DNA of 64,000 bases, taken from contig JAXHMG010000003.1 in assembly GCA_034521595.1 (NCBI GenBank), positions 1,312,001-1,376,000 on the forward strand, written 5' to 3'. Shown here piece by piece: positions 1-64,000 of the stretch (its first letter is position 1; the number at the start of each line of letters is the position of its first letter). This DNA is from Gemmatimonadota bacterium (GTDB taxonomy: Bacteria; Gemmatimonadota; Gemmatimonadetes; Longimicrobiales; Gaopeijiaceae). The notes under the pieces were generated by a model, which worked only from the letters and a program-made list of their open reading frames with translations, ran no database searches and had not been told where the DNA came from. The position numbers were made by a program, and so were the translations under genes.

Positions 1-371
1 CGAAGACGGCAAGCCTACCGTCTTCGCTGAGCGTATCCTCGCCCTCGAAACGACTCACGATGGTCGAGCCGTCTTCGAACGTCAGAATCTCGTAGCCGCG
101 ATAGGTTCCCTCACCATTTACGTGGTCCAGCGTCTCGCTCGCGGAAAGCTCGGCAACCTGCCCGTCGTCCAGGAACGCGAGCCCCCTCACCTGCACCATG
201 GTGACCGTGTGGCCCGGAACGTCGCCGACCTCGACGACCGTGACGTCCTCCGGGAGGACATGCCCGACGATGCGTCCCTCGATCGACTGCTGGGCGGCGA
301 GTCGGGACGAGTAGCACGACCGTGAGGAGGACGAGAACTGCCCGCCAGCCGATCGATTGCGATCCGTACAT
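1..371 (-). pseudogene. Exported beta-strand-rich hypothetical protein, frameshifted near 300 and running off the left edge
   Basis: ATG at 371 gives a signal-like N-terminus MYGSQSIGWRAVLVLLTVVLLVP. A second frame continues LAAQQSIEGRIVGHVLPEDVTVVEVGDVPGHTVTMVQVRGLAFLDDG...GTYRGYEILTFEDGSTIVSRFEG open to position 1. The shift could be a sequencing indel. Confidence 0.6.
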
Positions 372-884
372 CAGAGCCTCCAGGAACTGGCCGGCAAGGT
401 CCACTTGCTGCCCGCGCCGAGCGGGTTCAAGCGACGGAGCCATGGACTTCGGTGTTGGAGTCCGAGACCCGGTAGGGCAACGTCGCTCCGGCCCTATCTG
501 GGGCCGCCTTCTCCGACATTGACGTTACGTCGCTCGGTCCTTCCGCGCCACAGGGAGCAGGAGGACGGTGGGAAAGCAGGCGAGAATGAGCATGGTCCGC
601 TCTTCACGCGGCTTCCACACCAATCCCATTCGATCAGCGGCAAACCGCGTTGGGGTTGACACAGTGAGCCACTGACCGATAGCTGTGCAACGCCAGCCGC
701 GCGACGGCGATCGGCCCTGCGAGGCCCGTTTGACAACGACTCACGGAACCGGCACTGTGGCTTTGGGAAGCTCTTCGAGCCACGCCTGGCAAGACCCTAC
801 GCACGGGGCGAGTCGCCGTCCTTCGGTACGGCGTCACCATAGATACGGAGACGGTTTTCTGCCGCCCTTGCCAGGGGTCTATCC

Positions 885-2407
885 ATGTCGGATCTGACGC
901 GTAGGAAGTTCGTTCGCGGGGCCGGTGCTGGCGCCGCCCTTCTGGGATCTCTCCCGTCCTCGAAAGCTGTGCGCCCGCGGATTCGGGCGGCGTGGACATG
1001 GGCGAGGGGTTCACACCGCCCACCGCGGCAGAACTCGAGCAGATCGTGGCTCATATGGGCTTCCAGATGAGCGCCCAGGAGGTGGAGTCCTACCAATTCG
1101 TCCTGACCAGCTTTCTACAGGGCGCCGAGGCCCTGGATGCCGAGGCGGTCCTCCCCGGGCTGAGATATCCCGAGCGGTCGAGCTCATCCCCACCGATGAA
1201 GAGAACCCGCTGGGTGCCTGGTACGTGCGGACCGAGATCGAGGGAGCGTCCGAAGGCCCCCTGGCGAGCCGGACGGTGGCGATCAAGGACAACGTCATGA
1301 TCGCGGACGTTCCGATGATGAACGGCACGTCGATCCTGGAGGGATACGTGCCGGACGTGGATGCGACCATCGTCGAGCGCATCCTGGACGCCGGCGGGCG
1401 CATCACGGGCAAGTCGGTATGCGAAGCGTACTGTCTGTCCGGCGGCAGCCACACGAGCGATCCCGGGCCGGTCCACAATCCTCACCGGCGCGGGTATTCG
1501 GCGGGAGGTTCGTCGTCCGGGAGCGCCGCACTCGTCGCCTCGGGAGCCGTCGACATGGCCATCGGATGCGACCAAGGCGGCTCCATCCGGCATGCCGTCC
1601 GCCGCCTGCGGCGTGTACGGGATGAAGCCGACCCACGGCTTGGTCCCGGACACCGGAATCCTCAGCTTTTATCCCGCTATCGACCACACCGGCCCCATGA
1701 CGGCCTCGGTCGGGGACAATGCCTTGTTCCTCGAAGTGCTCGCCGGGCCCGACGGAATCGATCCACGCCAGGGAGGCGCCAGCGTCCAGCCGTACCGGGA
1801 GGCACTGGGCCGGGGCGTCTCCGGGCTGCGGATCGGCGTGCTCGAAGAAGGGTTCGGCCACACGGGCCTTTCGGAGCCCGAGGTGGATGAGCGTGTGATG
1901 GCAGCGTGTGATCGCTTCCGTGCCCTCGGCGCCAACGTCGAGGAGGTTCTGGTCCCGCTGCACCGACCCCGGCTCCATACGCTGGGGCGCCTTTCCGCGG
2001 TCGCCGAAAACGTGTTCACCATGGACGGCCATGGGGTGGGTGCCAACGGGCTGCACGTGCCCGGGTTCCTGGAGGCCCAAGCCCACTGGCGAGACCGGAG
2101 GGACGACCTACCCCCAACGGTCAAGCTCTTGCTGATCTACCACGAGGTCCTTCGATCTCGGCATGGCTACCGGATGTACGCGCTGGGGGCGAATCGGGTC
2201 AGCAGGCTACGGGCCGCGTACGACCGCGCCCTGGAGTCGGTGGACCTGCTCCTCCTGCCCACGGTTCCGTTCAAGCCGCGCCCCCTGCCCGGGGAGGACG
2301 CCCCACCGGCGGAGCCAGGGCGGACGCCCCGGCATTGTCGGAGACTCCACTGGGGTGCGCTCTTCTCCGTCTGGACCGAGGTAGACTTAACGGCCTCGCC
2401 GGCTTGA
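885..2407 (+). pseudogene. Amidase-signature family amidase with Tat signal; at least 3 frameshifts and C-terminally truncated
   Basis: Pieces lie in consecutive frames: [12 protein letters not shown] (Tat); [12 protein letters not shown]...; VAIKDN...[29 protein letters not shown]; then [19 protein letters not shown]...DHTGPM. Shifts occur near 980, 1180 and 1590. Similarity stops after LLLPTVPFKPRPLP (~2310), and the expected final GLPxGxQ-type segment is missing. Confidence 0.85.
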
Positions 2408-2469
2408 TACCGGCCGCGGAGCCCTGCCCCGGAGTCTTTTCGGTGATAGACAACCGTAGTCCAGCCAGT

Positions 2470-3051
2470 TCAAACATGATCGAACCAACCTTCGTCGATT
2501 TCGACGTCCTCCACGGTTCGGGTCTGAACCTGCACGCCGAGACCCAAGTCCTTGAGCTTATGAACGAGGAGCTCGCCGTCGATCAAGTCGATGGGTGGGG
2601 CACCATCCCTCGTGGCTTCTCTGCGAGCCTCCCGCGTGAACGCGCTGGTGGCGATGATCAGACCCTTATCTGCCCTTCCCATCATGGCCCCTCGGAAGTC
2701 CCGAACGACATCGGGCCCGATGGTTCCGGCGTACCGCTTGCTCTGGAACAGGACGGGAAAACTGATGAGGCCACCGATCCGGATGAGGCCGTGTCCATCG
2801 ATACCACCGTCTCCTGACCGCTTGGTCACTTCGACCTCGATGAATCCCGACTCGCGAAGGACCCGCTGGCAGAGTCGTTCGAAGGCAGTCGGATCCATGG
2901 CCCGAACAATCTCGAGGAGACGCGTCTCCCAGGCGTCGTCTGGCGCATCCGTGTCCTCCTCGACGCCCTCGCGCTCATCGGACGCAGGAGCCGTAAGCTG
3001 TTCAGACCGCACAACGCGGACGATCTCGGGCAGGCCAGCCGGACCCCGCAT
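2470..3051 (-). pseudogene. mrr: Mrr-type restriction endonuclease catalytic domain, lacking the N-terminal Mrr_N domain
   Basis: FERLCQRVL...GF..VEVTKRSGDGGIDG...FQSKRY...IGPDVVRDFRGAMMGRADKGLIIATSAFT...A..PIDLIDG is a typical Mrr_cat. Only the acidic linker remains upstream. Confidence 0.85.
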
Positions 3052-3316
3052 CGGCGAACAAGTCTTGGAAGTAGACTTGGCCTTCGGGATACATGGACTC
3101 TTCTATCGCGCGGCGCACTCGTTCCCGCAGGTCGGGGTCTTGCCCGAGAGCCACCGCAAAGGCCTGTGCAAGCCGCGGCAGTCGGGCACTCATCTCTTCA
3201 ACGCCGCCGACGGTTTCGAACAGGCGAGGCGGTTCAAAGACGGGGGCCGGGCCAGACACGTCGTCGGAACACGCGCCGAGCACCAAGAGCGTGGAGACTG
3301 CCAGGCGTCGACGGGT
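3002..3316 (-). pseudogene. N-terminal fragment of a lipoprotein
   Basis: The frame reads VTRRRLAVSTLLVLGACSDD (lipobox LGAC) followed by a helical segment. No convincing start codon; coding character is lost near 3040, where Mrr linker sequence begins in another frame. Confidence 0.5.
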
Positions 3317-3333
3317 TACTCTTGACCTGCGCC

Positions 3334-3356
3334 CACCACCCCCGACGGCGGTGGTG
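3334..3356 (-). terminator. Hairpin directly downstream of the ttrC-ttrA fusion stop codon
   Basis: CACCACC (3334-3340) and GGTGGTG (3350-3356) form a perfect 7-bp inverted repeat 5 nt after the stop at 3362. There is no U-tract, so termination is uncertain. Confidence 0.4.
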
Positions 3357-3361
3357 CAGCC

Positions 3362-6300
3362 CTACGTCACCTTCTCGATCCGCACCCGGGTGTCCAGGAA
3401 GACCGTCGCCCCTCCGGCGGGATCGACGAGGGGCATGCCCGCGAGCTCTTCGTCGTTTCGGCGCATGGCGTCGTTCACGCTGAACCCCCGGCTGAAGCGA
3501 CGCGGATCGGGGCGCACGGTGTCGCCCTCCGCCACGGGGCTGCTCATGCCGTGGAGGATGGGACTCACGAAGGAGCCGCCGGTCATGACCGATGCCGCGT
3601 CCTGGATCTGGAGGCGGCTGTTGCCCTGTTGCGTGTGCTTGAAGTGATGGGTGCCCGCAATGACCCCCCTGCGGCAACGCGGAGTTCGACGGGCGAATCC
3701 CTCGGAGGAGCCGCTGGGTGAGGAGATGCGCACCCGGTCTCCATCCTCGATGCCCAGCTCGGCCGCGTCGAGGGGGTTCACTTCGATGAAGTTCAGCGGG
3801 TGGATCTCTCCGGCCCAATAGTCGTAGGCGGTGCGCGCCTTGGTGCGCGTGGCCAACCGGAAGGTGACGATCCGGAAGGGATAGTCGGCATCCTCGTCTT
3901 CGATGCGTCGGCCGCGACCGTCCACCGCCGGAAGGTAGGTGGCACCTCCATGGTTCATCCGGCCCGTACCGGGCTGGCGGGTCGTGGCCAGAACCTCGTG
4001 CCAGATCTGGATGCCCACCGTGTCCGTCATACCCATCCCGGCTTTGAAGCGCCCCTGTTCGTCCCAAGCGTTCTCGGGAGGCTCGAAGTATCCACCCCTC
4101 GCCAGGAGGGTGCACACCTGGCGCCATAGGCCGGGTGTCAGCAGGTCCCGGTGCGCGGCCACGGGATAACTCCGTTCGACGTAGGCCACCTCTTCCGGCG
4201 ACGCTTCCGCAACGTTCGTATTCACCGCCAGATTCGCCAGAGCCCGCACGTAGTAGTCCTCCACCTTCTGCAGCGGAACCCGCTGCCCGTCCGGTCCGGG
4301 AATGGCTTCGGGGCCGTACCCCGGCATGTCCAGGCGCTCGGCCACATCGATGAGGAAGGTCTCGAGCAGCATGGGGCGTCCGTCTGGTGTCCGGTCCGTC
4401 AGGGGCTCCACCGCGGGTGTCCGTATCCCGATATGAGGCGCGGGACAGGCGCCCACCATCTGCTGCATGAACCCGTACTGACCGTCCAGGTACATCGCGT
4501 CGGGCACGATGTAGTCCGAGTAGATGCTGGTCTCGCTCACGGTGGTGTCGATGGAGATGAAGAGCGGAACCTTCTCCGGGTCCGTCAGGGTCTCGATGTA
4601 CCGGTTGCCTCCCGGAATGCTCTTGATGGAGTTGATGTAGTAGTTGATGAGAACCTTCGGACGGTACGGGTACCCTGTGGAGAAGGCCGCCGCCGCCTCG
4701 GTGGTGATCCCGGCATGGGTGAGGGGGTACCAGGGCCGCTGGGCGGGATAGGGGTCTTCACCCGCTTCGGCCTTCCTCCGGTACTCCGTGCTGTCCTCAT
4801 ACCGAACCGTGCTTCGGGCTCCGATGCGCGAGACGTGGACGCCCTCCGTGGTGGGCGCTTCCGCCACCTGGCTCAGGTTGAACAGGCCACTCTGCCAGGC
4901 GGGGGCGCTGGCCCTGGTGATGACGCCCCCCTTCCACCCGTAATTTCCGATGAGCGCGTTCAACATCTGGATGGCCAGGCCGCTGTAGACGCCATTGCTG
5001 TGCATGGTGGCGCCCCGGTAGCACGAGGCGGTGGCCGTGCGCCCGTGGCTCGTGAACTCCCTGGCCAGCCGCGCGATGGTGCCGGAGGGGATGCCGCAGA
5101 CCTCGGCCCAGCCCTCGAGAGAGCGCGAGAACGCGTCGTCGCGGAGGATCTGCCAGGCGCTCTTCACCCGCACCCCGTCCACCGTGGTGTCCACGAAGAG
5201 CTCGGCGGCCTGGGTGCTGTTGAACGGGACGGCGCCGGCAGACGTCATCACCATGGGCTCTCCCTCGCGCCGAAGCATCCGGTGGAAGTCGGGATGGCCC
5301 TCCTCGACGACCACCAGGTGGGTGCCGTTCGTCCAGGTGGGGTGTCCGGCGGCGTCGGCGGCCGCACGGCCGGGCCGGCTGATGTAGTCCCGGTCGAACC
5401 GATCGTTCTCCAGAATCCAACGGATCATCCCGAGCGCCAGGGCGGCGTCCGCGCCCGGCTGGATGGGCACCCACTCGTGCGCGTAGTGCCGCCCGTGGGG
5501 CACGTAGGGGTCGATGAGGACGAGCTTGCACTCCTTGTTCGCGTGCCGGTTCGCGAGGATGGGCGCCGACGTGTTCACTCCCGGCTTCCATCCGCCCCCC
5601 AGGTTCACCCCGAAGAACAGCATGTAGCTACTGTGGTTGATGTCTCCAAAGAGTTGGCTCGACGGGCGCGTCTCGCCTTCCCGGTATCGCCCTGTGAGGA
5701 GGTAGTTCGCGACGTACCAGTTCATCTGGCAGAGGTCGGTATGGCTCACGTAGTTGGCGGAGCCGAACGCCCCCATGAAGCGCTCGATGAAGTTCTGTCG
5801 CCCCGGCTGTCCGCGTCCCGTGTTCCAGACGAGGCCATAGGCTTGCGGCCCGAGCTCGGGTTGGGTGGGATCGATGGGATCGAAGTTGCGGACGGCGCGC
5901 AGCCCTTCCACCTCCCTGTCCTCTCCGGCCTCCTCGAACAGGCGCCCGCCCTCCACCACCTCGTCCAACAGCTGACTCCATGAAATGGGCTTGAATTGCC
6001 CGGAGCCCCGGGGTCCGGTGCGCTTGAGCGGGCGACGAATGCGGTACGGATCGTAGAGGTACTGAAGTCCGGAAACCCCTTTCAGGCATAGACTTCCGCT
6101 GGTGCGCAGCGACGCGTCCATCGGTGTCTCGTAGGCAATGGGGTTGTTCATCGTGGAGGCAGGGTGGTACGGGTTTCCGAAAAGGTTCCGGATCCGCCCG
6201 TCCCGGATCACCGCCCGGTTTCCGCATCGAGCGTCACACGACAGACAGATGCTGTGCACCACCGCGTCGGCCTGAGGTGGTGTGGGGCCGGGTACCCGTT

Positions 6301-7582
6301 TCCGGTAGAAGGGGCGAAGAACGGCCCCCAGGGTCGCGTATCCGGACACGGCGGCCAGTCCGGCTCCGGCGGCGAGTCCCACCACACGGCGGCGGTCGAA
6401 GCCCGCGTCGGCCGCTTCCTCGGGGGTGTCCGGTTTCTGGGTGCCCGTTCCGCGTCGCGGCCAGGGAAGGGCGTACCAGAGGAGAAATCCCACCACAAAA
6501 GCCCAGAGGACGAGGCCGGTGGCGGCGAACACGCCTTCGCGGCCCAGCCAATGGAGCGGCTCGAAAATGAATCCCTCACCCGTGCGAGAGATGCTCTGCC
6601 CGCCGATGATGAGGTTCCATCGGCTCATGAACAGCCCGAACAGAGCCAGAAGGCCGCCGGCCGCCCCGAGCGCCCCACTTCCCCTTACGGCGGCCGCACC
6701 CAGCAGGGCCAGGGCCACTGCCCCTCCCACCAGGAGCTCCCCACCCACATACGTGCCCGCGAAGAGGTCGAAGTGGAGCGTGCGCACCGCGGGCCAGATG
6801 AAGTTCTCCACGTAAGCCGCGTGGGCGAGGTCCCAGAGCCGGAGTGAGAGGTGCACGGCCAAAAACGCCGCTCCGCTTCCCGCCAGCAGCCGGGTCAGAT
6901 CCCGCTCCTCTCGCAGGACGGCCGAGAGGCCGGTCAAGACCGACATCCATGCGAAGCCCGACGCCAGGGCTGCAACCCCGAAGAAGACCCCGAGCAGGGG
7001 TGTGTACCAGAGGCCGAAGGAGCGCATGGTGCTGAGGAGGAAGCCCGTGTAGAACACGAAGAGCACGGCCGCGGCCACCGCGGCCAACGCCACCCAGAAC
7101 CGCACTTCGCGCCGGTCCAGCCAGAACGAGCGCTCGGGCGTGTAGCCCCTTGCGGCCAGCCCGTAGAGGCGCCCCAGCCAGTCCTCCCGATGTCCCGCGG
7201 CTTCAGCCAGATACGGGCGGTGGACCAGCCACAGGACCCCGAAGACGAGGGCCGTGAGCACGATGAGGGTCACGCTTCCATACGGCATGGCTGACGGGAG
7301 ATGCGGGGCGAAGAGCACCCGCCACATCCTCAGTGGCTGACCCAGGTCCGCGATGACGGCCAGGGGGATCACCGTGAAGCATGCGGCTGCCGAGACGACC
7401 GCCAGGCGGCGCACCTCCCGAAGGGCTGGACGGTCGAACACCCCGCGCAGCCAGGGCAGAACGCCGATGATGAGGCTTCCGGCGCCCACACCGGAGAGGA
7501 ACATGTACGTGACCACGATGAGCCCCCACCGGACGTGCTCGTTGGGGAGTACGTAGTTCGGATCGAAGACGAGGTAGTCCAT
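3362..7582 (-). CDS. Fusion of a NrfD/TtrC-type membrane anchor and a TtrA-clade molybdopterin oxidoreductase catalytic subunit (1406 aa)
   Basis: N-terminal WGLIVVTYMFLSG...ADLGQPLR...S.M..GS NrfD motifs with about 9 TM helices. Then FDRRRVVG plus a hydrophobic helix, the FS0 motif CLSCDARC...GSLCLKG, YDPYRIRRPLKRTGPRGSG, the Mo-ligand region SHTDLC and a C-terminal molybdopterin-binding domain (NPLDAAELGIEDGDRVRISSP). Confidence 0.92.
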   Translation of the reverse strand: MDYLVFDPNYVLPNEHVRWGLIVVTYMFLSGVGAGSLIIGVLPWLRGVFDRPALREVRRLAVVSAAACFTVIPLAVIADLGQPLRMWRVLFAPHLPSAMPYGSVTLIVLTALVFGVLWLVHRPYLAEAAGHREDWLGRLYGLAARGYTPERSFWLDRREVRFWVALAAVAAAVLFVFYTGFLLSTMRSFGLWYTPLLGVFFGVAALASGFAWMSVLTGLSAVLREERDLTRLLAGSGAAFLAVHLSLRLWDLAHAAYVENFIWPAVRTLHFDLFAGTYVGGELLVGGAVALALLGAAAVRGSGALGAAGGLLALFGLFMSRWNLIIGGQSISRTGEGFIFEPLHWLGREGVFAATGLVLWAFVVGFLLWYALPWPRRGTGTQKPDTPEEAADAGFDRRRVVGLAAGAGLAAVSGYATLGAVLRPFYRKRVPGPTPPQADAVVHSICLSCDARCGNRAVIRDGRIRNLFGNPYHPASTMNNPIAYETPMDASLRTSGSLCLKGVSGLQYLYDPYRIRRPLKRTGPRGSGQFKPISWSQLLDEVVEGGRLFEEAGEDREVEGLRAVRNFDPIDPTQPELGPQAYGLVWNTGRGQPGRQNFIERFMGAFGSANYVSHTDLCQMNWYVANYLLTGRYREGETRPSSQLFGDINHSSYMLFFGVNLGGGWKPGVNTSAPILANRHANKECKLVLIDPYVPHGRHYAHEWVPIQPGADAALALGMIRWILENDRFDRDYISRPGRAAADAAGHPTWTNGTHLVVVEEGHPDFHRMLRREGEPMVMTSAGAVPFNSTQAAELFVDTTVDGVRVKSAWQILRDDAFSRSLEGWAEVCGIPSGTIARLAREFTSHGRTATASCYRGATMHSNGVYSGLAIQMLNALIGNYGWKGGVITRASAPAWQSGLFNLSQVAEAPTTEGVHVSRIGARSTVRYEDSTEYRRKAEAGEDPYPAQRPWYPLTHAGITTEAAAAFSTGYPYRPKVLINYYINSIKSIPGGNRYIETLTDPEKVPLFISIDTTVSETSIYSDYIVPDAMYLDGQYGFMQQMVGACPAPHIGIRTPAVEPLTDRTPDGRPMLLETFLIDVAERLDMPGYGPEAIPGPDGQRVPLQKVEDYYVRALANLAVNTNVAEASPEEVAYVERSYPVAAHRDLLTPGLWRQVCTLLARGGYFEPPENAWDEQGRFKAGMGMTDTVGIQIWHEVLATTRQPGTGRMNHGGATYLPAVDGRGRRIEDEDADYPFRIVTFRLATRTKARTAYDYWAGEIHPLNFIEVNPLDAAELGIEDGDRVRISSPSGSSEGFARRTPRCRRGVIAGTHHFKHTQQGNSRLQIQDAASVMTGGSFVSPILHGMSSPVAEGDTVRPDPRRFSRGFSVNDAMRRNDEELAGMPLVDPAGGATVFLDTRVRIEKVT

Positions 7583-7587
7583 GGTGA

Positions 7588-9498
7588 TCAGCGGTTGAGC
7601 TCGGCGGGCAGGCCGACGTAGTGAACGTTCGGGCCGAGTCCCAGATCGCGCCGCAGCACCTGCGTCGAGCGGTCGCGGAGGTACTGCGATACGGGGCTCT
7701 CGTCATCGTTCAGGTCCCCGAAGATGCGGCACTGCGAGGGGCAGACGTCCACGCAGGCGGGATTCAACCCCTCGTCGATCCGGTGGGCGCAGAAGTTGCA
7801 CTTGTCCGCTGTTCCCCGGGCCGGATTCATGAAGGTGATGCCGTACGGGCAAGCCTGATTGCAGGCCCGGCATCCGATGCAGATATCCGGTTCCAGATCG
7901 ATGATTCCGTCGCCCCGGCGGAAGATGGCTCCGGTGGGGCATGCTCGCAGGCACCCGGGATCGTCACACTGATTGCACAGCTTTGGAAGGAAGTAGGGAC
8001 GTGCATCGGGAAACTCTCCCAGGAGATGCTCCTCGACCCAGTCACGGAACACGCCGAGCGGTACGTCGTTCTCGGCCTTGCAGGCCACGGTGCAGGCATG
8101 GCATCCGATGCATTTCTCGAGATCGATGACCATGCCCAGGCGTCTGGCCTTTGGAGCCGCCGCCGGGCCCCCGGGAGTCTGCGCCGGGGCTCCACCCGCG
8201 GCCAGGGTAGCGAGGGCACTCAGCGCGGTGCCGATGCCCTGCAAAAACGAACGCCGGCCTACGCCGGGCTCGGCGGGGGTGGTTTGTGCGGGTTGCGAGG
8301 AACAGCATGTCTCCGAGGAACAGCCGCACCCTGATTCCGCGGGCCTCGCCACCTGTGGAGCGCTCACGGGCTCGGGCTCTACCACGCCGATGGTACGGCA
8401 GGCCGGGCAACGGTCGATCTGTGCGACTTCGGCCGGGAGATCGCTACGTCCGTCGAGGAGGTTGCGCACCGACCGCAGAAGCCGTTCGGGAAGGTGTGGC
8501 GCCCCGCAGCTCACGCACGCTGCCACCGTGTCTTCCACCAGCGTCTGCGGGGCCAGGAGATCGACGCCGACCGGGAGGCCCGGGGTCAGGGTCAGGACCT
8601 GCTCCGGGCATGCCGCCTCGCATAACCCGCACCCCACGCAAGCGATGGGCTCGAAGGTGAGGCTTCCCTGAGCGGGGTGGAAGGACAGGGCATCGGTCGG
8701 GCAACTCCGGGAGCACGCACCACAGAGGGTGCACCCGTCGGCCTGGATGCTTACCCGCCCGAACGCGGCCTCGGGCACAGGAGCTGAAGGGACAGTCGAT
8801 CCCTGGACGAGCGCCGCGAGCTGCTCCCTTCGCCGGCCTCGGGGAGCGAGGGCTGGCTCGGGTGGAGGGTTCCGTATGGGCAGGGAGTCGGCGAACGCCG
8901 TAAGCTCTATCGCGATCTGCGCGGCGGCCCGGGCCTCCACATAACGGGTGGGCGGTCCTCCGAGGGCCTCGGAGAGGCCGAGGGCATCCTCGATCAGAGC
9001 GGGGGATCCGTGGTGACTGAGGGGCCCACCCACCACGGCGATGCCTGCCACACCCAGGCGCGCCGCATGGAGAAAATGGTTCTCGTTCAGGATGAGGAGG
9101 CTGGGGATGGTCACCCGTGCCACGGGCCCGGACGGCGGGACAAAAGCGCCCAGGGCGGCATCGTGCTCTGTCCCCGCCAGGACCAACAGCGGAGCCGTCG
9201 GGGCCTCGGTGACAGCCTCTTCGAGGAGGCCTATGAGCTCGTCGTCGGGGAGGAAAGCTCGTTCCAGGGCACCGGTGGGGCAGACCCCCGTGCAGGCGCC
9301 GCACCTCTGGCAGAGTCCGCCATCGATGTGGATCACCGTGCCTTCCGGGGTCGCCAACGGCCGCATGGCGAGGTAGGGACAGCTCTCCACGCAGCGGCGG
9401 CATCCGGTCTCCCCATCCTCGCCCGCGGCACAGATGGAGGCGTGGTACTGTGGCGGCGGGAGCGTGAGGAGGGAGCCGGAAAAAGAAGCGGTCGACAT
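7588..9498 (-). CDS. Fusion of an N-terminal polyferredoxin and a TtrB/DmsB-type 4Fe-4S electron-transfer subunit (636 aa)
   Basis: N-terminal CRRCVESCP, CQRCGACTGVCP, CTLCGACSRSCP, CVGCGLCEAACP and CVSC...CPAC. Internal GRRSFLQG Tat motif with h-region and APA-Q site. C-terminal MVIDLEKCIGCHACTVACK...CNQCDDPGCLRACP...CIGCRACNQACP...KCNFC..R. Confidence 0.92.
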   Translation of the reverse strand: MSTASFSGSLLTLPPPQYHASICAAGEDGETGCRRCVESCPYLAMRPLATPEGTVIHIDGGLCQRCGACTGVCPTGALERAFLPDDELIGLLEEAVTEAPTAPLLVLAGTEHDAALGAFVPPSGPVARVTIPSLLILNENHFLHAARLGVAGIAVVGGPLSHHGSPALIEDALGLSEALGGPPTRYVEARAAAQIAIELTAFADSLPIRNPPPEPALAPRGRRREQLAALVQGSTVPSAPVPEAAFGRVSIQADGCTLCGACSRSCPTDALSFHPAQGSLTFEPIACVGCGLCEAACPEQVLTLTPGLPVGVDLLAPQTLVEDTVAACVSCGAPHLPERLLRSVRNLLDGRSDLPAEVAQIDRCPACRTIGVVEPEPVSAPQVARPAESGCGCSSETCCSSQPAQTTPAEPGVGRRSFLQGIGTALSALATLAAGGAPAQTPGGPAAAPKARRLGMVIDLEKCIGCHACTVACKAENDVPLGVFRDWVEEHLLGEFPDARPYFLPKLCNQCDDPGCLRACPTGAIFRRGDGIIDLEPDICIGCRACNQACPYGITFMNPARGTADKCNFCAHRIDEGLNPACVDVCPSQCRIFGDLNDDESPVSQYLRDRSTQVLRRDLGLGPNVHYVGLPAELNR

Positions 9499-9504
9499 AA
9501 TGAC

Positions 9505-9714
9505 CTATAAGGGTGTTGAAGAAGTGGGGCGGGCCGGCCCCGTGCTGCGCACGGGTGCCCCGGGAGCGCCACAGCCCCAGATGCTAGGCGGCACGACGAA
9601 GGCATAGCCATGAGCTACGTCTAGGAGTGCCAACGACGGGGGGCACCCGCGCCGTAAGGCGTGGGTCGGGCTGGGCCCCGGGACCGCCGCCGGGCGCGGC
9701 AGCGGCAGCGTCAT
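9505..9714 (-). CDS. Small hypothetical ORF leading the ttr-like operon
   Basis: GGGGAGGAG lies directly before ATG 9714, and the stop is 6 nt before the next start (9498). No recognisable domain. Confidence 0.35.
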   Translation of the reverse strand: MTLPLPRPAAVPGPSPTHALRRGCPPSLALLDVAHGYAFVVPPSIWGCGAPGAPVRSTGPARPTSSTPL

Positions 9715-9719
9715 AGCTC

Positions 9720-10014
9720 CTCCCCGATATTACAACATCGCATTCGTCACTCTTCCTCGTGCGATATTCGCAAGACCCTCGTTCGAGCCCCACCCCACTT
9801 CTTGAACACCCTTCTGATAGAGGCAGGAACGATGCGAGCGTGGACCGGGCGCGAAGAAGTTCCACTGCCTCAGCTTGACATGGATCTTCGCGTTTGCCAA
9901 CACCGAGCCGCCTTGCCGTCCGAGGCCGGGGCCGGGGCCGGGGGTCTGGGTGAACGTCCTGGCCGCGTCCCGTGTTGACAATCTCGCGGCTACACTATAT
10001 CGCCATTCGCCGAT
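9720..10014. promoter_or_regulatory. Divergent promoter region with candidate operators
   Basis: More AT-rich than its flanks. Palindrome TGCGA-TAT-TCGCA at 9760-9772; TTGACA at 9975-9980; ATCG-N8-CGAT at 9999-10014 overlapping ATG 10013. Confidence 0.45.
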
Positions 10015-10113
10015 GAGCGAAATCAATCTCGATACCTGCTGCGGAACGCCCGACTCTGACGTCGAACTCGAACGGATAGAAAGTTCAGGTTCCTCGGATG
10101 TTTGCGTCCCTGA
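10013..10113 (+). pseudogene. 5' stub of a gene with an N-terminal Cys-Cys motif, cut by the ISL3 end
   Basis: MSEINLDTCCGTPDSDVELERIESSGSSDVCVPE runs directly into the IS end at ~10114. Confidence 0.35.
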
Positions 10114-10720
10114 GCCTCATCCGACGAGTTCGAGGCGAGTTTGGTTGAGAGCATAGCTGCGGAGCTTGAAGAAGACCTGGTCTCGGTAGCCGTAGGACCG
10201 GCGTTTGAGGAGCTGGATCTTGGTGTTGATGCCTTCGAGCTCGCTCGATCCAGCCTATGAGGAACCGCCGGGCCGTGTCCTTGTTCGGCTACGTCCAGAG
10301 CTCACGGAGTTCTTCCTCGAGGTAGTAGGCGGCAGCGAGCGGGGCATTGAGCGCCAGAGCCGCCTGGAGTCGGTCGCCCTTCGTCGCGGTCCTCATCCAA
10401 CCGCTCGGGGTTCTTGAGCATCAGCCACCGGGTGCCTTTGAGGACCGCTTGGGCCTCGGCTTCGGCTTAACGCTGCAGTGCCCTACGCAGATCAGAGAAC
10501 TTGTCGTTCATGAGCTTGACGAGGTGGAAGCGGTCGAAGACCACGGCGCCGCACTCGAGGTCGAGCACGATCGTCAGATCGCGGTGGCCTCCCTCGATAC
10601 TGATCTCATCGATGGCGATCCGCTTCAGGTCCCGGAGCCGGGGTCGACCGAAGCGTCGCTGCAGTGCGGTCTTCACGATCTCCTTGACCAACCCCCAGCT
10701 CACGCCCAGATGCCGCGCTC
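10114..10720 (-). mobile_element. ISL3-family transposase remnant (internal deletions, stops, 5' part missing)
   Basis: ARHLGVSWGLVKEI...IAIDEISI...VFDRFHLVKLMN; LKGTRWLMLKNPE; AYYLEEELRELW; LEGINTKIQLLKRRSYGYRD..FFKL with the stop at 10117 inside a TCGGATGAGGC end typical of ISL3. Confidence 0.9.
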
Positions 10721-11478
10721 TACGAGAGTGTCCAATTCTCAACCGTTGCTTTTGTCCAAGATCAAACCGGTGGTGACAAAGGATATGGGGTGTGGCAGTA
10801 AACGCTCGATGTAAGCGTCCGGGATGCTATCGTTCATTACGCGTGTTTTGCCGTCGCATCAGCGATGCTGTCAGGATCAGCCACAGGCCCTTCGACGTAC
10901 CGGCGTAAAGCGGGCCAAAGCACCTGACGCAGCAACTCAGTCGTGCCCCTCCCCCCGCCCGAACCTCCCCGACGACCAGGCCGATGGGCTAGCCCGCAGC
11001 CACCGGGCGTTCCTACCTCTCCCGCGCCCTGCGCAACTCCTCCGCGAGTCGGATGAGATCGGTCGCGCGCTTCTGCGTCAGCTTGGCGAGCGCCTTCTCC
11101 CAACCCTCCGGCGGTGCGCGATAGGACGCGGACTCAGGGTCCAGGCGGGCGCGCCGGAGGGACTGGCTGCGGAACCCCCGCCGCCTTCGCAATGTCGGCG
11201 AGCGCGACGCGGGCGCCGGTCGCCCGGTCGGTGGCCTTCTTGAAATCCAAAGACTACGCTCCTGGTGCCTGAAGTGCGGATGGCCACGACAGTGTAGCCA
11301 ATGAGGGCCACGATGGCGAGGATACGGGTGGCGCATCCAGGGCCTCTCCTCCGGGTTGCGCTCCGGAGCATGAAGCTTCACGGGTGCCCATGTTGGAGCG
11401 TCCGATCCGGGCGCGGGACAACGCGGCCCGGCGGCGTGGCATGCTTCTCGATCCGCGAAGCCCCATGACTTCCTTCCC

Positions 11479-12135
11479 TCACCTCGGCTCGATGAGACCC
11501 GCATCGTCGTCGTCCGGGCGGTTCACCCGCGGGCTCACCTCACGCACCTCGAACGAGCCGTCCGCGGCGGGGACGAGGAGGTCGCCAAGTCGGCCGGTCG
11601 GGGTCGACCGGTCGAGCCACCGGTCGCGGTCCCCGGGCGCCACCACCACGGGCATGCGATCGTGGATCGGGGCCACCTCGGCGTTGGCGTCGGTGGTCAG
11701 GATGGCGAAGGTGTGCCGGGGCTCGGCTCCGGGCCTCTGCCATGACTCCCAGATGCCCGCGAACGAGACGAGCCCTCCCGCAGCCGGGTGGATCCAGTGC
11801 GGAATCTTCCTCCCGTCCCGTGCCTTCCACTCGTAGAAGCCGTTGGCCGGAACGAGGCATCGACGGCGGGCGAACGCCTCGCGGAACGAGCGCTTCCGGG
11901 CGACGGACTCGGCGCGCGCGTTGATGAAGGCCCCGGTCGGCTCGTCCTTCCAAGCGGGCAGGAACCCCCACTCGAGCAGCCCCATCCGGCGGCCCCGGTC
12001 GTCTTCGGCGACCACGGGCGCGAGCTGGCCGGGGGCGATGTTGTAGCGAGGGTGGTGCTCGAAGGTGAGACCCGGGAGGTCGAACACCTCGACGAGGTCT
12101 TCCTCCGACACCGCTAGCGCGTACCGGCCGCACAT
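11479..12135 (-). CDS. SOS response-associated peptidase (SRAP; YedK/HMCES family abasic-site protein)
   Basis: MCGRY N-terminus, PRYNIAPGQ, INARAES, RRCLVPANGFYEW, IHDRMPV. Confidence 0.96.
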   Translation of the reverse strand: MCGRYALAVSEEDLVEVFDLPGLTFEHHPRYNIAPGQLAPVVAEDDRGRRMGLLEWGFLPAWKDEPTGAFINARAESVARKRSFREAFARRRCLVPANGFYEWKARDGRKIPHWIHPAAGGLVSFAGIWESWQRPGAEPRHTFAILTTDANAEVAPIHDRMPVVVAPGDRDRWLDRSTPTGRLGDLLVPAADGSFEVREVSPRVNRPDDDDAGLIEPR

Positions 12136-12152
12136 CGGCGATCAGCTCCCGG

Positions 12153-13562
12153 TCAGTGGCCCGCCCCGTCCGTGGCCTGCTCCCCCACCTGCAGGGCGAT
12201 GTAGGAGAAGTTGAAGCACATCTCGTCGTACGATCCGTAGCCACCGTAGACGACCTCGTCGGTGGGGTTCTCATAGGTGCACCGGACCCGGAGCTCGGCG
12301 CCGTCCATCTTCTCCCGGGAGAAGACCTTGGGCTCGACGAAGGTGAAGTCGCGCTGCCAGTGCAGGTCCCACTCGGGCACGGACAGAAGGGTCTGGTAGC
12401 GCCCGTCGGCGTCGGTGAGGCTGATGACGCCCGAGTGACCGAAGGCGTGCATGTGCAAGTTGGCGGAGTGGATCTCGAAGCCCTCGATCCGGGCCTCATC
12501 CACGTCGGTGATGCGCGACGCGTAGCCGACGAGGGAGGACAGCTCGTCGCTGACCTCGTATGTGGCCTGCTCCTCCGGCGGAATCACCATCGTCCCGTTG
12601 CGCCCGCTGTTCAACCACGGCCCGTGTGTCTGGGGAAGGTGGAAAGCGGGCTTCTCCACCTCGGCCTCGAACTGGAAGTCGAGGCGGGTGTCGCGGTCCG
12701 CCTCGCCGGGCGCTTCGACGCTGTAGTAGTGCATCTGCACGACCAGGGCCGCGCCGGGCTCCATCCTGATCCCCGTGCCCTCGGGGAAGGTGTGGCCGTC
12801 CATGCCCGGCGCCCAGTGAGCGAGCCACCAGGACGCCCGGCTCAGCTCACGGACCCCGTCGGGATACCGGGCCTCGTACGCCTCCCGTTCGGCCCGTTCA
12901 CTCAGCCGGTCGGGGAGAGCGCCGCCGAAGCACTGATAGCCTTGGCCCTCCTCCTCGTCCTCGAGCTCCCGGAAGCGCTCGACCATCTCGGGGTCCACCG
13001 CGTACACCACCGTGTGATGGGCCACGTTCTCGTTGCCGGGCACGGTTCGGAATCCCGTCACGTATCCCCGATCCTCGGCGGTCCACTCGGTGACGAAGCA
13101 GCGGTAGTCGTCGTCCATCGACTGATCGGGCAGGTACGGCGTGTCGCCGAGCACGTCCGTCGACAGGTCCGCGCGGAACGTCGGCGGAGCGTTGGCGGGC
13201 TCGACCTCCGGATCCGGCCGCGGCTCGCCCTTCGGATATCCGGCGTCGCGCCACGCCGCAACCATGCCGACGACCTCTTCGTCCAGCGACATGTCGCCGA
13301 CGTACTCCTGATGGCCCGGCTCCGCGAGCCATGGGGGCATCTGCCGGACGGTCACCGCCCCGGCGATGCGGCGCCGCTCCTCGAAGGTCTCCTCGGGATC
13401 CTCCATCGACCAGGCGATACCGTCCTCGGAATGGCATCCCATGCACTCCTTCGCCAGAACGGGACGGACGTCGGCGTAGTACTCCTGAGCCTCGACCGCT
13501 GCGGGAGCCAGGAGGACGGCGGCGAGGAGGGCGGCGACCGGTGGGGCGGGCGGATAACGCAT
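12153..13562 (-). CDS. Exported heme c / copper type II (PHM/DBH-like) monooxygenase fusion
   Basis: RBS GAAGGGAG before ATG 13562; signal peptide ending VEA-Q; CMGCH then MPPW; Cu-ligand motifs AHHTVVY, QMHY, LHMH and DEMC. Confidence 0.85.
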   Translation of the reverse strand: MRYPPAPPVAALLAAVLLAPAAVEAQEYYADVRPVLAKECMGCHSEDGIAWSMEDPEETFEERRRIAGAVTVRQMPPWLAEPGHQEYVGDMSLDEEVVGMVAAWRDAGYPKGEPRPDPEVEPANAPPTFRADLSTDVLGDTPYLPDQSMDDDYRCFVTEWTAEDRGYVTGFRTVPGNENVAHHTVVYAVDPEMVERFRELEDEEEGQGYQCFGGALPDRLSERAEREAYEARYPDGVRELSRASWWLAHWAPGMDGHTFPEGTGIRMEPGAALVVQMHYYSVEAPGEADRDTRLDFQFEAEVEKPAFHLPQTHGPWLNSGRNGTMVIPPEEQATYEVSDELSSLVGYASRITDVDEARIEGFEIHSANLHMHAFGHSGVISLTDADGRYQTLLSVPEWDLHWQRDFTFVEPKVFSREKMDGAELRVRCTYENPTDEVVYGGYGSYDEMCFNFSYIALQVGEQATDGAGH

Positions 13563-13665
13563 CTCGGTACTCCCTTCGGCGTGGCACAGCCGGGTCCGCA
13601 CGCAAACCCGGACCTGCAAACTACGGTCCGCGAGCGATGTCGGCACGCATGGCGTGTCACCGCCG

Positions 13666-14706
13666 TCACCGGCCCCTCGAATCCCCCACCGCCCGGAAGT
13701 AACCCCGGAGATTGGACGGCCGATACGACGGATCCTCGTCCCACCGTCGTATGGCCGAAGGATGCAGCGTCTGCGATCGGTCGGGGCGAATGGGACGCTC
13801 GTGGCGGGGCGCCAGCCGGTACCACCCTACCCTGGAATTGTGGGCCTGCGCTGTCGGCTCTCCCTCCAACGGCCGCGCCGCGACGACGTCCGAGTCGAAG
13901 TGGAGACCCGCCAGCTCCGCGTTGTCCATCATCCACTGGAGCGTGATGTCCGACAAGCCGTCGTCCAGGTATCCGCCCCCGACGTCGCTGTGCACGCCGG
14001 GGAACCAGGTCTGGGACACGAGCTGGCCGGGCTTCGGCTTCTCGATCCAGAGCGTCGGCTCGAACGGGCCACGGCGCTCGTCGATGGCGAGTGCGTGGAA
14101 GGCGTACTCCACGGTGCCACTGAGCTCGCAATCGTGGAAATCCCGATTCCTCCGCGTGAGCGCGCGGAGACCGGTGAGGGGGATGCCCAGCGCCCCCACG
14201 GTGTCCCAGACGCCGATGCAGCGGATCGGGATCGACTCGGAGCCGCAGCACGAGTAGCTCGCACGGAAGCTGGTGGGCTGGTCGTCGTCCGGGTGGGTGC
14301 CGGAATCCTGGTACAGCTCGAGGGCGTCGACGTACATGCCGACGTGCTTGCGGTCGAGAATCCCGCACTTCCGGATCATTCCGCCCAAGCTCCGAGCGGT
14401 GTAGGCCCCCCTGCTGAACCCGAAGAGGTAGATCTCGTCGCCCGGCTCGTAGTTCGCGAGGAGGAAGCGATAGGCGTCGAAGATGTTGTCGCTCAGCCCC
14501 CCACCGAACGCCCCGCCGGTGAAGCGATCCAGCACGTTACCGGTGCCGACGCCCTGATCGTAGAAGACGATCTGCGCCACTCCGTCCGGGTCACGCTTGG
14601 CGACGCGGTACGCCAGCTTGACCACGTTCGTCGGGCAGAGTGTTCCGTCCTTCTGCTGGTCCGCCCGGTTCCAGGTCCCGTCGCAGCAGATGACGAGGCG
14701 TTTCAT
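13666..14706 (-). CDS. DUF2235 (Tle1-like) alpha/beta-hydrolase, putative phospholipase
   Basis: KRLVICCDGTWN, TNVVKL, YDQGVGT, FGFSRGAYTAR, IGVWDTVGALG, HALAIDERR, WFPGVHSDVGGGY. No signal peptide. Confidence 0.95.
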   Translation of the reverse strand: MKRLVICCDGTWNRADQQKDGTLCPTNVVKLAYRVAKRDPDGVAQIVFYDQGVGTGNVLDRFTGGAFGGGLSDNIFDAYRFLLANYEPGDEIYLFGFSRGAYTARSLGGMIRKCGILDRKHVGMYVDALELYQDSGTHPDDDQPTSFRASYSCCGSESIPIRCIGVWDTVGALGIPLTGLRALTRRNRDFHDCELSGTVEYAFHALAIDERRGPFEPTLWIEKPKPGQLVSQTWFPGVHSDVGGGYLDDGLSDITLQWMMDNAELAGLHFDSDVVAARPLEGEPTAQAHNSRVGWYRLAPRHERPIRPDRSQTLHPSAIRRWDEDPSYRPSNLRGYFRAVGDSRGR

Positions 14707-15049
14707 GTCACGATCAGAATATCTTCATCCATGCCTCCACTATATCCGGATTACGATTGGTTGGACACGAGGTGGTGGACTGGTCCCGGGTACAGGCCGG
14801 GTACAGCGCCATCGGCGTAGTTTCGATGGCCGAGGCGCACCTTGCCCGCGCGTTCACCGCTGGGCATGTTCACGGGAACACCGGCTCGCCCTCCTTCGTC
14901 TCCGAAGCAGGTGGCCGCGTAGGAGAGAGCCCTCTCCAGCCGGTGCGCACTTCAGCTTGATTCTGCATGAGCGCCCCCTTCTCGATCCACCTCGTCGGGT
15001 CTGTGTCGGTGCGGCTTCCGCCCTGCTATCTCGTGAACAGGAGGCTCCT

Positions 15050-17278
15050 GTGCGTGTGACCGTCCGTATCGACGACGTCGTCGGCCGAAGCTCCTCGCGG
15101 GACGGCAGACCCTGGCTCTGGCCCGTCTTCTTCGCCGTGGACGACACCGCGTTGGCCGGCCTCCTGTCGGGGCGTCCCGAGGAAGAGGGCGTGCTGCATG
15201 CCCATCCCCCGGTCACGGTCGCGGCACGGTCGCCGAATCGGGGCGCTCGGCGTTCGACCCCGCCTCTGGCCCTCTGGTCGTTCGACCTCCGGACCGAAGT
15301 CCTGCGAAGCGAGACCGCCCTCGTGGGCGTGGCCGCGGTCCTGGAGCGAGGAGATCGGCCGTCCGAGGAGGCTCGCGACGCCGTGGACGAGCTGGTCGCG
15401 GGCCTCCGCCTGACCCTCGCCCGACACCTCGGCGGATCGCTGGGGCTGGGGAGCCTGCTGTCCGCGTTCGCGGGCGGTGGGATGGGAATGGACCCGTCGG
15501 CCGGGCTCGATCCGCCGGAAGGTGCCCTCTCCCTGGAAGATCTGGAACGGGGATCCGTCCCGACCCCCGAGTCCGGCCCCCTCGACCGGTTGGCTCAGGG
15601 GCCGGTGCTCGCGACCCTCCGCGGGCAGACCGCGGACATGGACCGCGAGCGCGCGCTGGGATTCTCGATCCTGTCGGGGCTGGTCGCCGATCCGGACTAC
15701 GAGGCCGAAAGGGCCTACGTCCGCCCGCCCCTGGTCTCCGGCTACCGACCGAACGAGCTCGGAGCGATCCCCGAGGACGGCGGCGGCGCACCACCGGACG
15801 ATCCGGGGTTCGGACGCGGGCCGCGTACGGGCGACCGCCCCGGAAGAACCCGCGGGGGACGCGGGACCCCGATCCGGCCCGACCTCGGACGCATCGTCGG
15901 CCGAATGCCTCCGGGGCTCCGGCGGAACGAGCGGCTCGGAATACGCGTTCCGCCCCGCATCGGCCGGCCGGTGCCTCTCCCGGACCCTTCGCCCACACCC
16001 GACCTGCCGCGACGCTTTCACGGCCTCCGGCTCGACCAGCCCGTGACCCTGCCCGAGCTGACCCGGGAAGGCGGCGCGGTCATCGGCTCCGGGTTCGCGT
16101 TCTGGACCCCAGCGGAGCTCGCCGAACCGGAGGCTCGAGGGTTCCGCACGCGCCTCCACGGCGAACGTGGCGCTCGGGTGTCGTTCGTCATGCGGGGAAC
16201 GGTGAGGGTCACCCCACGAGCGGAGGGCCGACCGACGGGTTGGAGCCGGGGGCGGCGGGGTGGCTCCCATCTGGTCGTCCCTTCGGAGGACGGCTCGATC
16301 TCGGTGTACCTGCGCGGGGCGGGCGCGGCCGAGCACGAAACCCTCTCCCTCGAGCCGGATGCGTTCCCGGTCGGTCGCATCTCGGGGGGCGCCCTCGGAA
16401 AACAGCACCTCATCGCTTGGCGCGACGCGGCGGGACGCATTCGGTCCGCCGAGCGGACCGGGGGTGGGTCCTGGGTACCGGCGACGGTCGTGGATCAGGA
16501 CGGCGCGGTCGGAGCGCCGACCCTCCTGGCCGACGCGGCCCGGAAGCGGTGGGCCTTGGCCTACGGCGCCGAAGGCGGGGGCGTCCACGTCGCGGTCTCC
16601 AGGGGACGACGGTGGAAGCGGATGGAGGTCGGCGAAGCGGGCCGCGAAGTCGAGCAGGTCGCCCTGGCAGCTCTTCCCGCGGGCGAGCGCGACAACGAGG
16701 GGCTGTTGTGGGCCGCCTGGGCCGGCGCGGACGGCACGCCCATGATGGCCAGCGAAACCCGTTCCGGGTCCTGGAAGGTGTCCGGGATCCGCGCGGCGGG
16801 AAGCTTGCCGCCGGTCGCCGGCGGGCCCCTCGCGCTCGCCGACCCCACCGGTCGCCTGCCGGCTCTGGCCTACCGGGCCCCCGACGGTCTGGTGCTCCTC
16901 CTTCCGTCCCGCGGACGATGGCGGGTGGAGCGCCCGAAGCTGCCGACGCTGCCTCGACCGGTCGGCGACATCGACGGCGTGACGATACCCGCCTGGAAGT
17001 CCGTCGCCCTGGGGTTCCGATCGGCGGACGGTGGCATTCACCTCGTCCTCCGGGACGGCGACGGCACCTGGCGACATGAGCCCCTCCGCAAGATTCCCGC
17101 CACGCCCGGAGGCGGCTCCGATCCCTGCCTCTGGGTAGCCGGGCGGAACCTCCATGTGGGCTGGCTCGACGAGCGCGGCCACGTATGGGAGGCGAGCCGC
17201 GCAGAAGACGGGACCTGGCGCTCGGCCGACATCGACGCGCTGTCGGACGCCTCCGAATCCGCCCGGGGCCGGTCATGA
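15050..17278 (+). CDS. Hypothetical protein (~742 aa) with a C-terminal Trp-rich beta-propeller (fucose-lectin/PLL-like repeats)
   Basis: RBS CAGGAGG then GTG at 15050. At least 6 repeats such as LIAWRDAAGRIRSAERTGGGSW, LGFRSADGGIHLVLRDGDGTW and VGWLDERGHVWEASRAEDGTW. The stop overlaps the next ATG (ATGA). Confidence 0.8.
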   Translation: MRVTVRIDDVVGRSSSRDGRPWLWPVFFAVDDTALAGLLSGRPEEEGVLHAHPPVTVAARSPNRGARRSTPPLALWSFDLRTEVLRSETALVGVAAVLERGDRPSEEARDAVDELVAGLRLTLARHLGGSLGLGSLLSAFAGGGMGMDPSAGLDPPEGALSLEDLERGSVPTPESGPLDRLAQGPVLATLRGQTADMDRERALGFSILSGLVADPDYEAERAYVRPPLVSGYRPNELGAIPEDGGGAPPDDPGFGRGPRTGDRPGRTRGGRGTPIRPDLGRIVGRMPPGLRRNERLGIRVPPRIGRPVPLPDPSPTPDLPRRFHGLRLDQPVTLPELTREGGAVIGSGFAFWTPAELAEPEARGFRTRLHGERGARVSFVMRGTVRVTPRAEGRPTGWSRGRRGGSHLVVPSEDGSISVYLRGAGAAEHETLSLEPDAFPVGRISGGALGKQHLIAWRDAAGRIRSAERTGGGSWVPATVVDQDGAVGAPTLLADAARKRWALAYGAEGGGVHVAVSRGRRWKRMEVGEAGREVEQVALAALPAGERDNEGLLWAAWAGADGTPMMASETRSGSWKVSGIRAAGSLPPVAGGPLALADPTGRLPALAYRAPDGLVLLLPSRGRWRVERPKLPTLPRPVGDIDGVTIPAWKSVALGFRSADGGIHLVLRDGDGTWRHEPLRKIPATPGGGSDPCLWVAGRNLHVGWLDERGHVWEASRAEDGTWRSADIDALSDASESARGRS

Positions 17279-20200
17279 CGGTGCTACGCGGCATCACGCT
17301 CCTCGACCTGATCCCCGAGCTCCCGGCGGGCGCTCAGGGCATCATCCCCGGCGACATTGGGCGCTTCCTCGAGCTGCTGAGCGTCGTGGAGCACGCCCCG
17401 CTCGCCAACGAGGGTTGGTTCACCCATGGTGGCGTGCTCCAGGGCGCCACCGATGCGGGACTCGAGCTGCCCGCCAACCTCCCGCTCCGGCTTCCGGGCC
17501 TCAACGCCGGCGTTCGCTTCCAGCTCTCGTGGCCCCGCGTGGAGCCCGTGGGCACGGATCCCGGGGACATGGAGGGGGCCCCCGACCGCTGGATCCTGGA
17601 CGTCTACGTGGGACGCATCGTCGTTCCCGTCCCCGGTCCGACGCCGGCGACACGGGTCCCGAGCGCCCCTGCTCAACCCCAGCATCTCGTCGCCGACCGG
17701 TCCCGCGACTGGGTGCAGATCACGGGAAGCGGCGTTCTCCGCATCACGCACGACGACAGCGGAACCGCGCTGGACCTCATCGCCCCGGCCGACCCCCTCG
17801 ATCCCGAGGAGCCCATCGGAGCGGTGCTGGAGCTGGGGCTGAACCCGCCCCACATGCTGTTCCACGAGAGCGGCTTCGGCATGAGCATCGGTCGGGTCGT
17901 CTGGGACGCGACCGGCAGCTACACGCCGCCCGAGATCGAGGCCCGGGGCCACGACGCCGCCTGGAAGGGCGTGTCGCTGGCCGAAGCGTCTCTGTACCTG
18001 CCGCATAACCTGCCGCTGTTCGGGGACGTCTCGTTCGGGGTCAAGGACGTGCTGTACGGACTCACCGACCCGGGCGGCGTGCAATTCGATGCCTACCTGG
18101 AGCTGGGCAATCCGCTCTCGTCGGGCGAGACCATCCAGTTCTTCCAGGAGCTCGAAGACGGAACCATCCATCATCCCTCCGACCCCGGGGCCGGCCTGAC
18201 CCGGACGGTCGTGCTCCACTCCTCGACGGAGGAGCGCGCACGGGTACGGGCCGTCCTCGATTCGGGGGCGGACGCGGTCTGGTCCTATCCGGGCGCGCGC
18301 AACGTCACCGCGCAGGGCACCGACTGGTTCACGGTGACGCCGGGCAACGAGCGGAGCTCGCTCACATTCCGCCGAGTCGCCACGAACGAGGCCGGGGAGA
18401 CGGTGTTCGGCCCGCAGATCACGTTCGTCTTCCGGAAGGAGGTCCCGGAACCGCAGCACGCGCCCAGGATCCAGGTCACGCAGGACGGGAACACGTGGGA
18501 CAACGTGGTCCACCTCTCGGGATCCACGGAAGCGTTGGCGGGCCTGGAGTTCACCGTCGTCTCGGACCCGAGCCTCACACCGGAGCGAAGGGAGCAGCTG
18601 CGATGGGACCTGGAGCACGACGGCGTCTCGCTGTCGGTGACCGGGGACTCGTTCACGCCGGCCACCTCGTTCCGCCCGGGCCTGCACGTGCTGGTGCTGC
18701 ACGACGAGGAGGACCGCACGCGGCGGCTCGAGATCGAGGGGATCGAGGAAGGGCGGCTGATCGTGGGCTCCGAGGGGGGACCGCGTGAGGTCGACGGAGG
18801 CACCGAAGGCGCCGTCGGGGTCACCGGCGTCGAAGCGTCGCACCATCTGGCGACCTACCACGAGTCGGGCGAGCGGACGGCTGCAAGCGGGGATCAGGCG
18901 TCCGTGAGCGGAGGGACGCTCACCGTCCCGGAGGGCGTCCTCGCCGAGGCCGCCCTCGACATCGGCAGCGGCGACGACCCGGACGCGGCGAACCCGGCGG
19001 AGGAGGAACCTCCCGTCCAGGCCGTCCGGATCTTCATGGTCTTCGAGGTGGATCAGTTCGCCGGCGAGTGGCGCCGGATCTCACCGGTACGGACGGACCC
19101 GGGCTGGGACCCGTTCGGGCCCCTGGAGCCCTACCCCGACCACGGCCCGACCGGCACGGGTCCCCGGGACCCGGTGGGCATCGCGTCCGGCGACGCCGTC
19201 TCCCCCTTCGTCCCCTCCGACCTTCTCCGGTGGGCGGAGAGCTTCCCGTCCGACACGGATTTCGTGGTCATCGGCCGCTGCGACGACCTCGGGCCGCAGC
19301 AGCTCAACGTGGACCTCGGTGCCGACCGGGCGCAGGCCGTGTTCGACCTGCTCACGTCGCCGTCCTCCGGATCGGAGCTCACGGCCATCGATCCCTCGCG
19401 GATCTACCACCGCGGGGAGCAGGAGAGCGCGTCCCTCCCCTCCGGCACCCCGGACATCCCGGCGGGCCGGCCCGGGCTGAGCGACCGTGCGGCCATCGAA
19501 TGGCGGATCCACGACGACTATCCGGACTCCGACACGAGCACCGGCTCGGGCTGGGGTCCGACCCGGGACGACCGCTCGGCCCGGCTGGAAGCGAGGTGCG
19601 TGGACGTCTACGCCATCCGGCCCGCCACGGACACCACCGTCGTTCCGCCGTCCGACGACGAATCCCGGGATCCCGCCCGCCGCCGCGCGCTGGTTCCGGG
19701 ACCGGACCGCACGACGTCCGAGGAGCCCGCCCCGCGCGACGTGGACCTGGGCTACCGGCTGCAGCTCCGCGCCAAGTGGGACAGCCCCACCATCGTCGAC
19801 AAGCGCGACTGGATCCCCGTGCTCGTGGAGATGACGCTCGACTGGCAGCGGGAGTCCCGCGCGCTCCCCGACGGCATGGGCGACGTGCAGCCGCAACCGG
19901 TCAGCGACGACGCCAACGCCGAGATCTGGCGGTTCCTCGGTCGCTTCGCCTACGACCCGCGGAGCGGGCAGACGGAGTTCACCGCGGCGCTGGACACGCC
20001 GGGCGACGAGAAGGGGATCTTCCACATCGTCTCTCCGGACGCCGACTCGGACGCCGACGAGGTCGTGGCGCTGGCGCTCGGACTCGGGCCAGCGCTCCTG
20101 GCGGGCGTGGACGCGGCGGAGCCCGGGAGCTCGGCCGTCCGCATCGGCGCGCTGTTGGCGGCCGTGGCCGGGGTGCTCGCCACCGACATCGTCAAGGACG

Positions 20201-23200
20201 GCAAGGCGACCGTCCAGAAGCTCGAGATCAAGCACCGCCAGCGGGACATCGACGACGCCGAAGGAAGCGTGAGCCGCGTGGTCATCGACTACACGGTCGA
20301 GCTGAACGTCGAGACCGACGCGCTCGGCGTCACGACGCGCAAGCCGGCGAAGTTCAGCTACAAGGGCGTCGGAATCGAGTACACGAACGACCCCGAGAAG
20401 GAGTGGTACGAGAACCTCGACATCGTCTACGAGGACGCGTCGTTCGAGATCGTCGACCCCGGCACCTGGGAGATCGACGGTCCCTTGGGCGAGCTTCTCG
20501 GCGTCAGCGCCGTACGGCTGGGCTCCGGCTCGGTCTGGGTCGAGACGGACCTGGACTTCGCGCTGGACCTGGGCGTCGTGGAGATCAGCTCCGCGACCGT
20601 GCGCATCACGGTCGAGCCCTCGGACGGGGTGACCGTGGACCTGCGAGGCCTGGCGGCCAAGGTCGACGTGCCGGGCGCCATCAAGGGCGGCGGCCAGCTC
20701 CAGATCGGGGACGGCGGCGACCTCGCGGCCATGATCGACCTCACGATCATCCCCGCCGAGATCCAGGCCGTGGCGGCGCTCAAGCTCGAGGGGCCCATGA
20801 CCCAGCTCGAGGCCGGCGTCCGCTTCGCCACGGCTCTCCCGCTCGCCGGCACGGGCTTCGGACTCTACGGGTTCAAGGGGCGGTTCGTATCCAACGGCAC
20901 CCGAGACCTCACCGGGCTCGCCGAGGACCCGGTGGAGCGCGAGCTCGGATGGTTCGCCAAGCCGGTCCTCGAGAAGTACGAGCCCAGCGTCGGCCAGTAC
21001 GCCATCGGGCTCGGCGCGATCGTCGGCACCATGCCGGACACGGGGTTCACGTTCAACGCGACCGGCATGGTCACGGTCGAATTCCCGGACGTCTCGGTGG
21101 TCTTCTCCATCGAGGCGAAGTTCCTGAACAAGCCGAGCCTCACCCCCAAGGAGGACAACGACGCCTCCGGCGGATCGGAGGTCAGCTTCGAGCTGATCGG
21201 GATCGTGGCGTTCGACTCGGCCGGCTTGGCGATCGCCGTGACCGGCGAGCTCGAGATCGAGAAGGTGCTGAGGGTCACGATCCCCATCGGGGCCTACTTC
21301 CCCTTCCAGTCGACCGGGGACGCGGCCTACCTCCGCATCGGCTCCGACGGGGCGGGCGGGCGCGCCGGCAGTCCGGTCACCATGACCGTGCTGCCGGACA
21401 TCCTCGATCTGAAGACCTGGTCGTTCTTCATGGTCGAGGAGAAGCAGCTCCTGGATCTGGGCGGCCGCGACGACCTGGACTTCCACGGGTTCTCCATCGG
21501 GTTCGGCGCAGGGTGGGAGTTCAAGTGGGGCGGCGGACCGATCTACCTGACGGTCTCGGCCGGCGTCCTGGTCGGCATGGGCACGCGCCCCATGACGGTG
21601 GTGGGCTCCATCTTCGTGTCGGGCGAGCTCTGGCTCGTGGTCGTGGGCCTCTCCATCAGCGGAGAGATCACGCTCCGGATCGTGCATCAGAACGGCGACA
21701 CGGACTGGTCGCTGACCGGGGAGTTCTGCGGCAAAGTCTCGTTCTTCTTTTTCTCCATCAAAGGCTGCGTCGAGTTCAAGCTGCCCGGGGACACCGCCGG
21801 AGACGCGCCTCCGCCCGATCCCGATCCGCTGGTGACCGGAGTCACCCTCACCGACAAGTTCGTCCGCGTCATCGCCCAGGCGAGCGATGTCACGGCGGGT
21901 GACGCCGTCCTACCGGAGTCTCTGGCGTGGCCCGACGTCGCGCCCACGATCCACTTCTCCCACCGGGTGATGCCGAACCTGCCTCCGGGCGGCTTCGAGC
22001 CCGCGCCCTCGGGCGGGTTCCCGGGGGAGGACTGGTCCGGCACGTCCAAGCTGAAGTTCCGGTTCCGCCTGGACGCGGTGGTCCTGGAGCTGGCCGACGG
22101 GACGGCCGTCGACGTCTCGGGCTGGCCGTCCGTGTGGTGGCAGCCGGCGTTCCGGGCGAGCGTGCCCGAGTCAGGCGACACGCCGTCCTCCGACCACGAG
22201 GGCTGGGACCTGGCCCTGCTCCACTGGGACCCGAGCCCCTGGCGCCGTCCGCTCACGAACGGCGGTGAGGGAATCGAGGCGGATCCCGCCGACGCGGTCC
22301 GCAACCTCTGCGAGCCCGCGCCGGAGCCCTCGCGCCACTGCACGCTCGGCCAGGACGGTGTGCGCCAGGACGTGGACCGGGTCGAGTTCGCGAGCGCGGC
22401 CGGCGGGACGCTTCCGTATCCGTCCTACTTCTTCGTGGATGGCCGGGAGGGATTCGGCGGCCTCGACCTCGAGGCGGTCGTCGCCCTGGCGGACGTGGTC
22501 GGAATGGGATTCGTCCCCGGCTCGCTCCAACCGCTTCCGGGGTCGCTGTCGCTTCCAGGTGTCCCGCCCGCGCTGACGGAAGCCTTCCGCTTCCCGTACC
22601 TGACCCGGGGCGGCGCCATCGCCGGCTCCCTGGGAATGACCGGGACCTTCCGGCCCTCGGTGGTCGATCCGGACCTCGTGCTGGCCATGTGCATCGATGT
22701 TCCGGAGCTCGAGCGCACCGTCGAGCGGTGCGTCGACTTCGACCGGCTCCAGCCGCACCGGAGCCTCGGACCCTCCATCACCCACGAGGACGTGGTCTTC
22801 ACCGACCGCGGCGGGCACCTGCGGACGACCGACTCCCTTCCGGCGGGAGCGCCGGACGGCCGGAGCGAGCTCCGCTTCACCTCGAAGGGGCTCGACGTCG
22901 CCCTCCCCGAGGTCTGTGACCGTGTGAGCCTGACCGTGGCCTATCAGGAACACGGTCCCATCCACGCGATCGCGTTCGACGCGGACGGCCAGCGCCTGGA
23001 CCAGGTCACGGGCCCGACGACCCCCAATGCGGCGACCACGATCTCCGTCGAGTCCCCGGGAATCACCCGGGTGGTCGTCACGGGCGGTTTCGGCACGGGC
23101 ATGCTCCAGGAGGTCTGCTACCGCTTCCGACAGGTCGCCGATCGGAAGGCCATCGCCGAGCGGATCGTGGCACACCTGACGGAGCCGGCGACCTATGCAC

Positions 23201-24783
23201 GTCGGGTCACGCGTCCCCTGCTGCCGCGGGTCTTCGGCGACCGCAACGACGACCCCGAGGATCCGACCCGCGACGAATGGGAGGCGGACGTCCTCGACGT
23301 GGCGGTGGGCGACGCGCGCGCCTGTGTCTATATGCGTTATACGGCCCCGGATCCGGAGCACCGCTATCGAAGCTTCACCGTGCTCCCCTTCCCTTCGCTG
23401 GAGCTCTCCCTGGTCAGCGTGTGCGGCATCAGCGCCGACGCCCAGGACGCCCACGACGCGGACGAGGACGCGCGCGAGGACGGGCAGGACGCCTGGAACG
23501 ACGCGGCCGAGGGCGACGAGGAGGACCGCGTCGCGCTCCTCGACGCCGACACGGAATACGCCGTCCGGATCGACTACTCGTACGCCATCTGGCAAGGGGA
23601 GGAAGGACGCGACCTGCCGCCCGAGATCGATGCCGCGGACTTCGACGCCGCGGAAGCCGACTGGCCCGACGGCGTCACCTTCGGCTCGACGAGCCAGCGC
23701 TTCGGCTTCCGGACAGCGCCCGAGGCGCCGATTCCCGAAGCGGACCTGATGACCTTCGACGCGCAGGACACGTTCGAGCCCCGGGGGCTCGTGCGGTATC
23801 TGCGCGGATTCGACCCCGTGTCGGATCGGTTCACGCACTTCCTGGACGATCTCCTCCTGGTCCACTTCGACGTGGAATGGGTGCGGACGCTCCTCGAGCG
23901 GTACGGCTACGAGATGCGCCTGACCGTGAAGCGGACCGATCCGAAGCCGCCGGACCCGGGCACCGGACCCCTCACCGACCTGTCGGTCCCCTCCGCGTGG
24001 ACCTGGGAGCCGCTACCGGTCTGGATGCGGAACGAGGGCGACATCCGGGTCGCGGTCGCGGCCGACGAGTCCGAGTGCGTCGAGCCGCCCGTTTCGGGCG
24101 GGACGGCAGCCGTATCGGCGGAGCTGGACCCACGGGCCGAGTACGACCTCGAGCTCACCGCGGTTCCGCTCGGCGCGGGCGACGACGAGCCGGGAGTCCA
24201 CATCTCGCGCACCCACTTCCGGACGTCCCGGTACGGGGCCGCCCCCGAGCTCGTCGAGGCGCTCGGCCTGAGCGATCCGGGGGCTCCGTACGCGCCGCCG
24301 CCGACCGAAGCATTGGTCACGGGACGGGCCACGCCCGGCACCGGGGAGCCCGACGATGTGGCGCTGGACGAATGCCTGGCCGCGATGGGCCTCGACCCGT
24401 TCCCGCTTCCGGACACGCCCCGGACGGTGCTGCTGTGGATCGACGACGGGGGCTGGCGGCTCGCCGGCATTCTCCTGGACGCGGACGAATCGCTCTTCCG
24501 TGCCCCACGCCTCGAGGAGGTCGTCTCCACCGCAGACACGGGCTCGGAGCCGGACCCACGCCTCGAGGTGGTCGAAGCCCAAGTCGGTGGGACCACATTC
24601 GAGGTCCGGCACCGCAACGAGGCCGGCACCCGCGTGCTCCTCGCGCCGACGTCGCCGGCGGCCCTCAGCCACCCGGACGGGACGCTGCCCCTCGTCGTCC
24701 GGTTCAGGGATCGCGGCGCGGTGCTGGAAGGCGCGCGCACGCTGACGACGCTTCCCTACATCGTGATCAAGGAGTCGGTATGA
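17275..24783 (+). CDS. Giant beta-rich protein (~2502 aa) with an embedded OmpA-like domain and a DUF6603-like region
   Basis: Uninterrupted 7.5 kb ORF with ATGA overlaps at both ends. VIGRCDDLG...NVDLGADRAQAV...RGE...RCVDV is OmpA_C-like (~19260-19615). A long Gly/aromatic amphipathic strand array (FGLYGFKGRFVSN, YAIGLGAIVGT, GFSIGFGAGWEF) spans ~20200-21780. The DUF6603 call is from memory of the family. Confidence 0.85.
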   Translation: MTVLRGITLLDLIPELPAGAQGIIPGDIGRFLELLSVVEHAPLANEGWFTHGGVLQGATDAGLELPANLPLRLPGLNAGVRFQLSWPRVEPVGTDPGDMEGAPDRWILDVYVGRIVVPVPGPTPATRVPSAPAQPQHLVADRSRDWVQITGSGVLRITHDDSGTALDLIAPADPLDPEEPIGAVLELGLNPPHMLFHESGFGMSIGRVVWDATGSYTPPEIEARGHDAAWKGVSLAEASLYLPHNLPLFGDVSFGVKDVLYGLTDPGGVQFDAYLELGNPLSSGETIQFFQELEDGTIHHPSDPGAGLTRTVVLHSSTEERARVRAVLDSGADAVWSYPGARNVTAQGTDWFTVTPGNERSSLTFRRVATNEAGETVFGPQITFVFRKEVPEPQHAPRIQVTQDGNTWDNVVHLSGSTEALAGLEFTVVSDPSLTPERREQLRWDLEHDGVSLSVTGDSFTPATSFRPGLHVLVLHDEEDRTRRLEIEGIEEGRLIVGSEGGPREVDGGTEGAVGVTGVEASHHLATYHESGERTAASGDQASVSGGTLTVPEGVLAEAALDIGSGDDPDAANPAEEEPPVQAVRIFMVFEVDQFAGEWRRISPVRTDPGWDPFGPLEPYPDHGPTGTGPRDPVGIASGDAVSPFVPSDLLRWAESFPSDTDFVVIGRCDDLGPQQLNVDLGADRAQAVFDLLTSPSSGSELTAIDPSRIYHRGEQESASLPSGTPDIPAGRPGLSDRAAIEWRIHDDYPDSDTSTGSGWGPTRDDRSARLEARCVDVYAIRPATDTTVVPPSDDESRDPARRRALVPGPDRTTSEEPAPRDVDLGYRLQLRAKWDSPTIVDKRDWIPVLVEMTLDWQRESRALPDGMGDVQPQPVSDDANAEIWRFLGRFAYDPRSGQTEFTAALDTPGDEKGIFHIVSPDADSDADEVVALALGLGPALLAGVDAAEPGSSAVRIGALLAAVAGVLATDIVKDGKATVQKLEIKHRQRDIDDAEGSVSRVVIDYTVELNVETDALGVTTRKPAKFSYKGVGIEYTNDPEKEWYENLDIVYEDASFEIVDPGTWEIDGPLGELLGVSAVRLGSGSVWVETDLDFALDLGVVEISSATVRITVEPSDGVTVDLRGLAAKVDVPGAIKGGGQLQIGDGGDLAAMIDLTIIPAEIQAVAALKLEGPMTQLEAGVRFATALPLAGTGFGLYGFKGRFVSNGTRDLTGLAEDPVERELGWFAKPVLEKYEPSVGQYAIGLGAIVGTMPDTGFTFNATGMVTVEFPDVSVVFSIEAKFLNKPSLTPKEDNDASGGSEVSFELIGIVAFDSAGLAIAVTGELEIEKVLRVTIPIGAYFPFQSTGDAAYLRIGSDGAGGRAGSPVTMTVLPDILDLKTWSFFMVEEKQLLDLGGRDDLDFHGFSIGFGAGWEFKWGGGPIYLTVSAGVLVGMGTRPMTVVGSIFVSGELWLVVVGLSISGEITLRIVHQNGDTDWSLTGEFCGKVSFFFFSIKGCVEFKLPGDTAGDAPPPDPDPLVTGVTLTDKFVRVIAQASDVTAGDAVLPESLAWPDVAPTIHFSHRVMPNLPPGGFEPAPSGGFPGEDWSGTSKLKFRFRLDAVVLELADGTAVDVSGWPSVWWQPAFRASVPESGDTPSSDHEGWDLALLHWDPSPWRRPLTNGGEGIEADPADAVRNLCEPAPEPSRHCTLGQDGVRQDVDRVEFASAAGGTLPYPSYFFVDGREGFGGLDLEAVVALADVVGMGFVPGSLQPLPGSLSLPGVPPALTEAFRFPYLTRGGAIAGSLGMTGTFRPSVVDPDLVLAMCIDVPELERTVERCVDFDRLQPHRSLGPSITHEDVVFTDRGGHLRTTDSLPAGAPDGRSELRFTSKGLDVALPEVCDRVSLTVAYQEHGPIHAIAFDADGQRLDQVTGPTTPNAATTISVESPGITRVVVTGGFGTGMLQEVCYRFRQVADRKAIAERIVAHLTEPATYARRVTRPLLPRVFGDRNDDPEDPTRDEWEADVLDVAVGDARACVYMRYTAPDPEHRYRSFTVLPFPSLELSLVSVCGISADAQDAHDADEDAREDGQDAWNDAAEGDEEDRVALLDADTEYAVRIDYSYAIWQGEEGRDLPPEIDAADFDAAEADWPDGVTFGSTSQRFGFRTAPEAPIPEADLMTFDAQDTFEPRGLVRYLRGFDPVSDRFTHFLDDLLLVHFDVEWVRTLLERYGYEMRLTVKRTDPKPPDPGTGPLTDLSVPSAWTWEPLPVWMRNEGDIRVAVAADESECVEPPVSGGTAAVSAELDPRAEYDLELTAVPLGAGDDEPGVHISRTHFRTSRYGAAPELVEALGLSDPGAPYAPPPTEALVTGRATPGTGEPDDVALDECLAAMGLDPFPLPDTPRTVLLWIDDGGWRLAGILLDADESLFRAPRLEEVVSTADTGSEPDPRLEVVEAQVGGTTFEVRHRNEAGTRVLLAPTSPAALSHPDGTLPLVVRFRDRGAVLEGARTLTTLPYIVIKESV

Positions 24784-27700
24784 AGCCGCTGCCGCCCAGC
24801 TGGGCCATGGGCGCACACGCCCTGGACGGCGCCGGAGATCCTCACCTCCAACCGGGGGCCCACTTCCGCCTGGCCACCGCGCCCGTGCTGGGGCTTCCGC
24901 TCCGTCCACTGCTCGTCTACAAGCACCGCCTCCATCCCGGCGAGGCGAACGAGGCCATGCAGACGGAGATCCGGTGGACGGACAGTGCCGGACGCACGCT
25001 CACGCCCCCCTTCGACGTGACGCCCGACAACCCGGTAACCGGGCACCTGCCCGTGAGCCAGACGCGCCGCTGCATCTGGATCGAAGTCGCGGCCGAATCC
25101 CCGTCCGACCGGGCGAGAAATCCCGGGGGGCTTACCCGGAATCTCGACGCCGACATCCGCCGCACCATCGACCGGGTCGACCTCGACGCCGTGTCGGGCC
25201 CGATCCGGCTCCGGAGAGACATCCTCGACCTCGTACGCCGCCTCCCCGACTTCGTCTTCCGTCCCGGGCTCAAGGTCGACGCGTTCCTGGAATCGATTCA
25301 GGGCATGTCGTTCCTCGGCTCGCGGACCGAGGCGCCCTACGTGCTGAGCGCGTCGTCGCTCTCGGGCGTGGTGGTGAGCGGCACCGGACGGGTCCAAGGG
25401 GCGCGTTGGCTGGAGTGGGGACGGACCCGGACCAAGCGAGCCCTCTGGCGGGTGCTGCCGATGCCGGTCTCCTCGGGGCCTCGGCACCTCGCTCCGTCCG
25501 ACGCCCGCGACCAGGCGCTGGAGCGGGTGCGGCGAGGCGCGCCGCGGCGATACGGGCTCCACGACCGGCCGGAGACGGCCAACGCCGCGAGCGCTCCGGC
25601 CGCCACCGTCGGCGCGGAGGAACGGCGGGTGACCCGGCTCAGCGAGGATCTCGAGCCCAGCCTCGAAGCGCTGGTGAACGACACCTCGGCAGCTCCTCTG
25701 GAGCTCGGGATCGATCAGGAGCTGGACCAGAGCGAGTCGGACCAGGTCGCCGCCGCCCGTTATCCCGCGTTGGGGACGGTGCTCCTGTCCGCGCTCGATC
25801 CCGGAGTGGCCCGCTGGCTCGGCTTCATGGACCGGGACGAGGACGACACGGCGCCGGTGGGGAGCATCGTGATCTACACCATCCGGGGGTTCTGGTCCGT
25901 CGACTGGAACGCCCTGTCGCTATGGCGGAAGCTCGCCTTCTTTCCGGCCGCTTCGGCGGGAATCGTGTCGTCCTCCCAGCCGCCCGACGGCTCGGTGCCC
26001 TTCGACATCCCCCGCAGATCTCCGGACGGCACCCCCGTATTCGACCTGGAGGTGCCCGCGGTCGCGACGATCGGCGTGCCACCGGACGCGCCGACCGCCC
26101 CGGTTCTCGAGCCTCCGGTAGCGCCCGAGGGTGCGCCGGACGCGGATCCCATGGGCGTCTGGATGCCGGGCACGCCGGGAAGCTACCGCCGTCACGTCCA
26201 GATGCCCGTTCGCGACCTCGTGCCCGGCGCCTGTCTCGCCGTGGCGCGGGAGCACGACGGGACCCGGGAGCGGCTGAACCGCACCGTCCTGGTCGATCCC
26301 GGCACCGGCGAGGAGCGCGCCATGAGCCTCCACGCCGCGCTCCCCGGCAGCGCGGATTCCGCCGATCAGGGCTCGATCAGCGACCGGGAAGCCCACCCGG
26401 ACGCCACGGAGTACCACGCGGCTCAGGCCGACTGGTTCGGTCGTTGGAGCGCCTGGCGTGCGCGGACCATCGGCCCCAAGGAGCCGCCCGCGCCCCCCAT
26501 CCCGGTGATCCAGCCTCGATACGAGATGGCCGAGACGCCGGACCCGATGCACGACGACCCGCTCTGGGGGCGCCTGAGCGTCCGTGTGCCCGTACCTCCG
26601 GCGACGGACCTCGCGCCCGGCTCGCACCCCCTGGACCGGATCCGCATCGAAGGCACCGTGGCCGGTGCCACGACGGAGTCGTTCGCGGTCGAAGAGCCCG
26701 TTCCCTCGGCGCCCGGGCCCCATCTCGAAGTGGAGATTCCGGTCCCGACGGGCTCCGGCGGAACGGCGGCGTTCCTGGCCCGGACGGAGATCGCGACGGC
26801 CACCATGACCGCCCGGTGGATCGACGCCGATGGCGGCCTCTCCGAGCCGACGGAGCCTCGAGAGCTCGACCTGGTCGATCCGCGCCCTCCGGAGCCCGTG
26901 ACCATCGACCCGACGCTCACGTACACCGCCCGGCCCGACGCGACCGGGCGCGCGCTCGCGCGCATCGGTTGGACGGCCTCGTCCACGCAGCACGGCTTCC
27001 GCGTCTACTTCAGCGACGAAACGCGGCTGGTCGAGCGGATGGAGTCGGTCGCGGCGGGTTCCGGCTCCGACGCGTCCACGGCCCAAGCGTTCCTCGACGA
27101 TCTGGCGGCGGCCGGGGGACCGGCCGAGCGCGCCGCGGCCTTCACCGCGCCGGGGCGCCCGGAGCAGTTCCGGCGGGACTGGTTCGAGAACCTCACGGGC
27201 GACCTGCTCGTGGGCTCGGGAGACATGCGCTTCCAGCACGACCTCTCCGCGTCGCTCCGCTCACTGGCGTTCTATCGCGTGGTGGCCGTCAGCGAGACGA
27301 ACGTGGAGTCGGAGTTCGCCGGCTCCCCGCTCGTCCCGCGGGCCGTCCCCAACAGCGGGCCGCCGCCCCGGCCGATGATCGAGGTCGTCCCGCGCGACCG
27401 CATCCCCGACGACGTGACCGTGGGAGAGCAGGAAGTCCTCCTTCGCGTCCGGGTGGTCCGCGGCGCGCAGCCCGTCTCGCGGGTCCGGCTCCGCCGGAGC
27501 TCTCGTGGGGGCGGAGACGCGCTGCGGATGCCCGTGGCGCTCGAGACGGACGTGACCCCCTCCGAGCCGGGGCCTGACGGAATCGTGACCGTGGACCTGG
27601 TCGACACCGGAGCGTACAACCACGAGCCCGGCCGGATTCTGCGTCCCTTCAGCAACTACTTCTGGCGGGTCGAGGTCCAGGCGCCGAACGAGCCCGGCAG

Positions 27701-28100
27701 CTCCCTCCCGGGCGAATGGAGCCCGCCCAGCGACGCGACCTCGACCCTTCTCGTCGGGCCACGACCCGGCCCCGTGACGGGGCTCGCTGCCGCCGCCAGC
27801 CCTCCACCCGACCCCGTGGTCACCCTTACCTGGGAGCACCCGGAGCCGCTCCTGCCCGGCGGGATCGGCGGCTTCCGCTTCGAGATCCTGCGGCGGCAGG
27901 ACGGTCGCGAAAAGGTCGTGGGCCAGCTGGCCGCGGACGCGGACCCCGCCGCGGGTGGCCGAAGCGGACCCGGGGACTCGTTCACCTGGACGGAGACGCT
28001 CGAAGGCGCCGACCCCGCGGAGGACCTCGAGTACAGGGTGGTGACCCTGGACCCACTCGGCCGCCGTGGGCCGGTCTCGTCCCCCGTCAGCCTTCCCTGA
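24780..28100 (+). CDS. Large protein (~1106 aa) with fibronectin type III/Ig-like modules
   Basis: GGAG RBS and ATG 24780 overlapping the upstream stop. Fn3-like module ends: YHAAQADWFGRWS, FYRVVAVSETNVES, YFWRVEVQA...GEWSPPS, YRVVTLDPLGRRGPVS. Confidence 0.82.
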   Translation: MKPLPPSWAMGAHALDGAGDPHLQPGAHFRLATAPVLGLPLRPLLVYKHRLHPGEANEAMQTEIRWTDSAGRTLTPPFDVTPDNPVTGHLPVSQTRRCIWIEVAAESPSDRARNPGGLTRNLDADIRRTIDRVDLDAVSGPIRLRRDILDLVRRLPDFVFRPGLKVDAFLESIQGMSFLGSRTEAPYVLSASSLSGVVVSGTGRVQGARWLEWGRTRTKRALWRVLPMPVSSGPRHLAPSDARDQALERVRRGAPRRYGLHDRPETANAASAPAATVGAEERRVTRLSEDLEPSLEALVNDTSAAPLELGIDQELDQSESDQVAAARYPALGTVLLSALDPGVARWLGFMDRDEDDTAPVGSIVIYTIRGFWSVDWNALSLWRKLAFFPAASAGIVSSSQPPDGSVPFDIPRRSPDGTPVFDLEVPAVATIGVPPDAPTAPVLEPPVAPEGAPDADPMGVWMPGTPGSYRRHVQMPVRDLVPGACLAVAREHDGTRERLNRTVLVDPGTGEERAMSLHAALPGSADSADQGSISDREAHPDATEYHAAQADWFGRWSAWRARTIGPKEPPAPPIPVIQPRYEMAETPDPMHDDPLWGRLSVRVPVPPATDLAPGSHPLDRIRIEGTVAGATTESFAVEEPVPSAPGPHLEVEIPVPTGSGGTAAFLARTEIATATMTARWIDADGGLSEPTEPRELDLVDPRPPEPVTIDPTLTYTARPDATGRALARIGWTASSTQHGFRVYFSDETRLVERMESVAAGSGSDASTAQAFLDDLAAAGGPAERAAAFTAPGRPEQFRRDWFENLTGDLLVGSGDMRFQHDLSASLRSLAFYRVVAVSETNVESEFAGSPLVPRAVPNSGPPPRPMIEVVPRDRIPDDVTVGEQEVLLRVRVVRGAQPVSRVRLRRSSRGGGDALRMPVALETDVTPSEPGPDGIVTVDLVDTGAYNHEPGRILRPFSNYFWRVEVQAPNEPGSSLPGEWSPPSDATSTLLVGPRPGPVTGLAAAASPPPDPVVTLTWEHPEPLLPGGIGGFRFEILRRQDGREKVVGQLAADADPAAGGRSGPGDSFTWTETLEGADPAEDLEYRVVTLDPLGRRGPVSSPVSLP

Positions 28101-28109
28101 GGAACCCCG

Positions 28110-31100
28110 ATGCACACGCTGACCCCCGATCCATCCACCCTCGGGATCCAGACGCCGCAGATCGGGCCCTGGTTCTCCTCCGACACCGTCGAGTTGCCGG
28201 TCGCCGACGACCGCCTCGCCGTGCCGCTCACGCTCGACGGCGGTGTGGCCTGGCTCCCTCCGGCGGGCGGGCTGCTCTCCTTCCGCATCGCGACGCCCGA
28301 CCGACCTCGGCGCTTGGCGGGCTTGCGCGACGGCGCGGGCGAGCCGGCCTTCGACGACGGTCACCTGGTCGCCGAGTTCCGCTTGCTCCCCGAGGTGGAG
28401 GCGCGCATCGATCGGCTGATGCGTGTGCTTCCGACCCTCGCCGGCGACGACGCCGCGGGCGAAGGCCGCACGCGACCCCGCGTTCGCACGTTCGCCCTGG
28501 AGATCATGACGGCGTCCCCGTCGTGGACGATGCTCGAGTCGCTCCTGCCGGCGACCTTCGGCCTCCCGGGTAGCTCGACCGCGGAGAACGTGGCGCACGT
28601 CGGGCTGACGGGGACGGCGCCGCTCGGCAACGGCCCCAAGCCCATGGGGGACCTGAAGCGAACCGGGAAGCTCATCGGCGCCTTCGAGCAGCTGCTCCAC
28701 TTCCCGACCAGCACGGACGTGAAGCTCTGGGCATTCGACCACCGCGGCCGGGCCCTGGACCCCGGAGCGGTGGCCTGCTGGTGGCTCTTCCTGGCCACAC
28801 ACGCCGACAACGGCTTCGACGGCCTCTGGGCGGAAGGGCTGGAAACGGGAGACCAGCGGACGGCCCCGATCGCCACGGATGCGGACGAGCTCGTCCTGCA
28901 CCTCGTGGATCCCCAGGGCGGCGCTCCGCTGGAGCCGACTCTGGCCCGCATCGACGGCGCCAACCTCGACGGAACCGGCACCGTCCGTCGCCGGGGAGCC
29001 GAGGACGAGGCGGCGACGCTGTCCTTTACCGACCCACCCACCGATGACCCCGACGATCTACCGGTGCCGCGCATGGCGCTCCTGCCCGACGGCGTGTTCG
29101 GGGAGACGGTCTCCGTATGGCCCACGGGCACGGTGGACCCGATCCTCCGTCGCGACTTCGCGAGGGTCGCCGCCCTCTCCGTAGAGCTCGCCCTGACCGG
29201 CCAGCGCCGTACGCCCGCGCCGGGCTCCACCCCCACGGCCGCGGACGAGCGGCGCGCCGAGGATCAGGCCAGGACGTCCACGCGTGTATCCGTCGCACGG
29301 GCCGAGCGGACGGACGCCCTACTCGACACGCACGAGGAGGTCATCGCGGGGTTTCGGGAGGTCTTCGAGGGGCCGGAAGCGACGGACCTGGCCACCGGCG
29401 TGCTCGAGGCCGGATGGGGCCCGATCACGCCCGCGCTTCCGGACGAGGATCCTCCGACGGCCGCCCCCGACTTCACCGTAGAGCCGCTGCAGGGCGGAGG
29501 CGTGGACGACGGTGGGACGGTCGTCGATCAGAAGGCGCTGGTTACCTCGACGCTCGACGCATCTCTGGAAGGCGCCTGGGTGAGGGTCTGGACGCAGGGC
29601 TTCGACCGGGAGCGGGCGGAGCACTTCAAGATGGACGGGGGCGCCGGCCGCGTCGCCGACGACGGGACGGTGCGCCTGGTCACGCGACTGCCCGACGGAG
29701 CCGTGGATCCGTCCACGCCCATGGGCATGGACGTCATGGTGGTCACCGACCGGGGCGCACGGCACTTCGCCGACGTGCGCTTCGACCGGCCGGCCCCCGT
29801 CGGAGGTGACCCCGCGGCGCTCACCGAGTCGGACGGCACGCCCCGATCCGGCACGACCAGCGGGCTCGACCTCGGCTCGGCGGTCGTCGTGTGTGAGACG
29901 GGCGTCTCCCACGCGAGCCTTCCGCTCCCCGACGACTCCGTGCCCTCCGGATCGTCCCTCGTCGCCCTGACATCGCCGCCGACATTGGTGGATGCCTCGA
30001 CGCTGCCCACGGCGGCCCGCGTAGCCGCGCTCGGGGGCGTGCTCGAACCCGAAGACCGCGTGCGCCTCGTCGAGCCGGCCTTCCAGTCGAGTCCCAGGGG
30101 CGACGCCGCCGAGGACCTCGCCCCCGCCACCGTCCATGCGACGGATCGGAGGGACAGCTCGGCGTGGGAGTCCGGCTTCCCCCTGCCCTCCATGGAGCGT
30201 CTCGAGTCCGTGGCGTCCAATGTGGGCGATGCCGAGGGCCGGGGGGCCGTCGGCGCCGTGCCCGCTCTTTCGCGCTACCATGACTTCCTGCATCACCGCC
30301 ACGGCAATCCGAATGCTCCCGCCGCGCCGGACACGCACGGGACCGGGGTGAGGGTGCGCGGGCCGGCAGCCCGCCTGCTCGCCGAGTACGCCCGGGATCG
30401 CACGAGCGAGAGCACGTTGGACCTCGTCGCCCGAGCGGCCACGCCCGTGCCGGAACCGTCCGACGTGGACGGCGACGCCCTCTGGATCGCCGGCCTCCGA
30501 ACGGTGGCCGCGGGGGTGGAGGGCGAGGTCGGGCTCGGCGTGCTGGCGGACGCGAGCATCGCCGGCTTCGACCCCTACCCGCTGGGAGACGCGTGGACGA
30601 GCGTCCAGGCCTGGATCGAGGACAAGATCGGCACGCTCCCCTCGGAGCTGGACGACACCACCGCAGCGGTGGACAGCATCGTGCGCGCGCTCGACCGTCG
30701 CTTCCTGGCCGCGACGCGGGGAGCGCGCGAGGGCGCCACGTCCCTCCAGGCCGCCCTCGGCAGGGCCCAGGACATCGTCTACATCGAGACTCCCGCCTTC
30801 GACGCCCGCGCGTTCGACGACGGCGACGACAGGCTCGACCTCTGGTCCACACTGGTCCAGCGGATGAAGGACAATCGAGCGCTCCACCTCGTGATCTGTG
30901 CGCCCGTATGGTTGCTCGACGGTGCTCCGGCACCGCTTCAGAGGGTACGGGACGCCATCATGAACGAGGCTCTGTCAGCACTTCAGGAAGGCTCCACCGG
31001 AACGGCCGTCCCGACGCTGGAGGAACGCGTGGCCACCTTCTCTCCGGCGGCGGGCCCCGGACGCTCCCTGCGCATCGCATCCACCTCCGTCGTGGTCGAC

Positions 31101-31523
31101 GACGCCTACGCCTTCACCGGCTCGACCCACCTATGGCGGAGGGGCCTGAGCTTCGACTCGTCGTACGCGGTCGCCGCATTCGACGAGCGCGTCCGGGACG
31201 GCCGGCCCGCGGCCGTGACCAGCTTCCGGAGGCGGTTGCTGGCCGGACGCCTCGGGGTCGAGCTCGGGGGCGTCCCCGACGACCCCGTGCAGATCGTGCG
31301 GGCGGTCCGGGACCTCTCTTCCCGGGGCGGCTTCGGCCGGCTCGCCGCCGAGCGGATCCGGGCACCCGACCCCACGCTCACCACCTCCACGGATCCGTCG
31401 ACGATCAGCGACGTCGATCTCTGGGATCCCGACGGGAGCCCGCCGGCGAGCTTCAACCCCGTGGAGTGGATCGCCGGCATGCTGACCACCGTGCAGACCG
31501 AGGAGCTCACACCGGCGCCGTAG
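28110..31523 (+). CDS. Large protein (1137 aa) with a C-terminal degenerate phospholipase D fold
   Basis: GAGGA RBS; starts 9 nt after the previous stop. PLD-like segments HGTGVRVRGPAA, AQDIVYIETPAF and RIASTSVVVDDAYAFTGSTHLWRRGLSFDSS, in which the His and Lys of HxKxxxxD are absent. Confidence 0.82.
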   Translation: MHTLTPDPSTLGIQTPQIGPWFSSDTVELPVADDRLAVPLTLDGGVAWLPPAGGLLSFRIATPDRPRRLAGLRDGAGEPAFDDGHLVAEFRLLPEVEARIDRLMRVLPTLAGDDAAGEGRTRPRVRTFALEIMTASPSWTMLESLLPATFGLPGSSTAENVAHVGLTGTAPLGNGPKPMGDLKRTGKLIGAFEQLLHFPTSTDVKLWAFDHRGRALDPGAVACWWLFLATHADNGFDGLWAEGLETGDQRTAPIATDADELVLHLVDPQGGAPLEPTLARIDGANLDGTGTVRRRGAEDEAATLSFTDPPTDDPDDLPVPRMALLPDGVFGETVSVWPTGTVDPILRRDFARVAALSVELALTGQRRTPAPGSTPTAADERRAEDQARTSTRVSVARAERTDALLDTHEEVIAGFREVFEGPEATDLATGVLEAGWGPITPALPDEDPPTAAPDFTVEPLQGGGVDDGGTVVDQKALVTSTLDASLEGAWVRVWTQGFDRERAEHFKMDGGAGRVADDGTVRLVTRLPDGAVDPSTPMGMDVMVVTDRGARHFADVRFDRPAPVGGDPAALTESDGTPRSGTTSGLDLGSAVVVCETGVSHASLPLPDDSVPSGSSLVALTSPPTLVDASTLPTAARVAALGGVLEPEDRVRLVEPAFQSSPRGDAAEDLAPATVHATDRRDSSAWESGFPLPSMERLESVASNVGDAEGRGAVGAVPALSRYHDFLHHRHGNPNAPAAPDTHGTGVRVRGPAARLLAEYARDRTSESTLDLVARAATPVPEPSDVDGDALWIAGLRTVAAGVEGEVGLGVLADASIAGFDPYPLGDAWTSVQAWIEDKIGTLPSELDDTTAAVDSIVRALDRRFLAATRGAREGATSLQAALGRAQDIVYIETPAFDARAFDDGDDRLDLWSTLVQRMKDNRALHLVICAPVWLLDGAPAPLQRVRDAIMNEALSALQEGSTGTAVPTLEERVATFSPAAGPGRSLRIASTSVVVDDAYAFTGSTHLWRRGLSFDSSYAVAAFDERVRDGRPAAVTSFRRRLLAGRLGVELGGVPDDPVQIVRAVRDLSSRGGFGRLAAERIRAPDPTLTTSTDPSTISDVDLWDPDGSPPASFNPVEWIAGMLTTVQTEELTPAP

Positions 31524-31632
31524 CGTTCTGGATCCCCACGGAGCGCCTTGGCGGCGACGCCTTGCGGGACCGGCCCGGGCGTGAATAGTTACTAGCCGTC
31601 ACGGCTCCTGCCCCACCCCGGCCCCCACCTCG

Positions 31633-32673
31633 ATGCTCAACTACATCTGGTCCGGGCTGATCATCGCCAGCGTCGTCTTCGCCCTGTGGTTCGACGTGGG
31701 CGACCTCACCCGCGACACGTACCGGAACGGCCAGGCCCTCCCGGTCGAGCTCCTCCTTCCCGAAGACTACGACCCGGCGGCGCGGACCGTCCCGGTGGAG
31801 ATCCGCGTCGAGCCGGACGAGTACAGGGACTTCTACGGCACCGACGGCGCTCCGGCGGATGCCTATCGCGGCCAGCTCCTCCAAACCCGCGAGGGGAGGC
31901 AGCTCCGCTTCGAGGCCGAGGCCGAGCTCCCCGAGCCGCTGGCCACCATCCGGGAGGTGTCGAGCTCACAGGAAGGCGAGCTCCAGGGCACCCTGACCGA
32001 CTTCGAGCCGGCGGCGGCGGAGGCGGCGACCGGGGAGCCGGCGGACGCGCCGCCCGCGGTGGAGGCGTCCGTTCGCTTCGAGCCGGTCCGCTTCGTGAAG
32101 ATGAACGCCATCGCCGAGGCCGCGCTGGAGTTCGCCACGACGGCCGCCGAGATCGCCCTGGGTCTCATCGGCGTCCTGGCGCTCTTCCTGGGACTCCTGA
32201 AGATCGCCGAGGAATCGGGCATCATCCATTCCCTGGTGCGCCTCGTGCGGCCCGTCCTGCGCCCGCTCTTCCCGGACATCCCCCCGGATCACCCCGCGCT
32301 GGGCATGATCGCCCTCAACCTCACGGCCAACATCTTCGGGCTGGGCAACGCGGCCACGCCCTTCGGAATCAAGGCCATGGAGGAGCTCCAGGAGCTGAAC
32401 CCCAGCGAGGACACGGCCACGAACTCGATGGTCATGCTCCTCGCCATGAACACCGCCAGCGTGCAGCTCGTGCCGCCCGTCCTCCTGCTGGCGCTCATGG
32501 GCCTCCAGATCAATCAGTTGATCTTCGCCATCATCCTCACCACGGGCCTGTCGCTCGTCGTGGCCGTCACGGCGGCCCGCCTCTACGGCCGGATGCCGGG
32601 CAGCCGCGCCTCGGATCCCCACGACCGTTCGGACGCGGGCACGACCCCGTCCGCGGCCGGCGGCACGGACTGA
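31633..32673 (+). CDS. spmA: SpmA-like nucleoside-recognition (Gate) membrane protein with a large extracytoplasmic insertion
   Basis: MLNYIWSGLII; LFLGLLKIAEESG; LFPDIPPDHPALGMIALNLTANIFGLGNAATPFGIKAMEELQELNP; LAMNTASVQL. Confidence 0.9.
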   Translation: MLNYIWSGLIIASVVFALWFDVGDLTRDTYRNGQALPVELLLPEDYDPAARTVPVEIRVEPDEYRDFYGTDGAPADAYRGQLLQTREGRQLRFEAEAELPEPLATIREVSSSQEGELQGTLTDFEPAAAEAATGEPADAPPAVEASVRFEPVRFVKMNAIAEAALEFATTAAEIALGLIGVLALFLGLLKIAEESGIIHSLVRLVRPVLRPLFPDIPPDHPALGMIALNLTANIFGLGNAATPFGIKAMEELQELNPSEDTATNSMVMLLAMNTASVQLVPPVLLLALMGLQINQLIFAIILTTGLSLVVAVTAARLYGRMPGSRASDPHDRSDAGTTPSAAGGTD

Positions 32674-32683
32674 GGAGGCGATC

Positions 32684-33226
32684 ATGGAGACCATCCGTCA
32701 GACCATCGGCCTGCTCTCGTACTTCGTCATCCCGCTCATGCTGGTGGGCTTCCCGCTCTACGGGCTCTACAAGCGAGTGCCGGTCTACGAGGCGTTCGTG
32801 GAGGGGGCGAAGGAAGGATTCAGCGTCGCGGTCCGCATCATCCCGTACCTCGTCGCGATCCTCTTCGCCATCGGCATGTTCAGGGCCAGCGGCGCGATGG
32901 AGTTCATGGTCGAGGCGCTGCGGCCGGCGCTCGCGCTGGTCGGCTTTCCCGCCGAGGTCCTGCCCATGGCCATCATCCGCCCCCTCTCGGGCTCGGGCTC
33001 GGCGGGCGTCGTGGCCGAGATGATCGCGACCTACGGGGAGGATTCGATCCTCGTGAAGATGGCCGCCGTCATGTTCGGCTCGACGGAGACCACCTTCTAC
33101 GTGGTGGCCGTGTACTTCGGGGCCGTGAACATCCGGCGCACCCGCCACGCGGTGCCGGCGGGGCTGACCGCCGACATCGCCGCCATGCTCTTCGCGGTGT
33201 GGAGCGTGCGGCTGTTGTTCGGATGA
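32684..33226 (+). CDS. spmB: SpmB/YjiG-like membrane protein
   Basis: VYEAFVEGAKEGF...IIPYLVAIL.AIGMFRASG; RPLSGSGS; GSTETTFYVVAVYFGAV.IRRTRHA. Confidence 0.93.
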   Translation: METIRQTIGLLSYFVIPLMLVGFPLYGLYKRVPVYEAFVEGAKEGFSVAVRIIPYLVAILFAIGMFRASGAMEFMVEALRPALALVGFPAEVLPMAIIRPLSGSGSAGVVAEMIATYGEDSILVKMAAVMFGSTETTFYVVAVYFGAVNIRRTRHAVPAGLTADIAAMLFAVWSVRLLFG

Positions 33227-34658
33227 GCGCCCGCTCCATGCACTTCCACCTGATCGGTATCGCGGGCACCGCCATGGGCTCCCTGGCGGGCCTGCTCCGC
33301 GAGAAAGGGCATGCCGTCACCGGCTCGGACGAGGGCGTCTATCCCCCCATGTCCACGATGCTCGACGCGCTCGGCATCGACTACGCCCACGGCTTCGACC
33401 CGTCGAACCTGGAGCCGGAGCCGGACGTGGTCGTCGTCGGCAACGCCATCAGCCGCGGCAACCCGGAGCTCGAGGCCGTGCTGGACCGGGGGCTCCGCTA
33501 CACCTCGGCCGCGGTGGTCCTCAAGGACGAGTTCCTCCAGGGCAAGCACGTCCTCGCCGTCGCGGGCACCCACGGCAAGACGACGACCGCGTCGCTCCTC
33601 GCGCACCTGCTGGAGCGCTCCGGGCTCGAGCCGTCGTTCCTGGTGGGCGGCGTGGTGGAGAGCTTCGGCACGTCGTTCCGGCTCACCGGATCGGATCTGT
33701 TCGTGATGGAGGCGGACGAGTACGACACGGCCTACTTCGACAAGGGGCCGAAGATGTGGCACTACCTGCCCCGGACGGCGGTGGTGACGAACGTGGAGTT
33801 CGACCACGCCGACATCTACCGCGACGAGATCGCCTACCGCTTCGCCTTCGAGCGCTTCGTGAACCTCGTGCCCCGCACGGGGACGCTGGTCATCGGGTGG
33901 GAGGGCGAGACCGAGCGCGCGCTCGCCGGCCGGTCCTGGGCGCCGGTGGAATCGTTCGGGCTCGACGAAGGAGGCTCCGGCACCCGCATCCCGGCTGGCG
34001 GGCCCGCGAGATCGAGTACACCTCGGAGGGCGCCACCTTCACGCTCGTCCACGACGGCCACGAGGTGGGGCGCTTCCGGACCCCCCTCACCGGCGCCTTC
34101 AACGTGCGGAACTGCCTCGCCGCCATGGCCGCGGCCCGCGCCGTGGGCGCGTCGTGGGAGGGGATCCGGGAGGGTCTCGCCACCTTCGAGCCGGTGCGGC
34201 GCCGGATGGAGATCCGCGGGGAGGTCGGAGGCGTGACCGTCATCGACGACTTCGCCCACCATCCCACGTCGGTCCGCGAGAGCGTGGCGGCCGCGCGCCA
34301 GCGGTTCGCGGACAGCCGGATCGTGGCCGTCTTCGAGCCCCGCAGCTATACGGCCCAACGCAAGGAGTTCGAAGACGCCTTCCGTGGGGCGCTCGGGACC
34401 GCCGACCGCGTCGTCCTCGCGGGGCTCTACCACCCCGAGCGCTACGACGCGCGCACCGGAATGGATCCGCGGGCGCTGGTGGAGGGGCTCCGGTCGGACG
34501 GCGTGGAGGCCGCCTACATTCCGGAGGTCGGCGACATCGTGCGCGCGGTGGCGTCCGAGGCCAGCGCCGGGGACGTGCTCCTCGTCATGTCGAACGGAGC
34601 GTTCGGGGGGATCCACGAGAAGCTCCTCGAGCGCCTGGCGTCCGCGGAACAGCGTTGA
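33223..34658 (+). CDS. mpl: Murein peptide ligase Mpl, split by one frameshift near 33985 (possibly a sequencing error)
   Basis: HFHLIGIAGTAMGSLA, YPPMST, VAGTHGKTTT, EADEYDTAYFDKGPK, NVEFDHADIY. The second frame has GAFNVRN, RRMEIRG, DDFAHHPT, VFEPRSYT and MSNGAFGG. Confidence 0.9.
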
Positions 34659-34680
34659 AGGGGCCTCCCCCGGTGGCGGA

Positions 34681-36369
34681 CTATCGTCCGAGCGCCACCC
34701 CGCCCCGCCGCGGATCCGCCGCGCCCTCGAGCGTGCCGTCCGCCCGTACCCACACCGCCTGCACGTCGCCGGACATCTCATCGCGCTCCACCACCTCGTG
34801 CCCCAGGGCGCGCAGCTCCTCCACCACGCCGGCGGGGAGCCCGCCCGGCTCGACGTGGATCCGGTCCGGAAGGTGCTGATGATGCACGCGCGGCGCCGCG
34901 ACCGCGTCGGCCAGGCTCATCCCGTGGTCGGCCACGTTGGAGATCACCTGGAAGATCGTGGTCATGATGGTCGCGCCCCCCGGGTTCCCGACGACCATGA
35001 CGAGCCGCCCACCCTCGTCCAGGACCAGCGTGGGCGTCATCGTGGACAGCATGCGTTTGCCGGGCGCCACGGCGTTGGCCTCGCTCTGGACCAGGCCGAA
35101 GTGGTTCGGCACCCCGGGCTTGGCGGTGAAGTCGTCCATGTCGTTGTTCAGGAGCACGCCCGTGCCCTCCGCCACGACCTTGCTCCCGTACCACGTGTTG
35201 AGCGTCGTGGTGAGCGAGACGGCTCCGCCCTCGCCGTCGACGATGGAGACGTGCGTGGTGTGGCTACCCTCCCTCCGCGCCCGGAAGCCCTCCACGCCGG
35301 GGGTGACTTCCTTCGCGGCCGTCGCCGCCTCGGGGGAGAGCGACGCAGCCCGCCAGGCCCCGTACTCGGCGGAGATCAGCGTCTCGAGGGGGATCTCCGT
35401 GTAGTCCGGATCGGCGAGGTAGTGGTTGCGGTCCGCATAGGCCCGCTTCCACGCCTCGGCCAGCAGGTGCACGTGCCGTGCTCCGTGCCAGGCGAGGTCA
35501 CCCAGCGTCCACCCGGAGAGGATCTGCGCCATCGCGGCCAGAGTCACGCCGCCCGACGACGAGGGGGGCATGGAGACGATCGTGTGCCCGCGGTACCGGA
35601 ACCGGAGGGGCTCCCGCCACACGGAAGTGTACGACGCCAGATCCTCGTGCGTCAGGAGGCCGCCGCCGCGCCGCATCTCGTCGACCAGCAGGTCGGCGGT
35701 CTCCCCACGGTAGAAGCCGTCGGGGCCCGCGTCGCGGATGCGCTCCAGCGTCCGGACGAGGTCCGGCTGCCGGAGCTCGTCGCCCTCACACGGCACGGCG
35801 CCACCAGGAAGGAAGACGTCGGCGCTGGCGGGAAACCGGCGGAGCGCGGCCACGATGTGCGGCTCGTACGACCGCACCAGCCGGCGCCGTACCACGAAGC
35901 CCCGCGCCAGCGCCACCGCCGGCTCGACCAGCCGCGCCCACGCCATCGAGCCGAAGCGGACGTGGGCGTCCCACAGCCCCCGCACCGAGCCCGGCACGGC
36001 CACCGCCAGGTGACCGAGCTCGGATGCGTCCGTCACGGCACCGTCCGCATCGAGAAACATGTCCGGCGTGGCGCCCGACGGCGCGACGCTCCGAAAGTCC
36101 AGCGCGGCCGTCGCACCGCCGCCGGTGCGCACGAGCATGAACCCGCTCCCGCCCACGTTGCCGGCCTCCGGGTTCACGACCGCCAGCGCGAACGACACGG
36201 CCACGGCGGCGTCCACCGCGTTACCACCCTCCTCGAGCACGTCCACGCCCACCCGGCTCGCGTAACGGTCGGTGGTCGCCACCATGCCCCGCTCCGCCTC
36301 CACGGCCGCGCCGCCGAAGGGAAAGGGCCAGCGGACGGGCCAGTGCTCGAAGCCGGACGACGGGCTCAC
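34681..36369 (-). CDS. ggt: Gamma-glutamyltransferase
   Basis: GGNAVDAAVA, GGSGFM, LDFRSVAP, nucleophile segment HTTHVSIVD, LNNDMDDF, PGKRMLSTMTP, ADPRRGG. The start is uncertain (GTG 36369 chosen) and no clear signal peptide is present. Confidence 0.93.
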   Translation of the reverse strand: MSPSSGFEHWPVRWPFPFGGAAVEAERGMVATTDRYASRVGVDVLEEGGNAVDAAVAVSFALAVVNPEAGNVGGSGFMLVRTGGGATAALDFRSVAPSGATPDMFLDADGAVTDASELGHLAVAVPGSVRGLWDAHVRFGSMAWARLVEPAVALARGFVVRRRLVRSYEPHIVAALRRFPASADVFLPGGAVPCEGDELRQPDLVRTLERIRDAGPDGFYRGETADLLVDEMRRGGGLLTHEDLASYTSVWREPLRFRYRGHTIVSMPPSSSGGVTLAAMAQILSGWTLGDLAWHGARHVHLLAEAWKRAYADRNHYLADPDYTEIPLETLISAEYGAWRAASLSPEAATAAKEVTPGVEGFRARREGSHTTHVSIVDGEGGAVSLTTTLNTWYGSKVVAEGTGVLLNNDMDDFTAKPGVPNHFGLVQSEANAVAPGKRMLSTMTPTLVLDEGGRLVMVVGNPGGATIMTTIFQVISNVADHGMSLADAVAAPRVHHQHLPDRIHVEPGGLPAGVVEELRALGHEVVERDEMSGDVQAVWVRADGTLEGAADPRRGGVALGR

Positions 36370-36511
36370 GGGTTCTTCGCTCAACGTGCGTGCATCCTCT
36401 CCGGGGTCTCGAGTCCGGAGCCTCGAGGGCTCGGGAGCGCCTGGGGCGTTCTCGTGGTGCTCGCGGCGGCCCCTCCTCGCGCGGGCGCCGCGGGTCGGTG
36501 ATAATCCTATC

Positions 36512-37459
36512 ATGATTCCACCCTCCGAAGCGACGCGCTCGCCCAGCGTCCCGCCCCGGGCCCTCCGGCCGGGCACGCGCATCGCCCTGGTGGCTCCCGC
36601 GGGCCCGGTGGACCCCGAGCGCGTGGAGGCCTCACAGGACCGCTGCCGTGCGCTGGGGATCGAGCCGGTGGTGTTTCCCGCGGCGCGGGCCCGCCACCGC
36701 TATCTGGCCGGCACCGACGCAGAGCGCCTCGCCGATCTCCAGGCCGCCTTCGACGACCCCGCGATCGACGGCGTCTGGGCGCTACGCGGTGGCTACGGCA
36801 CGCTCCGGATCCTCGACGCCCTGGACCTCGAACGGCAGCGGACCGACCCCATTCCGTTCATCGGCTTCAGCGACAACACCTCCATCCACGTGCGCCACGC
36901 CGCCCTGGGCGTCGTCTCCTTCCACGGCCCCCACCCCGGCGGCGATTTTCCTCCGGAGACCGAAGAGGCATTCCAGCGCGTGCTCTTCTCGGCCGACGCG
37001 CCGGGGCCGCTCGTGTCGCGGGACGGCGATCCTCCTGCGCGCACGCTGGAGCCCGGACGGGTCGAAGCCCCCCTGGTCGGGGGCAACCTGGCCCTCCTGG
37101 CCTCCATGTGCGGCACGCGCCACGCCCTCGACGCCCGGGGCTGCATCCTTTTTCTGGAGGACGTCGCCGAGCCGGCGTACCGGGTGGACCGCATGCTCCT
37201 CCAGCTCCGCGGCTCCGGGCTCCTCGACGGCGTCCTCGGGTTGGCGTTGGGACGCTTCACGGAGGATCCCGAAGGCGACACCCATCCCGTGGCCGAGGTT
37301 CTTCGGGAGCTCGCGGAGCACCTCGGCATCCCGGCGGTCGCCGACCTTCCCTTCGGCCACACCGAGCACAACTGCACGCTGCCCGTCGGGGGCCTCGCCC
37401 GATTGGAGGCGGACACCGCGACGCTCGTGCTCACTCAGGGCGCCGTGCGGGGGGAGTGA
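36512..37459 (+). CDS. ldcA: LD-carboxypeptidase (peptidase S66)
   Basis: IALVAPAG, YLAGTDAER, ALRGGYG, FIGFSDNT, GGNL, LFLEDV.E..YRVDRML, FGH. Confidence 0.94.
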   Translation: MIPPSEATRSPSVPPRALRPGTRIALVAPAGPVDPERVEASQDRCRALGIEPVVFPAARARHRYLAGTDAERLADLQAAFDDPAIDGVWALRGGYGTLRILDALDLERQRTDPIPFIGFSDNTSIHVRHAALGVVSFHGPHPGGDFPPETEEAFQRVLFSADAPGPLVSRDGDPPARTLEPGRVEAPLVGGNLALLASMCGTRHALDARGCILFLEDVAEPAYRVDRMLLQLRGSGLLDGVLGLALGRFTEDPEGDTHPVAEVLRELAEHLGIPAVADLPFGHTEHNCTLPVGGLARLEADTATLVLTQGAVRGE

Positions 37460-37707
37460 CCGGGCGCTCACGTCAGACCCCGTCCGGGCGGCGCCGACGC
37501 CCGCCTCGTCCTCCGAATGGGCCAGACGACGGAGAGCACCGACCCAAGGGCCGTCCCACCGGTCCACGTGACGATCCCCTACTCCGACGCGACTCGAGAG
37601 CTCAACCGCTGGCTAGCCCTCGTGACGTGGTTTCTGGCCAAACCCAGTTGCAAAACGCCGGGCAGGCGGCCACCCTATCCATCTCACCCGACGATGCCCC
37701 GAACACG

Positions 37708-38772
37708 ATGATCATGCGTCCCAAGACTATTGCGTTCCTCGCCTCGCTCGCAGCGCTCCTTATCCTACCCGGAACCGCGCAAGCACAAGCCGGCGCCCCC
37801 TACAAGCTCGGCATGTTCGCCGAGGACCAACGGAGCTTCGTGGGCGTCGTGATCGACGATGCGGTCGTGGTGGATCTCTCCCGGGCCGAAGCCGACGCGC
37901 CGGAAACCCTCGCCGGGCTGATCGAGCAGTGGGACGAGTCCTGGGCGAACCGGATCGCGAGCTTGGCGGCCACGGCGCGCCAGAACCCGCCGGCGTACGT
38001 GTTCCCGCTCGACCGCCTGACCACGCTCCCGCCGCTCAGCGACCCCGACGTCCTCCTGATGGCGGCCCGCAACTACGTCGAGCACGCGGAGGAGATGGCG
38101 GCGGTGGGCCGAACCGCGGGAACGACCGACGAGATCGACGACAGCGTGCGAGTCGGGTTGCCGGGCATCTGGGACCGCGACCCCGACGACAACCGGCCGA
38201 ATCCCTACCTCTTCCCGAAGCTGAAGACCGCACTCTCGGCGAACGGCGATCCGATCGTGCTCCCGCCGGGACGCCCGAACATCGATTTCGAGTGCGAGCT
38301 GGTGGCGGTCGTGGGCCGCACCGCCAAGCGCATCTCCGTGGACGACGCGCTCGACCACGTCTTCGGCTACATGGCGATCGTGGACGTCTCCGACCGACAG
38401 GAGCGCGCGGACGGCCGCTACGGGTCGGACTGGTTCATGGGCAAGAGCCACGACTCGTTCGGCCCGAGCGGACCGTTCGTGGTCCCGGCCCCGTTCATCG
38501 GCGATCCGCAGGACCTCGACGTCCGCTACACGCTGAACGGCGAGCTCATGCAGGACGCCAACACGAGCCTCATGGTGCACACGGTGCGCGACCTGGTGTC
38601 GTTCGCCTCGCACATCGTCACGCTCGGGCCCGGTGACCTGGTCGGCACGGGCACCCCGGGCGGCGTGGGCGAAGGCCGGACGCCACCCGTCTACCTACAG
38701 GACGGTGACGTCGGCCAGTGCACCATCGAGGGCATCGGCACGCTGCGGAATCCGGTCGTGGACGCGCCGTAG
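37708..38772 (+). CDS. Fumarylacetoacetate-hydrolase family protein with a Sec signal peptide
   Basis: Signal MRPKTIAFLASLAALLILPGTAQA; NYVEHAEE, DFECELVAVVG, DVSDR, GKSHDSFGPSGP, GDLVGTGTPGGVG. Confidence 0.9.
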   Translation: MIMRPKTIAFLASLAALLILPGTAQAQAGAPYKLGMFAEDQRSFVGVVIDDAVVVDLSRAEADAPETLAGLIEQWDESWANRIASLAATARQNPPAYVFPLDRLTTLPPLSDPDVLLMAARNYVEHAEEMAAVGRTAGTTDEIDDSVRVGLPGIWDRDPDDNRPNPYLFPKLKTALSANGDPIVLPPGRPNIDFECELVAVVGRTAKRISVDDALDHVFGYMAIVDVSDRQERADGRYGSDWFMGKSHDSFGPSGPFVVPAPFIGDPQDLDVRYTLNGELMQDANTSLMVHTVRDLVSFASHIVTLGPGDLVGTGTPGGVGEGRTPPVYLQDGDVGQCTIEGIGTLRNPVVDAP

Positions 38773-38790
38773 GGGTCGGGCTCAACGCCT

Positions 38791-39261
38791 CTACCGCACG
38801 CAGGCCGCCGTCACCGTGTAGCGCTCCTCGCCCACCGCCGGCGTGACCTGCTCCTGCAAGCCCTCTTCCCACGGATTCTCGGTGGCGCCGGCGGGGAATA
38901 CCCCCAACATGCACTCCACACCGCGATGCCGGTACGCCAGGGTGCTGCCGTGGGCGCTGACGGTCGGCTCCATGAAGGGGCTCCACCCCCTCGCCTCGAG
39001 GGCCTCGCGGAGCTGGTCCACCACGGCTTGCGTGCTCTTCGCTCCCCCGGCCGCCGTGAGTCGGCAACCCCCCCGCACCTCGCCGGTTCGCCAGTCGGCC
39101 ACGGTGTCGGACCGGACCGCCACGACCATCGCCATCTCGTCTTCGAGCACGTCGCCGACGCCCGAGCAGAGCTCTTCCTGCGCCGCGCCCGGAGAAGGCA
39201 GCGTAGCGAGGAGTAAGGCGAGGCAGCCGAGCGCGGCCGGGACGGATCCGAATAGGCGCAT
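38791..39261 (-). CDS. Exported hypothetical protein with 4 Cys in the mature region
   Basis: MRLFGSVPAALGCLALLLATLPSPGAA-QEELC signal peptide. The longer ORF-track call is a shadow extension. Confidence 0.75.
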   Translation of the reverse strand: MRLFGSVPAALGCLALLLATLPSPGAAQEELCSGVGDVLEDEMAMVVAVRSDTVADWRTGEVRGGCRLTAAGGAKSTQAVVDQLREALEARGWSPFMEPTVSAHGSTLAYRHRGVECMLGVFPAGATENPWEEGLQEQVTPAVGEERYTVTAACVR

Positions 39262-39311
39262 GACCCGAAAGCTATGCCGCCCGTCGTTGGCGACCAACCG
39301 ACCCCGGCGCG

Positions 39312-40193
39312 CTATCGCTTCGCCGCCTCCTCGACGCGCCGCATCACCACGTTCACGAGCTGATCCGACGAGCCCGCCACCACGGCCCAGGCGTAGAGCG
39401 ACAGCTCCGTGTCGGCCTCGAGGGGGAGCAAGCCGCTCTGCAGGACGGTGACGACGATGACGGCGCTCAGCGCGCCGATGAACGGGCGCACGGTCCACCC
39501 CGAAGCCGAGCCCAGGAACTCGGGAATCCGCCCACCGACCCCCACCTGGCTCAGGATGTTGCTCAACAGGGCTCCGGTCCCCCCGGCCAGGACGATCACC
39601 GCCAGCGTCTCGGGGTGATGGAGGATCGACGGTGAGGCCACGGGGTCCAGAAAGAACGATACGGCCACGAGCACCAGCACGGCGGGAATCACGATCCACC
39701 GGAGGGCCGAGAACTGGACGGCGGCCGCGTTCAACTTGAAGTAGACGTTGGCGAAGTGCTGGTCGAGCAGGAACTGCGCCAGCGCCAGGTTCTCGGGGTC
39801 GACCTCTCCTTCCGTGTCGAGAAGGTCGAGGATGGCCCCACGGCGCCAGTTCGAGAGCTTCTCCTCGGCTTCCCAGCGGAGCGCCTTCCGGTGCGCCTCC
39901 CGGCTGGCGGGCGGCAGGGTCTGCAGCACGAATCGGGATGCCTGATGACAGTGCGCCCAGGCCACCTGGTCCTTTCCGTGCTCGGCGGCGTCCCGCGCGG
40001 TCGCCAAGCTGTTCCGCGCCATCCGTAGCGCGGCGCCGGGCCCCTCCGGAGGCGCCGAGGACTCCTGATACTCGACCATCCGATCGACCTCGGCCAAAGC
40101 CGCTTCGAGCCGCGCACGCCGGAGATCGTCGACACTGCTCGTCACCGCATGGTCTTCGTGCGTGGCGCGCGCACCTTCCTCGTCCCGGGTCAT
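39312..40193 (-). CDS. Hypothetical protein: helical N-terminal domain plus about 4 C-terminal TM helices
   Basis: TM segments WIVIPAVLVLVAVSFFL, VIVLAGGTGALLS, RPFIGALSAVIVVTVL and YAWAVVAGSSD. ATGA overlap with the NUDIX gene. Confidence 0.8.
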   Translation of the reverse strand: MTRDEEGARATHEDHAVTSSVDDLRRARLEAALAEVDRMVEYQESSAPPEGPGAALRMARNSLATARDAAEHGKDQVAWAHCHQASRFVLQTLPPASREAHRKALRWEAEEKLSNWRRGAILDLLDTEGEVDPENLALAQFLLDQHFANVYFKLNAAAVQFSALRWIVIPAVLVLVAVSFFLDPVASPSILHHPETLAVIVLAGGTGALLSNILSQVGVGGRIPEFLGSASGWTVRPFIGALSAVIVVTVLQSGLLPLEADTELSLYAWAVVAGSSDQLVNVVMRRVEEAAKR

Positions 40194-40642
40194 GCCTCAC
40201 CCCCCTTGGTGGACGGGAGCAACTGCCGGAGGACGGCCCGCTCCCCGTCGTAGGTCAACCGCCGCAACGCGTCCTCCGGGGAAAGCCAATGCACGGATCG
40301 TACCTCCGTCGCGTCCGGCGTTCCCTCCTCTCCCTCGAACGCCATGGGAAAGAAGACGGTCACCTTCGGCACGCCGTCGACCGAGTACTCCGAGAAGCAG
40401 GCGGGCCCGGTCACCGTCGCGCTGCATCCGGTCTCCTCGAGGACCTCGCGCCGAGCCGCTTCGACGAGACGCTCCCCCGGCTCGAGCTTCCCCTTCGGAA
40501 GCGTCCAATCTCCTTGCCCGCCGTCCCGGTCTTCGTAGCGCGCGCGGTGGAGGACGGCGATTCTCGGCGAGGTGCGCGTCCCGCGCCACACTACGCCCCC
40601 GGCCGCGAGGACGTGGGTCGGCTTCGATTTGTCCCTGCTCAT
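40190..40642 (-). CDS. NUDIX hydrolase (Ap4A-hydrolase-like)
   Basis: AAGGVVW...WTLPKGKLEPGERLVEAARREVLEETG Nudix box. Confidence 0.93.
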   Translation of the reverse strand: MSRDKSKPTHVLAAGGVVWRGTRTSPRIAVLHRARYEDRDGGQGDWTLPKGKLEPGERLVEAARREVLEETGCSATVTGPACFSEYSVDGVPKVTVFFPMAFEGEEGTPDATEVRSVHWLSPEDALRRLTYDGERAVLRQLLPSTKGGEA

Positions 40643-40855
40643 CGGAAAGGCCCTCCGTGCAAGACGCTCGGTGAAGGATCGGCGGCCACACGCCTTTTCA
40701 AGGTACGGACGGACCGGGCCCGTGAAACAGAGCTTCCGGACCGACGCTCGCGCTCGAGGGTCGACCGCCGTATTCTGCGGCGACGACGCTCGGCGCCCCT
40801 CGACGACGGTTCGCGGCGGCGTGGGAGCTCATGCACACTCGAGCAGGAGCGCGAT

Positions 40856-41872
40856 GTGAGGGTCGGCACGAACCTGCGGATGGTGCTCGCGGGATTGGCT
40901 GTCGGGGCCTGCGACGTCGAGCCTGCCGCCCCACCTTCCGATCCTCTCGAGCCCGCCGACCGCGCGAACGAGGTGCTTCCGTGGGCGTTCGTGCTCAACG
41001 ACCCGGCGCCCGACGACGCGGAGCCCGCGGATCCGGACGAGATCGTGAGCGTCCCGGGCTCGGAACTCGAGCTCCGCCGCGGCGACATCAACCTCGACAA
41101 CGGCCCTCCGGACTGGCACCCGGACGGGCATCCGCCCATGCCCGAGGTGGTCGCGCGGGGCGGAGACGAGAGCGACGTGCTCGCTTGCGCGTACTGTCAC
41201 CTCCCCAACGGCCAGGGCAAGCCCGAGAACGCGGGGCTGGCGGGACAGCCGTACGAATACCTCGTCCAGCAGATGAAGGACTATCGGAACGGCCTGCGCC
41301 GAACCGGAGAGCCGCGCATGGGTCCGCCGTCCCTGATGATGTCCATCGGGGCCGCCGCGACCGACGAGGAGGCGCGTGTCGCGGCCGAGTACTTCTCGTC
41401 GATCGACTTCAAGCCCTGGATCCGCGTCGTCGAGACCGACTCCGTCCCCGTGACCCGCTTCGCGGGCTGGATCCACGAAGTGGTCGAAGGCGAAGGCAGG
41501 GAGCCGATCGGAAACCGGGTCGTGGAGATCCCGGAGAGCCTGGAGCGCACGAAGCTGCGGGACGACGCATCGGGCTTCATCGCCTATGTGCCGGAAGGTG
41601 CAGTGGCGCGGGGAGAGACGCTGGTCCGGACGGGTGGCGCGGACGGACGCACGGTCGCGTGCACCGTCTGCCACGGCGAGGACCTCCGTGGTCTGGGACC
41701 CGTGCCCGCGCTGGCGGGACGCTCACCGAGCTACATGGTGCGCCAGCTCTACGACTTGAAGGCGGGAAACCGAGCGGGCACCTGGTCCGACCTGATGGAC
41801 GCGGCCGTGGCCGACCTCACGGTGCGAGACGTGGTCGACATCGTGGCGTACACGGCGAGCCTGGAGCCGTAA
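40856..41872 (+). CDS. Diheme cytochrome c (c4/c553-like) lipoprotein
   Basis: RBS CAGGAG plus GTG; lipobox VGAC; CAYCH and CTVCH; LAGQPYEYLVQQM and PALAGRSPSYMVRQL. Confidence 0.9.
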   Translation: MRVGTNLRMVLAGLAVGACDVEPAAPPSDPLEPADRANEVLPWAFVLNDPAPDDAEPADPDEIVSVPGSELELRRGDINLDNGPPDWHPDGHPPMPEVVARGGDESDVLACAYCHLPNGQGKPENAGLAGQPYEYLVQQMKDYRNGLRRTGEPRMGPPSLMMSIGAAATDEEARVAAEYFSSIDFKPWIRVVETDSVPVTRFAGWIHEVVEGEGREPIGNRVVEIPESLERTKLRDDASGFIAYVPEGAVARGETLVRTGGADGRTVACTVCHGEDLRGLGPVPALAGRSPSYMVRQLYDLKAGNRAGTWSDLMDAAVADLTVRDVVDIVAYTASLEP

Positions 41873-42002
41873 GCGTGGGTGCGTGCCGCCGGGCGTGAGC
41901 CGACCACGCCGACTTGCTGTCACGGCGACCGGCTTCTAACCTGCCCCGGGCCCTCCCGCACATTCGAAGTCCGTACATCTTCCTTCCCGGGAGGCAGGAT
42001 TC

Positions 42003-43664
42003 ATGTCCTCACGTTCTTCTTCCGAAGGGCTCGCACGCTCACCGGACCTGAGCCGGGAACGGGGGACCGGTCCCGTCCGTCGGGAGCGCCCCCTGTTCGT
42101 GGATCTGCTTCCGCCCTGCGACAATGCCTGCCCCGCGGGCGAGCATATCCAGGAGTGGCTCGCGCATACCGAGGCCGGACGCTTCGAGGAAGCGTGGCGC
42201 ACCATCATGCGGGACAATCCTTTCCCCGCCCTCCACGGCCGGGTCTGCTACCACCCGTGTGAGACGGACTGCAACCGGGAGAAGCTCGACGGTGCCGTGA
42301 GCATCCACGCCGTGGAGCGGTTCCTGGGAGACAGGGCGATCGAGGAAGGGTGGTCCGTGCCGGTGGAGGCCCCAGCGTCGGGGAAGCGGGTCCTGATCGT
42401 GGGCGCCGGGCCCGCGGGACTCTCGGCCGCATACCACCTCCGGCTGGCGGGGCACGAGGTGGAGATCCGCGACGCCGGCCCCCGGGCCGGAGGGATGATG
42501 CACTTCGGCATCCCGGCCTACCGCCTGCCTCGCGACGTCCTCGCCGCGGAGATCGGCACCATCGAGGCGATGGGCGTGGAGATCACGCTGAACCACAAGG
42601 TGGAGGACCTGGCCCGGGAAAAGGAGGAGGGTGGTTTCGACGCGGCCTTCGTGGCCGTGGGAGCCCATCTCTCTCGCCGGACGGAGATCCCTGCGCGTGA
42701 CGCCGGACAGATGCTCGATGCGCTGGACTATCTCCGGGATGTAGAGGGCGGCGCCCCTCCACGCCTGGGACGCACGGTGGCGATCTACGGGGGTGGCAAC
42801 ACCGCCGTGGACGCCGCACGCACGGCTCTCCGAATGGGTCACGAGCCGCTGATCATCTACCGACGGGACCGGGAGCACGCGCCCGCCCACGATGAAGAGA
42901 TGGAGGACGCGCTCGCGGAGGGGGTCAAGGTACATTGGCTCCGCACCATCAAGTCCGTGGAAGGACGCGAATTTCAGGTCGAGGTCATGGAGCTGGACGA
43001 GGAAGGACGTCCACGTCCGACCGGGGCGGTGGAATCGTTGGAAGCCGATGATTTGATCCTGGCCCTCGGACAGGAGACGGACACCTCGTTCCTCGACACC
43101 TTCCCGGAGATCGAGCGGGCATCGGACGGCACGGTCGTGGTCGGACCCGATTTCATGACGGGCGCGCCGGGCGTGTTCGCGGGCGGTGACATGGTCCCGG
43201 CGAAGCGCATGGTCACGGTGGCGGTGGGGCACGGGAAGGAGGCCGCCCACCACATGAACGCGTGGCTTCGGGGCGAAAGCTTCGAGCATGACCCCTCCCC
43301 CGAGCTGGCTTCGTTCGAGAAGCTGAACCTGTGGTTCTACACCGACGCGCACCGTCGGCCGCAGCCGACACTCGAGAGCCGGGAGCGCACCACTTCGTTC
43401 CGAGAGGTCGTGGGCCCTCTCGCCGAAGCCGATGCGGTGCGCGAAGCGAAGCGGTGCCTGTCGTGCGGAAACTGCTTCGAGTGTGACGGCTGCTACGCCG
43501 CGTGTCCGGAGGACGCCATCATCAAGCTGGGGCCCGGCAAGCGCTACGCCTTCGACTACGACCTATGCACCGGGTGCGCGATCTGCTATCAGCAATGCCC
43601 GTGCGCCGCGATCGACATGATCCCGGAGCCGGAAGACGACGCACGAGAGGAGCCGACGCCGTGA
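42003..43664 (+). CDS. GltD/SudA-like FAD/NAD(P) oxidoreductase with a C-terminal ferredoxin domain
   Basis: PCDNACPAG, GRVCYHPCETDCNR, VGAGPAG, YGGGNTA, FAGGD, CLSCGNCFECDGCYAACP, CTGCAICYQQCP. Confidence 0.92.
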   Translation: MSSRSSSEGLARSPDLSRERGTGPVRRERPLFVDLLPPCDNACPAGEHIQEWLAHTEAGRFEEAWRTIMRDNPFPALHGRVCYHPCETDCNREKLDGAVSIHAVERFLGDRAIEEGWSVPVEAPASGKRVLIVGAGPAGLSAAYHLRLAGHEVEIRDAGPRAGGMMHFGIPAYRLPRDVLAAEIGTIEAMGVEITLNHKVEDLAREKEEGGFDAAFVAVGAHLSRRTEIPARDAGQMLDALDYLRDVEGGAPPRLGRTVAIYGGGNTAVDAARTALRMGHEPLIIYRRDREHAPAHDEEMEDALAEGVKVHWLRTIKSVEGREFQVEVMELDEEGRPRPTGAVESLEADDLILALGQETDTSFLDTFPEIERASDGTVVVGPDFMTGAPGVFAGGDMVPAKRMVTVAVGHGKEAAHHMNAWLRGESFEHDPSPELASFEKLNLWFYTDAHRRPQPTLESRERTTSFREVVGPLAEADAVREAKRCLSCGNCFECDGCYAACPEDAIIKLGPGKRYAFDYDLCTGCAICYQQCPCAAIDMIPEPEDDAREEPTP

Positions 43665-46600
43665 CCGCGATCGTGGACGGAAACCGGGCCTGCGCCGAGG
43701 TGGCGTACCGGATGAGCGAAGTCTGTGCCATCTACCCCATCACGCCGAGCTCTCCGATGGCGGAGCTCGCGGACCAGTGGACGGCGGAAGGGCGTGCGAA
43801 CCTCTGGGGCACGACACCCCGGGTGGTGGAGATGCAGAGCGAGGGGGGTGCCGCCGGGGCGGTGCACGGAGCGCTGCAGGGAGGCGCGCTCACCAGCACG
43901 TTCACGGCGTCCCAGGGCCTCCTTCTGATGATCCCCAACATGTTCAAGATCGCCGGTGAGCTGACGCCCGCGGTCTTTCACGTGGCGGCGCGGTCGGTGG
44001 CCACGCACGCCCTCTCCATCTTCGGGGATCATTCCGACGTGATGGCGACGCGTGGCACGGGGTTCGCCTTCCTCGCGTCGGCATCCGTGCAGGAGGCCCA
44101 GGACCTGGCCGCCATCGCCCACGCCGCGACCCTCGAGAGCAGGATCCCCTTCGTCCACTTCTTCGACGGATTCCGAACGTCACACGAAGTGACCCGGATC
44201 GACCCGCTCTCCGACGAAGAGCTCCGGGCGATGGTGGTCGAGAACCTTCTGCTCGACCATCGGGCCCGCGCGTTGAACCCCGAGCGCCCCGTGCTGCGGG
44301 GCTCGGCTCAGAATCCCGATGTCTTCTTCCAGGCGCGGGAAGCGTCGAATCCGTTTCACGCGAGGGCTCCGGAGCTCGTGTCCGGAGCCATGGCTCGCTT
44401 CGCGGAGCTGACCGGCCGCCGATACCGCCCCTTCGACTACTTCGGACACCCGGAGGCGGAGCGTGTGGTGGTCGTGATGGGCTCGGGCGGAGAGACCGCG
44501 AAAGAGACGGTCGAACATCTCGCGGCCGCGGGCGAGCGCGTCGGTGTGATCCAGGTCCGCCTGTTTCGACCGTTCTCGATGCCGCACCTCCTCGAAGTCC
44601 TCCCACCGAGCGTCGGCAAGATGGCCGTGTTGGACCGGACGAAGGAGCCCGGAGCTTCGGGGGAGCCCCTCTACCTCGACGTGGTGGCCACGCTCGACCG
44701 AGCCTCGGCCGAAGGCACGCTTCCCCGCGCGGAAGTCCCGACCGTGGTCGGTGGGCGGTACGGGCTTTCGTCGAAGGAGTTCACGCCCGGCATGGTGAAG
44801 GGCGTGTTGGACGCGCTGAAGGAGGATCGCCCGCGACACGGCTTCACGGTGGGCATCCACGACGATGTCTCCGGCTCGGACGTCCCCTGGGACCCCACGT
44901 TCGAGATCGAGGACGACGACGTCTTCCGAGCCGTCTTCTACGGACTCGGGGCCGACGGGACGGTCGGCGCGAACAAGAACACGATCGAGATCCTCGGGCA
45001 GGATCCCGACATCCACCCACAGGGATACTTCGTCTACGACTCCAAGAAGTCCGGTTCCCGTACGGTCTCCCACGTCCGGTTCGGCTCCTCACCGATCCGA
45101 GCTCCGTACTTGGTCCGCTCCGCCCATTTCATCGGATGCCACCAGTTCCATTTCCTGGAGACCATGGACGTGCTGGCGCACGCGAAGGCCGGCGGGACCT
45201 TTCTCCTGAACAGCCCCTGGGGGCCGGACGAGGTCTGGGACCACCTGCCTCGATCGGTGCAGGAGACGATCCTGGAGAAAGAGCTGTCGTTCTGGGTGGT
45301 GGACGCCGCCGCGGTCGCGAAGGAAACGGGGCTCGGGGCACGCATCAACACGGTGATGCAGACGTGCTTCTTCGCGATCTCACACGTCATTCCCCGAGAC
45401 GACGCGCTGGAGCGCATCAAGGGCTCCATCCGAGAGACCTACGGGAAGAAGGGAGAAGAGGTCGTCCGCAAGAACATCGACGCGGTGGAGGGCACTCTGG
45501 AGCGGCTGCACGAAGTGGCGGTTCCCGACCGCGTCACGACGTCGCGAACCCGGCTGCCATTGGTGCCGCCCGAAGCCCCGACATTTGTCCGAGAAGTGAC
45601 GGCGGTCATGCTGGAGGGCCGAGGAGACCACCTGCCGGTGAGCGCGTTCACGCCCGACGGAAGCTTCCCGGTGGGTACGACCCGTTGGGAGAAGCGCAAC
45701 GTCTCGGACGAGGTGGCGGAGTGGGAACCGGAGATCTGCATCCAGTGCGGGAACTGTGCCTTCGTCTGCCCTCACGGGGTCATCCGGGCCAAGGCCTATC
45801 CGGAATCCGAGCTGGAAGGGGCTCCCGAGGACTTTCCCTCCGCGCCCATCGGCACCCGCGGGTTTCCCGACACCCGATACACGCTCCACGTGCACGTGGA
45901 GGACTGTACGGGATGCGGGCTCTGCGTCGAAGCCTGCCCGGCCGTGGACCTCACGAAGCCCCGGCGGAAGGCGATCAACATGACCGAGAAGGCGGGCCTC
46001 TTGGACCGGGAGCGCCGTAACGAGCGTTTCTTCGAGACGCTTCCCTGGAACGACCGGTCGTCGGTGGACTTCGGCACGGTCCGGGGCGCCCAGTTCCTGG
46101 AGCCCCTCTTCGAGTTCTCGGGCGCGTGCGCGGGCTGCGGAGAGACTCCTTACCTCAAGCTCTTGTCCCAGCTCTTCGGGGACCGTGCGCTGGTGGCCAA
46201 CGCCACGGGATGCTCCTCGATCTACGGCGGGAACCTTCCCACCACTCCGTGGGCGGCCAATGCCGAAGGACGGGGTCCGGCGTGGTCCAACTCGCTTTTC
46301 GAGGACAACGCGGAGTTCGGGTTGGGGATGCGGATGGCCGCGGACCGGCTCCTGAACGAGGCCCGACGGCTCCTTGGAGCCGTGGCGCCGAACCTCCCGG
46401 ACCCGGAGCTGGCGTCGACGATCCTGGAGGCACCCCAGTCCACCGAGCCGCAGATCGTCGAGCAGCGGAAGCGGGTCTCGGAGCTCCGAGCCGCGCTGCG
46501 TGACATGCCCGACGACCCACGAGCCGGTCGTTTGGCCTCCGTCGCCGACCACCTCGTGCGGCGGAGCGTCTGGATCGTGGGCGGGGACGGGTGGGCTTAC

Positions 46601-47212
46601 GACATCGGAGCCGGAGGCCTGGACCACGTTCTGGCTCAGGGGATGGACGTCAACGTGCTCGTCCTCGACACCGAGGTCTATTCGAACACCGGAGGACAGG
46701 CCTCGAAGGCCACGCCGCTCGGAGCCGTCGCGAAGTTCGCGTACGGTGGAAAACGGCTCGGAAAGAAGGACCTCTTCCTTCAAGCCTCCTCCTACCAGAA
46801 CGTCTACGTGGCCCGCGTGGCCTTCGGGGACAACCCGCAACAGACCCTGCAGGCGTTCCGCGAGGCGGAGACCTACCCCGGGCCTTCCCTCATCCTCGCG
46901 TACAGCCCTTGCATCGCCCACGGCTACGACCTGCGGCTGGGGCTCGAGCAGCAGCAGCGGGCCGTGGACACCGGGTACTGGCCCCTGATGCGGTACAACC
47001 CGGCACGCAAGGGCACCGGCGAGAGCCCGTTCCTGCTCGATTCGGTCCGACCGAGCCGCCCCCTCGCCGAGTTCACGGAGCAGGAGTTGAGATATCGGCT
47101 CCTGCGTCAGACGGCCCCCGACGAAGCCGAAGCGCTCATGCGGGAGGCGCAGGAAGGGGTCACGAGGCGTTGGCAGCTCTATGAAGAGCTGTCCACTGGA
47201 ATCCACGGATGA
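43661..47212 (+). CDS. nifJ: Pyruvate:ferredoxin (flavodoxin) oxidoreductase
   Basis: GTG overlapping the upstream stop; AIYPITPSSPM, EMQSEGGAAG, DGFRTSHE, CIQCGNCAFVCP, FSGACAGCGE, GGDGWAYDIG. Confidence 0.97.
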   Translation: MTAIVDGNRACAEVAYRMSEVCAIYPITPSSPMAELADQWTAEGRANLWGTTPRVVEMQSEGGAAGAVHGALQGGALTSTFTASQGLLLMIPNMFKIAGELTPAVFHVAARSVATHALSIFGDHSDVMATRGTGFAFLASASVQEAQDLAAIAHAATLESRIPFVHFFDGFRTSHEVTRIDPLSDEELRAMVVENLLLDHRARALNPERPVLRGSAQNPDVFFQAREASNPFHARAPELVSGAMARFAELTGRRYRPFDYFGHPEAERVVVVMGSGGETAKETVEHLAAAGERVGVIQVRLFRPFSMPHLLEVLPPSVGKMAVLDRTKEPGASGEPLYLDVVATLDRASAEGTLPRAEVPTVVGGRYGLSSKEFTPGMVKGVLDALKEDRPRHGFTVGIHDDVSGSDVPWDPTFEIEDDDVFRAVFYGLGADGTVGANKNTIEILGQDPDIHPQGYFVYDSKKSGSRTVSHVRFGSSPIRAPYLVRSAHFIGCHQFHFLETMDVLAHAKAGGTFLLNSPWGPDEVWDHLPRSVQETILEKELSFWVVDAAAVAKETGLGARINTVMQTCFFAISHVIPRDDALERIKGSIRETYGKKGEEVVRKNIDAVEGTLERLHEVAVPDRVTTSRTRLPLVPPEAPTFVREVTAVMLEGRGDHLPVSAFTPDGSFPVGTTRWEKRNVSDEVAEWEPEICIQCGNCAFVCPHGVIRAKAYPESELEGAPEDFPSAPIGTRGFPDTRYTLHVHVEDCTGCGLCVEACPAVDLTKPRRKAINMTEKAGLLDRERRNERFFETLPWNDRSSVDFGTVRGAQFLEPLFEFSGACAGCGETPYLKLLSQLFGDRALVANATGCSSIYGGNLPTTPWAANAEGRGPAWSNSLFEDNAEFGLGMRMAADRLLNEARRLLGAVAPNLPDPELASTILEAPQSTEPQIVEQRKRVSELRAALRDMPDDPRAGRLASVADHLVRRSVWIVGGDGWAYDIGAGGLDHVLAQGMDVNVLVLDTEVYSNTGGQASKATPLGAVAKFAYGGKRLGKKDLFLQASSYQNVYVARVAFGDNPQQTLQAFREAETYPGPSLILAYSPCIAHGYDLRLGLEQQQRAVDTGYWPLMRYNPARKGTGESPFLLDSVRPSRPLAEFTEQELRYRLLRQTAPDEAEALMREAQEGVTRRWQLYEELSTGIHG

Positions 47213-47243
47213 ACGGCCACGCGCGAGTCGGGGAGGAGGTCGC

Positions 47244-48260
47244 ATGGAGTTGAAGACGCGGTATCTGGGTCTCGAGCTGGAGCACCCGGTGGTGGCCTCG
47301 GCCTCGCCGTTGTCGCAAAAGCTGGAGGGGATCCGCGCGCTGGAGGACGGAGGCGCCTCCGCCGTGGTCCTCTTCTCGCTCTTCGAAGAACAGATCCGGC
47401 ATGAGGCCGCCGCATACGAACATCTGACCCGTGTGGGGACCGAGAGCTTCGGTGAGGCGCTCTCCTACTTCCCGGAGGTCGACGACTACCAGGTCGGCCC
47501 ACAGGAGTACCTCGAGCTGATCCGTCGAGCCCGCGAAGCGGTTTCCATACCCGTGATCGGGAGCTTGAACGGAGTCACGCCTTCGGGATGGATCGAGTAC
47601 GCCGGCCTCATCGAGGAAGCCGGCGCGTCGGCCCTGGAGCTGAACATCTTCCACATCCCCGCGGATCTCGACGAGAGTGGTCGGGACGTGGAAGCCCGTT
47701 ACGAAGAGATCGTGCACCGCGTCAAGACGACGGTCTCGATTCCCTTGGCGGTGAAGCTCGGTCCGTACTTCTCCGCCACGGGTGACATGGCCCGGCGACT
47801 CACGGCCGCGGGCGCGGACGCGCTGGTCCTGTTCAACCGGTTCTACCAGCCCGACTTCGACCTGGACAACCTGGCGGTCAGCCCGGACCTGGAGTTGAGC
47901 AGCGCCTCGGAGATCCGGCTGCCGCTCCTGTGGATCGGGGTGCTCAAGGGGCGGATTTCAGTGGACCTGGCGGCCACGACCGGAGTCGAGCGGGGCCGAG
48001 AGGTGATGAAGTACCTACTGGCCGGAGCGGATGCGGTGATGACCACGTCGAGCCTCCTTCGTCACGGGCCGGAGCACGCCCGAACCCTTGTCCGGGAGCT
48101 CGTGGAATGGATGGAGCAAACCGGGTACGAGTCGGTGGAACAGATGAAGGGAGCGATGAGTCAGGAACGCGTCGCGGACCCCACCGCCTTCGAGCGAGCC
48201 AACTACGTCCGGGCGCTTCAGGAATACCGCAACGCACGCACGGAAGCCGGGCACATGTGA
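47244..48260 (+). CDS. Dihydroorotate dehydrogenase-like flavoprotein
   Basis: GGAGGAGG RBS; L.T.YLGLELEHPVVASASP, SLFEEQI, IPVIGSLN, LELNI, VKLGPYFS, LFNRFYQPD, FERANY. Confidence 0.92.
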   Translation: MELKTRYLGLELEHPVVASASPLSQKLEGIRALEDGGASAVVLFSLFEEQIRHEAAAYEHLTRVGTESFGEALSYFPEVDDYQVGPQEYLELIRRAREAVSIPVIGSLNGVTPSGWIEYAGLIEEAGASALELNIFHIPADLDESGRDVEARYEEIVHRVKTTVSIPLAVKLGPYFSATGDMARRLTAAGADALVLFNRFYQPDFDLDNLAVSPDLELSSASEIRLPLLWIGVLKGRISVDLAATTGVERGREVMKYLLAGADAVMTTSSLLRHGPEHARTLVRELVEWMEQTGYESVEQMKGAMSQERVADPTAFERANYVRALQEYRNARTEAGHM

Positions 48261-48498
48261 TCTCCACGGACGCTCTGGGCCACGCAGCGAGGCGAGAGGT
48301 AGGCGTTCAGGAGGAGGGACGCACGGCGCGAGAAGTGAGCCGAGCGACCGGGTGGGGCATTCTGTCCCTTTCCCCGGTCATCGTGTCTCCGGATTGGTGG
48401 CGTCCGCGCTCTCGAGCGGCGCTTATCCGCGGCACAGGGCATGCGCTGCCGAGCGACGGCCGTCACGTTGCCCCGCACCCCACGATGAGGAGCTCTAC

Positions 48499-48930
48499 AT
48501 GCAGGTTCGAATCTCGCGGACGGATCGGGGCTGGGTCGGAACGCGCGCCATCGCGGTGCTGGCCGCCGGTCTGGGCATCGGCTTGGGATGCGCCGATCGC
48601 TCGACGCCGGACTTCGAGGGCCGGCCAGCCGACGCTCCCCCTATCGTGGTGCGCGTTCAGAATCAGCACTTCTCCGACGTGAGGGTGCATGTATCCCGGA
48701 ACGGCCAATGGCGACGGCTCGGCAACGTGACCGGCAACACCTCGTCGAGCTTCGAGGTCCCCTCGGCCCTGACATCTCCGGCGGGTCACTACCAGTTCCG
48801 CGTCCATGCGATCGGGATGTCCGACGCGAGCGATTACGTGAGCGACCGTATCCCGGCCAACCCCGGAAACGTGATCGAGCTCACGGTCGCCTCCGTGCTC
48901 CGCATGTCGAGTTGGTCGATTCGCGAATAG
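48499..48930 (+). CDS. Small beta-sandwich lipoprotein, paralog 1
   Basis: GAGGAG RBS; lipobox LGC; ends with YVSDRIPANPGNVIELTVASVLRMSSWSIRE. Confidence 0.8.
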   Translation: MQVRISRTDRGWVGTRAIAVLAAGLGIGLGCADRSTPDFEGRPADAPPIVVRVQNQHFSDVRVHVSRNGQWRRLGNVTGNTSSSFEVPSALTSPAGHYQFRVHAIGMSDASDYVSDRIPANPGNVIELTVASVLRMSSWSIRE

Positions 48931-49160
48931 CGGCACGCCTCCTGCTTCGGCGAGTAGACGCCGGGCTTCGTTCGGAATGCCCAAGCAGGTGGACATGAAG
49001 GCCCGCAAGATCGACGTCCGGTAGGGCCCCGCGCCGCTATCGCTCCGAAGCGATAGGATGGCGGATCACATCGCCATCCTGGCGGGGCGAGCCGGCGGGT
49101 CCCAAAGCGGACCATGCCGGCCGTCCCGCGGGCCCTGGCACCGAGAGGGACGCGCCTCGG

Positions 49161-49679
49161 CTACCGAGCGTCGGAGCCGTGAATCGCGCGAGTCAGCACG
49201 GGTACGAGGCCCTGAAGCCTGGCATAGAGCGCGACCTGTCCGCGGTGGTATTCCTCGTGCGCGATTCCGTGGTACATCCATGAAAGGCGGCTCGCCTCGA
49301 TCCCGTCGAACTGTCGAATGGGACGGAGCAGCTGCGCTTCGCCCGCCGCGCGCAGTCGCTCCATACCGTCGTTGAGCGTACGCTCGAGCTCGGCCCTGAT
49401 CTCCGCCGGCGAGCCCTCCCGCACCAGACCCTCGGTGTGCTCGGCCACGAGCTCTTCGAAGGGCTTTCGGGTGAAATCGCCGTCCGCACGCGAGAGCTCC
49501 CCGGCCATCATGCAGCCCGACTCGGCGACGTGCACGAGAAGCTCCGCCAACGTTCGAGACTGCGGGTGTGGCCGGAATCCGTAGCCGTCGTCCGGCACGC
49601 CCTCCGCCTCCGCAATGAGGCTGGTGCGCGCATAGCGCCACGCTTCGAGAGCTTCGTCGAGCAGGTTCTCTTGGGTCAT
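49161..49679 (-). CDS. DinB family protein
   Basis: FRPHPQSRTLAELLVHV...HGIAHEEYHRGQVALYARLQGLVP. Confidence 0.9.
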   Translation of the reverse strand: MTQENLLDEALEAWRYARTSLIAEAEGVPDDGYGFRPHPQSRTLAELLVHVAESGCMMAGELSRADGDFTRKPFEELVAEHTEGLVREGSPAEIRAELERTLNDGMERLRAAGEAQLLRPIRQFDGIEASRLSWMYHGIAHEEYHRGQVALYARLQGLVPVLTRAIHGSDAR

Positions 49680-49686
49680 GGGCACC

Positions 49687-50679
49687 TCAATAGGCCATCG
49701 CGTAGACGATGAGGTTGAGAAAGAGCCGCGATGCGAAGGTCGAATACTCGAGCGGGTAGCGCGGGGACTCGGCCCACTCCAACGCATCTCCGAGGTCGGT
49801 GTTCCAGTTGATCGCCACGATCAAGCGGCCGTTCTCGTCGAAGATCCCGCGCAGGTGAGCCTCGTGGCCGTCCTGCTCGGAGGTCGTAGCCCCGGGCACG
49901 CCCATGGCGACGGCACGGCCGCTTCCCACGTTGGGAACTTGCAGGATCTCCTCGTCGAGCTCGTAGTACGAGCGGAAGATCGCGTGATCCCTGGGCACAT
50001 CGACGATCGCGTGGTCGGGTAGCACCCGGCGCATCTGCTCGCGGAAGCTCCGCCACTCCCGACTCCCCCAGAAGTCGTCGAGCATGAGGAAGCCACCGGC
50101 GAGCAGATAGTCCCGGAGACCGGCGACTTCGGCTTCGGTCAGGTCCGCGTAGCCCCATTCGAGGCTATACAGGAACGGGTACTTGCGGAGATCGGGATCG
50201 GCCAGGGAGATGGGCATCTCCCACTCGCACGCGTCGAGGTTCGAGAGCCGGGTGGCGACCCGCGTCATGACCCGATCGGCGTTGGGATAGTCGATGGACC
50301 AGGCGGGGCCCCGGTCCCCGAGGTAGTCCCCGCCACGGCGACGGAAGCCGAATCCTCCGCCACGGGTGCCCGAGTACATGGCTCGCGCGAGGTAGAACTG
50401 ATGAGGTCGGCTGGCGTCGCCTCGAGACGCTTTCCGGTAGCCTTCCTCCGTCACCTCCATGTCGGAGAGCCGCTGTGGTCCCGGTCCGCACGTCCACGCG
50501 GGCGCGGTGGCCTGGTACGGCACGACGCTCGGCTCGGAGGGCGATCCCGAGCGTGCCGTGGCCGGCGCGGCTCCAACGCCGCTGAAACCCTCTGGGCTCA
50601 CCGAGTGGAGGGCGCCGGCCAGACCGCCGGAAAGAACCAGGACCCCGACCAGGGCGGACGCTCCCGCGACCGGTCTCAC
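49687..50679 (-). CDS. DUF4159 domain exported protein
   Basis: WSIDYPNAD, YPFLY, LRDYLLAGGFLMLDDFWG, NTDLGDALE, NLIVYAM. Confidence 0.88.
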   Translation of the reverse strand: MRPVAGASALVGVLVLSGGLAGALHSVSPEGFSGVGAAPATARSGSPSEPSVVPYQATAPAWTCGPGPQRLSDMEVTEEGYRKASRGDASRPHQFYLARAMYSGTRGGGFGFRRRGGDYLGDRGPAWSIDYPNADRVMTRVATRLSNLDACEWEMPISLADPDLRKYPFLYSLEWGYADLTEAEVAGLRDYLLAGGFLMLDDFWGSREWRSFREQMRRVLPDHAIVDVPRDHAIFRSYYELDEEILQVPNVGSGRAVAMGVPGATTSEQDGHEAHLRGIFDENGRLIVAINWNTDLGDALEWAESPRYPLEYSTFASRLFLNLIVYAMAY

Positions 50680-50904
50680 GCCCCGCTCTCCCGGCGGTTC
50701 TCTCCGCCCGGCCGGTGTACGGCGTCACCCATCCTGGACGTGGCGCCATGACGCATGGGGTCGGACTCCGTGGCTCGAGGGGTGTGCTTTCGTTGCCTAC
50801 CCCGCGCGGGTGCTGAGGGTCGCGGTCGCGCACGTCGGGGCACAATGCCAGTCCGATCGGGGTATTCTCGTCGCACGTCGCCCGCTATTTCACAGGCAGC
50901 CCAC

Positions 50905-51327
50905 ATGTCCGCATCCACCCGTTGGCGCCCGCGTCATCGCTCTCTCGCGTTGGTCGGAGCGTTCTCTCTCGGCGCCACCCTCGGCTGCGCGACGCTCGAG
51001 GTACCCAACTTTCGAGGGCAGGCGGCTACGGCCCAGCCCATCGTGCTGAACGTGAGTAACCAGAACTACGCCGACGTGACCGTCCATGTGTCGGAGGGAA
51101 GTGGATGGCAACGCGTGGGTAGCGTCACGGGTCAGGGCTCGGCACGGCTGGAGATGCCGGCTTCCATGTCGGCCGGAGCCGCGTCCTACCGGGTGCGAAT
51201 TCACGCGATCGGCTCTCGGGACCGGAACGACTACGTAAGCGAGCGCATCCCCGCGAATCGAGGCAACGTGATTCACGTCACCGTTGCTCCCGTGCTTCGC
51301 ATGTCGAGCTGGTCGATCCGGGACTGA
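50905..51327 (+). CDS. Small beta-sandwich lipoprotein, paralog 2
   Basis: Lipobox LGC; ends with YVSERIPANRGNVIHVTVAPVLRMSSWSIRD; alignable with 48499-48930. Confidence 0.8.
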   Translation: MSASTRWRPRHRSLALVGAFSLGATLGCATLEVPNFRGQAATAQPIVLNVSNQNYADVTVHVSEGSGWQRVGSVTGQGSARLEMPASMSAGAASYRVRIHAIGSRDRNDYVSERIPANRGNVIHVTVAPVLRMSSWSIRD

Positions 51328-51337
51328 ACAGGGCGGC

Positions 51338-52285
51338 GTGACGCGCTCCGTGTTGCCGCTCCTTCCGGTCCTGCTCGGACTGGCCGCGCTCTGGGTGGGT
51401 ACCGCCGTAGCGCTCCGGGGCGCCTCGAGGATGAGCGGGCGAGATACGGCGTGGGAGGTCGTCGTCGGGCTGACCGTGCTCGGCGTAGGCACGGCGCTCC
51501 CGGAGGTCGGCGTCACGGCCGCCGCGCTCGCTTCAGCGACGCCCATGGGTCCCCTCTCCGGGCTCATCATCGGCACGGTCCTGGGGAGCGTCCTGGCTCG
51601 GGCCACGCTCGTGCTCGGGCTCGCGCGGCTCACGGGCACGGCCGAGGCGAGAGCGGCGCCCCACGAGACGCGCGCGCCCGTGCTCGTGACCACCATCGCG
51701 GCGGTATGGGTCCTGAGCAGTGACGGCTCGCTGGGCCGTCTGGACGGGGCGCTCCTCCTCGCGGCCTGGGCAGCTCTTCAGACCATGCGTACCCGCGGAG
51801 GGGTGAACCGCGTCCGCGGCACGGCGTCCGGCACACCTCTCCTCCCGGACGCCTTCCTCGTGGCGCTGGGCGGCGTGATCTTGGCCGGAGCCGCCTGGTG
51901 GATCGTCCCGGACGTCCTCGCGTTGGCCGACGTGTGGGCGGTGAGCCCGTTGGTGATCGGCCTGCTCCTGCTGGGCACGGGCACGAGCCTGCCGGAGTTG
52001 ATCTTCGCCTTGAGTGCCGCCACTCGGGGTCGTGTCGCACTCTCCCCGGCGTCGGTGTTGGCGACCGGAACCGTCGGGCTGTTGCTCCCGCTCGGATTGG
52101 CCGGACTCGTCTCGCCACTGCACGTCGAGGTCCTCACGCTACGCGTGGATCTTCCGGCTCTCGCCATCCCCGCCGTGGTCCTGTGGGGCTGGGAGCGACG
52201 GGCCACGACGCTCACGAGCCGTCGGGCGCTCCTGCTCGTGCTCTATTTCCTCGCCTTCGCGCTCCTCCGGATGCTCCTCGGCTGA
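51338..52285 (+). CDS. Sodium/calcium exchanger (YrbG-like), divergent
   Basis: Two alpha-repeats, GTALPE and GTSLPE, and about 10 hydrophobic segments. Confidence 0.8.
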   Translation: MTRSVLPLLPVLLGLAALWVGTAVALRGASRMSGRDTAWEVVVGLTVLGVGTALPEVGVTAAALASATPMGPLSGLIIGTVLGSVLARATLVLGLARLTGTAEARAAPHETRAPVLVTTIAAVWVLSSDGSLGRLDGALLLAAWAALQTMRTRGGVNRVRGTASGTPLLPDAFLVALGGVILAGAAWWIVPDVLALADVWAVSPLVIGLLLLGTGTSLPELIFALSAATRGRVALSPASVLATGTVGLLLPLGLAGLVSPLHVEVLTLRVDLPALAIPAVVLWGWERRATTLTSRRALLLVLYFLAFALLRMLLG

Positions 52286-52294
52286 CCGGAAGGG

Positions 52295-52624
52295 TCATCC
52301 ACCCTCGTCGACATCCGGCTCCGCGAGGCGCCGCAAGTATTCGAACGGGTAGATCCCGGTGCTGTGCCCGTCGCTCCAGTGAAACTGGAGTGCGTACCGG
52401 CCCACGTAGTGGATCTCGGTCGGATAAACTCCGGGATCGATCATGTCGGGCACCAGCATGCGCTCACCGGTCATCTCGTCGACGCATCCGGCACAGGGGC
52501 ACTTGAGCCGCAGATCTCTGGGCGCGTATTCGGTGACCGCTCCATCCTGCCAGACGATCCGGAGGTGGGTACCGTCCTCCGTGGGACCGACCTCATCGGC
52601 GAGAAAGCGAGCGTCCGCGCTCAC
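52295..52624 (-). CDS. DUF971 / GBBH-like N-terminal domain protein
   Basis: LRLKCPCAGC...VGRYALQFHWSDGHSTGIYPFEYL. Confidence 0.92.
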   Translation of the reverse strand: MSADARFLADEVGPTEDGTHLRIVWQDGAVTEYAPRDLRLKCPCAGCVDEMTGERMLVPDMIDPGVYPTEIHYVGRYALQFHWSDGHSTGIYPFEYLRRLAEPDVDEGG

Positions 52625-53256
52625 GAGAGGTCTCTCCGCTCGGACTGCAGGCCGCGCGCGAGCTCGCGGAACGCCGCCCCACGGTGGCTGCGCGCATCCT
52701 TCTCCTCGGGGCTGAGCTCGGCGTAGGTGCGATCGAGCTCGGGGACCAGCACATGCGGATCGTATCCGAACCCGCCGCTGCCGCGTGGCTGGTCCACGAT
52801 CCGTCCCTCCGCCTCCCCTCGCGTCACGAGCTCGTGGCCGGAGCCGTCCACGAGCACCGCCACGCAGACGTAACGCGCCGTGCGCCGTTCCGGAGCGACT
52901 CCTTCCAGACGTGCGACGAGGTGTCGGTTGTTGGCTTCGTCCTGTCCCAATGCTCCGGCTTCGGCGGCCGGCGCGAAACGCTTGCTCCGAACACCCGGCG
53001 CCCCGTCGAGGGCATCGACCACGATCCCGGAGTCGTCCGCCACCGTGGGAAGCCCCGCCTTCGCGGCGAAGTACCGCGCTTTGGACCGAGCGTTTTCCTC
53101 GAACGTATCGTAGGGCTCGAGGTCCTCCTCCTCGGGGGACGGCTCGATTCCGGCTTCGTCGAGCGAGAGGACGCTCAAGCCGCCGACGGATCCCAGGATC
53201 CGCCGGATCTCGCGCATCTTCCCAGTGCTGCGTGTCGCGACCAGGAGCTTTTCCAC
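52621..53256 (-). CDS. rdgB: Non-canonical purine NTP pyrophosphatase (RdgB/HAM1)
   Basis: LVATRSTGKMRE, TFEENARSKA, ADDSG, GAPGVRSKR, GFGYDP, SHRG. AAGGAGG precedes GTG 53256 (alternative ATG 53286). Confidence 0.95.
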   Translation of the reverse strand: MEKLLVATRSTGKMREIRRILGSVGGLSVLSLDEAGIEPSPEEEDLEPYDTFEENARSKARYFAAKAGLPTVADDSGIVVDALDGAPGVRSKRFAPAAEAGALGQDEANNRHLVARLEGVAPERRTARYVCVAVLVDGSGHELVTRGEAEGRIVDQPRGSGGFGYDPHVLVPELDRTYAELSPEEKDARSHRGAAFRELARGLQSERRDLS

Positions 53257-53282
53257 GGGCGCCTCCTTCGGCTGCGCGAACG

Positions 53283-54005
53283 TCATGCGGTGCGGAGCGC
53301 GTCGGCCTGAGCCCCGAGCAGCACCCGGATCCCGGACGTCGCGAGATCGATCAGCGCATCGAGCTCCTCGCGGCGAAACGGGTCCCCCTCGGCGGTGCCT
53401 TGCACCTCGACGAGGCCGCCGGACTCCGTGCCGACGACATTCATGTCCACCTGAGCACGCACATCCTGCCGGTAGTCGAGGTCGAGACAGGGCGTGCCGT
53501 CCACGATGCCGACGCTCACGGCGGCGACCCGCTCCCGGACGGGATTCCGGTCGACCAGGCCCTCCGCGACCATCCACCGTCCGGCCAATGCGAGCGCCAC
53601 GCAGGCACCGGTCACCGACGCGGTCCGGGTGCCGCCGTCCGCCTGGAGCACGTCGCAGTCCACGGTCACCGTATACGGCCCCATCGCCTCCATGTCGGTG
53701 CCCGACCTTAGCGAGCGCCCGATGAGCCGCTGGATCTCCTGGGTCCGTCCGCGCGGACCGCTCCGCTCCCGCCCCGTGCGCGTATGCGTGGCGCGGGGAA
53801 GCATGGCGTACTCGGCCGTCACCCACCCCGCCCCGCTCGCTTCCCGCCACGCGGGCACTCCGGCAACCACCGAAGCGGTGCAAAGCACGCGGGTGTCTCC
53901 GGTGGCGATGACGCACGAGCCTTCCGCGTAGGGCGCCCCACCGACCTCGATGGAAACGGGACGCGGCTCGTCCGCTCGTCGTTCGTCACGACCATCACGC
54001 ATCAT
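53283..54005 (-). CDS. rph: Ribonuclease PH
   Basis: [52 protein letters not shown]. Confidence 0.97.
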
Positions 54006-54483
54006 GTTCCTCTCGAATTCGCCTGAGCAAGTCAGTAGTGGAGTATCCCTCCACGAACGGAATCAGCTCCACTCGGCCCCCGGCCGCTTCCACGGTTTCG
54101 CGCCCGACCACCTGCTCCGGCGCATAGTCGCCGCCCTTCACCAAGACGTCGGGCAGAAGCGCCTCGATGAGCGCCGCGGGTGTATCCTCGTCGAACAGGC
54201 ACACCGCGTCCACCGATTCGAGCGCGGCCACGACCAACGCCCGAGCCTTCTCGTCCACGACCGGCCGCCCCGACGCCTTCTCGAGCCGCCGGACGGACGC
54301 GTCCGTGTTCACGCCGACCACGAGCGCGTCGCCGAGGGCTCGAGCCCGGGCCAAGTAGGTCACGTGCCCCGGGTGCAAAATGTCGAAGCAGCCGTTCGTG
54401 AACACGACCCGCCTGTCACGCGGACGACCGTGCCGGACGACGAGCTCGCCGCGGGTCAGCACCTTCTTCTCGGGTTCTCTCAC
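53995..54483 (-). CDS. rfaE2: D-glycero-beta-D-manno-heptose 1-phosphate adenylyltransferase (RfaE domain II)
   Basis: [41 protein letters not shown]. Confidence 0.95.
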
Positions 54484-55313
54484 GTTCGTGCCACCGTGGA
54501 AAGGAGCTCGGCGGCCCCCCGGGCCAGAAGCTGCTCACCAGCGAGCCGGCCCGCAGCCTCGGCTTCGGTGAGCCATCCCGAGACCTCGGCCCGCACCAGA
54601 CGGCGCCCCTCGGCGGCGGGCACCAACGCCCGCACCCGCAAGAGCGGACCGTGGGGGCGTGCCAGAACACCCACCGGCGCGCCGGCATCGACGCCCAGCA
54701 CGCGAAGCACCGCGAGCTCGGCGGAAAGCGCGGCGCGAACGGCTTCGTCGTCCAACGGTGCGACCCGCGCCCGGAGCGGGGCCGGAGCACGCTCGATGTG
54801 CAGCACCAGGGTGCTCCGGCCGACCGCGGTGGCCCAGGACGTCGGCTCGAGGATCTCGGCGGTCTGGCGGGTCAGGCCCACCGCGCGCACTTCGGACACC
54901 GGCGCGATCCATGCGTGAATCGGCCCGTCTCGTAACGCATCCACGACCGAGCCTCCCTCCCCCGGCGCTACTGCGCGCAAATCCGGACGGTGAACCCCGA
55001 GCATCTCCCTGCGCAGCGGTCCGGCCAGCGCGACCTCCACGCCTTCGGGGAGCTCATCCAGCATCGCCGAACGCCCTTCGCGACCCACGAGCGCATCGCG
55101 TGGCTCGGGCCGGGCCAAAAGCACGGCTCGCTCCGGAGGGGGAGGCTCATCGAACCCTTCCCCACTCTCCAAGCTCAGCTCGGCCACTTCGTCCGGCGGG
55201 ACGCGCTCGACGGGGAAGTCGCGCCCGGCGAGCCAAGCGACGACACGATCGGCTTCCGGGCGGAGCGAGGCGGGAGCCGCCAACCGGGCCCTCACCGAGC
55301 CCGATCCCGGCAA
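54480..55313 (-). CDS. Degenerate HemC (porphobilinogen deaminase)-like protein
   Basis: [40 protein letters not shown]...PVG and a HemC-like C-terminus. Catalytic motifs are missing and the start is uncertain. Confidence 0.7.
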
Positions 55314-55332
55314 CCGTGGAGGCGCCTCGTCC

Positions 55333-57012
55333 TCACAGATACACGACCAGACTCGCCAGCAGAAGAATGGCTACCCATAGCACCATGCTGCCGGTCGGCC
55401 AGGAACGCGCAAGGGGACCGAGCGGGCCGTGGATCCGGGAAAGCCGCGCGATGACACTCCGGACCTGCTGCACGACCGCTCCCGTGAAACGGTTGCGCGC
55501 CGTGCCGACCAGCAACGCGAGCTCACGTGCGGCGGCCGTTCCGAAGCGGCGGTAAAACCAATCCCAATCCAAAGAGATCGTGGGCCGCCACTTCATCGCC
55601 GGAAGCAGAAGGAAGAATGCCAGCGCACCCAGGAACAGCAACTGTAGCTGTCCCAAGACGTGGCTGGCCGAGTAGGGATGGTAGTCCACCGGATACGGTA
55701 GGATGCCGTAGAGCAGCCCCGGCACCACCCCGATACCCACGCAGAGGACCGAGAAGATCCACATGGGCCACAGCATCGTTCGAGGAGGCTCGGAAGGCCT
55801 GAGCCCCGAATCCTTCTGGAAGAACGTGACCCACGGGAACTTCAGCCCGACATAGAGTGGCGCCGCCGCCGAAGCCGCGGCCAGAACGAACCAGGCGACG
55901 GCCAGGTGAGCATCGGCGGTCGCGTCCTTGATCATCAGCTTCGAGATGAACCCCGAGGTGAACGGAAACGCCGAGATCGAGAGCGCACCGATGATGCCCG
56001 CGATCGCTGTCTGCGGCATGGTGCGGAACAGTCCCCCGAGCTCCGTGGCTTTCCGCTTGCCGGTCATGTAGAGCACGCTCCCGGCGGACATGAGCAACAG
56101 GGCCTTGTAGACGATGTGTCCGAACGCGTGGGCGACCGCCCCGTTCAACGCCAGCTCCGAGCCGACCCCGATCGCCGTGACCATGAACCCGACCTGGTTC
56201 ACGATCGAGTACGCGAGAATCCGCCGTACATCGTTTTCGAGCACGGCGTACACGATGCCGTAGAGGGCCATGTAGAGGCCGATCCAGATGAGGATCTGCG
56301 TGCCCGGGAATCCCATCAGGAGCGCGAACACCGCCGTCTTGGTGGTGAACGCCGACAGGAACACCATGCCGCTCGGACTCGCCTCCGGGTATGCGTCCGC
56401 GATCCAGGCCGAAAGGGGCGGAGCCCCCGCGTTGACGAGGAAGCCGACGAGGATCATCGCGGTGGCGAGATTGTCGGGGCGCATGGGCTCGAAGGCGACC
56501 GACCCGGTCGCCCCGATGTGCGCGACCACTCCGAACATGAGCACGACGCCGCCGAACAGGTGGACGAGCAAATACCGCATGCTCGCCGCGTACGCCCCCG
56601 GCTGATCCGAGGCCCAGAGCACGACCGTCGAACCGACCGCCATCAGCTCCCAGAACACCAGCATCGTCACCAGGTCGCCCGCGAGGGTGACCCCCACGGC
56701 GCTCCCCGCGTAGGCGAACGCGGCGGCGAGCTCGAGCGCACGGGCCTGGCCCATCGCGTAGATGCCGCCCACGAACGCGGTGATGGCGAAGACGGTGGCG
56801 AAGACCCGTCCGGTACGGGTCCAGTGGACCGGCAGGAGCTCGTAGTCGAGGAACGGCATGGCGACCGAGTGGCCTTCCGGGATCATCCAGACCGCCGCCA
56901 ACGTGAGTAGCGGAAGAGCCATGACGACCGCGTTGCGCGCGGTCCCGCGAACGGCGGGAATCAGCAACGCACCGGCGATGAGGATGAGTCCGGGCGGGAA
57001 CGACACGGTCAT
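55333..57012 (-). CDS. mrpD: Mrp Na+/H+ antiporter subunit D-like (third copy)
   Basis: FWELMA, PLSAWIADAYPEA, SAFTTK, LAYSIVNQVG, YKALL, SGFISK. Confidence 0.9.
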   Translation of the reverse strand: MTVSFPPGLILIAGALLIPAVRGTARNAVVMALPLLTLAAVWMIPEGHSVAMPFLDYELLPVHWTRTGRVFATVFAITAFVGGIYAMGQARALELAAAFAYAGSAVGVTLAGDLVTMLVFWELMAVGSTVVLWASDQPGAYAASMRYLLVHLFGGVVLMFGVVAHIGATGSVAFEPMRPDNLATAMILVGFLVNAGAPPLSAWIADAYPEASPSGMVFLSAFTTKTAVFALLMGFPGTQILIWIGLYMALYGIVYAVLENDVRRILAYSIVNQVGFMVTAIGVGSELALNGAVAHAFGHIVYKALLLMSAGSVLYMTGKRKATELGGLFRTMPQTAIAGIIGALSISAFPFTSGFISKLMIKDATADAHLAVAWFVLAAASAAAPLYVGLKFPWVTFFQKDSGLRPSEPPRTMLWPMWIFSVLCVGIGVVPGLLYGILPYPVDYHPYSASHVLGQLQLLFLGALAFFLLLPAMKWRPTISLDWDWFYRRFGTAAARELALLVGTARNRFTGAVVQQVRSVIARLSRIHGPLGPLARSWPTGSMVLWVAILLLASLVVYL

Positions 57013-57380
57013 CGCTCACCTCCCCCGACGCCCGCATCCGACGCACCGCTCGTGTCCGGGGCCCCCGCCGTCCCGCTGCTTCCGGAGCCCGCATAGTACG
57101 TTTCCGGCCGCTGCAGCACTCCGCCCACTACCTTCGCCAGCCCGAACAGAAGCACGGTCGACCCCAAGCCGAACCAGACGTAGAAGCCGAACGTTCCGCC
57201 GACCACGAAGTGCCGGTAGTGCTCCACGACGAGATCCGCGGCGGCCACCAGCACCGTCAGCACGATGAAGACGATCCACAGCGTGCGGCTCGTGGAGGGC
57301 TTCACGAGCCAATGCTCGGGCTCGTCGGGGGCCTTCTTCGGCGGGTGTCCGGGCTCAGTCATGCGCCGTGCATCGCTCAT
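57009..57380 (-). CDS. Small 2-TM protein inside the mrp operon
   Basis: HWLVKP..SRTLWIVF...FGFYVWFG...RPETYY; overlaps both neighbours. Confidence 0.8.
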   Translation of the reverse strand: MSDARRMTEPGHPPKKAPDEPEHWLVKPSTSRTLWIVFIVLTVLVAAADLVVEHYRHFVVGGTFGFYVWFGLGSTVLLFGLAKVVGGVLQRPETYYAGSGSSGTAGAPDTSGASDAGVGGGER

Positions 57381-58891
57381 GGAGCACCTCCGACGAGGGC
57401 TTGGGCCAGCGCAAGGGGCACTCCGGGGAACAGGAACAGAAGTACGGTGAGCGCCGCGGTCGCCGTCAGCGCGATCACGATGGGCAGCGGCGCTTCACCG
57501 TGGTCGTGGTCCACGTGGTGGTCGTCGCCACCTCCGACGTACGCCGGCTCCGCGGCTTCTTCCCGTTGGAAGAACGCCATGTAGATGATGGGCACGAAGT
57601 AAGCGCCGTTGAGCAAGGTCGACGCGACCAGGATCCCCACCGCGACCATATGCTCCGCCTGGAAGGCTCCGAGCATCATGTACCACTTGCTGATGAAGCC
57701 ACCCGCGGGCGGGAGGCCGATCATCGACAACGCCCCGATCGTGAAGGCGCCCATGGTCCACGGCATCCGGCGGCCGACCCCCCGAAGCTGCCGGATGTCG
57801 TCCTTGTGTGCCGCCGTGTGGATCGAGCCCGCCGCGAAGAACAACGTGATCTTTCCGAATGCGTGCGCGACGATATGGAGCGCAGCCCCGGCCGCCGCCA
57901 TGGGTGCGAAGAGTGCGGCGGCGAGCACGACGTAGCTGAGCTGGCTCACGGTCGAATAGGCGAGCATGCGCTTCAGATTGCCCTGCTGCATGAGGATCCG
58001 GAGCGCGACGATCGAAGCCGCGAGCACGGTGAAGCCCGACGCGTATACCAGCCAGCCGGTCCCGCCCTGGCCCGCGAGAAAGTCGATACCGAAGACGTAC
58101 ACGACGATCTTGACGACGCTGAAGACCCCGGCCTTCACGACCGCCACGGCGTGCAGGAGCGCGGACACGGGCGTCGGAGCGACCATCGCGGCGGGGAGCC
58201 ATCGGTGGACCGGCATGATGGCGGCCTTCCCGATGCCGAACATGAAGAGCGCCAGGAGCAACCCGACGAGCGGCCCTTCGACGTGCCCTTCGAGAATCCC
58301 GCCCTGCTCGAAGTCGACCGAGCCGGTGAGGGCGTGGGTCAAGAGGATCCCGAGCAAGAAGAGACCGATCGACGTCGAGATGAGGATCCCGAGGTAGACA
58401 CGCCCCGCCTTCATCGAGCTCTCGGTGCCCTTGTGCGTCACGAGAGGATAGGTCGAGAGCGTGAGCATCTCGTAGAAGACGAACAGCGTCACGAGGTTGC
58501 CCGCGAAGGCGACGCCCATCGCGCTGCCGATGGCTACCGCGAAGCACACGTAGAACCGCGTCTGCTTCTTCTCGTGGTTGCCCCGCATGTACCCGATCGA
58601 ATAGAGCGAGTTGATCGGCCACAGGAGGGCGGCGACCCCCGCGAAGATCATCCCTAGCGGCTCGACTTCGAGCATGAGCGAGATGCCCGGCACCATCTCG
58701 ATCAGGGTCACCTGCGGCCGCCCGCCTCCGAGGAGCTCGGGCACGAGCGAGCCGACGATGAGCAGGAGCACGCCCGACGTGACGAGGGTCACCGTTTCAC
58801 GGAGGTTCGGGTAGTCCCCGGTGAATGCGATGCCGAAGGCCCCGAGCATCGGAACCGCCAGCGCGAGAAGCATCAGGATCTCCGCGCTCAC
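57377..58891 (-). CDS. mrpD: Mrp antiporter subunit D-like (second copy)
   Basis: FYEMLT, KAAIMPVHRWLPAAMVAPTPVSALLHAVAVVKAG, LAYSTVSQLSY. Confidence 0.93.
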   Translation of the reverse strand: MSAEILMLLALAVPMLGAFGIAFTGDYPNLRETVTLVTSGVLLLIVGSLVPELLGGGRPQVTLIEMVPGISLMLEVEPLGMIFAGVAALLWPINSLYSIGYMRGNHEKKQTRFYVCFAVAIGSAMGVAFAGNLVTLFVFYEMLTLSTYPLVTHKGTESSMKAGRVYLGILISTSIGLFLLGILLTHALTGSVDFEQGGILEGHVEGPLVGLLLALFMFGIGKAAIMPVHRWLPAAMVAPTPVSALLHAVAVVKAGVFSVVKIVVYVFGIDFLAGQGGTGWLVYASGFTVLAASIVALRILMQQGNLKRMLAYSTVSQLSYVVLAAALFAPMAAAGAALHIVAHAFGKITLFFAAGSIHTAAHKDDIRQLRGVGRRMPWTMGAFTIGALSMIGLPPAGGFISKWYMMLGAFQAEHMVAVGILVASTLLNGAYFVPIIYMAFFQREEAAEPAYVGGGDDHHVDHDHGEAPLPIVIALTATAALTVLLFLFPGVPLALAQALVGGAP

Positions 58892-60369
58892 GGAGTGCCT
58901 CCCCCGAGCAGCATGCGCGCCGCCTGTCCGGCGATCCCGGTCGTGAACGTCGCGTCGATGCCGAAGTAGAAGTTGGCCAGAACCAGCCCCCAGGTCGAAA
59001 GCAGAAGGCCTAGCGGCGCTTCCTGCACGGGCTCATCGTCGCCCGCGAACGTCTTGAAGTAAGCCGCCTCGACGACGCGCCAGATGTAGACCACGGCGAG
59101 CAGCGACGTGATGAGCACCAGCACCGCCACCGGCCACCAGCCGAGCTCCAGCGCGCCCGAGATCAGGTACCACTTGCTGATGAATCCGACCGTGAGCGGT
59201 ACGCCGATGAGGCTGAGGCCGGCGAGCACGAACGAGGCCATGGTCCACGGCATCTTCCGTCCGAGACCGCGCATCGCCTCGATGTGCACGGAGCCGATCC
59301 GGTAGAACACGCCGCCGAGCGCCATGAACAGCGCACCCTTGATGAGCGCGTGGTTGAACAGATGCACGATCGCCGCCGTCAGCCCGGTCACGGACGCCAT
59401 GCTCACACCCAGGATGATGTAGCCGATCTGCGCGACGGAGGAGTACGCGAGCATCCGCTTCACGTTCATCTGGAAGATGGCGACCAACGACATGCTGAAG
59501 ATCGCGACCAGCGCGAGCGGCAAGAACACCAGATCGACCTGCATCTGGTCGAACGCGAACGCCGCTCCGAAAACGGTGAAGAAGAACCGGAGCATCATGT
59601 AGACGGCGACCTTCGTGGCGGTCGACGCGAGCAGGGCCGTCACGGCCGAGGGCGCGAACGCATACGCGTTGGGCAGCCACAAGTGCAACGGAAAGAGCGC
59701 CAGCTTCAGGCTGAATCCGACCGCCAAGAAGGCGAACGCGACGGGAATCGTGCGCTGGTCCATCACCGGCGGGAGGCGCTCGGCCAGATCCGCCATGTTC
59801 AGCGTGCCCGTCATGGCGTACATCATCCCGATGCCGATGACGATGAACGTCGCGCCCACCGATCCCATGATGAGGTACTGGTAAGCCGAGACGAGCGCGC
59901 GGCGGTCCTGGCCCATGGCGATCAACGCGTAGGCTGACAGCGACGAGATCTCCAGGAAGACGAAGACGTTGAAGACGTCGCCGGTCACCGTGATCCCGAG
60001 CAAGCCGGTCATGCTCAGGATCCAGGCCGCGTAGAAAAGCGGGAGCCGTTCTTTCTCCACCTCGCGGGCCACGCTTCGGCGCGCGTAGATCGTCGTCACG
60101 GACCCGATCGCCGCGACGATCAAAGCGACGAAGGCGTTCACCGCGTCGATGCGGTACTCGATGCCGTACGGCGCGGCCCACCCGCCCAACTCGTAGCTGA
60201 GGACCTGTCCCTCGCCGACCTGCGACACGAGCCCGATCGCCGCGAAGAGCGCCCAGAACGCCGACGCCAGCGCAAGGCCCCATGCGATTCCGCCGTGATT
60301 CAGCAGGGCTGCGATGGGAGCCGCGATCAGGGGGATCGCGACCAGGAGAACCGGAAGATGTTCGATCAC
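58888..60369 (-). CDS. mrpD: Mrp antiporter subunit D
   Basis: GDVFNVFVFLEI, KLALFPLHLWLPNAY, KRMLAYSSVAQIGY. Confidence 0.94.
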   Translation of the reverse strand: MIEHLPVLLVAIPLIAAPIAALLNHGGIAWGLALASAFWALFAAIGLVSQVGEGQVLSYELGGWAAPYGIEYRIDAVNAFVALIVAAIGSVTTIYARRSVAREVEKERLPLFYAAWILSMTGLLGITVTGDVFNVFVFLEISSLSAYALIAMGQDRRALVSAYQYLIMGSVGATFIVIGIGMMYAMTGTLNMADLAERLPPVMDQRTIPVAFAFLAVGFSLKLALFPLHLWLPNAYAFAPSAVTALLASTATKVAVYMMLRFFFTVFGAAFAFDQMQVDLVFLPLALVAIFSMSLVAIFQMNVKRMLAYSSVAQIGYIILGVSMASVTGLTAAIVHLFNHALIKGALFMALGGVFYRIGSVHIEAMRGLGRKMPWTMASFVLAGLSLIGVPLTVGFISKWYLISGALELGWWPVAVLVLITSLLAVVYIWRVVEAAYFKTFAGDDEPVQEAPLGLLLSTWGLVLANFYFGIDATFTTGIAGQAARMLLGGGTP

Positions 60370-60719
60370 TTGTCGGCGTCCTGAATCACGTCTTCCTCGA
60401 TCGTTCCGTAGGCCTCTTTGATGCGCACGACCAGACTGAGCCCCACCGCCAGCGTCGCGACGCCCACGACGATCGCCGTGAGAATGAGCACGTGTGGAAG
60501 GGGGTTCGAGTAGACCACCGAACCTTCCCCGTCGATCAGGATGGGCGCGGTGCCGCCGGTCACTTTCCCCATGCTTATATACATGATGAAGACCGAGGTC
60601 TGGAAGATGTTCAGACCGATGAGCTTCTTCACCAGATTGCCGCGGGCGATGAGGGTGTAAAAACCCAGCATCATGAGGATGACGACCGCCCAGTAGTTGA
60701 AGAGTCCGAGCGCCTCCAT
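60366..60719 (-). CDS. mrpC: Mrp antiporter subunit C
   Basis: NLVKKLIGL, NPLPHVLILTAIVVG. Confidence 0.95.
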   Translation of the reverse strand: MEALGLFNYWAVVILMMLGFYTLIARGNLVKKLIGLNIFQTSVFIMYISMGKVTGGTAPILIDGEGSVVYSNPLPHVLILTAIVVGVATLAVGLSLVVRIKEAYGTIEEDVIQDADK

Positions 60720-61138
60720 CAGCTCCTCCTTCGGCCGGCGAAAGCGTAGAACAGGCCCACCATCACACCGAAGACGGTGACGAGCACACCGAACTCGATG
60801 GCGAGGATGCCGTAGTGCTGTCCGTGGGACGGGTCGTGGGCGAGCACGTCGTAGTCGAGGTAGTTGCCGCCCAGCGCCATCGTGACGAAGCCCGTCCCCG
60901 CGAAGATGAAGAGGCCGAGCGCCCCGCAGATGTAGGGGACCACGGGCGGCAGCACCCGCAGCGCCCTCGCCAACCCATAGACCAGCGCGTAGAGGATGAA
61001 GGCGGCGGCGAAGATGACGCCCGCCTGAAAGCCCCCTCCCGGGCTGTAGTCGCCATGGAACTGGACGTAGAGCGCGAAGATCATGATGAACGGGGTCAGG
61101 ATCTTCGAGCAGATCCGCACGATGACGCGGTCATCCAT
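60719..61138 (-). CDS. mrpB: Mrp antiporter subunit B
   Basis: HGDYSPGGGFQAG, IEFGV. ATG 61138 overlaps the upstream gene. Confidence 0.93.
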   Translation of the reverse strand: MDDRVIVRICSKILTPFIMIFALYVQFHGDYSPGGGFQAGVIFAAAFILYALVYGLARALRVLPPVVPYICGALGLFIFAGTGFVTMALGGNYLDYDVLAHDPSHGQHYGILAIEFGVLVTVFGVMVGLFYAFAGRRRS

Positions 61139-61769
61139 GGTCCGTCTCTCCTTCCCGGCCTTCGGCATCCAGCTCTTCTCGCGAGGCCGGCGTCCCCGTG
61201 TCGGCCTCGAACGCGCTGGGATGGAGGTCCACCGTACGGTGCTGGTCGGACCGCCCGCGCGCGAGGATGAGGAGCACCCCGACCAACGCGGTGAAGACCA
61301 CGGCGACCTCGCCCATCGTGTCGAACCCGCGATAGGAGCCGAGCACGACGGTCACGATATTGGGGATCCCGACCTCGTCGTACGACTCCTCGAGGTAGTA
61401 GGGAGCGACGTGCTGATGCGCCGGGTTGTCCGGGTTCCCGAACGCGGGCATGTCGAGCGACCCGTAGATGAGGATCGCGCCCGTGACGACGGTGACGAAC
61501 AGCGGCACGATCGGCCGGTGCCTCGGTGCCGCCTCTTCGCTTCCGACCAGCGCCAACGTGCCCAGCATGAGAATGGTCGAGATCCCGGCACCGACCGCGG
61601 CTTCCGTGAAGGCCACGTCCATGGCGTCCATGGTCACGAACAGTCCCGCCGTGAGGACACTGTAGATGGCCATGAGCATGGTGGCGCCGAACAGGTTACG
61701 GACGCGCACCACGGCCACGGCCGTGACGGCCAGCATGATCAGGAGCGTGATGTCGACGACCGTGATCAT
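61131..61769 (-). CDS. DUF4040 / MrpB-related subunit (MrpA C-terminal-like)
   Basis: DVAFTEAAVGAG, NIVTVVLGSYRGFDTMGE. Confidence 0.92.
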   Translation of the reverse strand: MITVVDITLLIMLAVTAVAVVRVRNLFGATMLMAIYSVLTAGLFVTMDAMDVAFTEAAVGAGISTILMLGTLALVGSEEAAPRHRPIVPLFVTVVTGAILIYGSLDMPAFGNPDNPAHQHVAPYYLEESYDEVGIPNIVTVVLGSYRGFDTMGEVAVVFTALVGVLLILARGRSDQHRTVDLHPSAFEADTGTPASREELDAEGREGETDHG

Positions 61770-62092
61770 GATGCACCCGTCCCTTCACCGGCCGTATCTG
61801 CTCTTCGGCTGGCGGTTACTACCGCGCGTGCGAGGGCGTGCGAGGCAATGGGGGCGGTGAAGAGCAGGAAGCCGTACACGAATAGAAGACGGACGAGCAC
61901 CATCCAGTCGGTCGTTTGGAGGCACATGCCCAGAATGAGCAGGCCCGCGCCCATGGTGTCGGTCATCCCGGCGGGATGCAGGCGGCTCAAGACGTCCGGC
62001 ATGCGGAGAATCCCGATGGTCCCCACGATCATGAAAAAGAGGCCGCCCACGATGAATATCCAGCTCAGCAGGTCGAGCACGGCTTCCATCAC
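61766..62092 (-). CDS. mrpG: Mrp antiporter subunit G
   Basis: GILRMPDVLSRLH, TAPIASHALARA. Confidence 0.94.
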   Translation of the reverse strand: MMEAVLDLLSWIFIVGGLFFMIVGTIGILRMPDVLSRLHPAGMTDTMGAGLLILGMCLQTTDWMVLVRLLFVYGFLLFTAPIASHALARAVVTASRRADTAGEGTGAS

Positions 62093-62376
62093 TCGCCTCC
62101 GCTTCCGAGTGGCTCGGCGCCGTGTCCGAGGTCTCGAAACTCGAAGAACTTCAGGACCGCGAGCGTCCCGATGAAGTTGATGAGCGCGTAGACGAGAGAG
62201 AGGTCGAGGAACTCCGGCCGCTCCGTGAGGAAACCGAGGACCCCGATCAAGAGCACCATCTTGGTACCGAAGATGTTCACGCCGAGCACGCGGTCGTAGA
62301 CGGTCGGGCCGATCACGGCGCGCACGAGCGCCAACGACATGCTCACCAGGACTCCGAGCGCCGCGACGAAAAACAT
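62089..62376 (-). CDS. mrpF: Mrp antiporter subunit F
   Basis: RAVIGPTVYDRV, LVYALINFIGT. The true start is ATG 62376. Confidence 0.93.
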   Translation of the reverse strand: MFFVAALGVLVSMSLALVRAVIGPTVYDRVLGVNIFGTKMVLLIGVLGFLTERPEFLDLSLVYALINFIGTLAVLKFFEFRDLGHGAEPLGSGGE

Positions 62377-62846
62377 CACCGGCCCTCGACCCACGACACG
62401 CGACGTGACATCCTGCCGCCCGTCGTATCGGGATCCTCGCCGGAGAGCACGTGGATCTCGATGGTACCGCCGTCGATCGCCGTCGTCACCGTGCCCGGCG
62501 TGAGCGTCACCGAGTTTCCGAAGATCACCCGCCCGAGGTCGGTCTCGAGAGGAAGGGGATAGCGCTGGAGCTTCGGTCGGATGGGCAGTCGCGGATCGAG
62601 GACCGTCCGCGCCATGGCGACGTTCGACAAGAAGACTTCCTTCAGGAGCCACGGCAGGTACACCAGGAACCGAGCCCCCACCTGCAGTGGGAGCCCTTCT
62701 TCGTCGACCACGTCCATGCGACGAGCGATATAGACGACGAGAATGCACGACGCGGCTCCGAGCCCGAGGAGCAGCGGCGTATAGTGCCCCGAGAGAAGCA
62801 GCCAGAAACCGTACAGTATCGCGCCCAATCCGAGCGATCGGAGCAA
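62376..62846 (-). CDS. mrpE: Mrp antiporter subunit E
   Basis: FWLLLSG, NSVTLTPGTVT, IHVL. Confidence 0.93.
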   Translation of the reverse strand: MLRSLGLGAILYGFWLLLSGHYTPLLLGLGAASCILVVYIARRMDVVDEEGLPLQVGARFLVYLPWLLKEVFLSNVAMARTVLDPRLPIRPKLQRYPLPLETDLGRVIFGNSVTLTPGTVTTAIDGGTIEIHVLSGEDPDTTGGRMSRRVSWVEGR

Positions 62847-62918
62847 GTTTGACTCCCTGCTGAAACGTTCAGGCCGATGGGCGCACGCGCCCCTGCAGGC
62901 GGAAAATGCGCGCGGAAT

Positions 62919-63491
62919 CTACCAGTTCGATTGTGCTCCGTCCACAATCGCCTGCACGAGCTGATCGATCGCCTCTCTTCGCCCCTCTTCTTCGGGAGCG
63001 CCCTCGGCGAACAGCCCCTGAGCCGTTTCGCTGCCGGACTCCCACAGGATCACGTTCTCGACCCGGTCGACGATCTCGACCCGGATCGCGATGCGGACCT
63101 CGCGCTGAAGCACCTCCGCCGCCGCCCCGCCCGCCCCCGCCCGGTAGTTCGGCGCCTGGACGTCGTATCGGGTCACCGAACCACGCACGACCGCGTCGGC
63201 CACGTTCAGGCCGGCGGTGTTCACGCCGAGGGCCCCGGGGAGGCTCCGGACCAACTCGTCGTACAGCTCGCCGGCCACTTCGAACCGATCCGTTTCGTTC
63301 TCGAACGGCTCGATCGCGATAGTCCGTACGTGCGGTGGCGGAAACGATCCGGCCTGGAAGGAATAGTTGCACGCGGTCGGGACGACGGCGAGGAGCGCGG
63401 CCGCTGCCGGCATGATCACACCCCGGATCCTCGACCGAAGCCGCAACCCGCCTCGCGGGGCCAAGTCGGGTTTGCAAGGAGAGCGGTACAT
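62919..63491 (-). CDS. lptE: LptE-family LPS assembly lipoprotein
   Basis: TAC-NYSF lipobox, VRTIAIEPFENET, C-terminal helix ending NW. The start may be later (e.g. 63413). Confidence 0.8.
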   Translation of the reverse strand: MYRSPCKPDLAPRGGLRLRSRIRGVIMPAAAALLAVVPTACNYSFQAGSFPPPHVRTIAIEPFENETDRFEVAGELYDELVRSLPGALGVNTAGLNVADAVVRGSVTRYDVQAPNYRAGAGGAAAEVLQREVRIAIRVEIVDRVENVILWESGSETAQGLFAEGAPEEEGRREAIDQLVQAIVDGAQSNW

Positions 63492-63498
63492 GGATGGG

Positions 63499-64000
63499 TC
63501 AGCCCGTCGGGTGCCAGATTGCCTCGGGAAACGGCTCGACCGCTTCCACGGACTCTCGGGTGAGCTGAAGCTCCCGAAAATCGGTGTGATGACGGTAGGT
63601 CGCCCCGGTGGGATATCGCCCCGAATCCGAGAACGACAGAGCCACTTCCTCGACGACCCGGCCTCGCTCGAGGAGTTCCACTCGGGTCAAGACACCATCG
63701 CGGGTCTGGTAGTGGAGCTCCGTCCCGTTCGGGTAGGCGTACCGGAGCCGCACCGCGCCTCCTTCGAGCCGATCCCCGCCGGCCAACCGAGCCTCGGGTC
63801 CGGGCCGCACGACGCCGAGCGCCCCCCACATGAGGTCCGGCGGCGGCAGAAAGTCGTCGGGAGCGCCGGGAGGCATGCGAACCTCCCCCGCCACCAGCGC
63901 GGCCCGGAGCACGGTTTCACCGTTCGCGAGGAACAGGTCGAGACGAGCCCGATCCGGCGGCTCGACACGGGCGACGCCACGGCCGTCCGCGCGCACGCCG
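63499..64000 (-). CDS. Hypothetical protein, 5' end outside the window (LolA/LolB-like beta-sheet possible)
   Basis: Open frame to the window edge: GVARVEPPDRARLDLFL...PPPDLMWGALG. Confidence 0.75.
   Translation of the reverse strand, partial: GVRADGRGVARVEPPDRARLDLFLANGETVLRAALVAGEVRMPPGAPDDFLPPPDLMWGALGVVRPGPEARLAGGDRLEGGAVRLRYAYPNGTELHYQTRDGVLTRVELLERGRVVEEVALSFSDSGRYPTGATYRHHTDFRELQLTRESVEAVEPFPEAIWHPTG

Follow-up and report, generated by a model that had tools for sequence, protein, structure and literature searches.

Can a single polypeptide combine the membrane anchor of a molybdoenzyme with its catalytic subunit and, if so, how would each part reach its place? This question is raised by one reading frame of the window (the whole stretch of 64,000 nucleotides analysed here), the product of which, P0001, is organised as follows:

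3362..7582, minus strand: coding sequence of the NrfD-MopB single-chain protein P0001, 1406 aa, stop codon at 3362-3364 (ORF list and translation)
6467..7540, minus strand: NrfD/TtrC-like quinone-interacting membrane domain, residues 15-372, nine transmembrane helices (Pfam NrfD, hydropathy, AlphaFold2)
3365..6271, minus strand: TtrA-like Mo/W-bis-MGD catalytic domain, residues 438-1406, 969 aa (Pfam, NCBIfam)

In P0001, a TtrC-like NrfD anchor is naturally fused to a TtrA-like bis-MGD subunit, in a conserved arrangement that has a twin-arginine motif inside the chain. The reading frame has no internal stops in the ORF list or its translation, a third-position G+C of 0.85, and four Pfam domains, each above its curated cut-off, that is, NrfD (residues 15-330, 101.6 bits against a cut-off of 25.8), Molybdop_Fe4S4 (440-511), Molybdopterin (600-1042), and Molydop_binding (1237-1320). 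The initial annotation had taken the fusion to be natural and had proposed a search for other chains of this type, and the search, in a set of 5.8 billion proteins, recovered NrfD and Molybdopterin on one chain (1073-1455 aa) in 30 of 32 matches, so the single-chain architecture is more than chance. The full-length fusion was also found in frame at 14 independent MAG loci, from separate MAG projects and at least six phyla, at 53-87% identity, and the fused clade is monophyletic in the tree (six of six rows, support 100). That the fusion arose in assembly or sequencing, or through a stop codon lost recently in the source genome alone, is scarcely credible given the same in-frame junction in these 30 relatives, the spread of the 14 loci over projects and phyla, and the monophyly of the clade. 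Three loci (L022, L026, and L028) count against the main reading, as they retain only C-terminal remnants, despite the presence of upstream DNA.

The side of the membrane on which the twin arginines lie depends on the topology of the anchor. The Kyte-Doolittle scale resolved nine strong hydrophobic segments (residues 19-43, 58-79, 100-121, 160-184, 193-218, 229-250, 278-300, 303-324, and 348-372), and the AlphaFold2 model of residues 1-520 contains the same nine long helices, together with a helix at 397-422. The membrane part of this model aligns with ActC of ACIII (TM by target 0.64-0.67) and PsrC (0.59). The sequence match with ActC begins at chain residue 79, which we take to lie after the extra first helix of ActC in its published ten-helix layout. 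The predicted inner loops carry 12-19 K+R, against 3-7 in the outer loops, in all 29 sequences, and this adherence to the positive-inside rule supports a predicted periplasmic N-terminus of the NrfD domain and a cytoplasmic C-terminus and RR loop. The published model of Salmonella TtrC has nine TMHs, its N-terminus lying on the P-side and its C-terminus on the N-side, and PsrC has both termini on the P-side (PMC8076601). A cytoplasmic RR loop agrees with this published TtrC/PsrC topology, which makes Sec+Tat dual targeting the best reading, as had been suggested for a single frame of about nine NrfD-type helices followed by a catalytic domain, a layout borne out by the ORF, Pfam, hydropathy, and AlphaFold2. 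The accompanying analogy with the Rieske protein, said to have an odd number of Sec helices, was mistaken, as the Rieske protein has an even number and its N-terminus inside, and Tooke et al. 2017, for this N-in type, sought chains with an RR preceded by an even number of TMDs (PMC5449189); nine helices fit here only because the NrfD core starts outside.

The junction between the two domains comprises four elements:

6395..6466, minus strand: cytoplasmic linker, residues 373-396 (alignment of 31 fusions)
6389..6394, minus strand: twin arginines R397-R398, an internal Tat-type motif (conservation)
6317..6385, minus strand: tenth helix, residues 400-422, predicted to be a Tat-inserted, uncleaved signal-anchor (Kyte-Doolittle, insertion energy, conservation)
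6296..6316, minus strand: positively charged flank behind the tenth helix, residues 423-429, with R423, R427, K428, and R429 (sequence)

The linker varies in both length and sequence among the relatives in the alignment of 31 fusions, and its residues 377-393 have a pLDDT below 50 in the AlphaFold2 model. Behind this hypervariable loop, the RR is kept in 30 of the 31 sequences; among 29 aligned fusions, R397 is present in all and R398 in 28, and the R-G-R that replaces the pair in one of them counts against the main reading. Three of the four other, distantly related fusion clusters also have RR at the junction, and the T-R-S-A-F-L found at this point in one distant fused cluster is a further count against the reading. 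The N-terminus of the nearest unfused relative (MTQTRRKFLK...AAGYAPTL) is homologous to the internal signal of P0001.

The tenth segment is weaker than helices 1-9 on the Kyte-Doolittle scale (maximum 1.6). On a crude insertion-energy scale, its sum comes out above zero in all 29 sequences (mean +2.5), with helix 9 the most hydrophobic (-1.2); helices 6 and 8 show a similarly weak hydrophobicity on this scale, so this property is not unique to helix 10. In the region of helix 10, two positions are invariant (G414 and P424), and a third, T417, is conserved to at least 90%. The 15 residues behind the helix contain a family mean of 2.0 K+R, and four in the window protein, although these charges vary in the family, some members having a single R beside D/E. 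Dual Sec-Tat proteins are described as relying on a weakly hydrophobic last TMD and C-terminal positive charges, and it is the positive charges behind the last helix that Tooke et al. 2017 name in the Sec-to-Tat handover (PMC5449189). The initial annotation had placed FDRRR at 6386-6400, behind a short charged loop and before a hydrophobic helix with no obvious AxA site, and each of these points stands. The coordinates match residues 395-399 exactly (the full FDRRRVVG spans 6377-6400), the charged loop that leads from helix 9 to the RR has 24 residues, and helix 10 leads directly into RPFYRKRVPGP, with no long c-region. The RR motif is also predicted to be on the cytoplasmic side, rather than the periplasmic one.

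The catalytic domain, estimated beforehand at about 950 aa, is close to that size at 969 aa. It has an N-terminal [4Fe-4S] motif (C446, C449, C453, and C499) and an invariant cysteine, C618 (window 5729-5731), which is present in 29 of 29 sequences, aligns with the Cys of the ArrA SHSSVC, and is the probable Mo ligand. The [4Fe-4S] domain has a pLDDT below 50, and the model of residues 1-520 is silent on the side of the membrane occupied by the catalytic domain. PsrA and ArrA are the relatives found in the PDB, with PsrA the best match (E 6e-38). The label "TtrC-TtrA" given earlier holds as a best match, with TtrA the top NCBIfam hit of the catalytic part (E 7e-165), but not as family membership, given that P0001 reaches 550 bits against a cut-off of 1750 for TtrA, and 46 against 314 for TtrC. 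Scores under the equivalog cut-offs leave the Ttr name unproven.

The gene directly upstream of the fusion encodes a second protein, P0002, with an unusual arrangement of its own:

7588..9498, minus strand: gene of the partner protein P0002, upstream of the fusion, 636 aa (ORF list, gene order)
8299..9498, minus strand: N-terminal polyferredoxin, residues 1-400, soluble and predicted to be cytoplasmic (Pfam Fer4 families)
8158..8265, minus strand: internal Tat-type signal, residues 412-447, GVGRRSFLQGIG, with a short h-region and APA-Q (conservation)
7591..8139, minus strand: four-cluster ferredoxin domain at the C-terminus, TtrB/PsrB-like, residues 454-636, with a predicted periplasmic location (NCBIfam, Foldseek)

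The stop codon of P0002 lies 5 nt ahead of the ATG of the fusion, and a homologue is found directly upstream of the fusion in all 16 loci with upstream DNA, as well as in the window. The polyferredoxin has four CxxCxxCxxxCP-type motifs and a CxxC...CxxC tail, with cysteines conserved in 45 sequences, and is modelled by AlphaFold2 with a pLDDT of about 90 (residues 8-376); soluble stand-alone relatives of this domain exist. The linker that follows (377-446) is unstructured in the model. R415 and R416 occur without exception in the 45 sequences, and the aligned relatives have the SRRxFLK-like motif together with an h-region and a site of the AxA type. None of the 12 codons before this RR in the window is start-capable. 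The Tat signal thus lies behind a 400-aa polyferredoxin predicted to be cytoplasmic, and looks cleavable. The NCBIfam matches of the C-terminal domain are DsrO, NrfC, TtrB, and ArrB (E 1e-55 to 4e-60), with TtrB at 189 against an equivalog cut-off of 416, and this domain superimposes on PsrB (2vpw_B; TM by target 0.87, 46% identity in Foldseek).

The internal Tat signal of this partner is a new result, as is the finding that the fusion has been gained or lost at least five times among the TtrA-like enzymes. The initial annotation had noted neither this signal nor the recurrence of such fusions in further TtrA-like clades. No printed description of the architecture of either P0001 or P0002 was found in the literature. 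No TorD/TtrD-like chaperone or tat gene was detected among the 34 neighbouring ORFs (Pfam) or elsewhere in the window, and no ttrD-like, ttrS, or ttrR gene is found nearby.

Given this, P0001 is read here, with a probability of roughly 0.7, as the anchor and catalytic subunit of a complex iron-sulfur molybdoenzyme of the Ttr/Psr clade, assembled through both Sec and Tat, that is, a class IV Tat substrate, as defined in PMC13673990. The following steps are drawn from the sequence features and from published dual-targeted proteins. Helices 1-9 would be inserted co-translationally by SRP/Sec/YidC, leaving the N-terminus outside and helix 9 ending inside, while the weakly hydrophobic tenth helix, with RR before it and R/K behind, would not be integrated by Sec. 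The catalytic domain would fold at the inner face of the membrane, where it would receive its [4Fe-4S] cluster and Mo-bis-MGD, and the Tat translocase would then recognise R397-R398 and carry the folded domain to the periplasm, leaving helix 10 in the membrane as an uncleaved anchor beside helix 9. P0002 would be exported by its own Tat signal, behind its cytoplasmic polyferredoxin. By analogy with PsrABC and TtrABC, quinol would be oxidised at a periplasm-side site of the NrfD domain, and the electrons would reach the Mo on Cys618 by way of the four [4Fe-4S] clusters of P0002 and then the one in the catalytic domain. The substrate may be tetrathionate, the best sequence match, or other sulfur, arsenic, or selenium oxyanions, and the enzyme could also run in the opposite direction. 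This conserved design probably requires two different membrane-insertion machines.

The main alternative to export is a complex that faces the cytoplasm, in which the catalytic domain and the whole of P0002 remain inside and both RR motifs are vestigial, as in NarG/SoeA, either because helix 10 is not a span or because the NrfD domain is inverted (N-in, with ten Sec helices). An all-cytoplasmic location would make simple sense of the 400-aa polyferredoxin, for which there is no plausible export route, NrfD enzymes of this orientation exist, such as SoeABC (PMC8076601; PMC6620896), and no Tat chaperone gene is found nearby. Even so, these variants are, taken together, unlikely. The inverted form is contradicted by the positive-inside rule in 29 of 29 sequences, the RR is kept amid hypervariable linkers in both P0001 (28 of 29) and P0002 (45 of 45), and P0002 retains the full SRRxFLK-like motif, h-region, and AxA-like sites that vestigial signals would be expected to lose. 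Fe-S/NrfD fusions that lack any Tat signal do exist as a separate type, and they can be cited on either side: they lend the cytoplasmic orientation some credit, but they also indicate that signal loss occurs where the signal is unneeded, and these B-C fusions are what such loss looks like.

Two further possibilities concern the fate of helix 10. The fusion might be a biogenesis intermediate only, cut by signal peptidase behind helix 10 to yield separate TtrC-like and TtrA-like subunits, a proposal consistent with the small residues near the end of the helix (L418-G419-A420) and the cleavable appearance of the P0002 signal. This is rather improbable, however, as helix 10 runs without a c-region into a conserved RPxY..PGPTPPxAD, the conservation of G414, T417, and P424 would be unusual in a discarded h-region, and Salmonella TtrA is reported to retain the signal, which serves as its anchor (James et al. 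2013, cited in PMC5449189). Helix 10 might otherwise be an ordinary Sec/YidC span, no less hydrophobic than helices 6 and 8 on the crude scale, with the catalytic domain crossing unfolded and gaining its cofactors outside. This is very improbable, given that it leaves the conserved RR without a role, and that the literature describes an obligate dependence on Tat for periplasmic molybdopterin and Fe-S proteins, their cofactors being inserted in the cytoplasm (PMC10924467).

Dual Sec/Tat assembly, the preferred reading, can be set against a number of known systems. Salmonella TtrBCA shares the gene order B, C, A, with TtrA the best match of the catalytic part, and TtrC and TtrB among the other matches. 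TtrA of Salmonella has an uncleaved Tat signal as its anchor (cited in PMC5449189), so that, with the C-terminus of TtrC on the N-side, a chain that continues from C into A entails no change of topology. The locus differs in having C and A on one chain and a 400-aa polyferredoxin before the Tat signal of B, and in scores far below the equivalog cut-offs for all three subunits. In Thermus thermophilus PsrABC (PDB 2vpw-2vpz), PsrA, PsrB, and PsrC match the catalytic domain, the C-terminal domain of P0002, and the membrane model, respectively, but are three separate chains, and PsrB has no cytoplasmic extension; PsrC, with eight TMHs and both termini outside, therefore has no ninth helix to return the chain inside.

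The class IV examples are the actinobacterial Rieske protein Sco2149, the heme-MoCo protein Sco3746 (an MsrQ-MsrP-type fusion), and the MLMS-1 NapH-NapG polyferredoxin (PMC5449189). Like P0001, they combine a polytopic Sec part, an RR immediately ahead of a weakly hydrophobic last TMD, positive charges behind this TMD, and an exported cofactor-binding domain, and two of them likewise unite subunits that occur as separate proteins in other cases. They have two or four Sec helices and the N-terminus inside, unlike the nine helices and external N-terminus of P0001, and their passengers are a Rieske, sulfite-oxidase-type MoCo, or ferredoxin domain, rather than a 969-aa bis-MGD/[4Fe-4S] domain. The sole N-out family reported by Tooke et al. 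2017 is a YkuE-like metallophosphoesterase, and the words NrfD and molybdopterin are absent from that paper (PMC5449189).

P0002 is comparable with the FecR-type class V substrates, which also have an internal Tat signal behind a folded cis-side N-terminal domain, although the FecR signal is described as uncleaved and the protein is a sigma regulator with no redox cofactors (PMC13673990). P0002, by contrast, would keep a four-cluster polyferredoxin on the cis side and have a four-cluster ferredoxin as its exported domain, and its AxA-like sites suggest cleavage. ACIII, finally, provides the best structural match of the P0001 membrane domain, ActC, and is also an NrfD enzyme with fused molybdoenzyme-module subunits, as ActB has a MopB-like part and an Fe-S part. 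ActB is not known to carry a molybdenum cofactor. In ACIII, the parts that are fused are A-like and B-like, rather than an anchor and a catalytic subunit, and ActC has ten helices with both termini inside, unlike the membrane domain of P0001.

The fusion is encoded by a single open frame of 1406 codons, seen in both the ORF list and the translation, with a G+C content of 0.85 at the third codon positions. The initial annotation had described one ORF with some nine helices, an RR motif, a further helix and a catalytic part, all of which are recovered by translation, Pfam and hydropathy, the FDRRR motif at exactly the position that it had given.

Features of the fusion
Window 3362-7582, minus strand: complete open frame, 1406 codons
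Window 6386-6400, minus strand (residues 395-399): FDRRR
Residues 15-330: NrfD (PF03916), Pfam score of 101.6 bits against a curated cut-off of 25.8
Residues 440-511: Molybdop_Fe4S4, above the curated Pfam cut-off
Residues 600-1042: Molybdopterin, above the curated Pfam cut-off
Residues 1237-1320: Molydop_binding, above the curated Pfam cut-off

The hydropathy profile contains nine strong segments within residues 19-372 and a weaker one at residues 400-422 (helix 10), which is followed directly by RPFYRKR. The names found in public annotation are "NrfD/PsrC family molybdoenzyme membrane anchor subunit" or "tetrathionate reductase subunit A".

The search for other single chains of NrfD and Molybdopterin, proposed by the initial annotation, was productive: residues 1-520 retrieved 32 relatives, 30 of which combine both domains in a single chain (1073-1455 aa), the two exceptions being a partial protein of 1018 aa, encoded on a contig of 3.3 kb, and an unfused protein of 948 aa. 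A scan of loci at the DNA level, with one genome per species, recovered 29 loci, every one from a metagenome-assembled genome (MAG). The fusion is full-length and in frame in 14 of these (identity 53-87%), which stem from several salar and soda-lake projects and are labelled Gemmatimonadota, Planctomycetales, Deltaproteobacteria, Trueperaceae, Acidimicrobiia, Dermatophilaceae, Nitriliruptoraceae, and Egibacter. Most of the remaining loci are truncated by contig ends, and one (L029) is a distant, unfused relative. In three others (L022, L026, and L028), only a C-terminal remnant of 250-630 residues is present, with unrelated genes in the upstream DNA, and these pieces are either gene remnants or chimeric assemblies. 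The presence of the fusion in independent assemblies settles the question of an assembly artefact without recourse to reads, and both the reality of the fusion and its conservation are close to certain.

The joining of anchor and catalytic subunit also appears to be recurrent. A search with the catalytic domain alone against 1.84 billion representatives returned 230 matches below 1e-30, the best 150 of which include five clusters of NrfD-MopB fusions by Pfam, that is, the clade of the window (P0005) and four further clusters (P0172, P0173, P0174, and P0177) at 34-38% identity. The junction carries an RR in three of these four and T-R-S-A-F-L in the fourth. A quick maximum-likelihood tree (LG+G4, SH-aLRT support only, unrooted) was built from 51 rows, 10 fused and 41 unfused, the latter of at least 950 aa and taken from the top matches. 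The fused clade of the window is monophyletic in this tree (6/6 rows, support 100) and is surrounded by unfused proteins, while the four further clusters occupy four separate places among the TtrA-like proteins, which is why the fusion is considered recurrent. The fused state requires at least five changes, each forced by well-supported branches; without a root, gains of the fusion are indistinguishable from losses.

Two partial proteins from short MAG contigs (P0033 and P0036), labelled Thioalkalivibrio sp., are 99% and 88-95% identical to the two proteins of the window, and Gemmatimonadota is the label of the nearest full-length operon (87% and 77%). This reflects either conflicting taxonomic labels or a transfer of the module across phyla. 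The surroundings of the module include a Mrr-type restriction endonuclease on one side (2470-3051, minus strand), and on the other, a short fragment of an ISL3 transposase (10467-10742, minus strand), with a SRAP gene at 11479-12135, and the proximity of these genes suggests that the region is variable or acquired. An amidase at 925-2407 (plus strand) is divided between two frames that overlap, with the ORF at 925-1890 covering positions 38-156 of the Pfam profile and that at 1361-2407 covering positions 157-382, and is probably a frameshifted gene. Three very long ORFs on the plus strand, at 17185-24783, 28110-31523, and 14597-17278 (2532, 1137, and 893 aa), had no Pfam match at the thresholds used and have a third-position G+C of 0.80-0.91; they adjoin an ORF similar to the T6SS phospholipase Tle1 (13666-14706) and one similar to copper monooxygenases (12153-13646).

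The membrane domain is related to the NrfD family by profile and by fold. The NCBIfam model of TtrC (NF011568) aligns with residues 17-360 over its positions 17-320 of 341, at 46.3 bits against an equivalog cut-off of 314. A phmmer search of the PDB with the membrane domain alone gave 0 matches, and relatives were obtained instead through a family profile and a fold search. The AlphaFold2 model of residues 1-520 (16 sequences, pLDDT 69.8, pTM 0.76) has nine long helices and a further helix at 397-422, and its best solved matches in Foldseek are ActC of the alternative complex III (8k9e_C, 6lod_C, and 6btm_C; TM by target 0.64-0.67), with PsrC (2vpw_C) at 0.59. In ActC, the match to the family profile begins at chain residue 79, a point which we take to lie past the extra first helix, given the published ten-helix layout of this protein. 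These matches point to an NrfD/PsrC-like core of eight helices in two four-helix bundles, an assignment made by fold match rather than by inspection of the bundle geometry.

No heme motifs of Cys or His were apparent in the NrfD domain of the fusion. The NrfD family is described with a conserved Arg in TMH 8, as well as a Ser and an acidic residue close to the quinone site on the P-side (Calisto and Pereira 2021, PMC8076601), and the same review places both termini of PsrC on the P-side. In the fusions, R321 of helix 8 is present in 29/29 sequences, S97 in 28/29, and D79 in 20/29 (replaced by S in eight), and these residues were paired with Arg280, Ser93, and Asp75 of TtrC by helix position, rather than through an alignment of TtrC.

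In the alignment of 29 full-length fusions, the predicted inner loops (1-2, 3-4, 5-6, 7-8, and 9-10) contain 12-19 K+R per protein, against 3-7 in the N-terminus and the remaining loops, and this holds in every sequence. By the positive-inside rule, the RR loop is thus predicted to lie in the cytoplasm in 29/29 sequences, rather than on the periplasmic side, which follows from an N-terminus that starts outside. The initial annotation had argued for its topology from a likeness to the Rieske protein, said to have an odd number of helices ahead of the RR motif. That parity argument was mistaken, as the search of Tooke et al. for proteins of the N-in type required the TMDs ahead of the RR to be even in number (PMC5449189). 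The annotation was right in substance, and wrong in this argument and in the family name.

The segment D-R-R-R-V-V is followed by 23 uncharged residues, the twin arginines and hydrophobic stretch of a putative Tat substrate. R397 occurs in all 29 fusions and R398 in 28, and in an alignment of 31 sequences, the RR occurs in 30 and R-G-R in one, while the 24-residue loop ahead of it varies freely in length and sequence. On a crude insertion-energy scale, the sum for helix 10 is above zero in 29/29 sequences, with a mean of +2.5; the most hydrophobic is helix 9 (-1.2), and helices 6 and 8 are as weakly hydrophobic as helix 10. Positive charges behind helix 10 number four in the window, with a family mean of 2.0. 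Low hydrophobicity of the last TMD and trailing charges are the features that lead to abortive Sec insertion and handover to Tat in class IV substrates (Tooke et al., PMC5449189), and both are found here, with the low hydrophobicity shared by helices 6 and 8.

There is no c-region in the sequence after helix 10, in which G414 and the following P424 are invariant and T417 nearly so, which argues for the retention of this helix as an anchor. The nearest unfused relative (44% identity) begins with MTQTRRKFLK...AAGYAPTL, a start which, judged by sequence, is clearly homologous to the internal signal of the fusion. For TtrA of Salmonella, anchoring by a Tat signal that stays uncleaved is cited in PMC5449189. 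The fusion may have originated when a nine-helix TtrC was joined, at its cytoplasmic end, to the signal-anchor of the next gene; as TtrC ends in the cytoplasm and the unfused relative and TtrA start with a signal-anchor, the loss of the stop codon alone would suffice. The fusion would be a class IV-like Tat substrate under the scheme of a 2026 review (PMC13673990), and we put the probability that it is a permanently tethered enzyme, inserted by both Sec and Tat, at roughly 0.7.

The catalytic part contains Molybdop_Fe4S4, Molybdopterin, and Molydop_binding in this order, which places it among the Mo/W-bis-MGD enzymes of the DMSO reductase family, and its solved relatives are PsrA and ArrA. C446, C449, C453, and C499 are invariant, and C618, present in 29/29 sequences, is aligned with the Cys of SHSSVC in ArrA, presumably the Mo ligand of that enzyme. 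The name TtrC-TtrA, used in the initial annotation, is a label by best match: TtrA (NF011567) is the best NCBIfam model for the catalytic part (550.4 bits, E 7e-165), far ahead of PhsA (165 bits) and ArrA (122 bits), but the score falls below the equivalog cut-off of 1750, as does that of TtrC below its own. Tetrathionate reduction is thus a candidate activity, by best match only. In the actinobacterial loci, the module is surrounded by genes for ArsA, ArsD, ArsR, ACR3, and ArsP, together with MobB. At least one ars family is found in 8/28 loci (L004, L006, L012, L013, L016, L018, L024, and L028, from salar and soda-lake actinobacterial MAGs), and two or more families in six, all Actinomycetota MAGs. 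Arsenic-rich salars and soda lakes are the source of the actinobacterial MAGs with these flanking arsenic-resistance genes, which hint that the substrate may not be tetrathionate; no arsenic genes occur within the window.

Three of the loci, L024 (positions 1-5372), L016, and L019, contain another, ordinary molybdoenzyme set immediately upstream of the fused module. It comprises a MopB protein bearing an N-terminal Tat signal, subunits of the Fer4_11 and cytochrome b561 types, and a protein with a rhodanese domain, and it resembles a thiosulfate or polysulfide reductase.

The partner gene (7588-9498, minus strand) ends 5 nt ahead of the ATG of the fusion and lies directly upstream in 16/16 loci with upstream DNA, as well as in the window. 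Its last 183 residues form a TtrB/PsrB-type four-cluster ferredoxin according to NCBIfam, with Fer4_11 at 88.8 bits (cut-off 26.2) and PsrB (2vpw_B) as a Foldseek match (TM by target 0.87, rmsd 1.9); the score falls below the equivalog cut-off of TtrB (188.6 vs. 416) and just exceeds that of DsrO (203.1 vs. 200). The first 400 residues are a polyferredoxin, and in the AlphaFold2 model, residues 8-376 fold as a separate domain (pLDDT about 90), followed by an unstructured linker at residues 377-446. A fold search with the whole model returned matches to the C-domain only and none to the N-domain, which has soluble stand-alone relatives (26-32% identity) without the TtrB-type part, and structural look-alikes in an atlas search that are generic 4Fe-4S proteins, of 514-682 aa in Pseudomonadota.

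The linker contains GVGRRSFLQGIG, a short h-region and APA-Q, and looks like a textbook cleavable Tat signal. Both arginines are invariant in all 45 aligned relatives, an alignment from which partial and short sequences were left out; 51 of the 119 non-self matches listed in the search have a coverage of at least 80%. An ordinary TtrB would be produced by a conserved internal start before the RR, which was considered and rejected. An ATG or GTG is found two codons ahead in only four of the 14 loci that were valid (16 rows less two in which the wrong RR had been picked), and the window has GTA there, with no start-capable codon in the 12 codons ahead of the RR. A TtrB-like Fer4_11 domain followed by an NrfD domain in the same chain is found in many of the proteins P0090-P0153 (464-580 aa); four that were inspected start at the Fe-S domain, without a Tat signal, so that these fusions probably face the cytoplasm.

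Under the scheme of the 2026 review (PMC13673990), the partner would count as a Tat substrate of a class V-like type. It is conceivable, if unlikely, that both subunits use internal Tat signals, the fusion as class IV and the partner as class V-like and cut, with the polyferredoxin left tail-anchored at the cytoplasmic face. Once the partner is cleaved, the four-cluster polyferredoxin would sit directly under the periplasmic molybdoenzyme. Electrons cannot cross the membrane through a single helix, and NrfD is without cofactors. If the polyferredoxin works in the mature complex, it could serve as an integral factor for maturation or reduction, similar to NapF; alternatively, it could provide a cytoplasmic port for electrons, with coupling via the NrfD domain and the quinone pool. 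If true, this would be the first internal Tat signal that is cleaved, and a previously undescribed wiring of cytoplasmic ferredoxin-level chemistry to a periplasmic molybdoenzyme. The question posed by the partner is whether a Tat signal behind a large folded Fe-S domain can function and then be cleaved.

No description of an NrfD-molybdopterin single chain was found in the literature searched, mostly outside the subscription journals, and the two online candidate lists of Tooke et al. may include such proteins; within the same scope, none was found of a polyferredoxin ahead of a Tat signal. The words "fused" and "fusion" occur 0 times in the NrfD review (PMC8076601), as do NrfD and molybdopterin in Tooke et al. 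2017 (PMC5449189). Complete ttrABC sets have been reported in Nitriliruptoraceae MAGs from soda lakes (Vavourakis et al. 2019, PMC6704655), in a study where "fusion" occurs 0 times and the available text makes no mention of a single-chain architecture. Metagenomic counts of "complete ttrABC" conceal a different architecture.

Assembly by Sec and Tat together is known for few families, and the rules of the handover derive from proteins with 2-4 Sec helices and small passengers. The fusion would extend this dual-targeted class to nine Sec helices, an N-out start, and a passenger of approximately 1000 residues with two cofactors, and given that at least five natural, independent versions exist beside unfused relatives, they provide ready-made tests of the hydrophobicity and charge rules. 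By analogy with TtrBCA and PsrABC, the module would work in the same way, with the difference that anchor and catalytic subunit are tethered here, and the fusion should assemble in the manner of the dual Sec-Tat proteins described by Tooke et al.

Follow-up and report, generated by a model that had tools for sequence, protein, structure and literature searches.

A three-gene cassette of giant proteins, ordered in at least seven bacterial phyla and matching no described system

Within the window, i.e. the whole 64,000-nucleotide stretch of Gemmatimonadota DNA analysed here, we found a cassette of approximately 14 kb that encodes three proteins, B, C and D. The cassette is intact and ordered in at least seven phyla, and none of the secretion, toxin, defence or envelope systems described so far matches it. 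The first-pass annotation had proposed a larger unit comprising four genes and a divergent DUF2235 lipase gene. This proposal had to be narrowed, since the leading gene A occurs in close relatives only and the DUF2235 gene in none of 64 cassette loci. The conserved unit is almost certainly B-C-D and thus smaller than the four genes proposed.

Locus layout and extent of the conserved unit

The open reading frames A, B, C and D (742, 2502, 1106 and 1137 aa) are co-oriented and span positions 15050-31523. The features assigned to the locus and its surroundings were:

10467-10823, minus strand: ISL3 transposase fragment of 25 residues (PF01610, E 1.9e-6)
11479-12135: SRAP, context gene
13666-14706, minus strand: DUF2235/Tle1-like alpha/beta hydrolase, divergent neighbour of A (PF09994, E 1.3e-88, 297.5 bits)
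14707..15049, no strand: divergent intergenic region of 343 bp; AGGAGG precedes the GTG of A by 5 nt
15050-17278, plus strand: gene A, 742 aa, GTG start; lineage-specific gene upstream of B and ATGA-coupled to it
16466..17275, plus strand: repeat region, A aa 473-742, in which six G[ST]W/RxW motifs are spaced by about 49 aa
17275..24783, plus strand: gene B, ORF of 2502 aa, giant core protein of the cassette
19255..19404, plus strand: core of a predicted OmpA-like peptidoglycan-binding domain, B aa 661-710 (family profile against PDB, E 8.6e-7)
20053..20193, plus strand: conserved hydrophobic helical hairpin, B aa 927-973, from Kyte-Doolittle peaks
20524..21834, plus strand: divergent DUF6603 domain, B aa about 1084-1520, long antiparallel beta-meander sheet
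24780..28100, plus strand: gene C, ORF of 1106 aa, universal partner of B
27642..27779, plus strand: possible Fn3-like signature near the C-terminus of C (WRVEVQA...GEWSxPS), a weak lead
28110..31523, plus strand: gene D, ORF of 1137 aa, predicted PLD-fold protein without recognised HKD motifs
29172..31433, plus strand: predicted two-lobed phospholipase-D-like fold, D aa about 355-1108, interrupted by beta domains (Foldseek, VIA-align)
31633-33226: SpmA/SpmB-type Gate proteins, context genes

Direct reading of the junctions confirmed the coupled arrangement that had been reported: an ATGA at 17275-17278 joins A and B, a second ATGA at 24780-24783 joins B and C, and the TGA of C (28098-28100) is followed after 9 nt by the ATG of D at 28110. 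The GTG of A is preceded by AGGAGG at 5-nt spacing, and the homologues of A begin with MRVTV. All frames are open, and GC3 amounts to 0.80-0.91 for A, B and D. A Kyte-Doolittle scan of A, C and D revealed no N-terminal or TM-like hydrophobic segment, and by hydropathy no cassette protein carries a signal peptide or N-terminal anchor. The four very large genes without signals that had been noted beforehand are real, and their flanks are as described, with SRAP and the ISL3 remnant on one side and spmA on the other.

Among 185,579 species genomes 132 relatives of D were found. Of 50 genome loci with 9.6 kb or more of upstream DNA, 49 have B and C upstream of D, co-oriented and in unchanged order, a recurrence far above chance that bears out the expectation of a gene order conserved across phyla. 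According to the record titles the carriers belong to Actinomycetota, Gemmatimonadota, Myxococcota, Acidobacteriota, Chloroflexota, Pseudomonadota and Bacteroidota. A 4-nt start/stop overlap is available between B and C in 29 of 49 loci and between C and D in 20 of 49, and in one locus (L005) C and D form a single open frame. Full-length homologues are 33-60% identical and share many invariant columns.

The 49 homologues of B comprise 38 of the full-length type and 11 of a distant clade. Beyond the main group there is a second clade that has diverged deeply, matching 25-35% of B at 25-28% identity. It shows the B-C-D order in 19 of the 53 metagenome loci; many of the remaining loci are too short. 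A third variant consists of B-C only. The 1220-aa partner in this variant is a homologue of C (hhalign 98.4%, E 6e-15). Searching the 151 genomes of the family of genome G064 for the distant B clade returned only the B of G064 itself. Carriers are by their record titles mostly soil and sediment bacteria with large genomes, and cultured ones are found in Planotetraspora, Nannocystis, Corallococcus, Halomonas, Methylibium, Pelomonas and Ornithinimicrobium.

The distribution among close relatives is patchy. D was missing from 38 of 40 relatives, the other 2 holding only its last 24 codons at contig ends, and B was not found in 5 same-genus genomes except for one 77-residue match at E 5.9e-4. Two cassettes (L143 and L144) sit between a T4SS coupling protein and a relaxase. 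When D was compared with plasmids, one weak partial match covering 19% of the query was obtained, and none of 50,697 phage records matched. The flanks are heterogeneous: no gene beside B-C-D is conserved across loci, no conserved holin, endolysin or secretion gene adjoins the cassette, and most neighbours are housekeeping genes. Proteins seen occasionally beside the cassette are of RHS (L027), DUF4157/eCIS_core (L015) and Hint/RTX (L030) type. An association with defence islands was looked for and found to be weak. PADLOC on 121 flanking proteins from about 55 loci identified true defence genes in only 2 of them, namely Wadjet JetABCD in Planotetraspora mira (L069) and Mrr with a type I R-M system in Corallococcus (L060); the other matches among the flanking proteins reflected shared ATPase, kinase or helicase domains.

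Gene A is a lineage-specific add-on to B-C-D. Besides the genome's own record, a search of 5.8 billion clusters returned only 4 homologues (61-88% identity), and the gene was found neither in 5 carrier genomes nor in the 64 loci. Residues 1 to 39-59 of A match the N-termini of ORFs of 280-320 aa directly upstream of B in three Gemmatimonadota loci. An HMM of this N-terminus rose above noise only in its source loci (L068, L079 and L080), with no A-like gene upstream of B elsewhere, and the upstream ORFs of L076, L081 and L082 (280-300 aa) form a second group with no detectable relation to it. Of the lectin-like propeller proposed beforehand, the repeats could be recovered in A, with motifs at residues 473, 520, 573, 622, 672 and 721; the repeat region matches no Pfam family, and its spacing pattern is compatible with a beta-propeller fold.

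The DUF2235 gene is an unrelated neighbour outside the conserved cassette. It does encode an intact hydrolase head-to-head with A, as had been claimed: profile positions 1-286 of 287 of PF09994 are matched and the nucleophile elbow reads GFSRG (GxSxG). Its suggested linkage to the operon did not stand. A role as catalytic partner was rejected, given its absence from all 64 loci and a copy in the same-genus genome G003 (90% nucleotide and 91% amino-acid identity) that lies in a different context in a genome without B. The T6SS gene searched for was TssC/VipB (PF05943): the genome, which is 93% complete, gave no match, whereas the E. coli control was positive.

Predicted domains of B, C and D

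Pfam assigned no family to B except a weak OmpA match. For the B of the window alone this match (E 0.019, 15.8 bits) is below the cut-off of 27.2 bits; in two B homologues the Pfam OmpA match is stronger, with E 8e-6 and 2e-5. The family profile of B matched the C-terminal domains of OprF, OmpA and Pal in the PDB at E values from 8.6e-7 (OprF) to 1e-3, in line with the OmpA-like domain of the first-pass annotation. Within this region N678, L681 and R685 are invariant, D671 is nearly so and an N..L..RA motif is present. D671/D672 and R685 of B are aligned with the Asp of GxTD and the Arg of RA, the residues that bind DAP in OprF/OmpA. By the family match and the retained Asp/Arg pair B carries an OmpA-like domain, for which peptidoglycan binding is predicted.

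The hydrophobic segment that follows shows Kyte-Doolittle peaks of 1.6-1.9 (19-aa window) in the protein of the window, and all 22 aligned homologues show a comparable hairpin. In the AF2 model it forms two helices (fragment residues 127-143 and 153-170). Further downstream, profile-profile comparison indicates homology to canonical DUF6603: hhalign of the canonical proteins against the B family gave 97.3% at E 1.9e-11 over 375 columns, and 24 of 30 ESM Atlas matches were DUF6603 clusters. The DUF6603-like array noted beforehand is thereby supported, although Pfam PF20248 itself is silent, with no match to B at E up to 0.1 nor in a six-frame search of the genome. A distant relative of B (P0125) matches PF20248 at E 2.2e-9. 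The AF2 model of this part of B is weak (pLDDT 62.6, pTM 0.37; DUF6603 blocks at about 50-90). In VIA-align all top 50 matches of the sheet were membrane barrels, which are generic beta-barrel similarities with Z 9-11.6 at rmsd 6-8 A (top Z 11.6 at 6.1 A). Two cysteine pairs, C1485/C1498 and C1679/C1689, are invariant in the B family.

For C, Pfam detected no family. Its profile collected 934 representative proteins, which stand for clusters in metagenomes, at E 1e-3; the stricter thresholds of 1e-10 and 1e-30 left 641 and 326. The Fn3-like modules that had been proposed are weakly supported: the family profile matched Fn3 domains of cytokine receptors in the PDB weakly (best E 0.056), and the ESM Atlas neighbours of C include fn3-bearing clusters (scores 0.90-0.91, fn3 in 13-26% of members), but there was no Pfam fn3 match. 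A complex prediction of C 640-1106 with D 1-360 scored 0.00 and is evidence neither way.

The AF2 model of D (pLDDT 85.2, pTM 0.90) points to a two-lobed PLD fold. In Foldseek against the PDB the top matches were all PLDs (E 1.7e-9), and VIA-align superimposed 413 residues on human PLD2 (Z 24.4, rmsd 3.3 A), followed by plant PLD alpha (Z 21.8) and P. aeruginosa PldA (Z 19.8). Pfam PLDc and PLDc_2 did not match D, and a sequence-profile search of the PDB yielded nothing meaningful. The HKD catalytic motif appears to be missing from both lobes, as placed by motif reading rather than by residue-level structural alignment: no HxK was seen in the N-lobe, and in the C-lobe Ala and Thr occupy the positions 7 and 5 residues before D997 of the query, while position 990, where the His is expected, is A, D, S or T in all 82 sequences of the family (the query included). 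The dead PLD fold noted beforehand agrees with these findings. The family conserves H1007, R1010, R1011 and D1016. H361 is kept in 71 and H733 in 68 of the 82 members, and both are lacking in the D of the window and its two closest relatives.

Comparison with known systems

Searches of A-D with Pfam, NCBIfam, PADLOC and PHROGs revealed no described secretion, toxin or defence system. NCBIfam returned only weak OmpA equivalogs, PHROGs matched none of the proteins and PADLOC-DB 2.0, applied to A-D and the DUF2235 gene, gave 0 families at E up to 0.1. In the library searched, no paper was found on DUF6603 (PF20248, IPR046538) or three locus tags. The first-pass annotation, which knew of no characterised system with this layout, was to be abandoned if homologues were not syntenic elsewhere or if profile searches assigned the genes to a described secretion or toxin system; we found the order conserved and no such assignment. 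For this genome, the idea that A-D are cargo of a phage tail, T6SS or eCIS was dismissed: the genome contains no Phage_sheath_1 and no TssC, and A-D lack PHROG matches.

Concerning its layout, B-C-D resembles the Tc toxins (TcA, TcB, TcC): three co-oriented giant genes for roughly 2500, 1100 and 1100 aa without signal peptides, a patchy spread by horizontal transfer, and in locus L005 a fusion of the second and third gene. TcB-TcC fusions are known. The proteins themselves differ. VRP1, TcA_TcB_BD, SpvB, TcdB_toxin_mid and RHS are absent from A-D (Pfam at E up to 0.1; none in NCBIfam), B appears beta-rich with an OmpA-like domain instead of forming an alpha-helical shell, and D has a predicted PLD fold in place of an RHS cocoon. 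The likeness is a layout analogy only.

D shares its predicted two-lobed fold with eukaryote-type PLDs, including the T6SS effector PldA (Tle5a). Unlike these it seems to lack HxK(x)4D in either lobe and carries an extra N-terminal domain of about 350 aa as well as inserted beta domains; unlike PldA, it occurs in a genome with no T6SS sheath gene. For B, the family profile match and the N..L..RA motif are shared with OmpA/Pal/MotB domains, whereas its embedding at about residues 600-720 of a 2502-aa protein without signal peptide is not. Inverse autotransporters of the intimin/invasin type combine a peptidoglycan-binding module, a long-stranded sheet and a long beta-rich C-terminal region, and B may follow the same module order. 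In contrast to these and to other outer-membrane beta-barrels, B has no signal peptide and the cassette also occurs in monoderms, the structural matches being generic ones from a pLDDT 62.6 model.

A further comparison concerns the canonical DUF6603 (PF20248) operons, which were present in 21 of 201 Actinomycetes genomes. They consist of a variable enzyme followed by the DUF6603 protein and two further giant proteins; seen in the leading position were an S8 protease, an HKD PLD, a PhoD-like phosphatase and an OmpA-bearing protein. Both systems share a DUF6603 domain that is homologous by profile comparison, several giant proteins without known families, and associated PLD and OmpA modules (L160, L161). 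They differ in that neither of the two partner families is related to B, C or D (hhalign probabilities 0.07-0.15%), the enzyme is upstream and variable, and in B the DUF6603 domain is fused, with the OmpA-like region before it and about 1000 residues after it. In six canonical loci, HMMER profiles of the three cassette proteins had no match, the DUF6603 domain being linked by hhalign only, and PDB profile searches with the operon families A7, A8 and A9 gave nothing meaningful.

Possible roles of the cassette

We tentatively read B-C-D as a self-contained, horizontally mobile conflict module that acts on envelopes and is loosely analogous to toxin complexes, while considering this reading less than evenly probable. 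Complex formation, action on the envelope and lipid handling we infer from the domain types of the proteins. B, C and D would be the three subunits of the mobile module, produced together and assembled into one large complex acting on the cell envelope. In such a complex B would dock on peptidoglycan via the OmpA-like domain and enter the membrane with its hydrophobic hairpin and the long-stranded DUF6603 sheet, and C, with its Fn3-like modules, could serve as scaffold or adaptor. D, having lost HKD, might use its invariant His/Arg/Asp cluster to bind phosphate-bearing ligands, e.g. phospholipid head groups. The product may be a toxin-complex-like particle that is made without signal peptides, released, and perforates or remodels the envelope of another cell.

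Counted in favour of this reading are the conservation of B-C-D as a unit, its mobility and its envelope-type parts, and for conflict the swappable enzymes of the DUF6603 operons and the RHS, eCIS_core and Hint neighbours. Counted against it are the lack of a signal peptide, N-terminal anchor and conserved adjoining holin, endolysin or secretion gene, the missing HKD with the two His lost from the D of the window, the weak model of B and the housekeeping neighbours. Since neither TssC nor a phage-type sheath was found in the genome, the exit from the cell is unexplained. The short hairpin loop would place both large halves of B on one side of the membrane, a further point against this reading. 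No toxin or immunity gene was recognised. As the cassette is found in monoderm Actinomycetota as well as in diderms, a general outer-membrane role does not apply.

The main rival is an abortive-infection system against phages or plasmids, in which cytoplasmic proteins sense the invader, B inserts its hairpin and sheet into the cell's own membrane from inside and D acts as PLD-family effector or regulator. The sporadic, island-like distribution, the lack of signal peptides, the location of some copies on a conjugative element, and the adjoining Wadjet and Mrr/type I R-M systems would fit such a role. PLD-family proteins are common defence effectors, and swapping of the enzyme head, which the canonical DUF6603 operons show for protease, PLD and phosphatase, is a habit of defence systems. 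We nevertheless consider it unlikely, as PADLOC found no match in A-D, true defence genes flank only 2 of about 55 loci, and Pfam and NCBIfam detected no NTPase, nuclease or nucleic-acid-binding domain. Moreover, it is unusual for cytoplasmic proteins to have OmpA-like and Fn3 modules or invariant cysteines in pairs, and D is without the HKD residues.

Alternatively, in line with the second option of the first-pass annotation, the proteins could form a resident envelope structure of the producer, a scaffold tethered to peptidoglycan that transfers lipids or remodels membranes. The host is a diderm and has Omp85 proteins, the long sheet of B weakly resembles the LptD, TamA and BamA barrels, the PLD-like fold could hold lipid head groups, and the OmpA-like domain would provide the tether. 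A resident structure is hard to reconcile with the near absence of D and B from relatives (38 of 40 and, save for the 77-residue match, 5 same-genus genomes), the scatter over many phyla including monoderms, the variable genomic context and the lack of a signal peptide, an N-terminal anchor and any Pfam AsmA, TamB or Mce match, so that we regard it as improbable.

Slightly less probable again is a role in attachment without toxic activity, in which the proteins would form a giant surface adhesin or a matrix that binds to cells, glycans or minerals. The size and beta-rich character of the proteins, the Fn3-like modules, the propeller-like repeat of A and the soil and sediment habitats of most carriers suit this idea; the lack of a signal peptide, sortase, T1SS or T5SS signature and the poor conservation of A do not, and a conserved hydrophobic hairpin and a PLD fold are foreign to adhesins. 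That we are dealing with chance neighbours or decaying remnants rather than a functional unit, for which the two family-typical His lost from the D of the window might be cited, is highly improbable, being already contradicted by the synteny counts and further by the open frames with their high GC3 and the conserved full-length homologues.

Extending the conflict reading, B-C-D might, with its two further clades and the DUF6603 operons of canonical type, represent one new superfamily of mobile, signal-peptide-independent giant complexes that breach or remodel envelopes, with the DUF6603 sheet as membrane-entering core and exchangeable enzyme or pseudo-enzyme subunits (PLD-like, S8 protease, PhoD-like). 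We hold this wider proposal to be rather doubtful. If true, the superfamily would be a functional counterpart of the Tc toxins built from unrelated folds.

Given the high cost to cells of carrying it, the cassette must do something important. Peptidoglycan binding, a membrane-entering hairpin with sheet, and a pseudo-enzyme of PLD fold, as predicted here, suggest a new mode of action on bacterial envelopes. DUF6603, a domain present in about a tenth of the sampled Actinomycetes genomes, where its operons have swappable enzymes, also gains its first context. Since cultured carriers exist, the question is directly testable.

Organisation of the operon in the window

Open reading frames and junctions read from the sequence confirmed the arrangement proposed in the first-pass annotation, in which four co-oriented giant genes (A to D) lie head-to-head with a DUF2235 hydrolase gene:

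13666-14706, divergent from A: DUF2235/Tle1-like hydrolase gene (PF09994, E 1.3e-88)
15050-17278, + strand: gene A, ORF of 742 aa
17275-24783, + strand: gene B, ORF of 2502 aa
24780-28100, + strand: gene C, ORF of 1106 aa
28110-31523, + strand: gene D, ORF of 1137 aa

The A/B and B/C junctions each read ATGA, and C and D are separated as TGA, 9 nt and ATG. Gene A starts with GTG, preceded by AGGAGG at a distance of 5 nt, and its homologues begin with MRVTV. The GC3 of A, B and D is 0.80-0.91. The block is flanked as annotated, with SRAP and an ISL3 transposase fragment of 25 residues, and also a copper monooxygenase-like protein, on the left and SpmA/SpmB-type proteins on the right. The lack of signals, which had been claimed for all four proteins, held for A, C and D, where a hydropathy scan revealed no N-terminal or TM-like segment.

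Elsewhere in the window an NrfD-type membrane domain and a molybdopterin oxidoreductase are combined in one 1446-aa ORF (3362-7702, - strand), by its domains a predicted fused respiratory-complex subunit of unusual type. The neighbouring ORF (7588-9498, - strand) codes for a 636-aa protein rich in 4Fe-4S motifs.

B-C-D as a conserved, horizontally moving cassette

The D family comprised 82 members including the query (5.8 billion clusters searched), nearly all about 1100 aa long and full length. Scanning one genome per species provided 132 D relatives, with 64 loci retained, against which A, B, C, D and DUF2235 were compared by tblastn. In 49 of the 50 loci that extend 9.6 kb or more upstream of D, B and C preceded D on the same strand and in the same order; only a Herbidospora solisilvae locus (L048) carried D alone. 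Loci with shorter upstream DNA contained the expected 3' part of C. Of the 49 loci with B-C-D, 29 offer a start codon overlapping by 4 nt at B/C and 20 offer one at C/D. According to the record titles, the carriers belong to Actinomycetota, Gemmatimonadota, Myxococcota, Acidobacteriota, Chloroflexota and Pseudomonadota and include one Cytophagia MAG, such that conservation of gene order across phyla, which the annotation proposed to check, was borne out for B-C-D. In an uncultured Acidimicrobiia MAG (L005:7151-13378, + strand) C ends early, near residue 992, and runs into D in one frame without an intervening stop, which is either a natural fusion or an assembly error.

When the flanks of the loci were compared, no further conserved gene was found beside B-C-D. 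The neighbours varied and included Wadjet, RecBCD, RNase H, TonB receptors, transporters, regulators, Mrr with type I R-M, transposases, an RHS giant and a DUF4157 protein. The RHS giant, a 3138-aa RHS-repeat/PKD protein of Ornithinimicrobium cavernae (L027:13457-22870, + strand), starts about 240 nt past D on the same strand, and the 648-aa DUF4157 (eCIS_core) protein adjoins D on the opposite strand (L015).

The annotation had counted A and the DUF2235 gene as parts of the same machine. Both fall outside the conserved unit, as each matched 0 of the 64 loci. For A, only four homologues (61-88% identity) were found, and five carrier genomes yielded no A. The DUF2235 gene occurs in another context in a same-genus genome in which no B was found: window positions 13663-14799 match L166 (G003:C3:260709-261815) with 90% nucleotide and 91% amino-acid identity. 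It is flanked there by unrelated genes, and only about 66-78% identity is seen for other genes common to the two genomes. It has the appearance of a gene that was transferred recently or is mobile on its own. The first 40-60 residues of A resemble the N-termini of 280-320-aa ORFs abutting B in three Gemmatimonadota loci, such that some lineages may possess a fast-evolving partner gene upstream of B. In L076, L081 and L082, from Acidimicrobiia MAGs and a Pseudomonadota MAG, B is directly preceded by ORFs of another group, about 280-300 aa long; these share 34% identity with each other and have no detectable similarity to A. Six G[ST]W/RxW motifs spaced by about 49 aa in A would be compatible with the suggested propeller.

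Among 40 relatives, D was missing from 38. Of D, the remaining two (same-genus MAGs) retain just the final 24 codons, at contig ends that lie 73 nt into its 3' end with 82% identity (L002, G004:C161; L003, G002:C28). No other operon part was present in these two assemblies, where assembly or binning may have missed the island. In five same-genus genomes no B was found except for a 77-residue match (E 5.9e-4), and a same-genus genome has spmAB alone in common with this part of the window. On two metagenome contigs (L143, L144) a divergent B-C pair is flanked by a T4SS coupling protein (TraG/VirD4-type) on one side and a relaxase on the other, and these pairs appear to be carried on a conjugative element. 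Overall, the three genes B-C-D form a tightly packed cassette that is conserved and spreads by horizontal transfer.

Domains of B, C and D

The DUF6603-like array and the OmpA-like domain annotated in B were recovered at profile level only. The B family profile matched solved OmpA/OprF/Pal peptidoglycan-binding domains (best E 8.6e-7), with N678, L681 and R685 invariant and D671 nearly so. Residues 1084-1520 (approximately) form a divergent DUF6603 domain (hhalign 97.3%, E 1.9e-11; 24 of 30 ESM Atlas matches are DUF6603), although Pfam's own model did not match B. Between them, residues 927-973 form two Ala/Leu/Gly-rich hydrophobic helices, and a comparable hairpin is present in 22/22 homologues. 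The AF2 model of residues 800-1900 was of moderate quality (pLDDT 62.6, pTM 0.37) and contained long antiparallel strands. It matched membrane beta-barrels only, with generic scores in both Foldseek (E 4e-4, TM 0.12-0.22) and VIA-align (Z up to 11.6 at rmsd 6.1 Å). The invariant cysteine pairs C1485/C1498 and C1679/C1689 would fit disulfides formed outside the cytoplasm.

The Fn3-like modules of the annotation amount to a weak signature in C. For D the model was confident (pLDDT 85.2, pTM 0.90) and agrees with the postulated dead PLD: residues 355-1108 (approximately) adopt the two-lobed PLD fold (Z 24.4 to human PLD2, 21.8 to plant PLD alpha, 19.8 to P. aeruginosa PldA), but lack the HKD motifs; 0/82 sequences have His at the C-lobe His position. 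H1007, R1010, R1011, D1016, E893 and D898 are conserved. H361 is kept in 71/82 and H733 in 68/82 members; the D of the window and its two nearest relatives lack both.

Wider relatives and possible role

A second clade consists of eleven proteins distantly related to B that have its architecture, measure about 2240-2490 aa and cover 25-35% of the query. A metagenome scan with them returned 53 loci. The B, C and D profiles matched in that order in 19 of these; many of the others stop within or just past B. In one second-clade locus (L112:17500-21100, a metagenome contig) four small ORFs on the opposite strand, none with a Pfam family, occupy the position of C. The gene after D encodes an 832-aa protein that weakly matches zinc phospholipase C (E 2e-5). 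In a third variant (L117, L127-L129, L138, L139) B is followed by a 1220-aa C homologue (hhalign 98.4%, E 6e-15, 691 columns), which is unrelated to D, and D is lacking. A profile search of 1.84 billion representatives found 934, 641 and 326 C family proteins at E 1e-3, 1e-10 and 1e-30, respectively.

PF20248 itself occurred in 21 of 201 sampled Actinomycetes genomes. Six such canonical loci were examined (L159-L164; genomes G225, G298, G231, G222, G342, G407). The DUF6603 protein measures 1124-1467 aa in five, and in one the domain lies within a 3341-aa protein. In L159, L160, L161 and L164 the DUF6603 gene is followed by two more giant proteins of unknown family and preceded by a variable gene, encoding an S8 protease, a true HKD PLD, an OmpA-bearing protein or a PhoD-like phosphatase; in L162 the preceding position is taken by a LamG and an MBL protein. 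None of the partner families is related to B, C or D. Since PLD and OmpA modules recur around DUF6603, their association in the window is probably functional. The canonical operons look like a modular, uncharacterised system in their own right.

As a tentative reading, B-C-D may be an envelope-acting conflict module, loosely toxin-complex-like. B, C and D would be co-translated and assembled into one complex, in which B would dock on peptidoglycan and mediate membrane entry via its hairpin and DUF6603 sheet, C would serve as scaffold, and D as a pseudo-enzyme would bind phosphate or a lipid head group. Against this stand the lacking signal peptides (hydropathy for A, C and D), the absence of a conserved lysis or secretion gene near the cassette and of T6SS or phage-type sheath genes in the genome, and the occurrence in monoderms and diderms alike. 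Missing signal peptides, together with the island-like spread, accord with the chief rival, an abortive-infection system perforating the producer's own membrane. We consider it less probable; PADLOC matched nothing, and true defence neighbours occurred in only 2 of about 55 loci (121 flanking proteins). A resident lipid-handling scaffold is improbable, fitting poorly with the absence from close relatives.

The layout of B-C-D recalls that of Tc toxins, but none of their families was found in the window genes by Pfam. Neither PHROGs (phage), PADLOC (defence) nor NCBIfam held a fitting model for A-D, in line with the first-pass view that no described system is recognisable. No paper on DUF6603 (PF20248, IPR046538) or on three locus tags turned up among 8.1 million PMC papers and 0.36 million preprints. 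On these grounds we class B-C-D as a new kind of system.

Follow-up and report, generated by a model that had tools for sequence, protein, structure and literature searches.

The window analysed here, a stretch of 64,000 nucleotides from a Gemmatimonadota genome, carries at positions 17275..24783 of the + strand a large gene, here called big, which encodes 2502 amino acids (aa) from an ATG at 17275 and was delineated from its open reading frame (ORF, 17185-24783, + strand), its translation, a GC3 frame plot and its homologues. GC3 is 0.88-0.96 in this frame over the entire length of the gene. A high-GC frame artefact was considered and ruled out by the in-frame GC3 of ~0.9 throughout together with the conservation of the protein across phyla. 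Searches returned 132 full-length-type homologues at E ≤ 1e-3 and, for the central domain alone, 904 representative clusters (50% identity) at E ≤ 1e-3, 365 of them at E ≤ 1e-30. Thus, big is a genuine, conserved gene and family, and the protein of ~2500 aa that a first-pass annotation had read at this position is borne out by its GC3 frame and its conservation. The protein itself matches 0 Pfam and 0 NCBIfam families. Its N-terminus reads MTVLRGITLLDLIPELPAGAQG, where no export signal is visible by eye or by hydropathy; no 19-residue window with a mean hydropathy ≥1.6 occurs before aa 927, and hydropathy detects hydrophobic helical segments at two places in the protein only, a hairpin (aa 927-973) and a weaker stretch (aa 1729-1747).

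Two further genes follow on the same strand. The first, dn1 (24780..28100, +, 1106 aa), begins with an ATG overlapping the stop codon of big (ATGA), and the second, dn2 (28110..31523, +, 1137 aa), comes directly behind it. Start and stop codons of the three genes overlap or lie ≤10 nt apart. dn1 stands directly after big in all 14 loci that reach beyond the end of big, and dn2 follows dn1 in all 8 loci of sufficient length. big, dn1 and dn2 are a fixed, tightly linked three-gene set, and an export signal is visible in none of the three proteins. dn1 has no Pfam family (one homologue shows a single weak Big_6 match) and nothing meaningful was returned for it from the PDB; read by eye, stretches of its C-terminus look FN3/Ig-like.

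For dn2, 163 homologues were found at E ≤ 1e-3, two of which are named PLD-like by their sources. The catalytic (HKD) motif of the PLD superfamily is HxK(x)4D(x)6G(G/S)xN. Residues T992, D997, G1004 and H1007 of dn2 are invariant in 27 sequences, which, set against this motif, read (A/S)-x-T992 ... D997 ... G1004-x-x-H1007, with the Asp and Gly kept and the His and Lys absent. Among the Atlas feature neighbours of dn2, 29 of 30 fall in the PLDc/PLDc_2 set, with a top score of 0.96. Alignment of its C-terminus to the genome's own PLD gave an hhalign probability of 4.1% and was limited to the motif at the start of the domain; Pfam detected the region in 0 of 19 homologues, and neither the single sequence nor a profile matched the PDB. 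A degenerate PLD-like domain at aa ~860-1030 of dn2 is probable.

Upstream of big lies a fourth, subfamily-specific gene (15050..17278, +), encoding about 742 aa from a GTG at 15050, with its stop codon overlapping the ATG of big. It aligns with the gene upstream of big in locus L028 (BLASTP E 4e-5 over 39 aa), and 3 of 16 loci (this window, L028 and L010) have its N-terminal motif ahead of big. It has no Pfam family; by eye, its C-terminal repeats appear propeller-like. No PADLOC model and no PHROGs family matched big, dn1, dn2 or the fourth gene. Divergent from big is a Tle1-like (DUF2235) gene of lipase fold (13666..14706, −; PF09994 at E 1.3e-88), which has a GFSRG motif and no leader and is possibly an accessory to the module, not a conserved part of it; no T6SS sheath gene was found in the host genome. 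The first-pass annotation had pictured a lipid-carrying protein fitting two neighbouring lipase-fold genes. Pfam shows one of these, the Tle1-like gene, and a second was not found; neither the Tle1-like gene nor any other flanking gene of this window recurs beside the module in 13 other loci. Comparison of flanks revealed no further conserved gene common beyond close relatives. Among the other flanks, a cell-wall hydrolase gene is present in L007, and a patatin gene does adjoin the module in the distant relative L027.

The module is present in 3 of 401 genomes of the host's phylum and in 0 of 69 searched genomes of the host's own family. The source names of the homologues include Myxococcales, Gammaproteobacteria, Sphingomonadales, Chloroflexia and several Actinomycetota (Serinicoccus, Propionicimonas, Ornithinimicrobium, Planotetraspora and Herbidospora), the last of which we take to be monoderm. 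The module, found across several phyla, is patchy in distribution and has presumably spread horizontally. According to their record names, some relatives come from strains of cultured species (Sphingobium lactosutens, Sandarakinorhabdus, Polymorphobacter), which makes the question of what the module does directly testable.

The centre of big (aa 973-1504; 20191..21786, +) is predicted to form a giant amphipathic antiparallel β-sheet, a prediction built on an AlphaFold2 model, the composition of the strand faces and a test for period-2 amphipathicity. The model covers aa 841-1566 and was computed from a trimmed alignment of 21 sequences; it is of medium quality overall (mean pLDDT 73.2, pTM 0.53) and best at aa ~1120-1500, where pLDDT is 80-94. 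It consists of long antiparallel strands of 9-18 residues each, with few helices. Two hydrophobic helices (aa 926-969; 20050..20181, +) directly precede the sheet; they appear both in hydropathy (segments 927-948 and 951-973) and in the model (fragment residues 86-103 and 113-129), and their consensus is conserved. Over aa 822-1502, 19.3% of 9-residue windows exceed the period-2 threshold compared with 8.8 ± 2.1% in shuffled sequences, and 0 of 300 shuffles attained the observed value. On 25 model strands scored across 37 family members, the hydrophobic face has a mean hydropathy of 2.16 with 6% charged residues versus -0.74 and 29% for the opposite face. For 15 of these 25 strands, not one sequence places a charged residue on the hydrophobic face.

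All four strand peptides quoted in the earlier annotation were located (20530-20613, 20680-20709, 21187-21258 and 21598-21675). The continuous run of strands proposed there for ~19740-21780 held in part: periodicity exceeds chance and long strands are modelled, but aa ~841-925 are of low confidence, aa 926-969 are helices, and blocks 901-1000 and 1201-1300 have little period-2 signal. Together, model and strand-face statistics show a predicted, very large antiparallel β-sheet with one conserved hydrophobic face, for which contact with lipid or membrane would be a reasonable reading.

Structural comparison of the central model returned membrane β-barrels. The best 50 matches are single-walled closed barrels, with no sandwiches or solenoids among them, and the first Foldseek match is SlpA (8ae1, E 1e-4, TM-score 0.19). 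Superposition is poor (rmsd 8.5-13 Å, TM-score 0.11-0.24), and this holds for the large outer-membrane barrels (OccD/porins, VDAC/Tom40, ushers, LptD, SlpA) and for OmpA-type tethers alike, with TM-scores ≤0.24; these matches may reflect merely a long β-meander. Unlike outer-membrane barrels, big has no visible signal peptide, its sheet is embedded in a multidomain protein of 2502 aa, and it has relatives in bacteria that are presumably monoderm. Viral structures in BFVD gave low-TM matches only (≤0.20), and sequence and profile searches of the PDB with the central domain returned nothing meaningful. Mean-field co-variation (253 sequences, Neff 177, 530 columns) backs hairpins adjacent in sequence, with at least 2 contacts among the top 400 for 13 of 30 adjacent strand pairs. 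At this depth it revealed no convincing ladder closing a barrel: the candidate closing pair, strands 296-304 and 635-650, has 2 contacts, at noise level, and the pairs joining sequence-distant strands (for example 335-349 with 464-473) are likewise at noise level.

On either side of the sheet, big is also conserved. Its N-terminal domain (aa 1-300; 17275..18174, +) is mostly β, as the first reading had said in likening it to the centre; the two are, however, without sequence kinship (hhalign probability 0.5%), and a fold search with this domain gave nothing exceeding noise. At aa ~640-750 (19192..19524, +), where big carries the motif FVVIGRCDDLG...N..L...RA, a profile search points to a domain resembling OmpA-C-type peptidoglycan-binding domains. 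The profile of the aligned family matched the C-domain of OprF (5u1h) at E 8e-6 and eight OmpA-type chains of the PDB at E ≤ 0.01; the single sequence of big alone gave E 0.91. In 11 of 19 homologues the corresponding position gives a weak PF00691 match, each below the 27.2-bit Pfam cut-off. D671, N678 and R685, inside the family motif GRxCDxG...N..L...RA, are invariant across 12 sequences; in OmpA-C-like domains, a conserved Asp and Arg contact the peptide stem. These data support assignment of aa ~640-750 as an OmpA-type domain, a putative binder of peptidoglycan. The C-terminal region (aa 1567-2502; 21973..24783, +), defined from the family alignment, contains several invariant Cys. A PDB profile search with it gave nothing meaningful, and shorter stand-alone homologues were searched for with none found. 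In the distant relative L027 its counterpart sits in the next ORF.

One family lead concerns DUF6603 (PF20248), for which the first-pass annotation had suggested a Pfam scan. big resembles DUF6603 proteins in its language-model feature neighbourhood (two clusters, with Atlas scores of 0.94 and 0.93, have PF20248 in 12% and 17% of their members, respectively) and through one of 19 homologues, whose 17.4-bit match (E 0.0018) falls at the beginning of the DUF6603 model and is under the gathering score of 27 bits. It differs in that the Pfam model falls below this cut-off in big itself, in all 36 homologues and in the whole genome: there was no match in the scan of big, none in 17 further relatives and none anywhere in the host genome, and control genomes likewise gave none. 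A full-text literature search, with subscription journals outside its scope, found no paper on DUF6603/PF20248. We regard the link as a weak lead.

Our leading, still tentative, reading makes big the core subunit of a leaderless three-gene machine, so far uncharacterised, that has spread horizontally and engages membrane and cell wall. What speaks for it is a real and conserved protein with no hydrophobic N-terminus, the sheet and the OmpA-like domain within it, the fixed gene order, the patchy distribution over several phyla, the variable flanks and the PLD-like lead in dn2. The hydrophobic face of the sheet would be turned to lipid, and the sheet would insert in or wrap a membrane as a barrel-like wall, while the OmpA-like domain would grip the cell wall. 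dn1 and dn2 could supply Ig/FN3-like binding parts and a degenerate PLD-like, phospholipid-facing part, respectively. Being leaderless, patchily distributed and present in one- and two-membrane bacteria, the module may in our view act on an envelope from a non-classical route, which might be release or delivery to another cell, toxin-like or translocon-like. By analogy, big may work somewhat like a membrane β-barrel former, and we think that the module is not a housekeeping lipid bridge. Several observations run counter to this membrane-and-wall reading. big combines the lack of a leader with a peptidoglycan-binding domain, and its route to the wall is not evident; the barrel superpositions are bad and the lipase neighbours are not conserved; and Pfam, the PDB profile and hhalign do not support the PLD reading of dn2.

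In organisation, the trio recalls Tc (ABC) toxin complexes: three adjacent leaderless giants, of ~2500, 1100 and 1100 aa, with a patchy distribution. Tc components carry the signatures VRP1/TcA-TcB-binding, SpvB/TcdB-mid and RHS repeats, and the TcA channel is helical. At E ≤ 0.01 the three proteins match no Pfam family, and hence none of the TcA/TcB/TcC signatures, and the putative membrane part of the trio is a β-sheet in contrast to the helical TcA channel; we draw an analogy of organisation and claim no homology. In its most far-reaching form, which we consider speculative and rather doubtful, the trio would be a new leaderless three-component membrane-inserting machine, Tc-like in size and organisation, with a giant barrel-like sheet and its own peptidoglycan anchor, spread horizontally in monoderms and diderms and deploying exchangeable lipases and wall hydrolases against envelopes.

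It is possible, if somewhat unlikely, that big is instead a soluble scaffold whose hydrophobic face is buried in a large sandwich, in a barrel filled by the helix pair or by other domains, or against dn1 and dn2, so that the module would build a large protein particle or surface structure that has no direct contact with lipid. The leaderless nature of all module proteins and the restriction of hydrophobic helices in big to the hairpin and the weaker stretch described above are consistent with this, ~1900 further residues of big together with dn1 and dn2 could cover the face, and the long-range co-variation pairs could mean face-to-face packing. But with an Neff of 177 over 530 columns these pairs do not rise above noise, the best structural matches are single-walled barrels and neither sandwiches nor solenoids, and helices that might fill such a surface are few in the domain.

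As for kinship with AsmA/TamB/VPS13 proteins, on which the first-pass annotation had based its lipid-conducting groove, big does share with the AsmA-like/RBG proteins (TamB, YhdP, YdbH, VPS13, ATG2) a predicted long antiparallel array of amphipathic strands with one hydrophobic face in a very large protein. That family is known from diderm bacteria and organelles only and works with a partner in the outer membrane, for example TamA. According to PMC10345924, RBG proteins form an open β-taco whose continuous hydrophobic groove is assembled from repeats, each with some five strands and a loop, and bacterial AsmA-like members have an N-terminal transmembrane helix as inner-membrane anchor. The secondary structure of the big model shows no regular repeat of this kind, and big has no anchor helix. 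Chorein-N, AsmA and TamB signatures are absent from big and 36 homologues (19 + 17) by Pfam, and from big by NCBIfam. The central profile of big aligns to the TamB domain of the same genome with an hhalign probability of 0.1%. The Foldseek-type comparison that the annotation had suggested turned up no TamB, YhdP or VPS13 chain, nor any ATG2 or Lpt chain, among the best 50 structural matches, although absence from this listing does not by itself tell against such a resemblance. The distribution of big is rare and accessory, with homologues in genera that we assume to be monoderm. A recognisable relationship is thus not supported at the level of sequence, with very remote homology conceivable.

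An independently evolved RBG-like conduit, an open taco with a groove along which phospholipids would pass from membrane to membrane or between membrane and another compartment, is improbable. A conserved, charge-free hydrophobic face on ~25 long strands is what a groove needs, the bad superposition on closed barrels (rmsd about 10 Å) would suit an open sheet, and lipid is touched upon by the PLD-like lead in dn2 and by lipase-fold neighbours in two contexts, this window and L027. However, most of the RBG features named in PMC10345924 (transmembrane helix, signatures, similarity to TamB) are missing, and the best 50 structural matches listed include neither RBG nor Lpt proteins. No Omp85 gene was found next to the module, whereas the two canonical TamB genes of the host genome each stand beside Omp85 genes. 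Family members occur in Actinomycetota genera that are presumably monoderm, and the rarity of the module, present in 3 of 401 genomes of the phylum, is unlike a housekeeping lipid transporter.

A role in defence against phages or plasmids, or in a comparable conflict system, with the sheet protein as an effector harming its own cell's membrane on infection, we find quite improbable. Patchy, horizontal spread would agree with such a role, a membrane-active effector would suit an amphipathic sheet, and the L015 copy of the module directly follows an SbcC-like gene and a DUF3323/DUF2399 gene, presumably Wadjet JetC and JetD. This is, however, the one defence-type neighbour among 16 loci; none of the four proteins fits a PADLOC model, neither a sensor nor an NTPase or nuclease domain can be recognised, and the PLD-like domain of dn2 is without the catalytic His and Lys.

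Very improbable, finally, is an ordinary outer-membrane protein of the host that, in the manner of OmpA or Deinococcus SlpA, tethers this membrane to peptidoglycan. Omp85 proteins mark the host as diderm, the order of an OmpA-like domain and then a barrel-like sheet is reminiscent of such tethers, and SlpA is the first Foldseek match. But big has no signal peptide by eye or hydropathy and therefore no route to the BAM machinery, its TM-score to SlpA is as low as 0.19, family members occur in Actinomycetota genera that we take to be monoderm, and none of the 69 genomes searched from the family of the host contains the module.

The fixed trio comprises ~4700 conserved residues to which sequence assigns neither a curated or phage family nor a defence model or solved structure, the sole exception at that level being the one OmpA-like domain of big. 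Long amphipathic strand arrays alone should not be classed as relatives of AsmA, TamB or VPS13. The central sheet would be among the largest amphipathic β-structures to be expected in a leaderless bacterial protein. If, as in our leading reading of a leaderless machine engaging membrane and wall, this sheet inserts into lipid, or if it carries lipid, the family would represent a new way to build a membrane-active machine outside Sec/BAM.

The G+C content of the window is high (0.65-0.74), and long spurious ORFs are therefore abundant in it. The core ORF spans 17185-24783 (+), with an ATG at 17275 that yields a protein of 2502 residues; its GC3 in its own frame is 0.88-0.96 over the whole length, and full-length relatives were found in many lineages. 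All four peptides quoted by the first-pass annotation as amphipathic strands are present, at 20530-20613, 20680-20709, 21187-21258 and 21598-21675. A strong period-2 hydrophobic moment was observed for 0.193 of the 9-residue windows of residues 822-1502, as against 0.088 +/- 0.021 in shuffles of the same residues, 0/300 of which reached 0.193. Blocks 1001-1200 and 1301-1500 carry a high signal and blocks 901-1000 and 1201-1300 a low one; it is raised, too, in the N-terminal blocks 1-100 and 201-300. Together with the model strands and the 37-sequence face analysis described below, this test indicates that the strand array is real and conserved; the run is interrupted, and not continuous as had been claimed.

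A model of the central domain (residues 841-1566) was computed from trimmed alignment A3 (n = 21 sequences), with a mean pLDDT of 73.2 and a pTM of 0.53. After a poorly defined start, two helices (926-943 and 953-969) coincide with the only helical segments of strong hydrophobicity that the protein has (927-973). These are followed by about 30 predicted antiparallel strands, most of 9-18 residues and linked mainly by tight turns, with pLDDT of 80-94 at fragment residues ~280-660, i.e. residues ~1120-1500 of the protein. When the strand limits of the model were applied to family alignment A1 (37 sequences), one face had a mean hydropathy of 2.16 with 6% charged residues, and the opposite face -0.74 with 29%; in 15 of the 25 strands, the hydrophobic face carries no charged residue in any sequence. 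This face must be covered by lipid, a second sheet or another protein.

Foldseek against the PDB returned 10 matches at E<=1e-3, all giant outer-membrane barrels (SlpA, PapC, LptD, FimD), with TM-scores of only 0.11-0.24. The superposition rmsd is high, and thus the curvature or closure of the central sheet differs from that of the barrels. Co-variation in the centre (253 sequences, Neff 177) supported hairpins adjacent in sequence and gave no convincing signal of barrel closure, while a BFVD search gave no useful match. A structural scaffold in which a second sheet or another protein buries the hydrophobic face is a possible reading, albeit a doubtful one.

The first-pass annotation had proposed kinship with the AsmA/TamB/VPS13 proteins. 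According to the review PMC10345924, the bacterial members of this repeating beta-groove (RBG) family have an N-terminal TM helix and a Chorein-N domain (100-150 residues) followed by beta-taco repeats, each unit comprising five strands and a loop, and the family is conserved across didermic bacteria and organelles. The core protein, in contrast, shows by hydropathy no hydrophobic segment before residue 927. Pfam and NCBIfam assigned it no family, Pfam found no AsmA-, TamB- or Chorein-N-type family in 36 homologues, and the central-domain profile gave no match to a TamB domain of the host genome (hhalign probability 0.1%). That genome has four Omp85 matches above cut-off and so belongs to a diderm; it carries two canonical TamB genes (G000:C3:2292341-2301075 and 1401779-1407971; ORFs of 1565 and 1835 aa), each adjoining an Omp85-family gene. 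Homologues of the core protein and its partner bear the names of the monoderm genera Serinicoccus, Propionicimonas, Ornithinimicrobium, Planotetraspora and Herbidospora, and the module is present in only 3/401 sampled genomes of the host phylum and 0/69 of the host family. With no anchor, signature or profile match and so patchy a range, membership of this family is unsupported.

The proposed groove had also been said to fit two neighbouring lipase-fold genes. A Tle1-like gene (DUF2235, PF09994; E 1.3e-88; GFSRG motif, no leader) does lie upstream at 13666-14706 (-), and at L027, a distantly related locus of the same phylum, a divergent patatin-like phospholipase gene (G251 3698-5926 (-)) lies upstream of the module, next to Ku and LigD genes. 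The Tle1-like gene was not found beside the module at any other locus, no T6SS sheath gene (VipB) was detectable in the host genome, and at L007 a cell-wall hydrolase is located just upstream. No RBG or Lpt chain appears among the best 50 structural matches, a listing that does not exclude them. We consider a lipid groove reached by convergence unlikely.

Elsewhere in the window, the 497-aa product of 12153-13646 (-) matches PF01082 and PF03712 (E 1.6e-7 and 9e-9) and so contains the two halves of the copper type II ascorbate-dependent monooxygenase fold; this family is mostly eukaryotic. The gene adjoins an SRAP gene (11479-12135). At 3362-9495 (-), a 635-aa poly-ferredoxin comes before a 1405-aa protein in which an NrfD-type membrane subunit is fused to a molybdopterin oxidoreductase.

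The core gene is the first of three. The second, dn1 (24780-28100 (+)), has an ATG that overlaps the core stop and is preceded by AAGGAG; the third, dn2, starts 10 nt past the end of dn1. Among related loci from Sphingomonadales, Anaeromyxobacter, Chloroflexia, metagenomes and one genome of the host's class, the core gene precedes dn1 in 14/14 loci that extend far enough, and dn1 precedes dn2 in 8/8. A fourth gene (15050-17278 (+); GTG start, stop overlapping the core ATG) precedes the core gene in only 3/16 loci: in the window itself and at L028 and L010, the loci most closely related to it. These three alone share the gene's N-terminal motif RVT...WPV[FW]FAVD; in the window its C-terminal repeats look propeller-like by eye, and Pfam assigned it no family. 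At L027 (G251 9294-20000 (+)), the central domain belongs to a protein of 2020 aa. The ORF behind it, of 1517 aa or more, shows weak similarity both to the C-terminal region of the core protein and to dn1, and this different division of the parts suggests that the two work together. That C-terminal region (936 residues) is conserved, with several invariant cysteines, and matched nothing in a PDB profile search or a stand-alone homologue search. In a Chloroflexia MAG (L008 7635-21248 (+)), all three genes are broken up over several frames, through either frameshifts or sequencing errors.

The C-terminus of dn1 contains FN3/Ig-like stretches by eye, Pfam giving a single weak Big_6 match in one homologue. 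For dn2, two of 163 homologues are named PLD-like by their sources, and 29/30 Atlas feature neighbours of its last ~300 residues fall in the PLDc/PLDc_2 set. Pfam found a PLD family in 0/19 homologues, a PDB profile search left the PLD-like end unconfirmed, and hhalign against the host's own PLD gave a probability of 4.1%. The PLD catalytic motif, HKD, contains His and Lys; at the aligned positions of dn2 both are replaced, and T992, D997, G1004 and H1007 are invariant. The C-terminus of dn2 is thus probably a PLD-derived domain that is no standard phosphodiesterase.

In an all-versus-all comparison of flanking ORFs, nothing further was common to the loci except between close relatives. Two adjoining Gate-domain ORFs (nucleoside recognition, PF07670; 31633-33223 (+)) directly follow the module in the window and are not conserved beside it elsewhere. 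Among the other flanks, which are unrelated, are genes for a DUF2339 membrane protein, a beta-helix protein, pyruvate carboxylase and a glycosyltransferase. At L015, a gene for an SbcC/RAD50-like protein of 1398 aa is found directly upstream together with a DUF3323/DUF2399 gene (1797-7219 (+)); the pair is presumably Wadjet JetC and JetD, and the module there may sit in a defence-island context. A defence system is an improbable reading of the module.

Searched against the PDB, profile A5 (12 sequences), which covers the first 840 residues, matched OprF (5u1h, E 8e-6) and, in all, eight OmpA-type C-terminal chains at E<=0.01; 11/19 homologues gave weak PF00691 matches at the aligned place, and D671, N678 and R685 of the motif FVVIGRxCDxG...N..L...RA are invariant in the 12 sequences. 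These matches and residues support a predicted peptidoglycan-binding-type (OmpA-like) domain at residues ~640-750. An ordinary outer-membrane tether is, with homologues under monoderm names, a very improbable reading. DUF6603 (PF20248), raised by the first-pass annotation, is a faint lead: it is carried by 12-17% of members in Atlas neighbours of the core protein, and the start of its model was matched by 1/19 homologues at E 0.0018, below cut-off.

Nothing among curated families, defence models, phage families and solved structures was found to explain the trio, and a full-text literature search on DUF6603/PF20248 returned no paper. We therefore rate the trio as outside known kinds of system, with a putative function. 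Our tentative preference is for a leaderless, horizontally mobile machine, in which the core protein would turn the huge hydrophobic face of its sheet towards a membrane and its OmpA-like domain would hold peptidoglycan.
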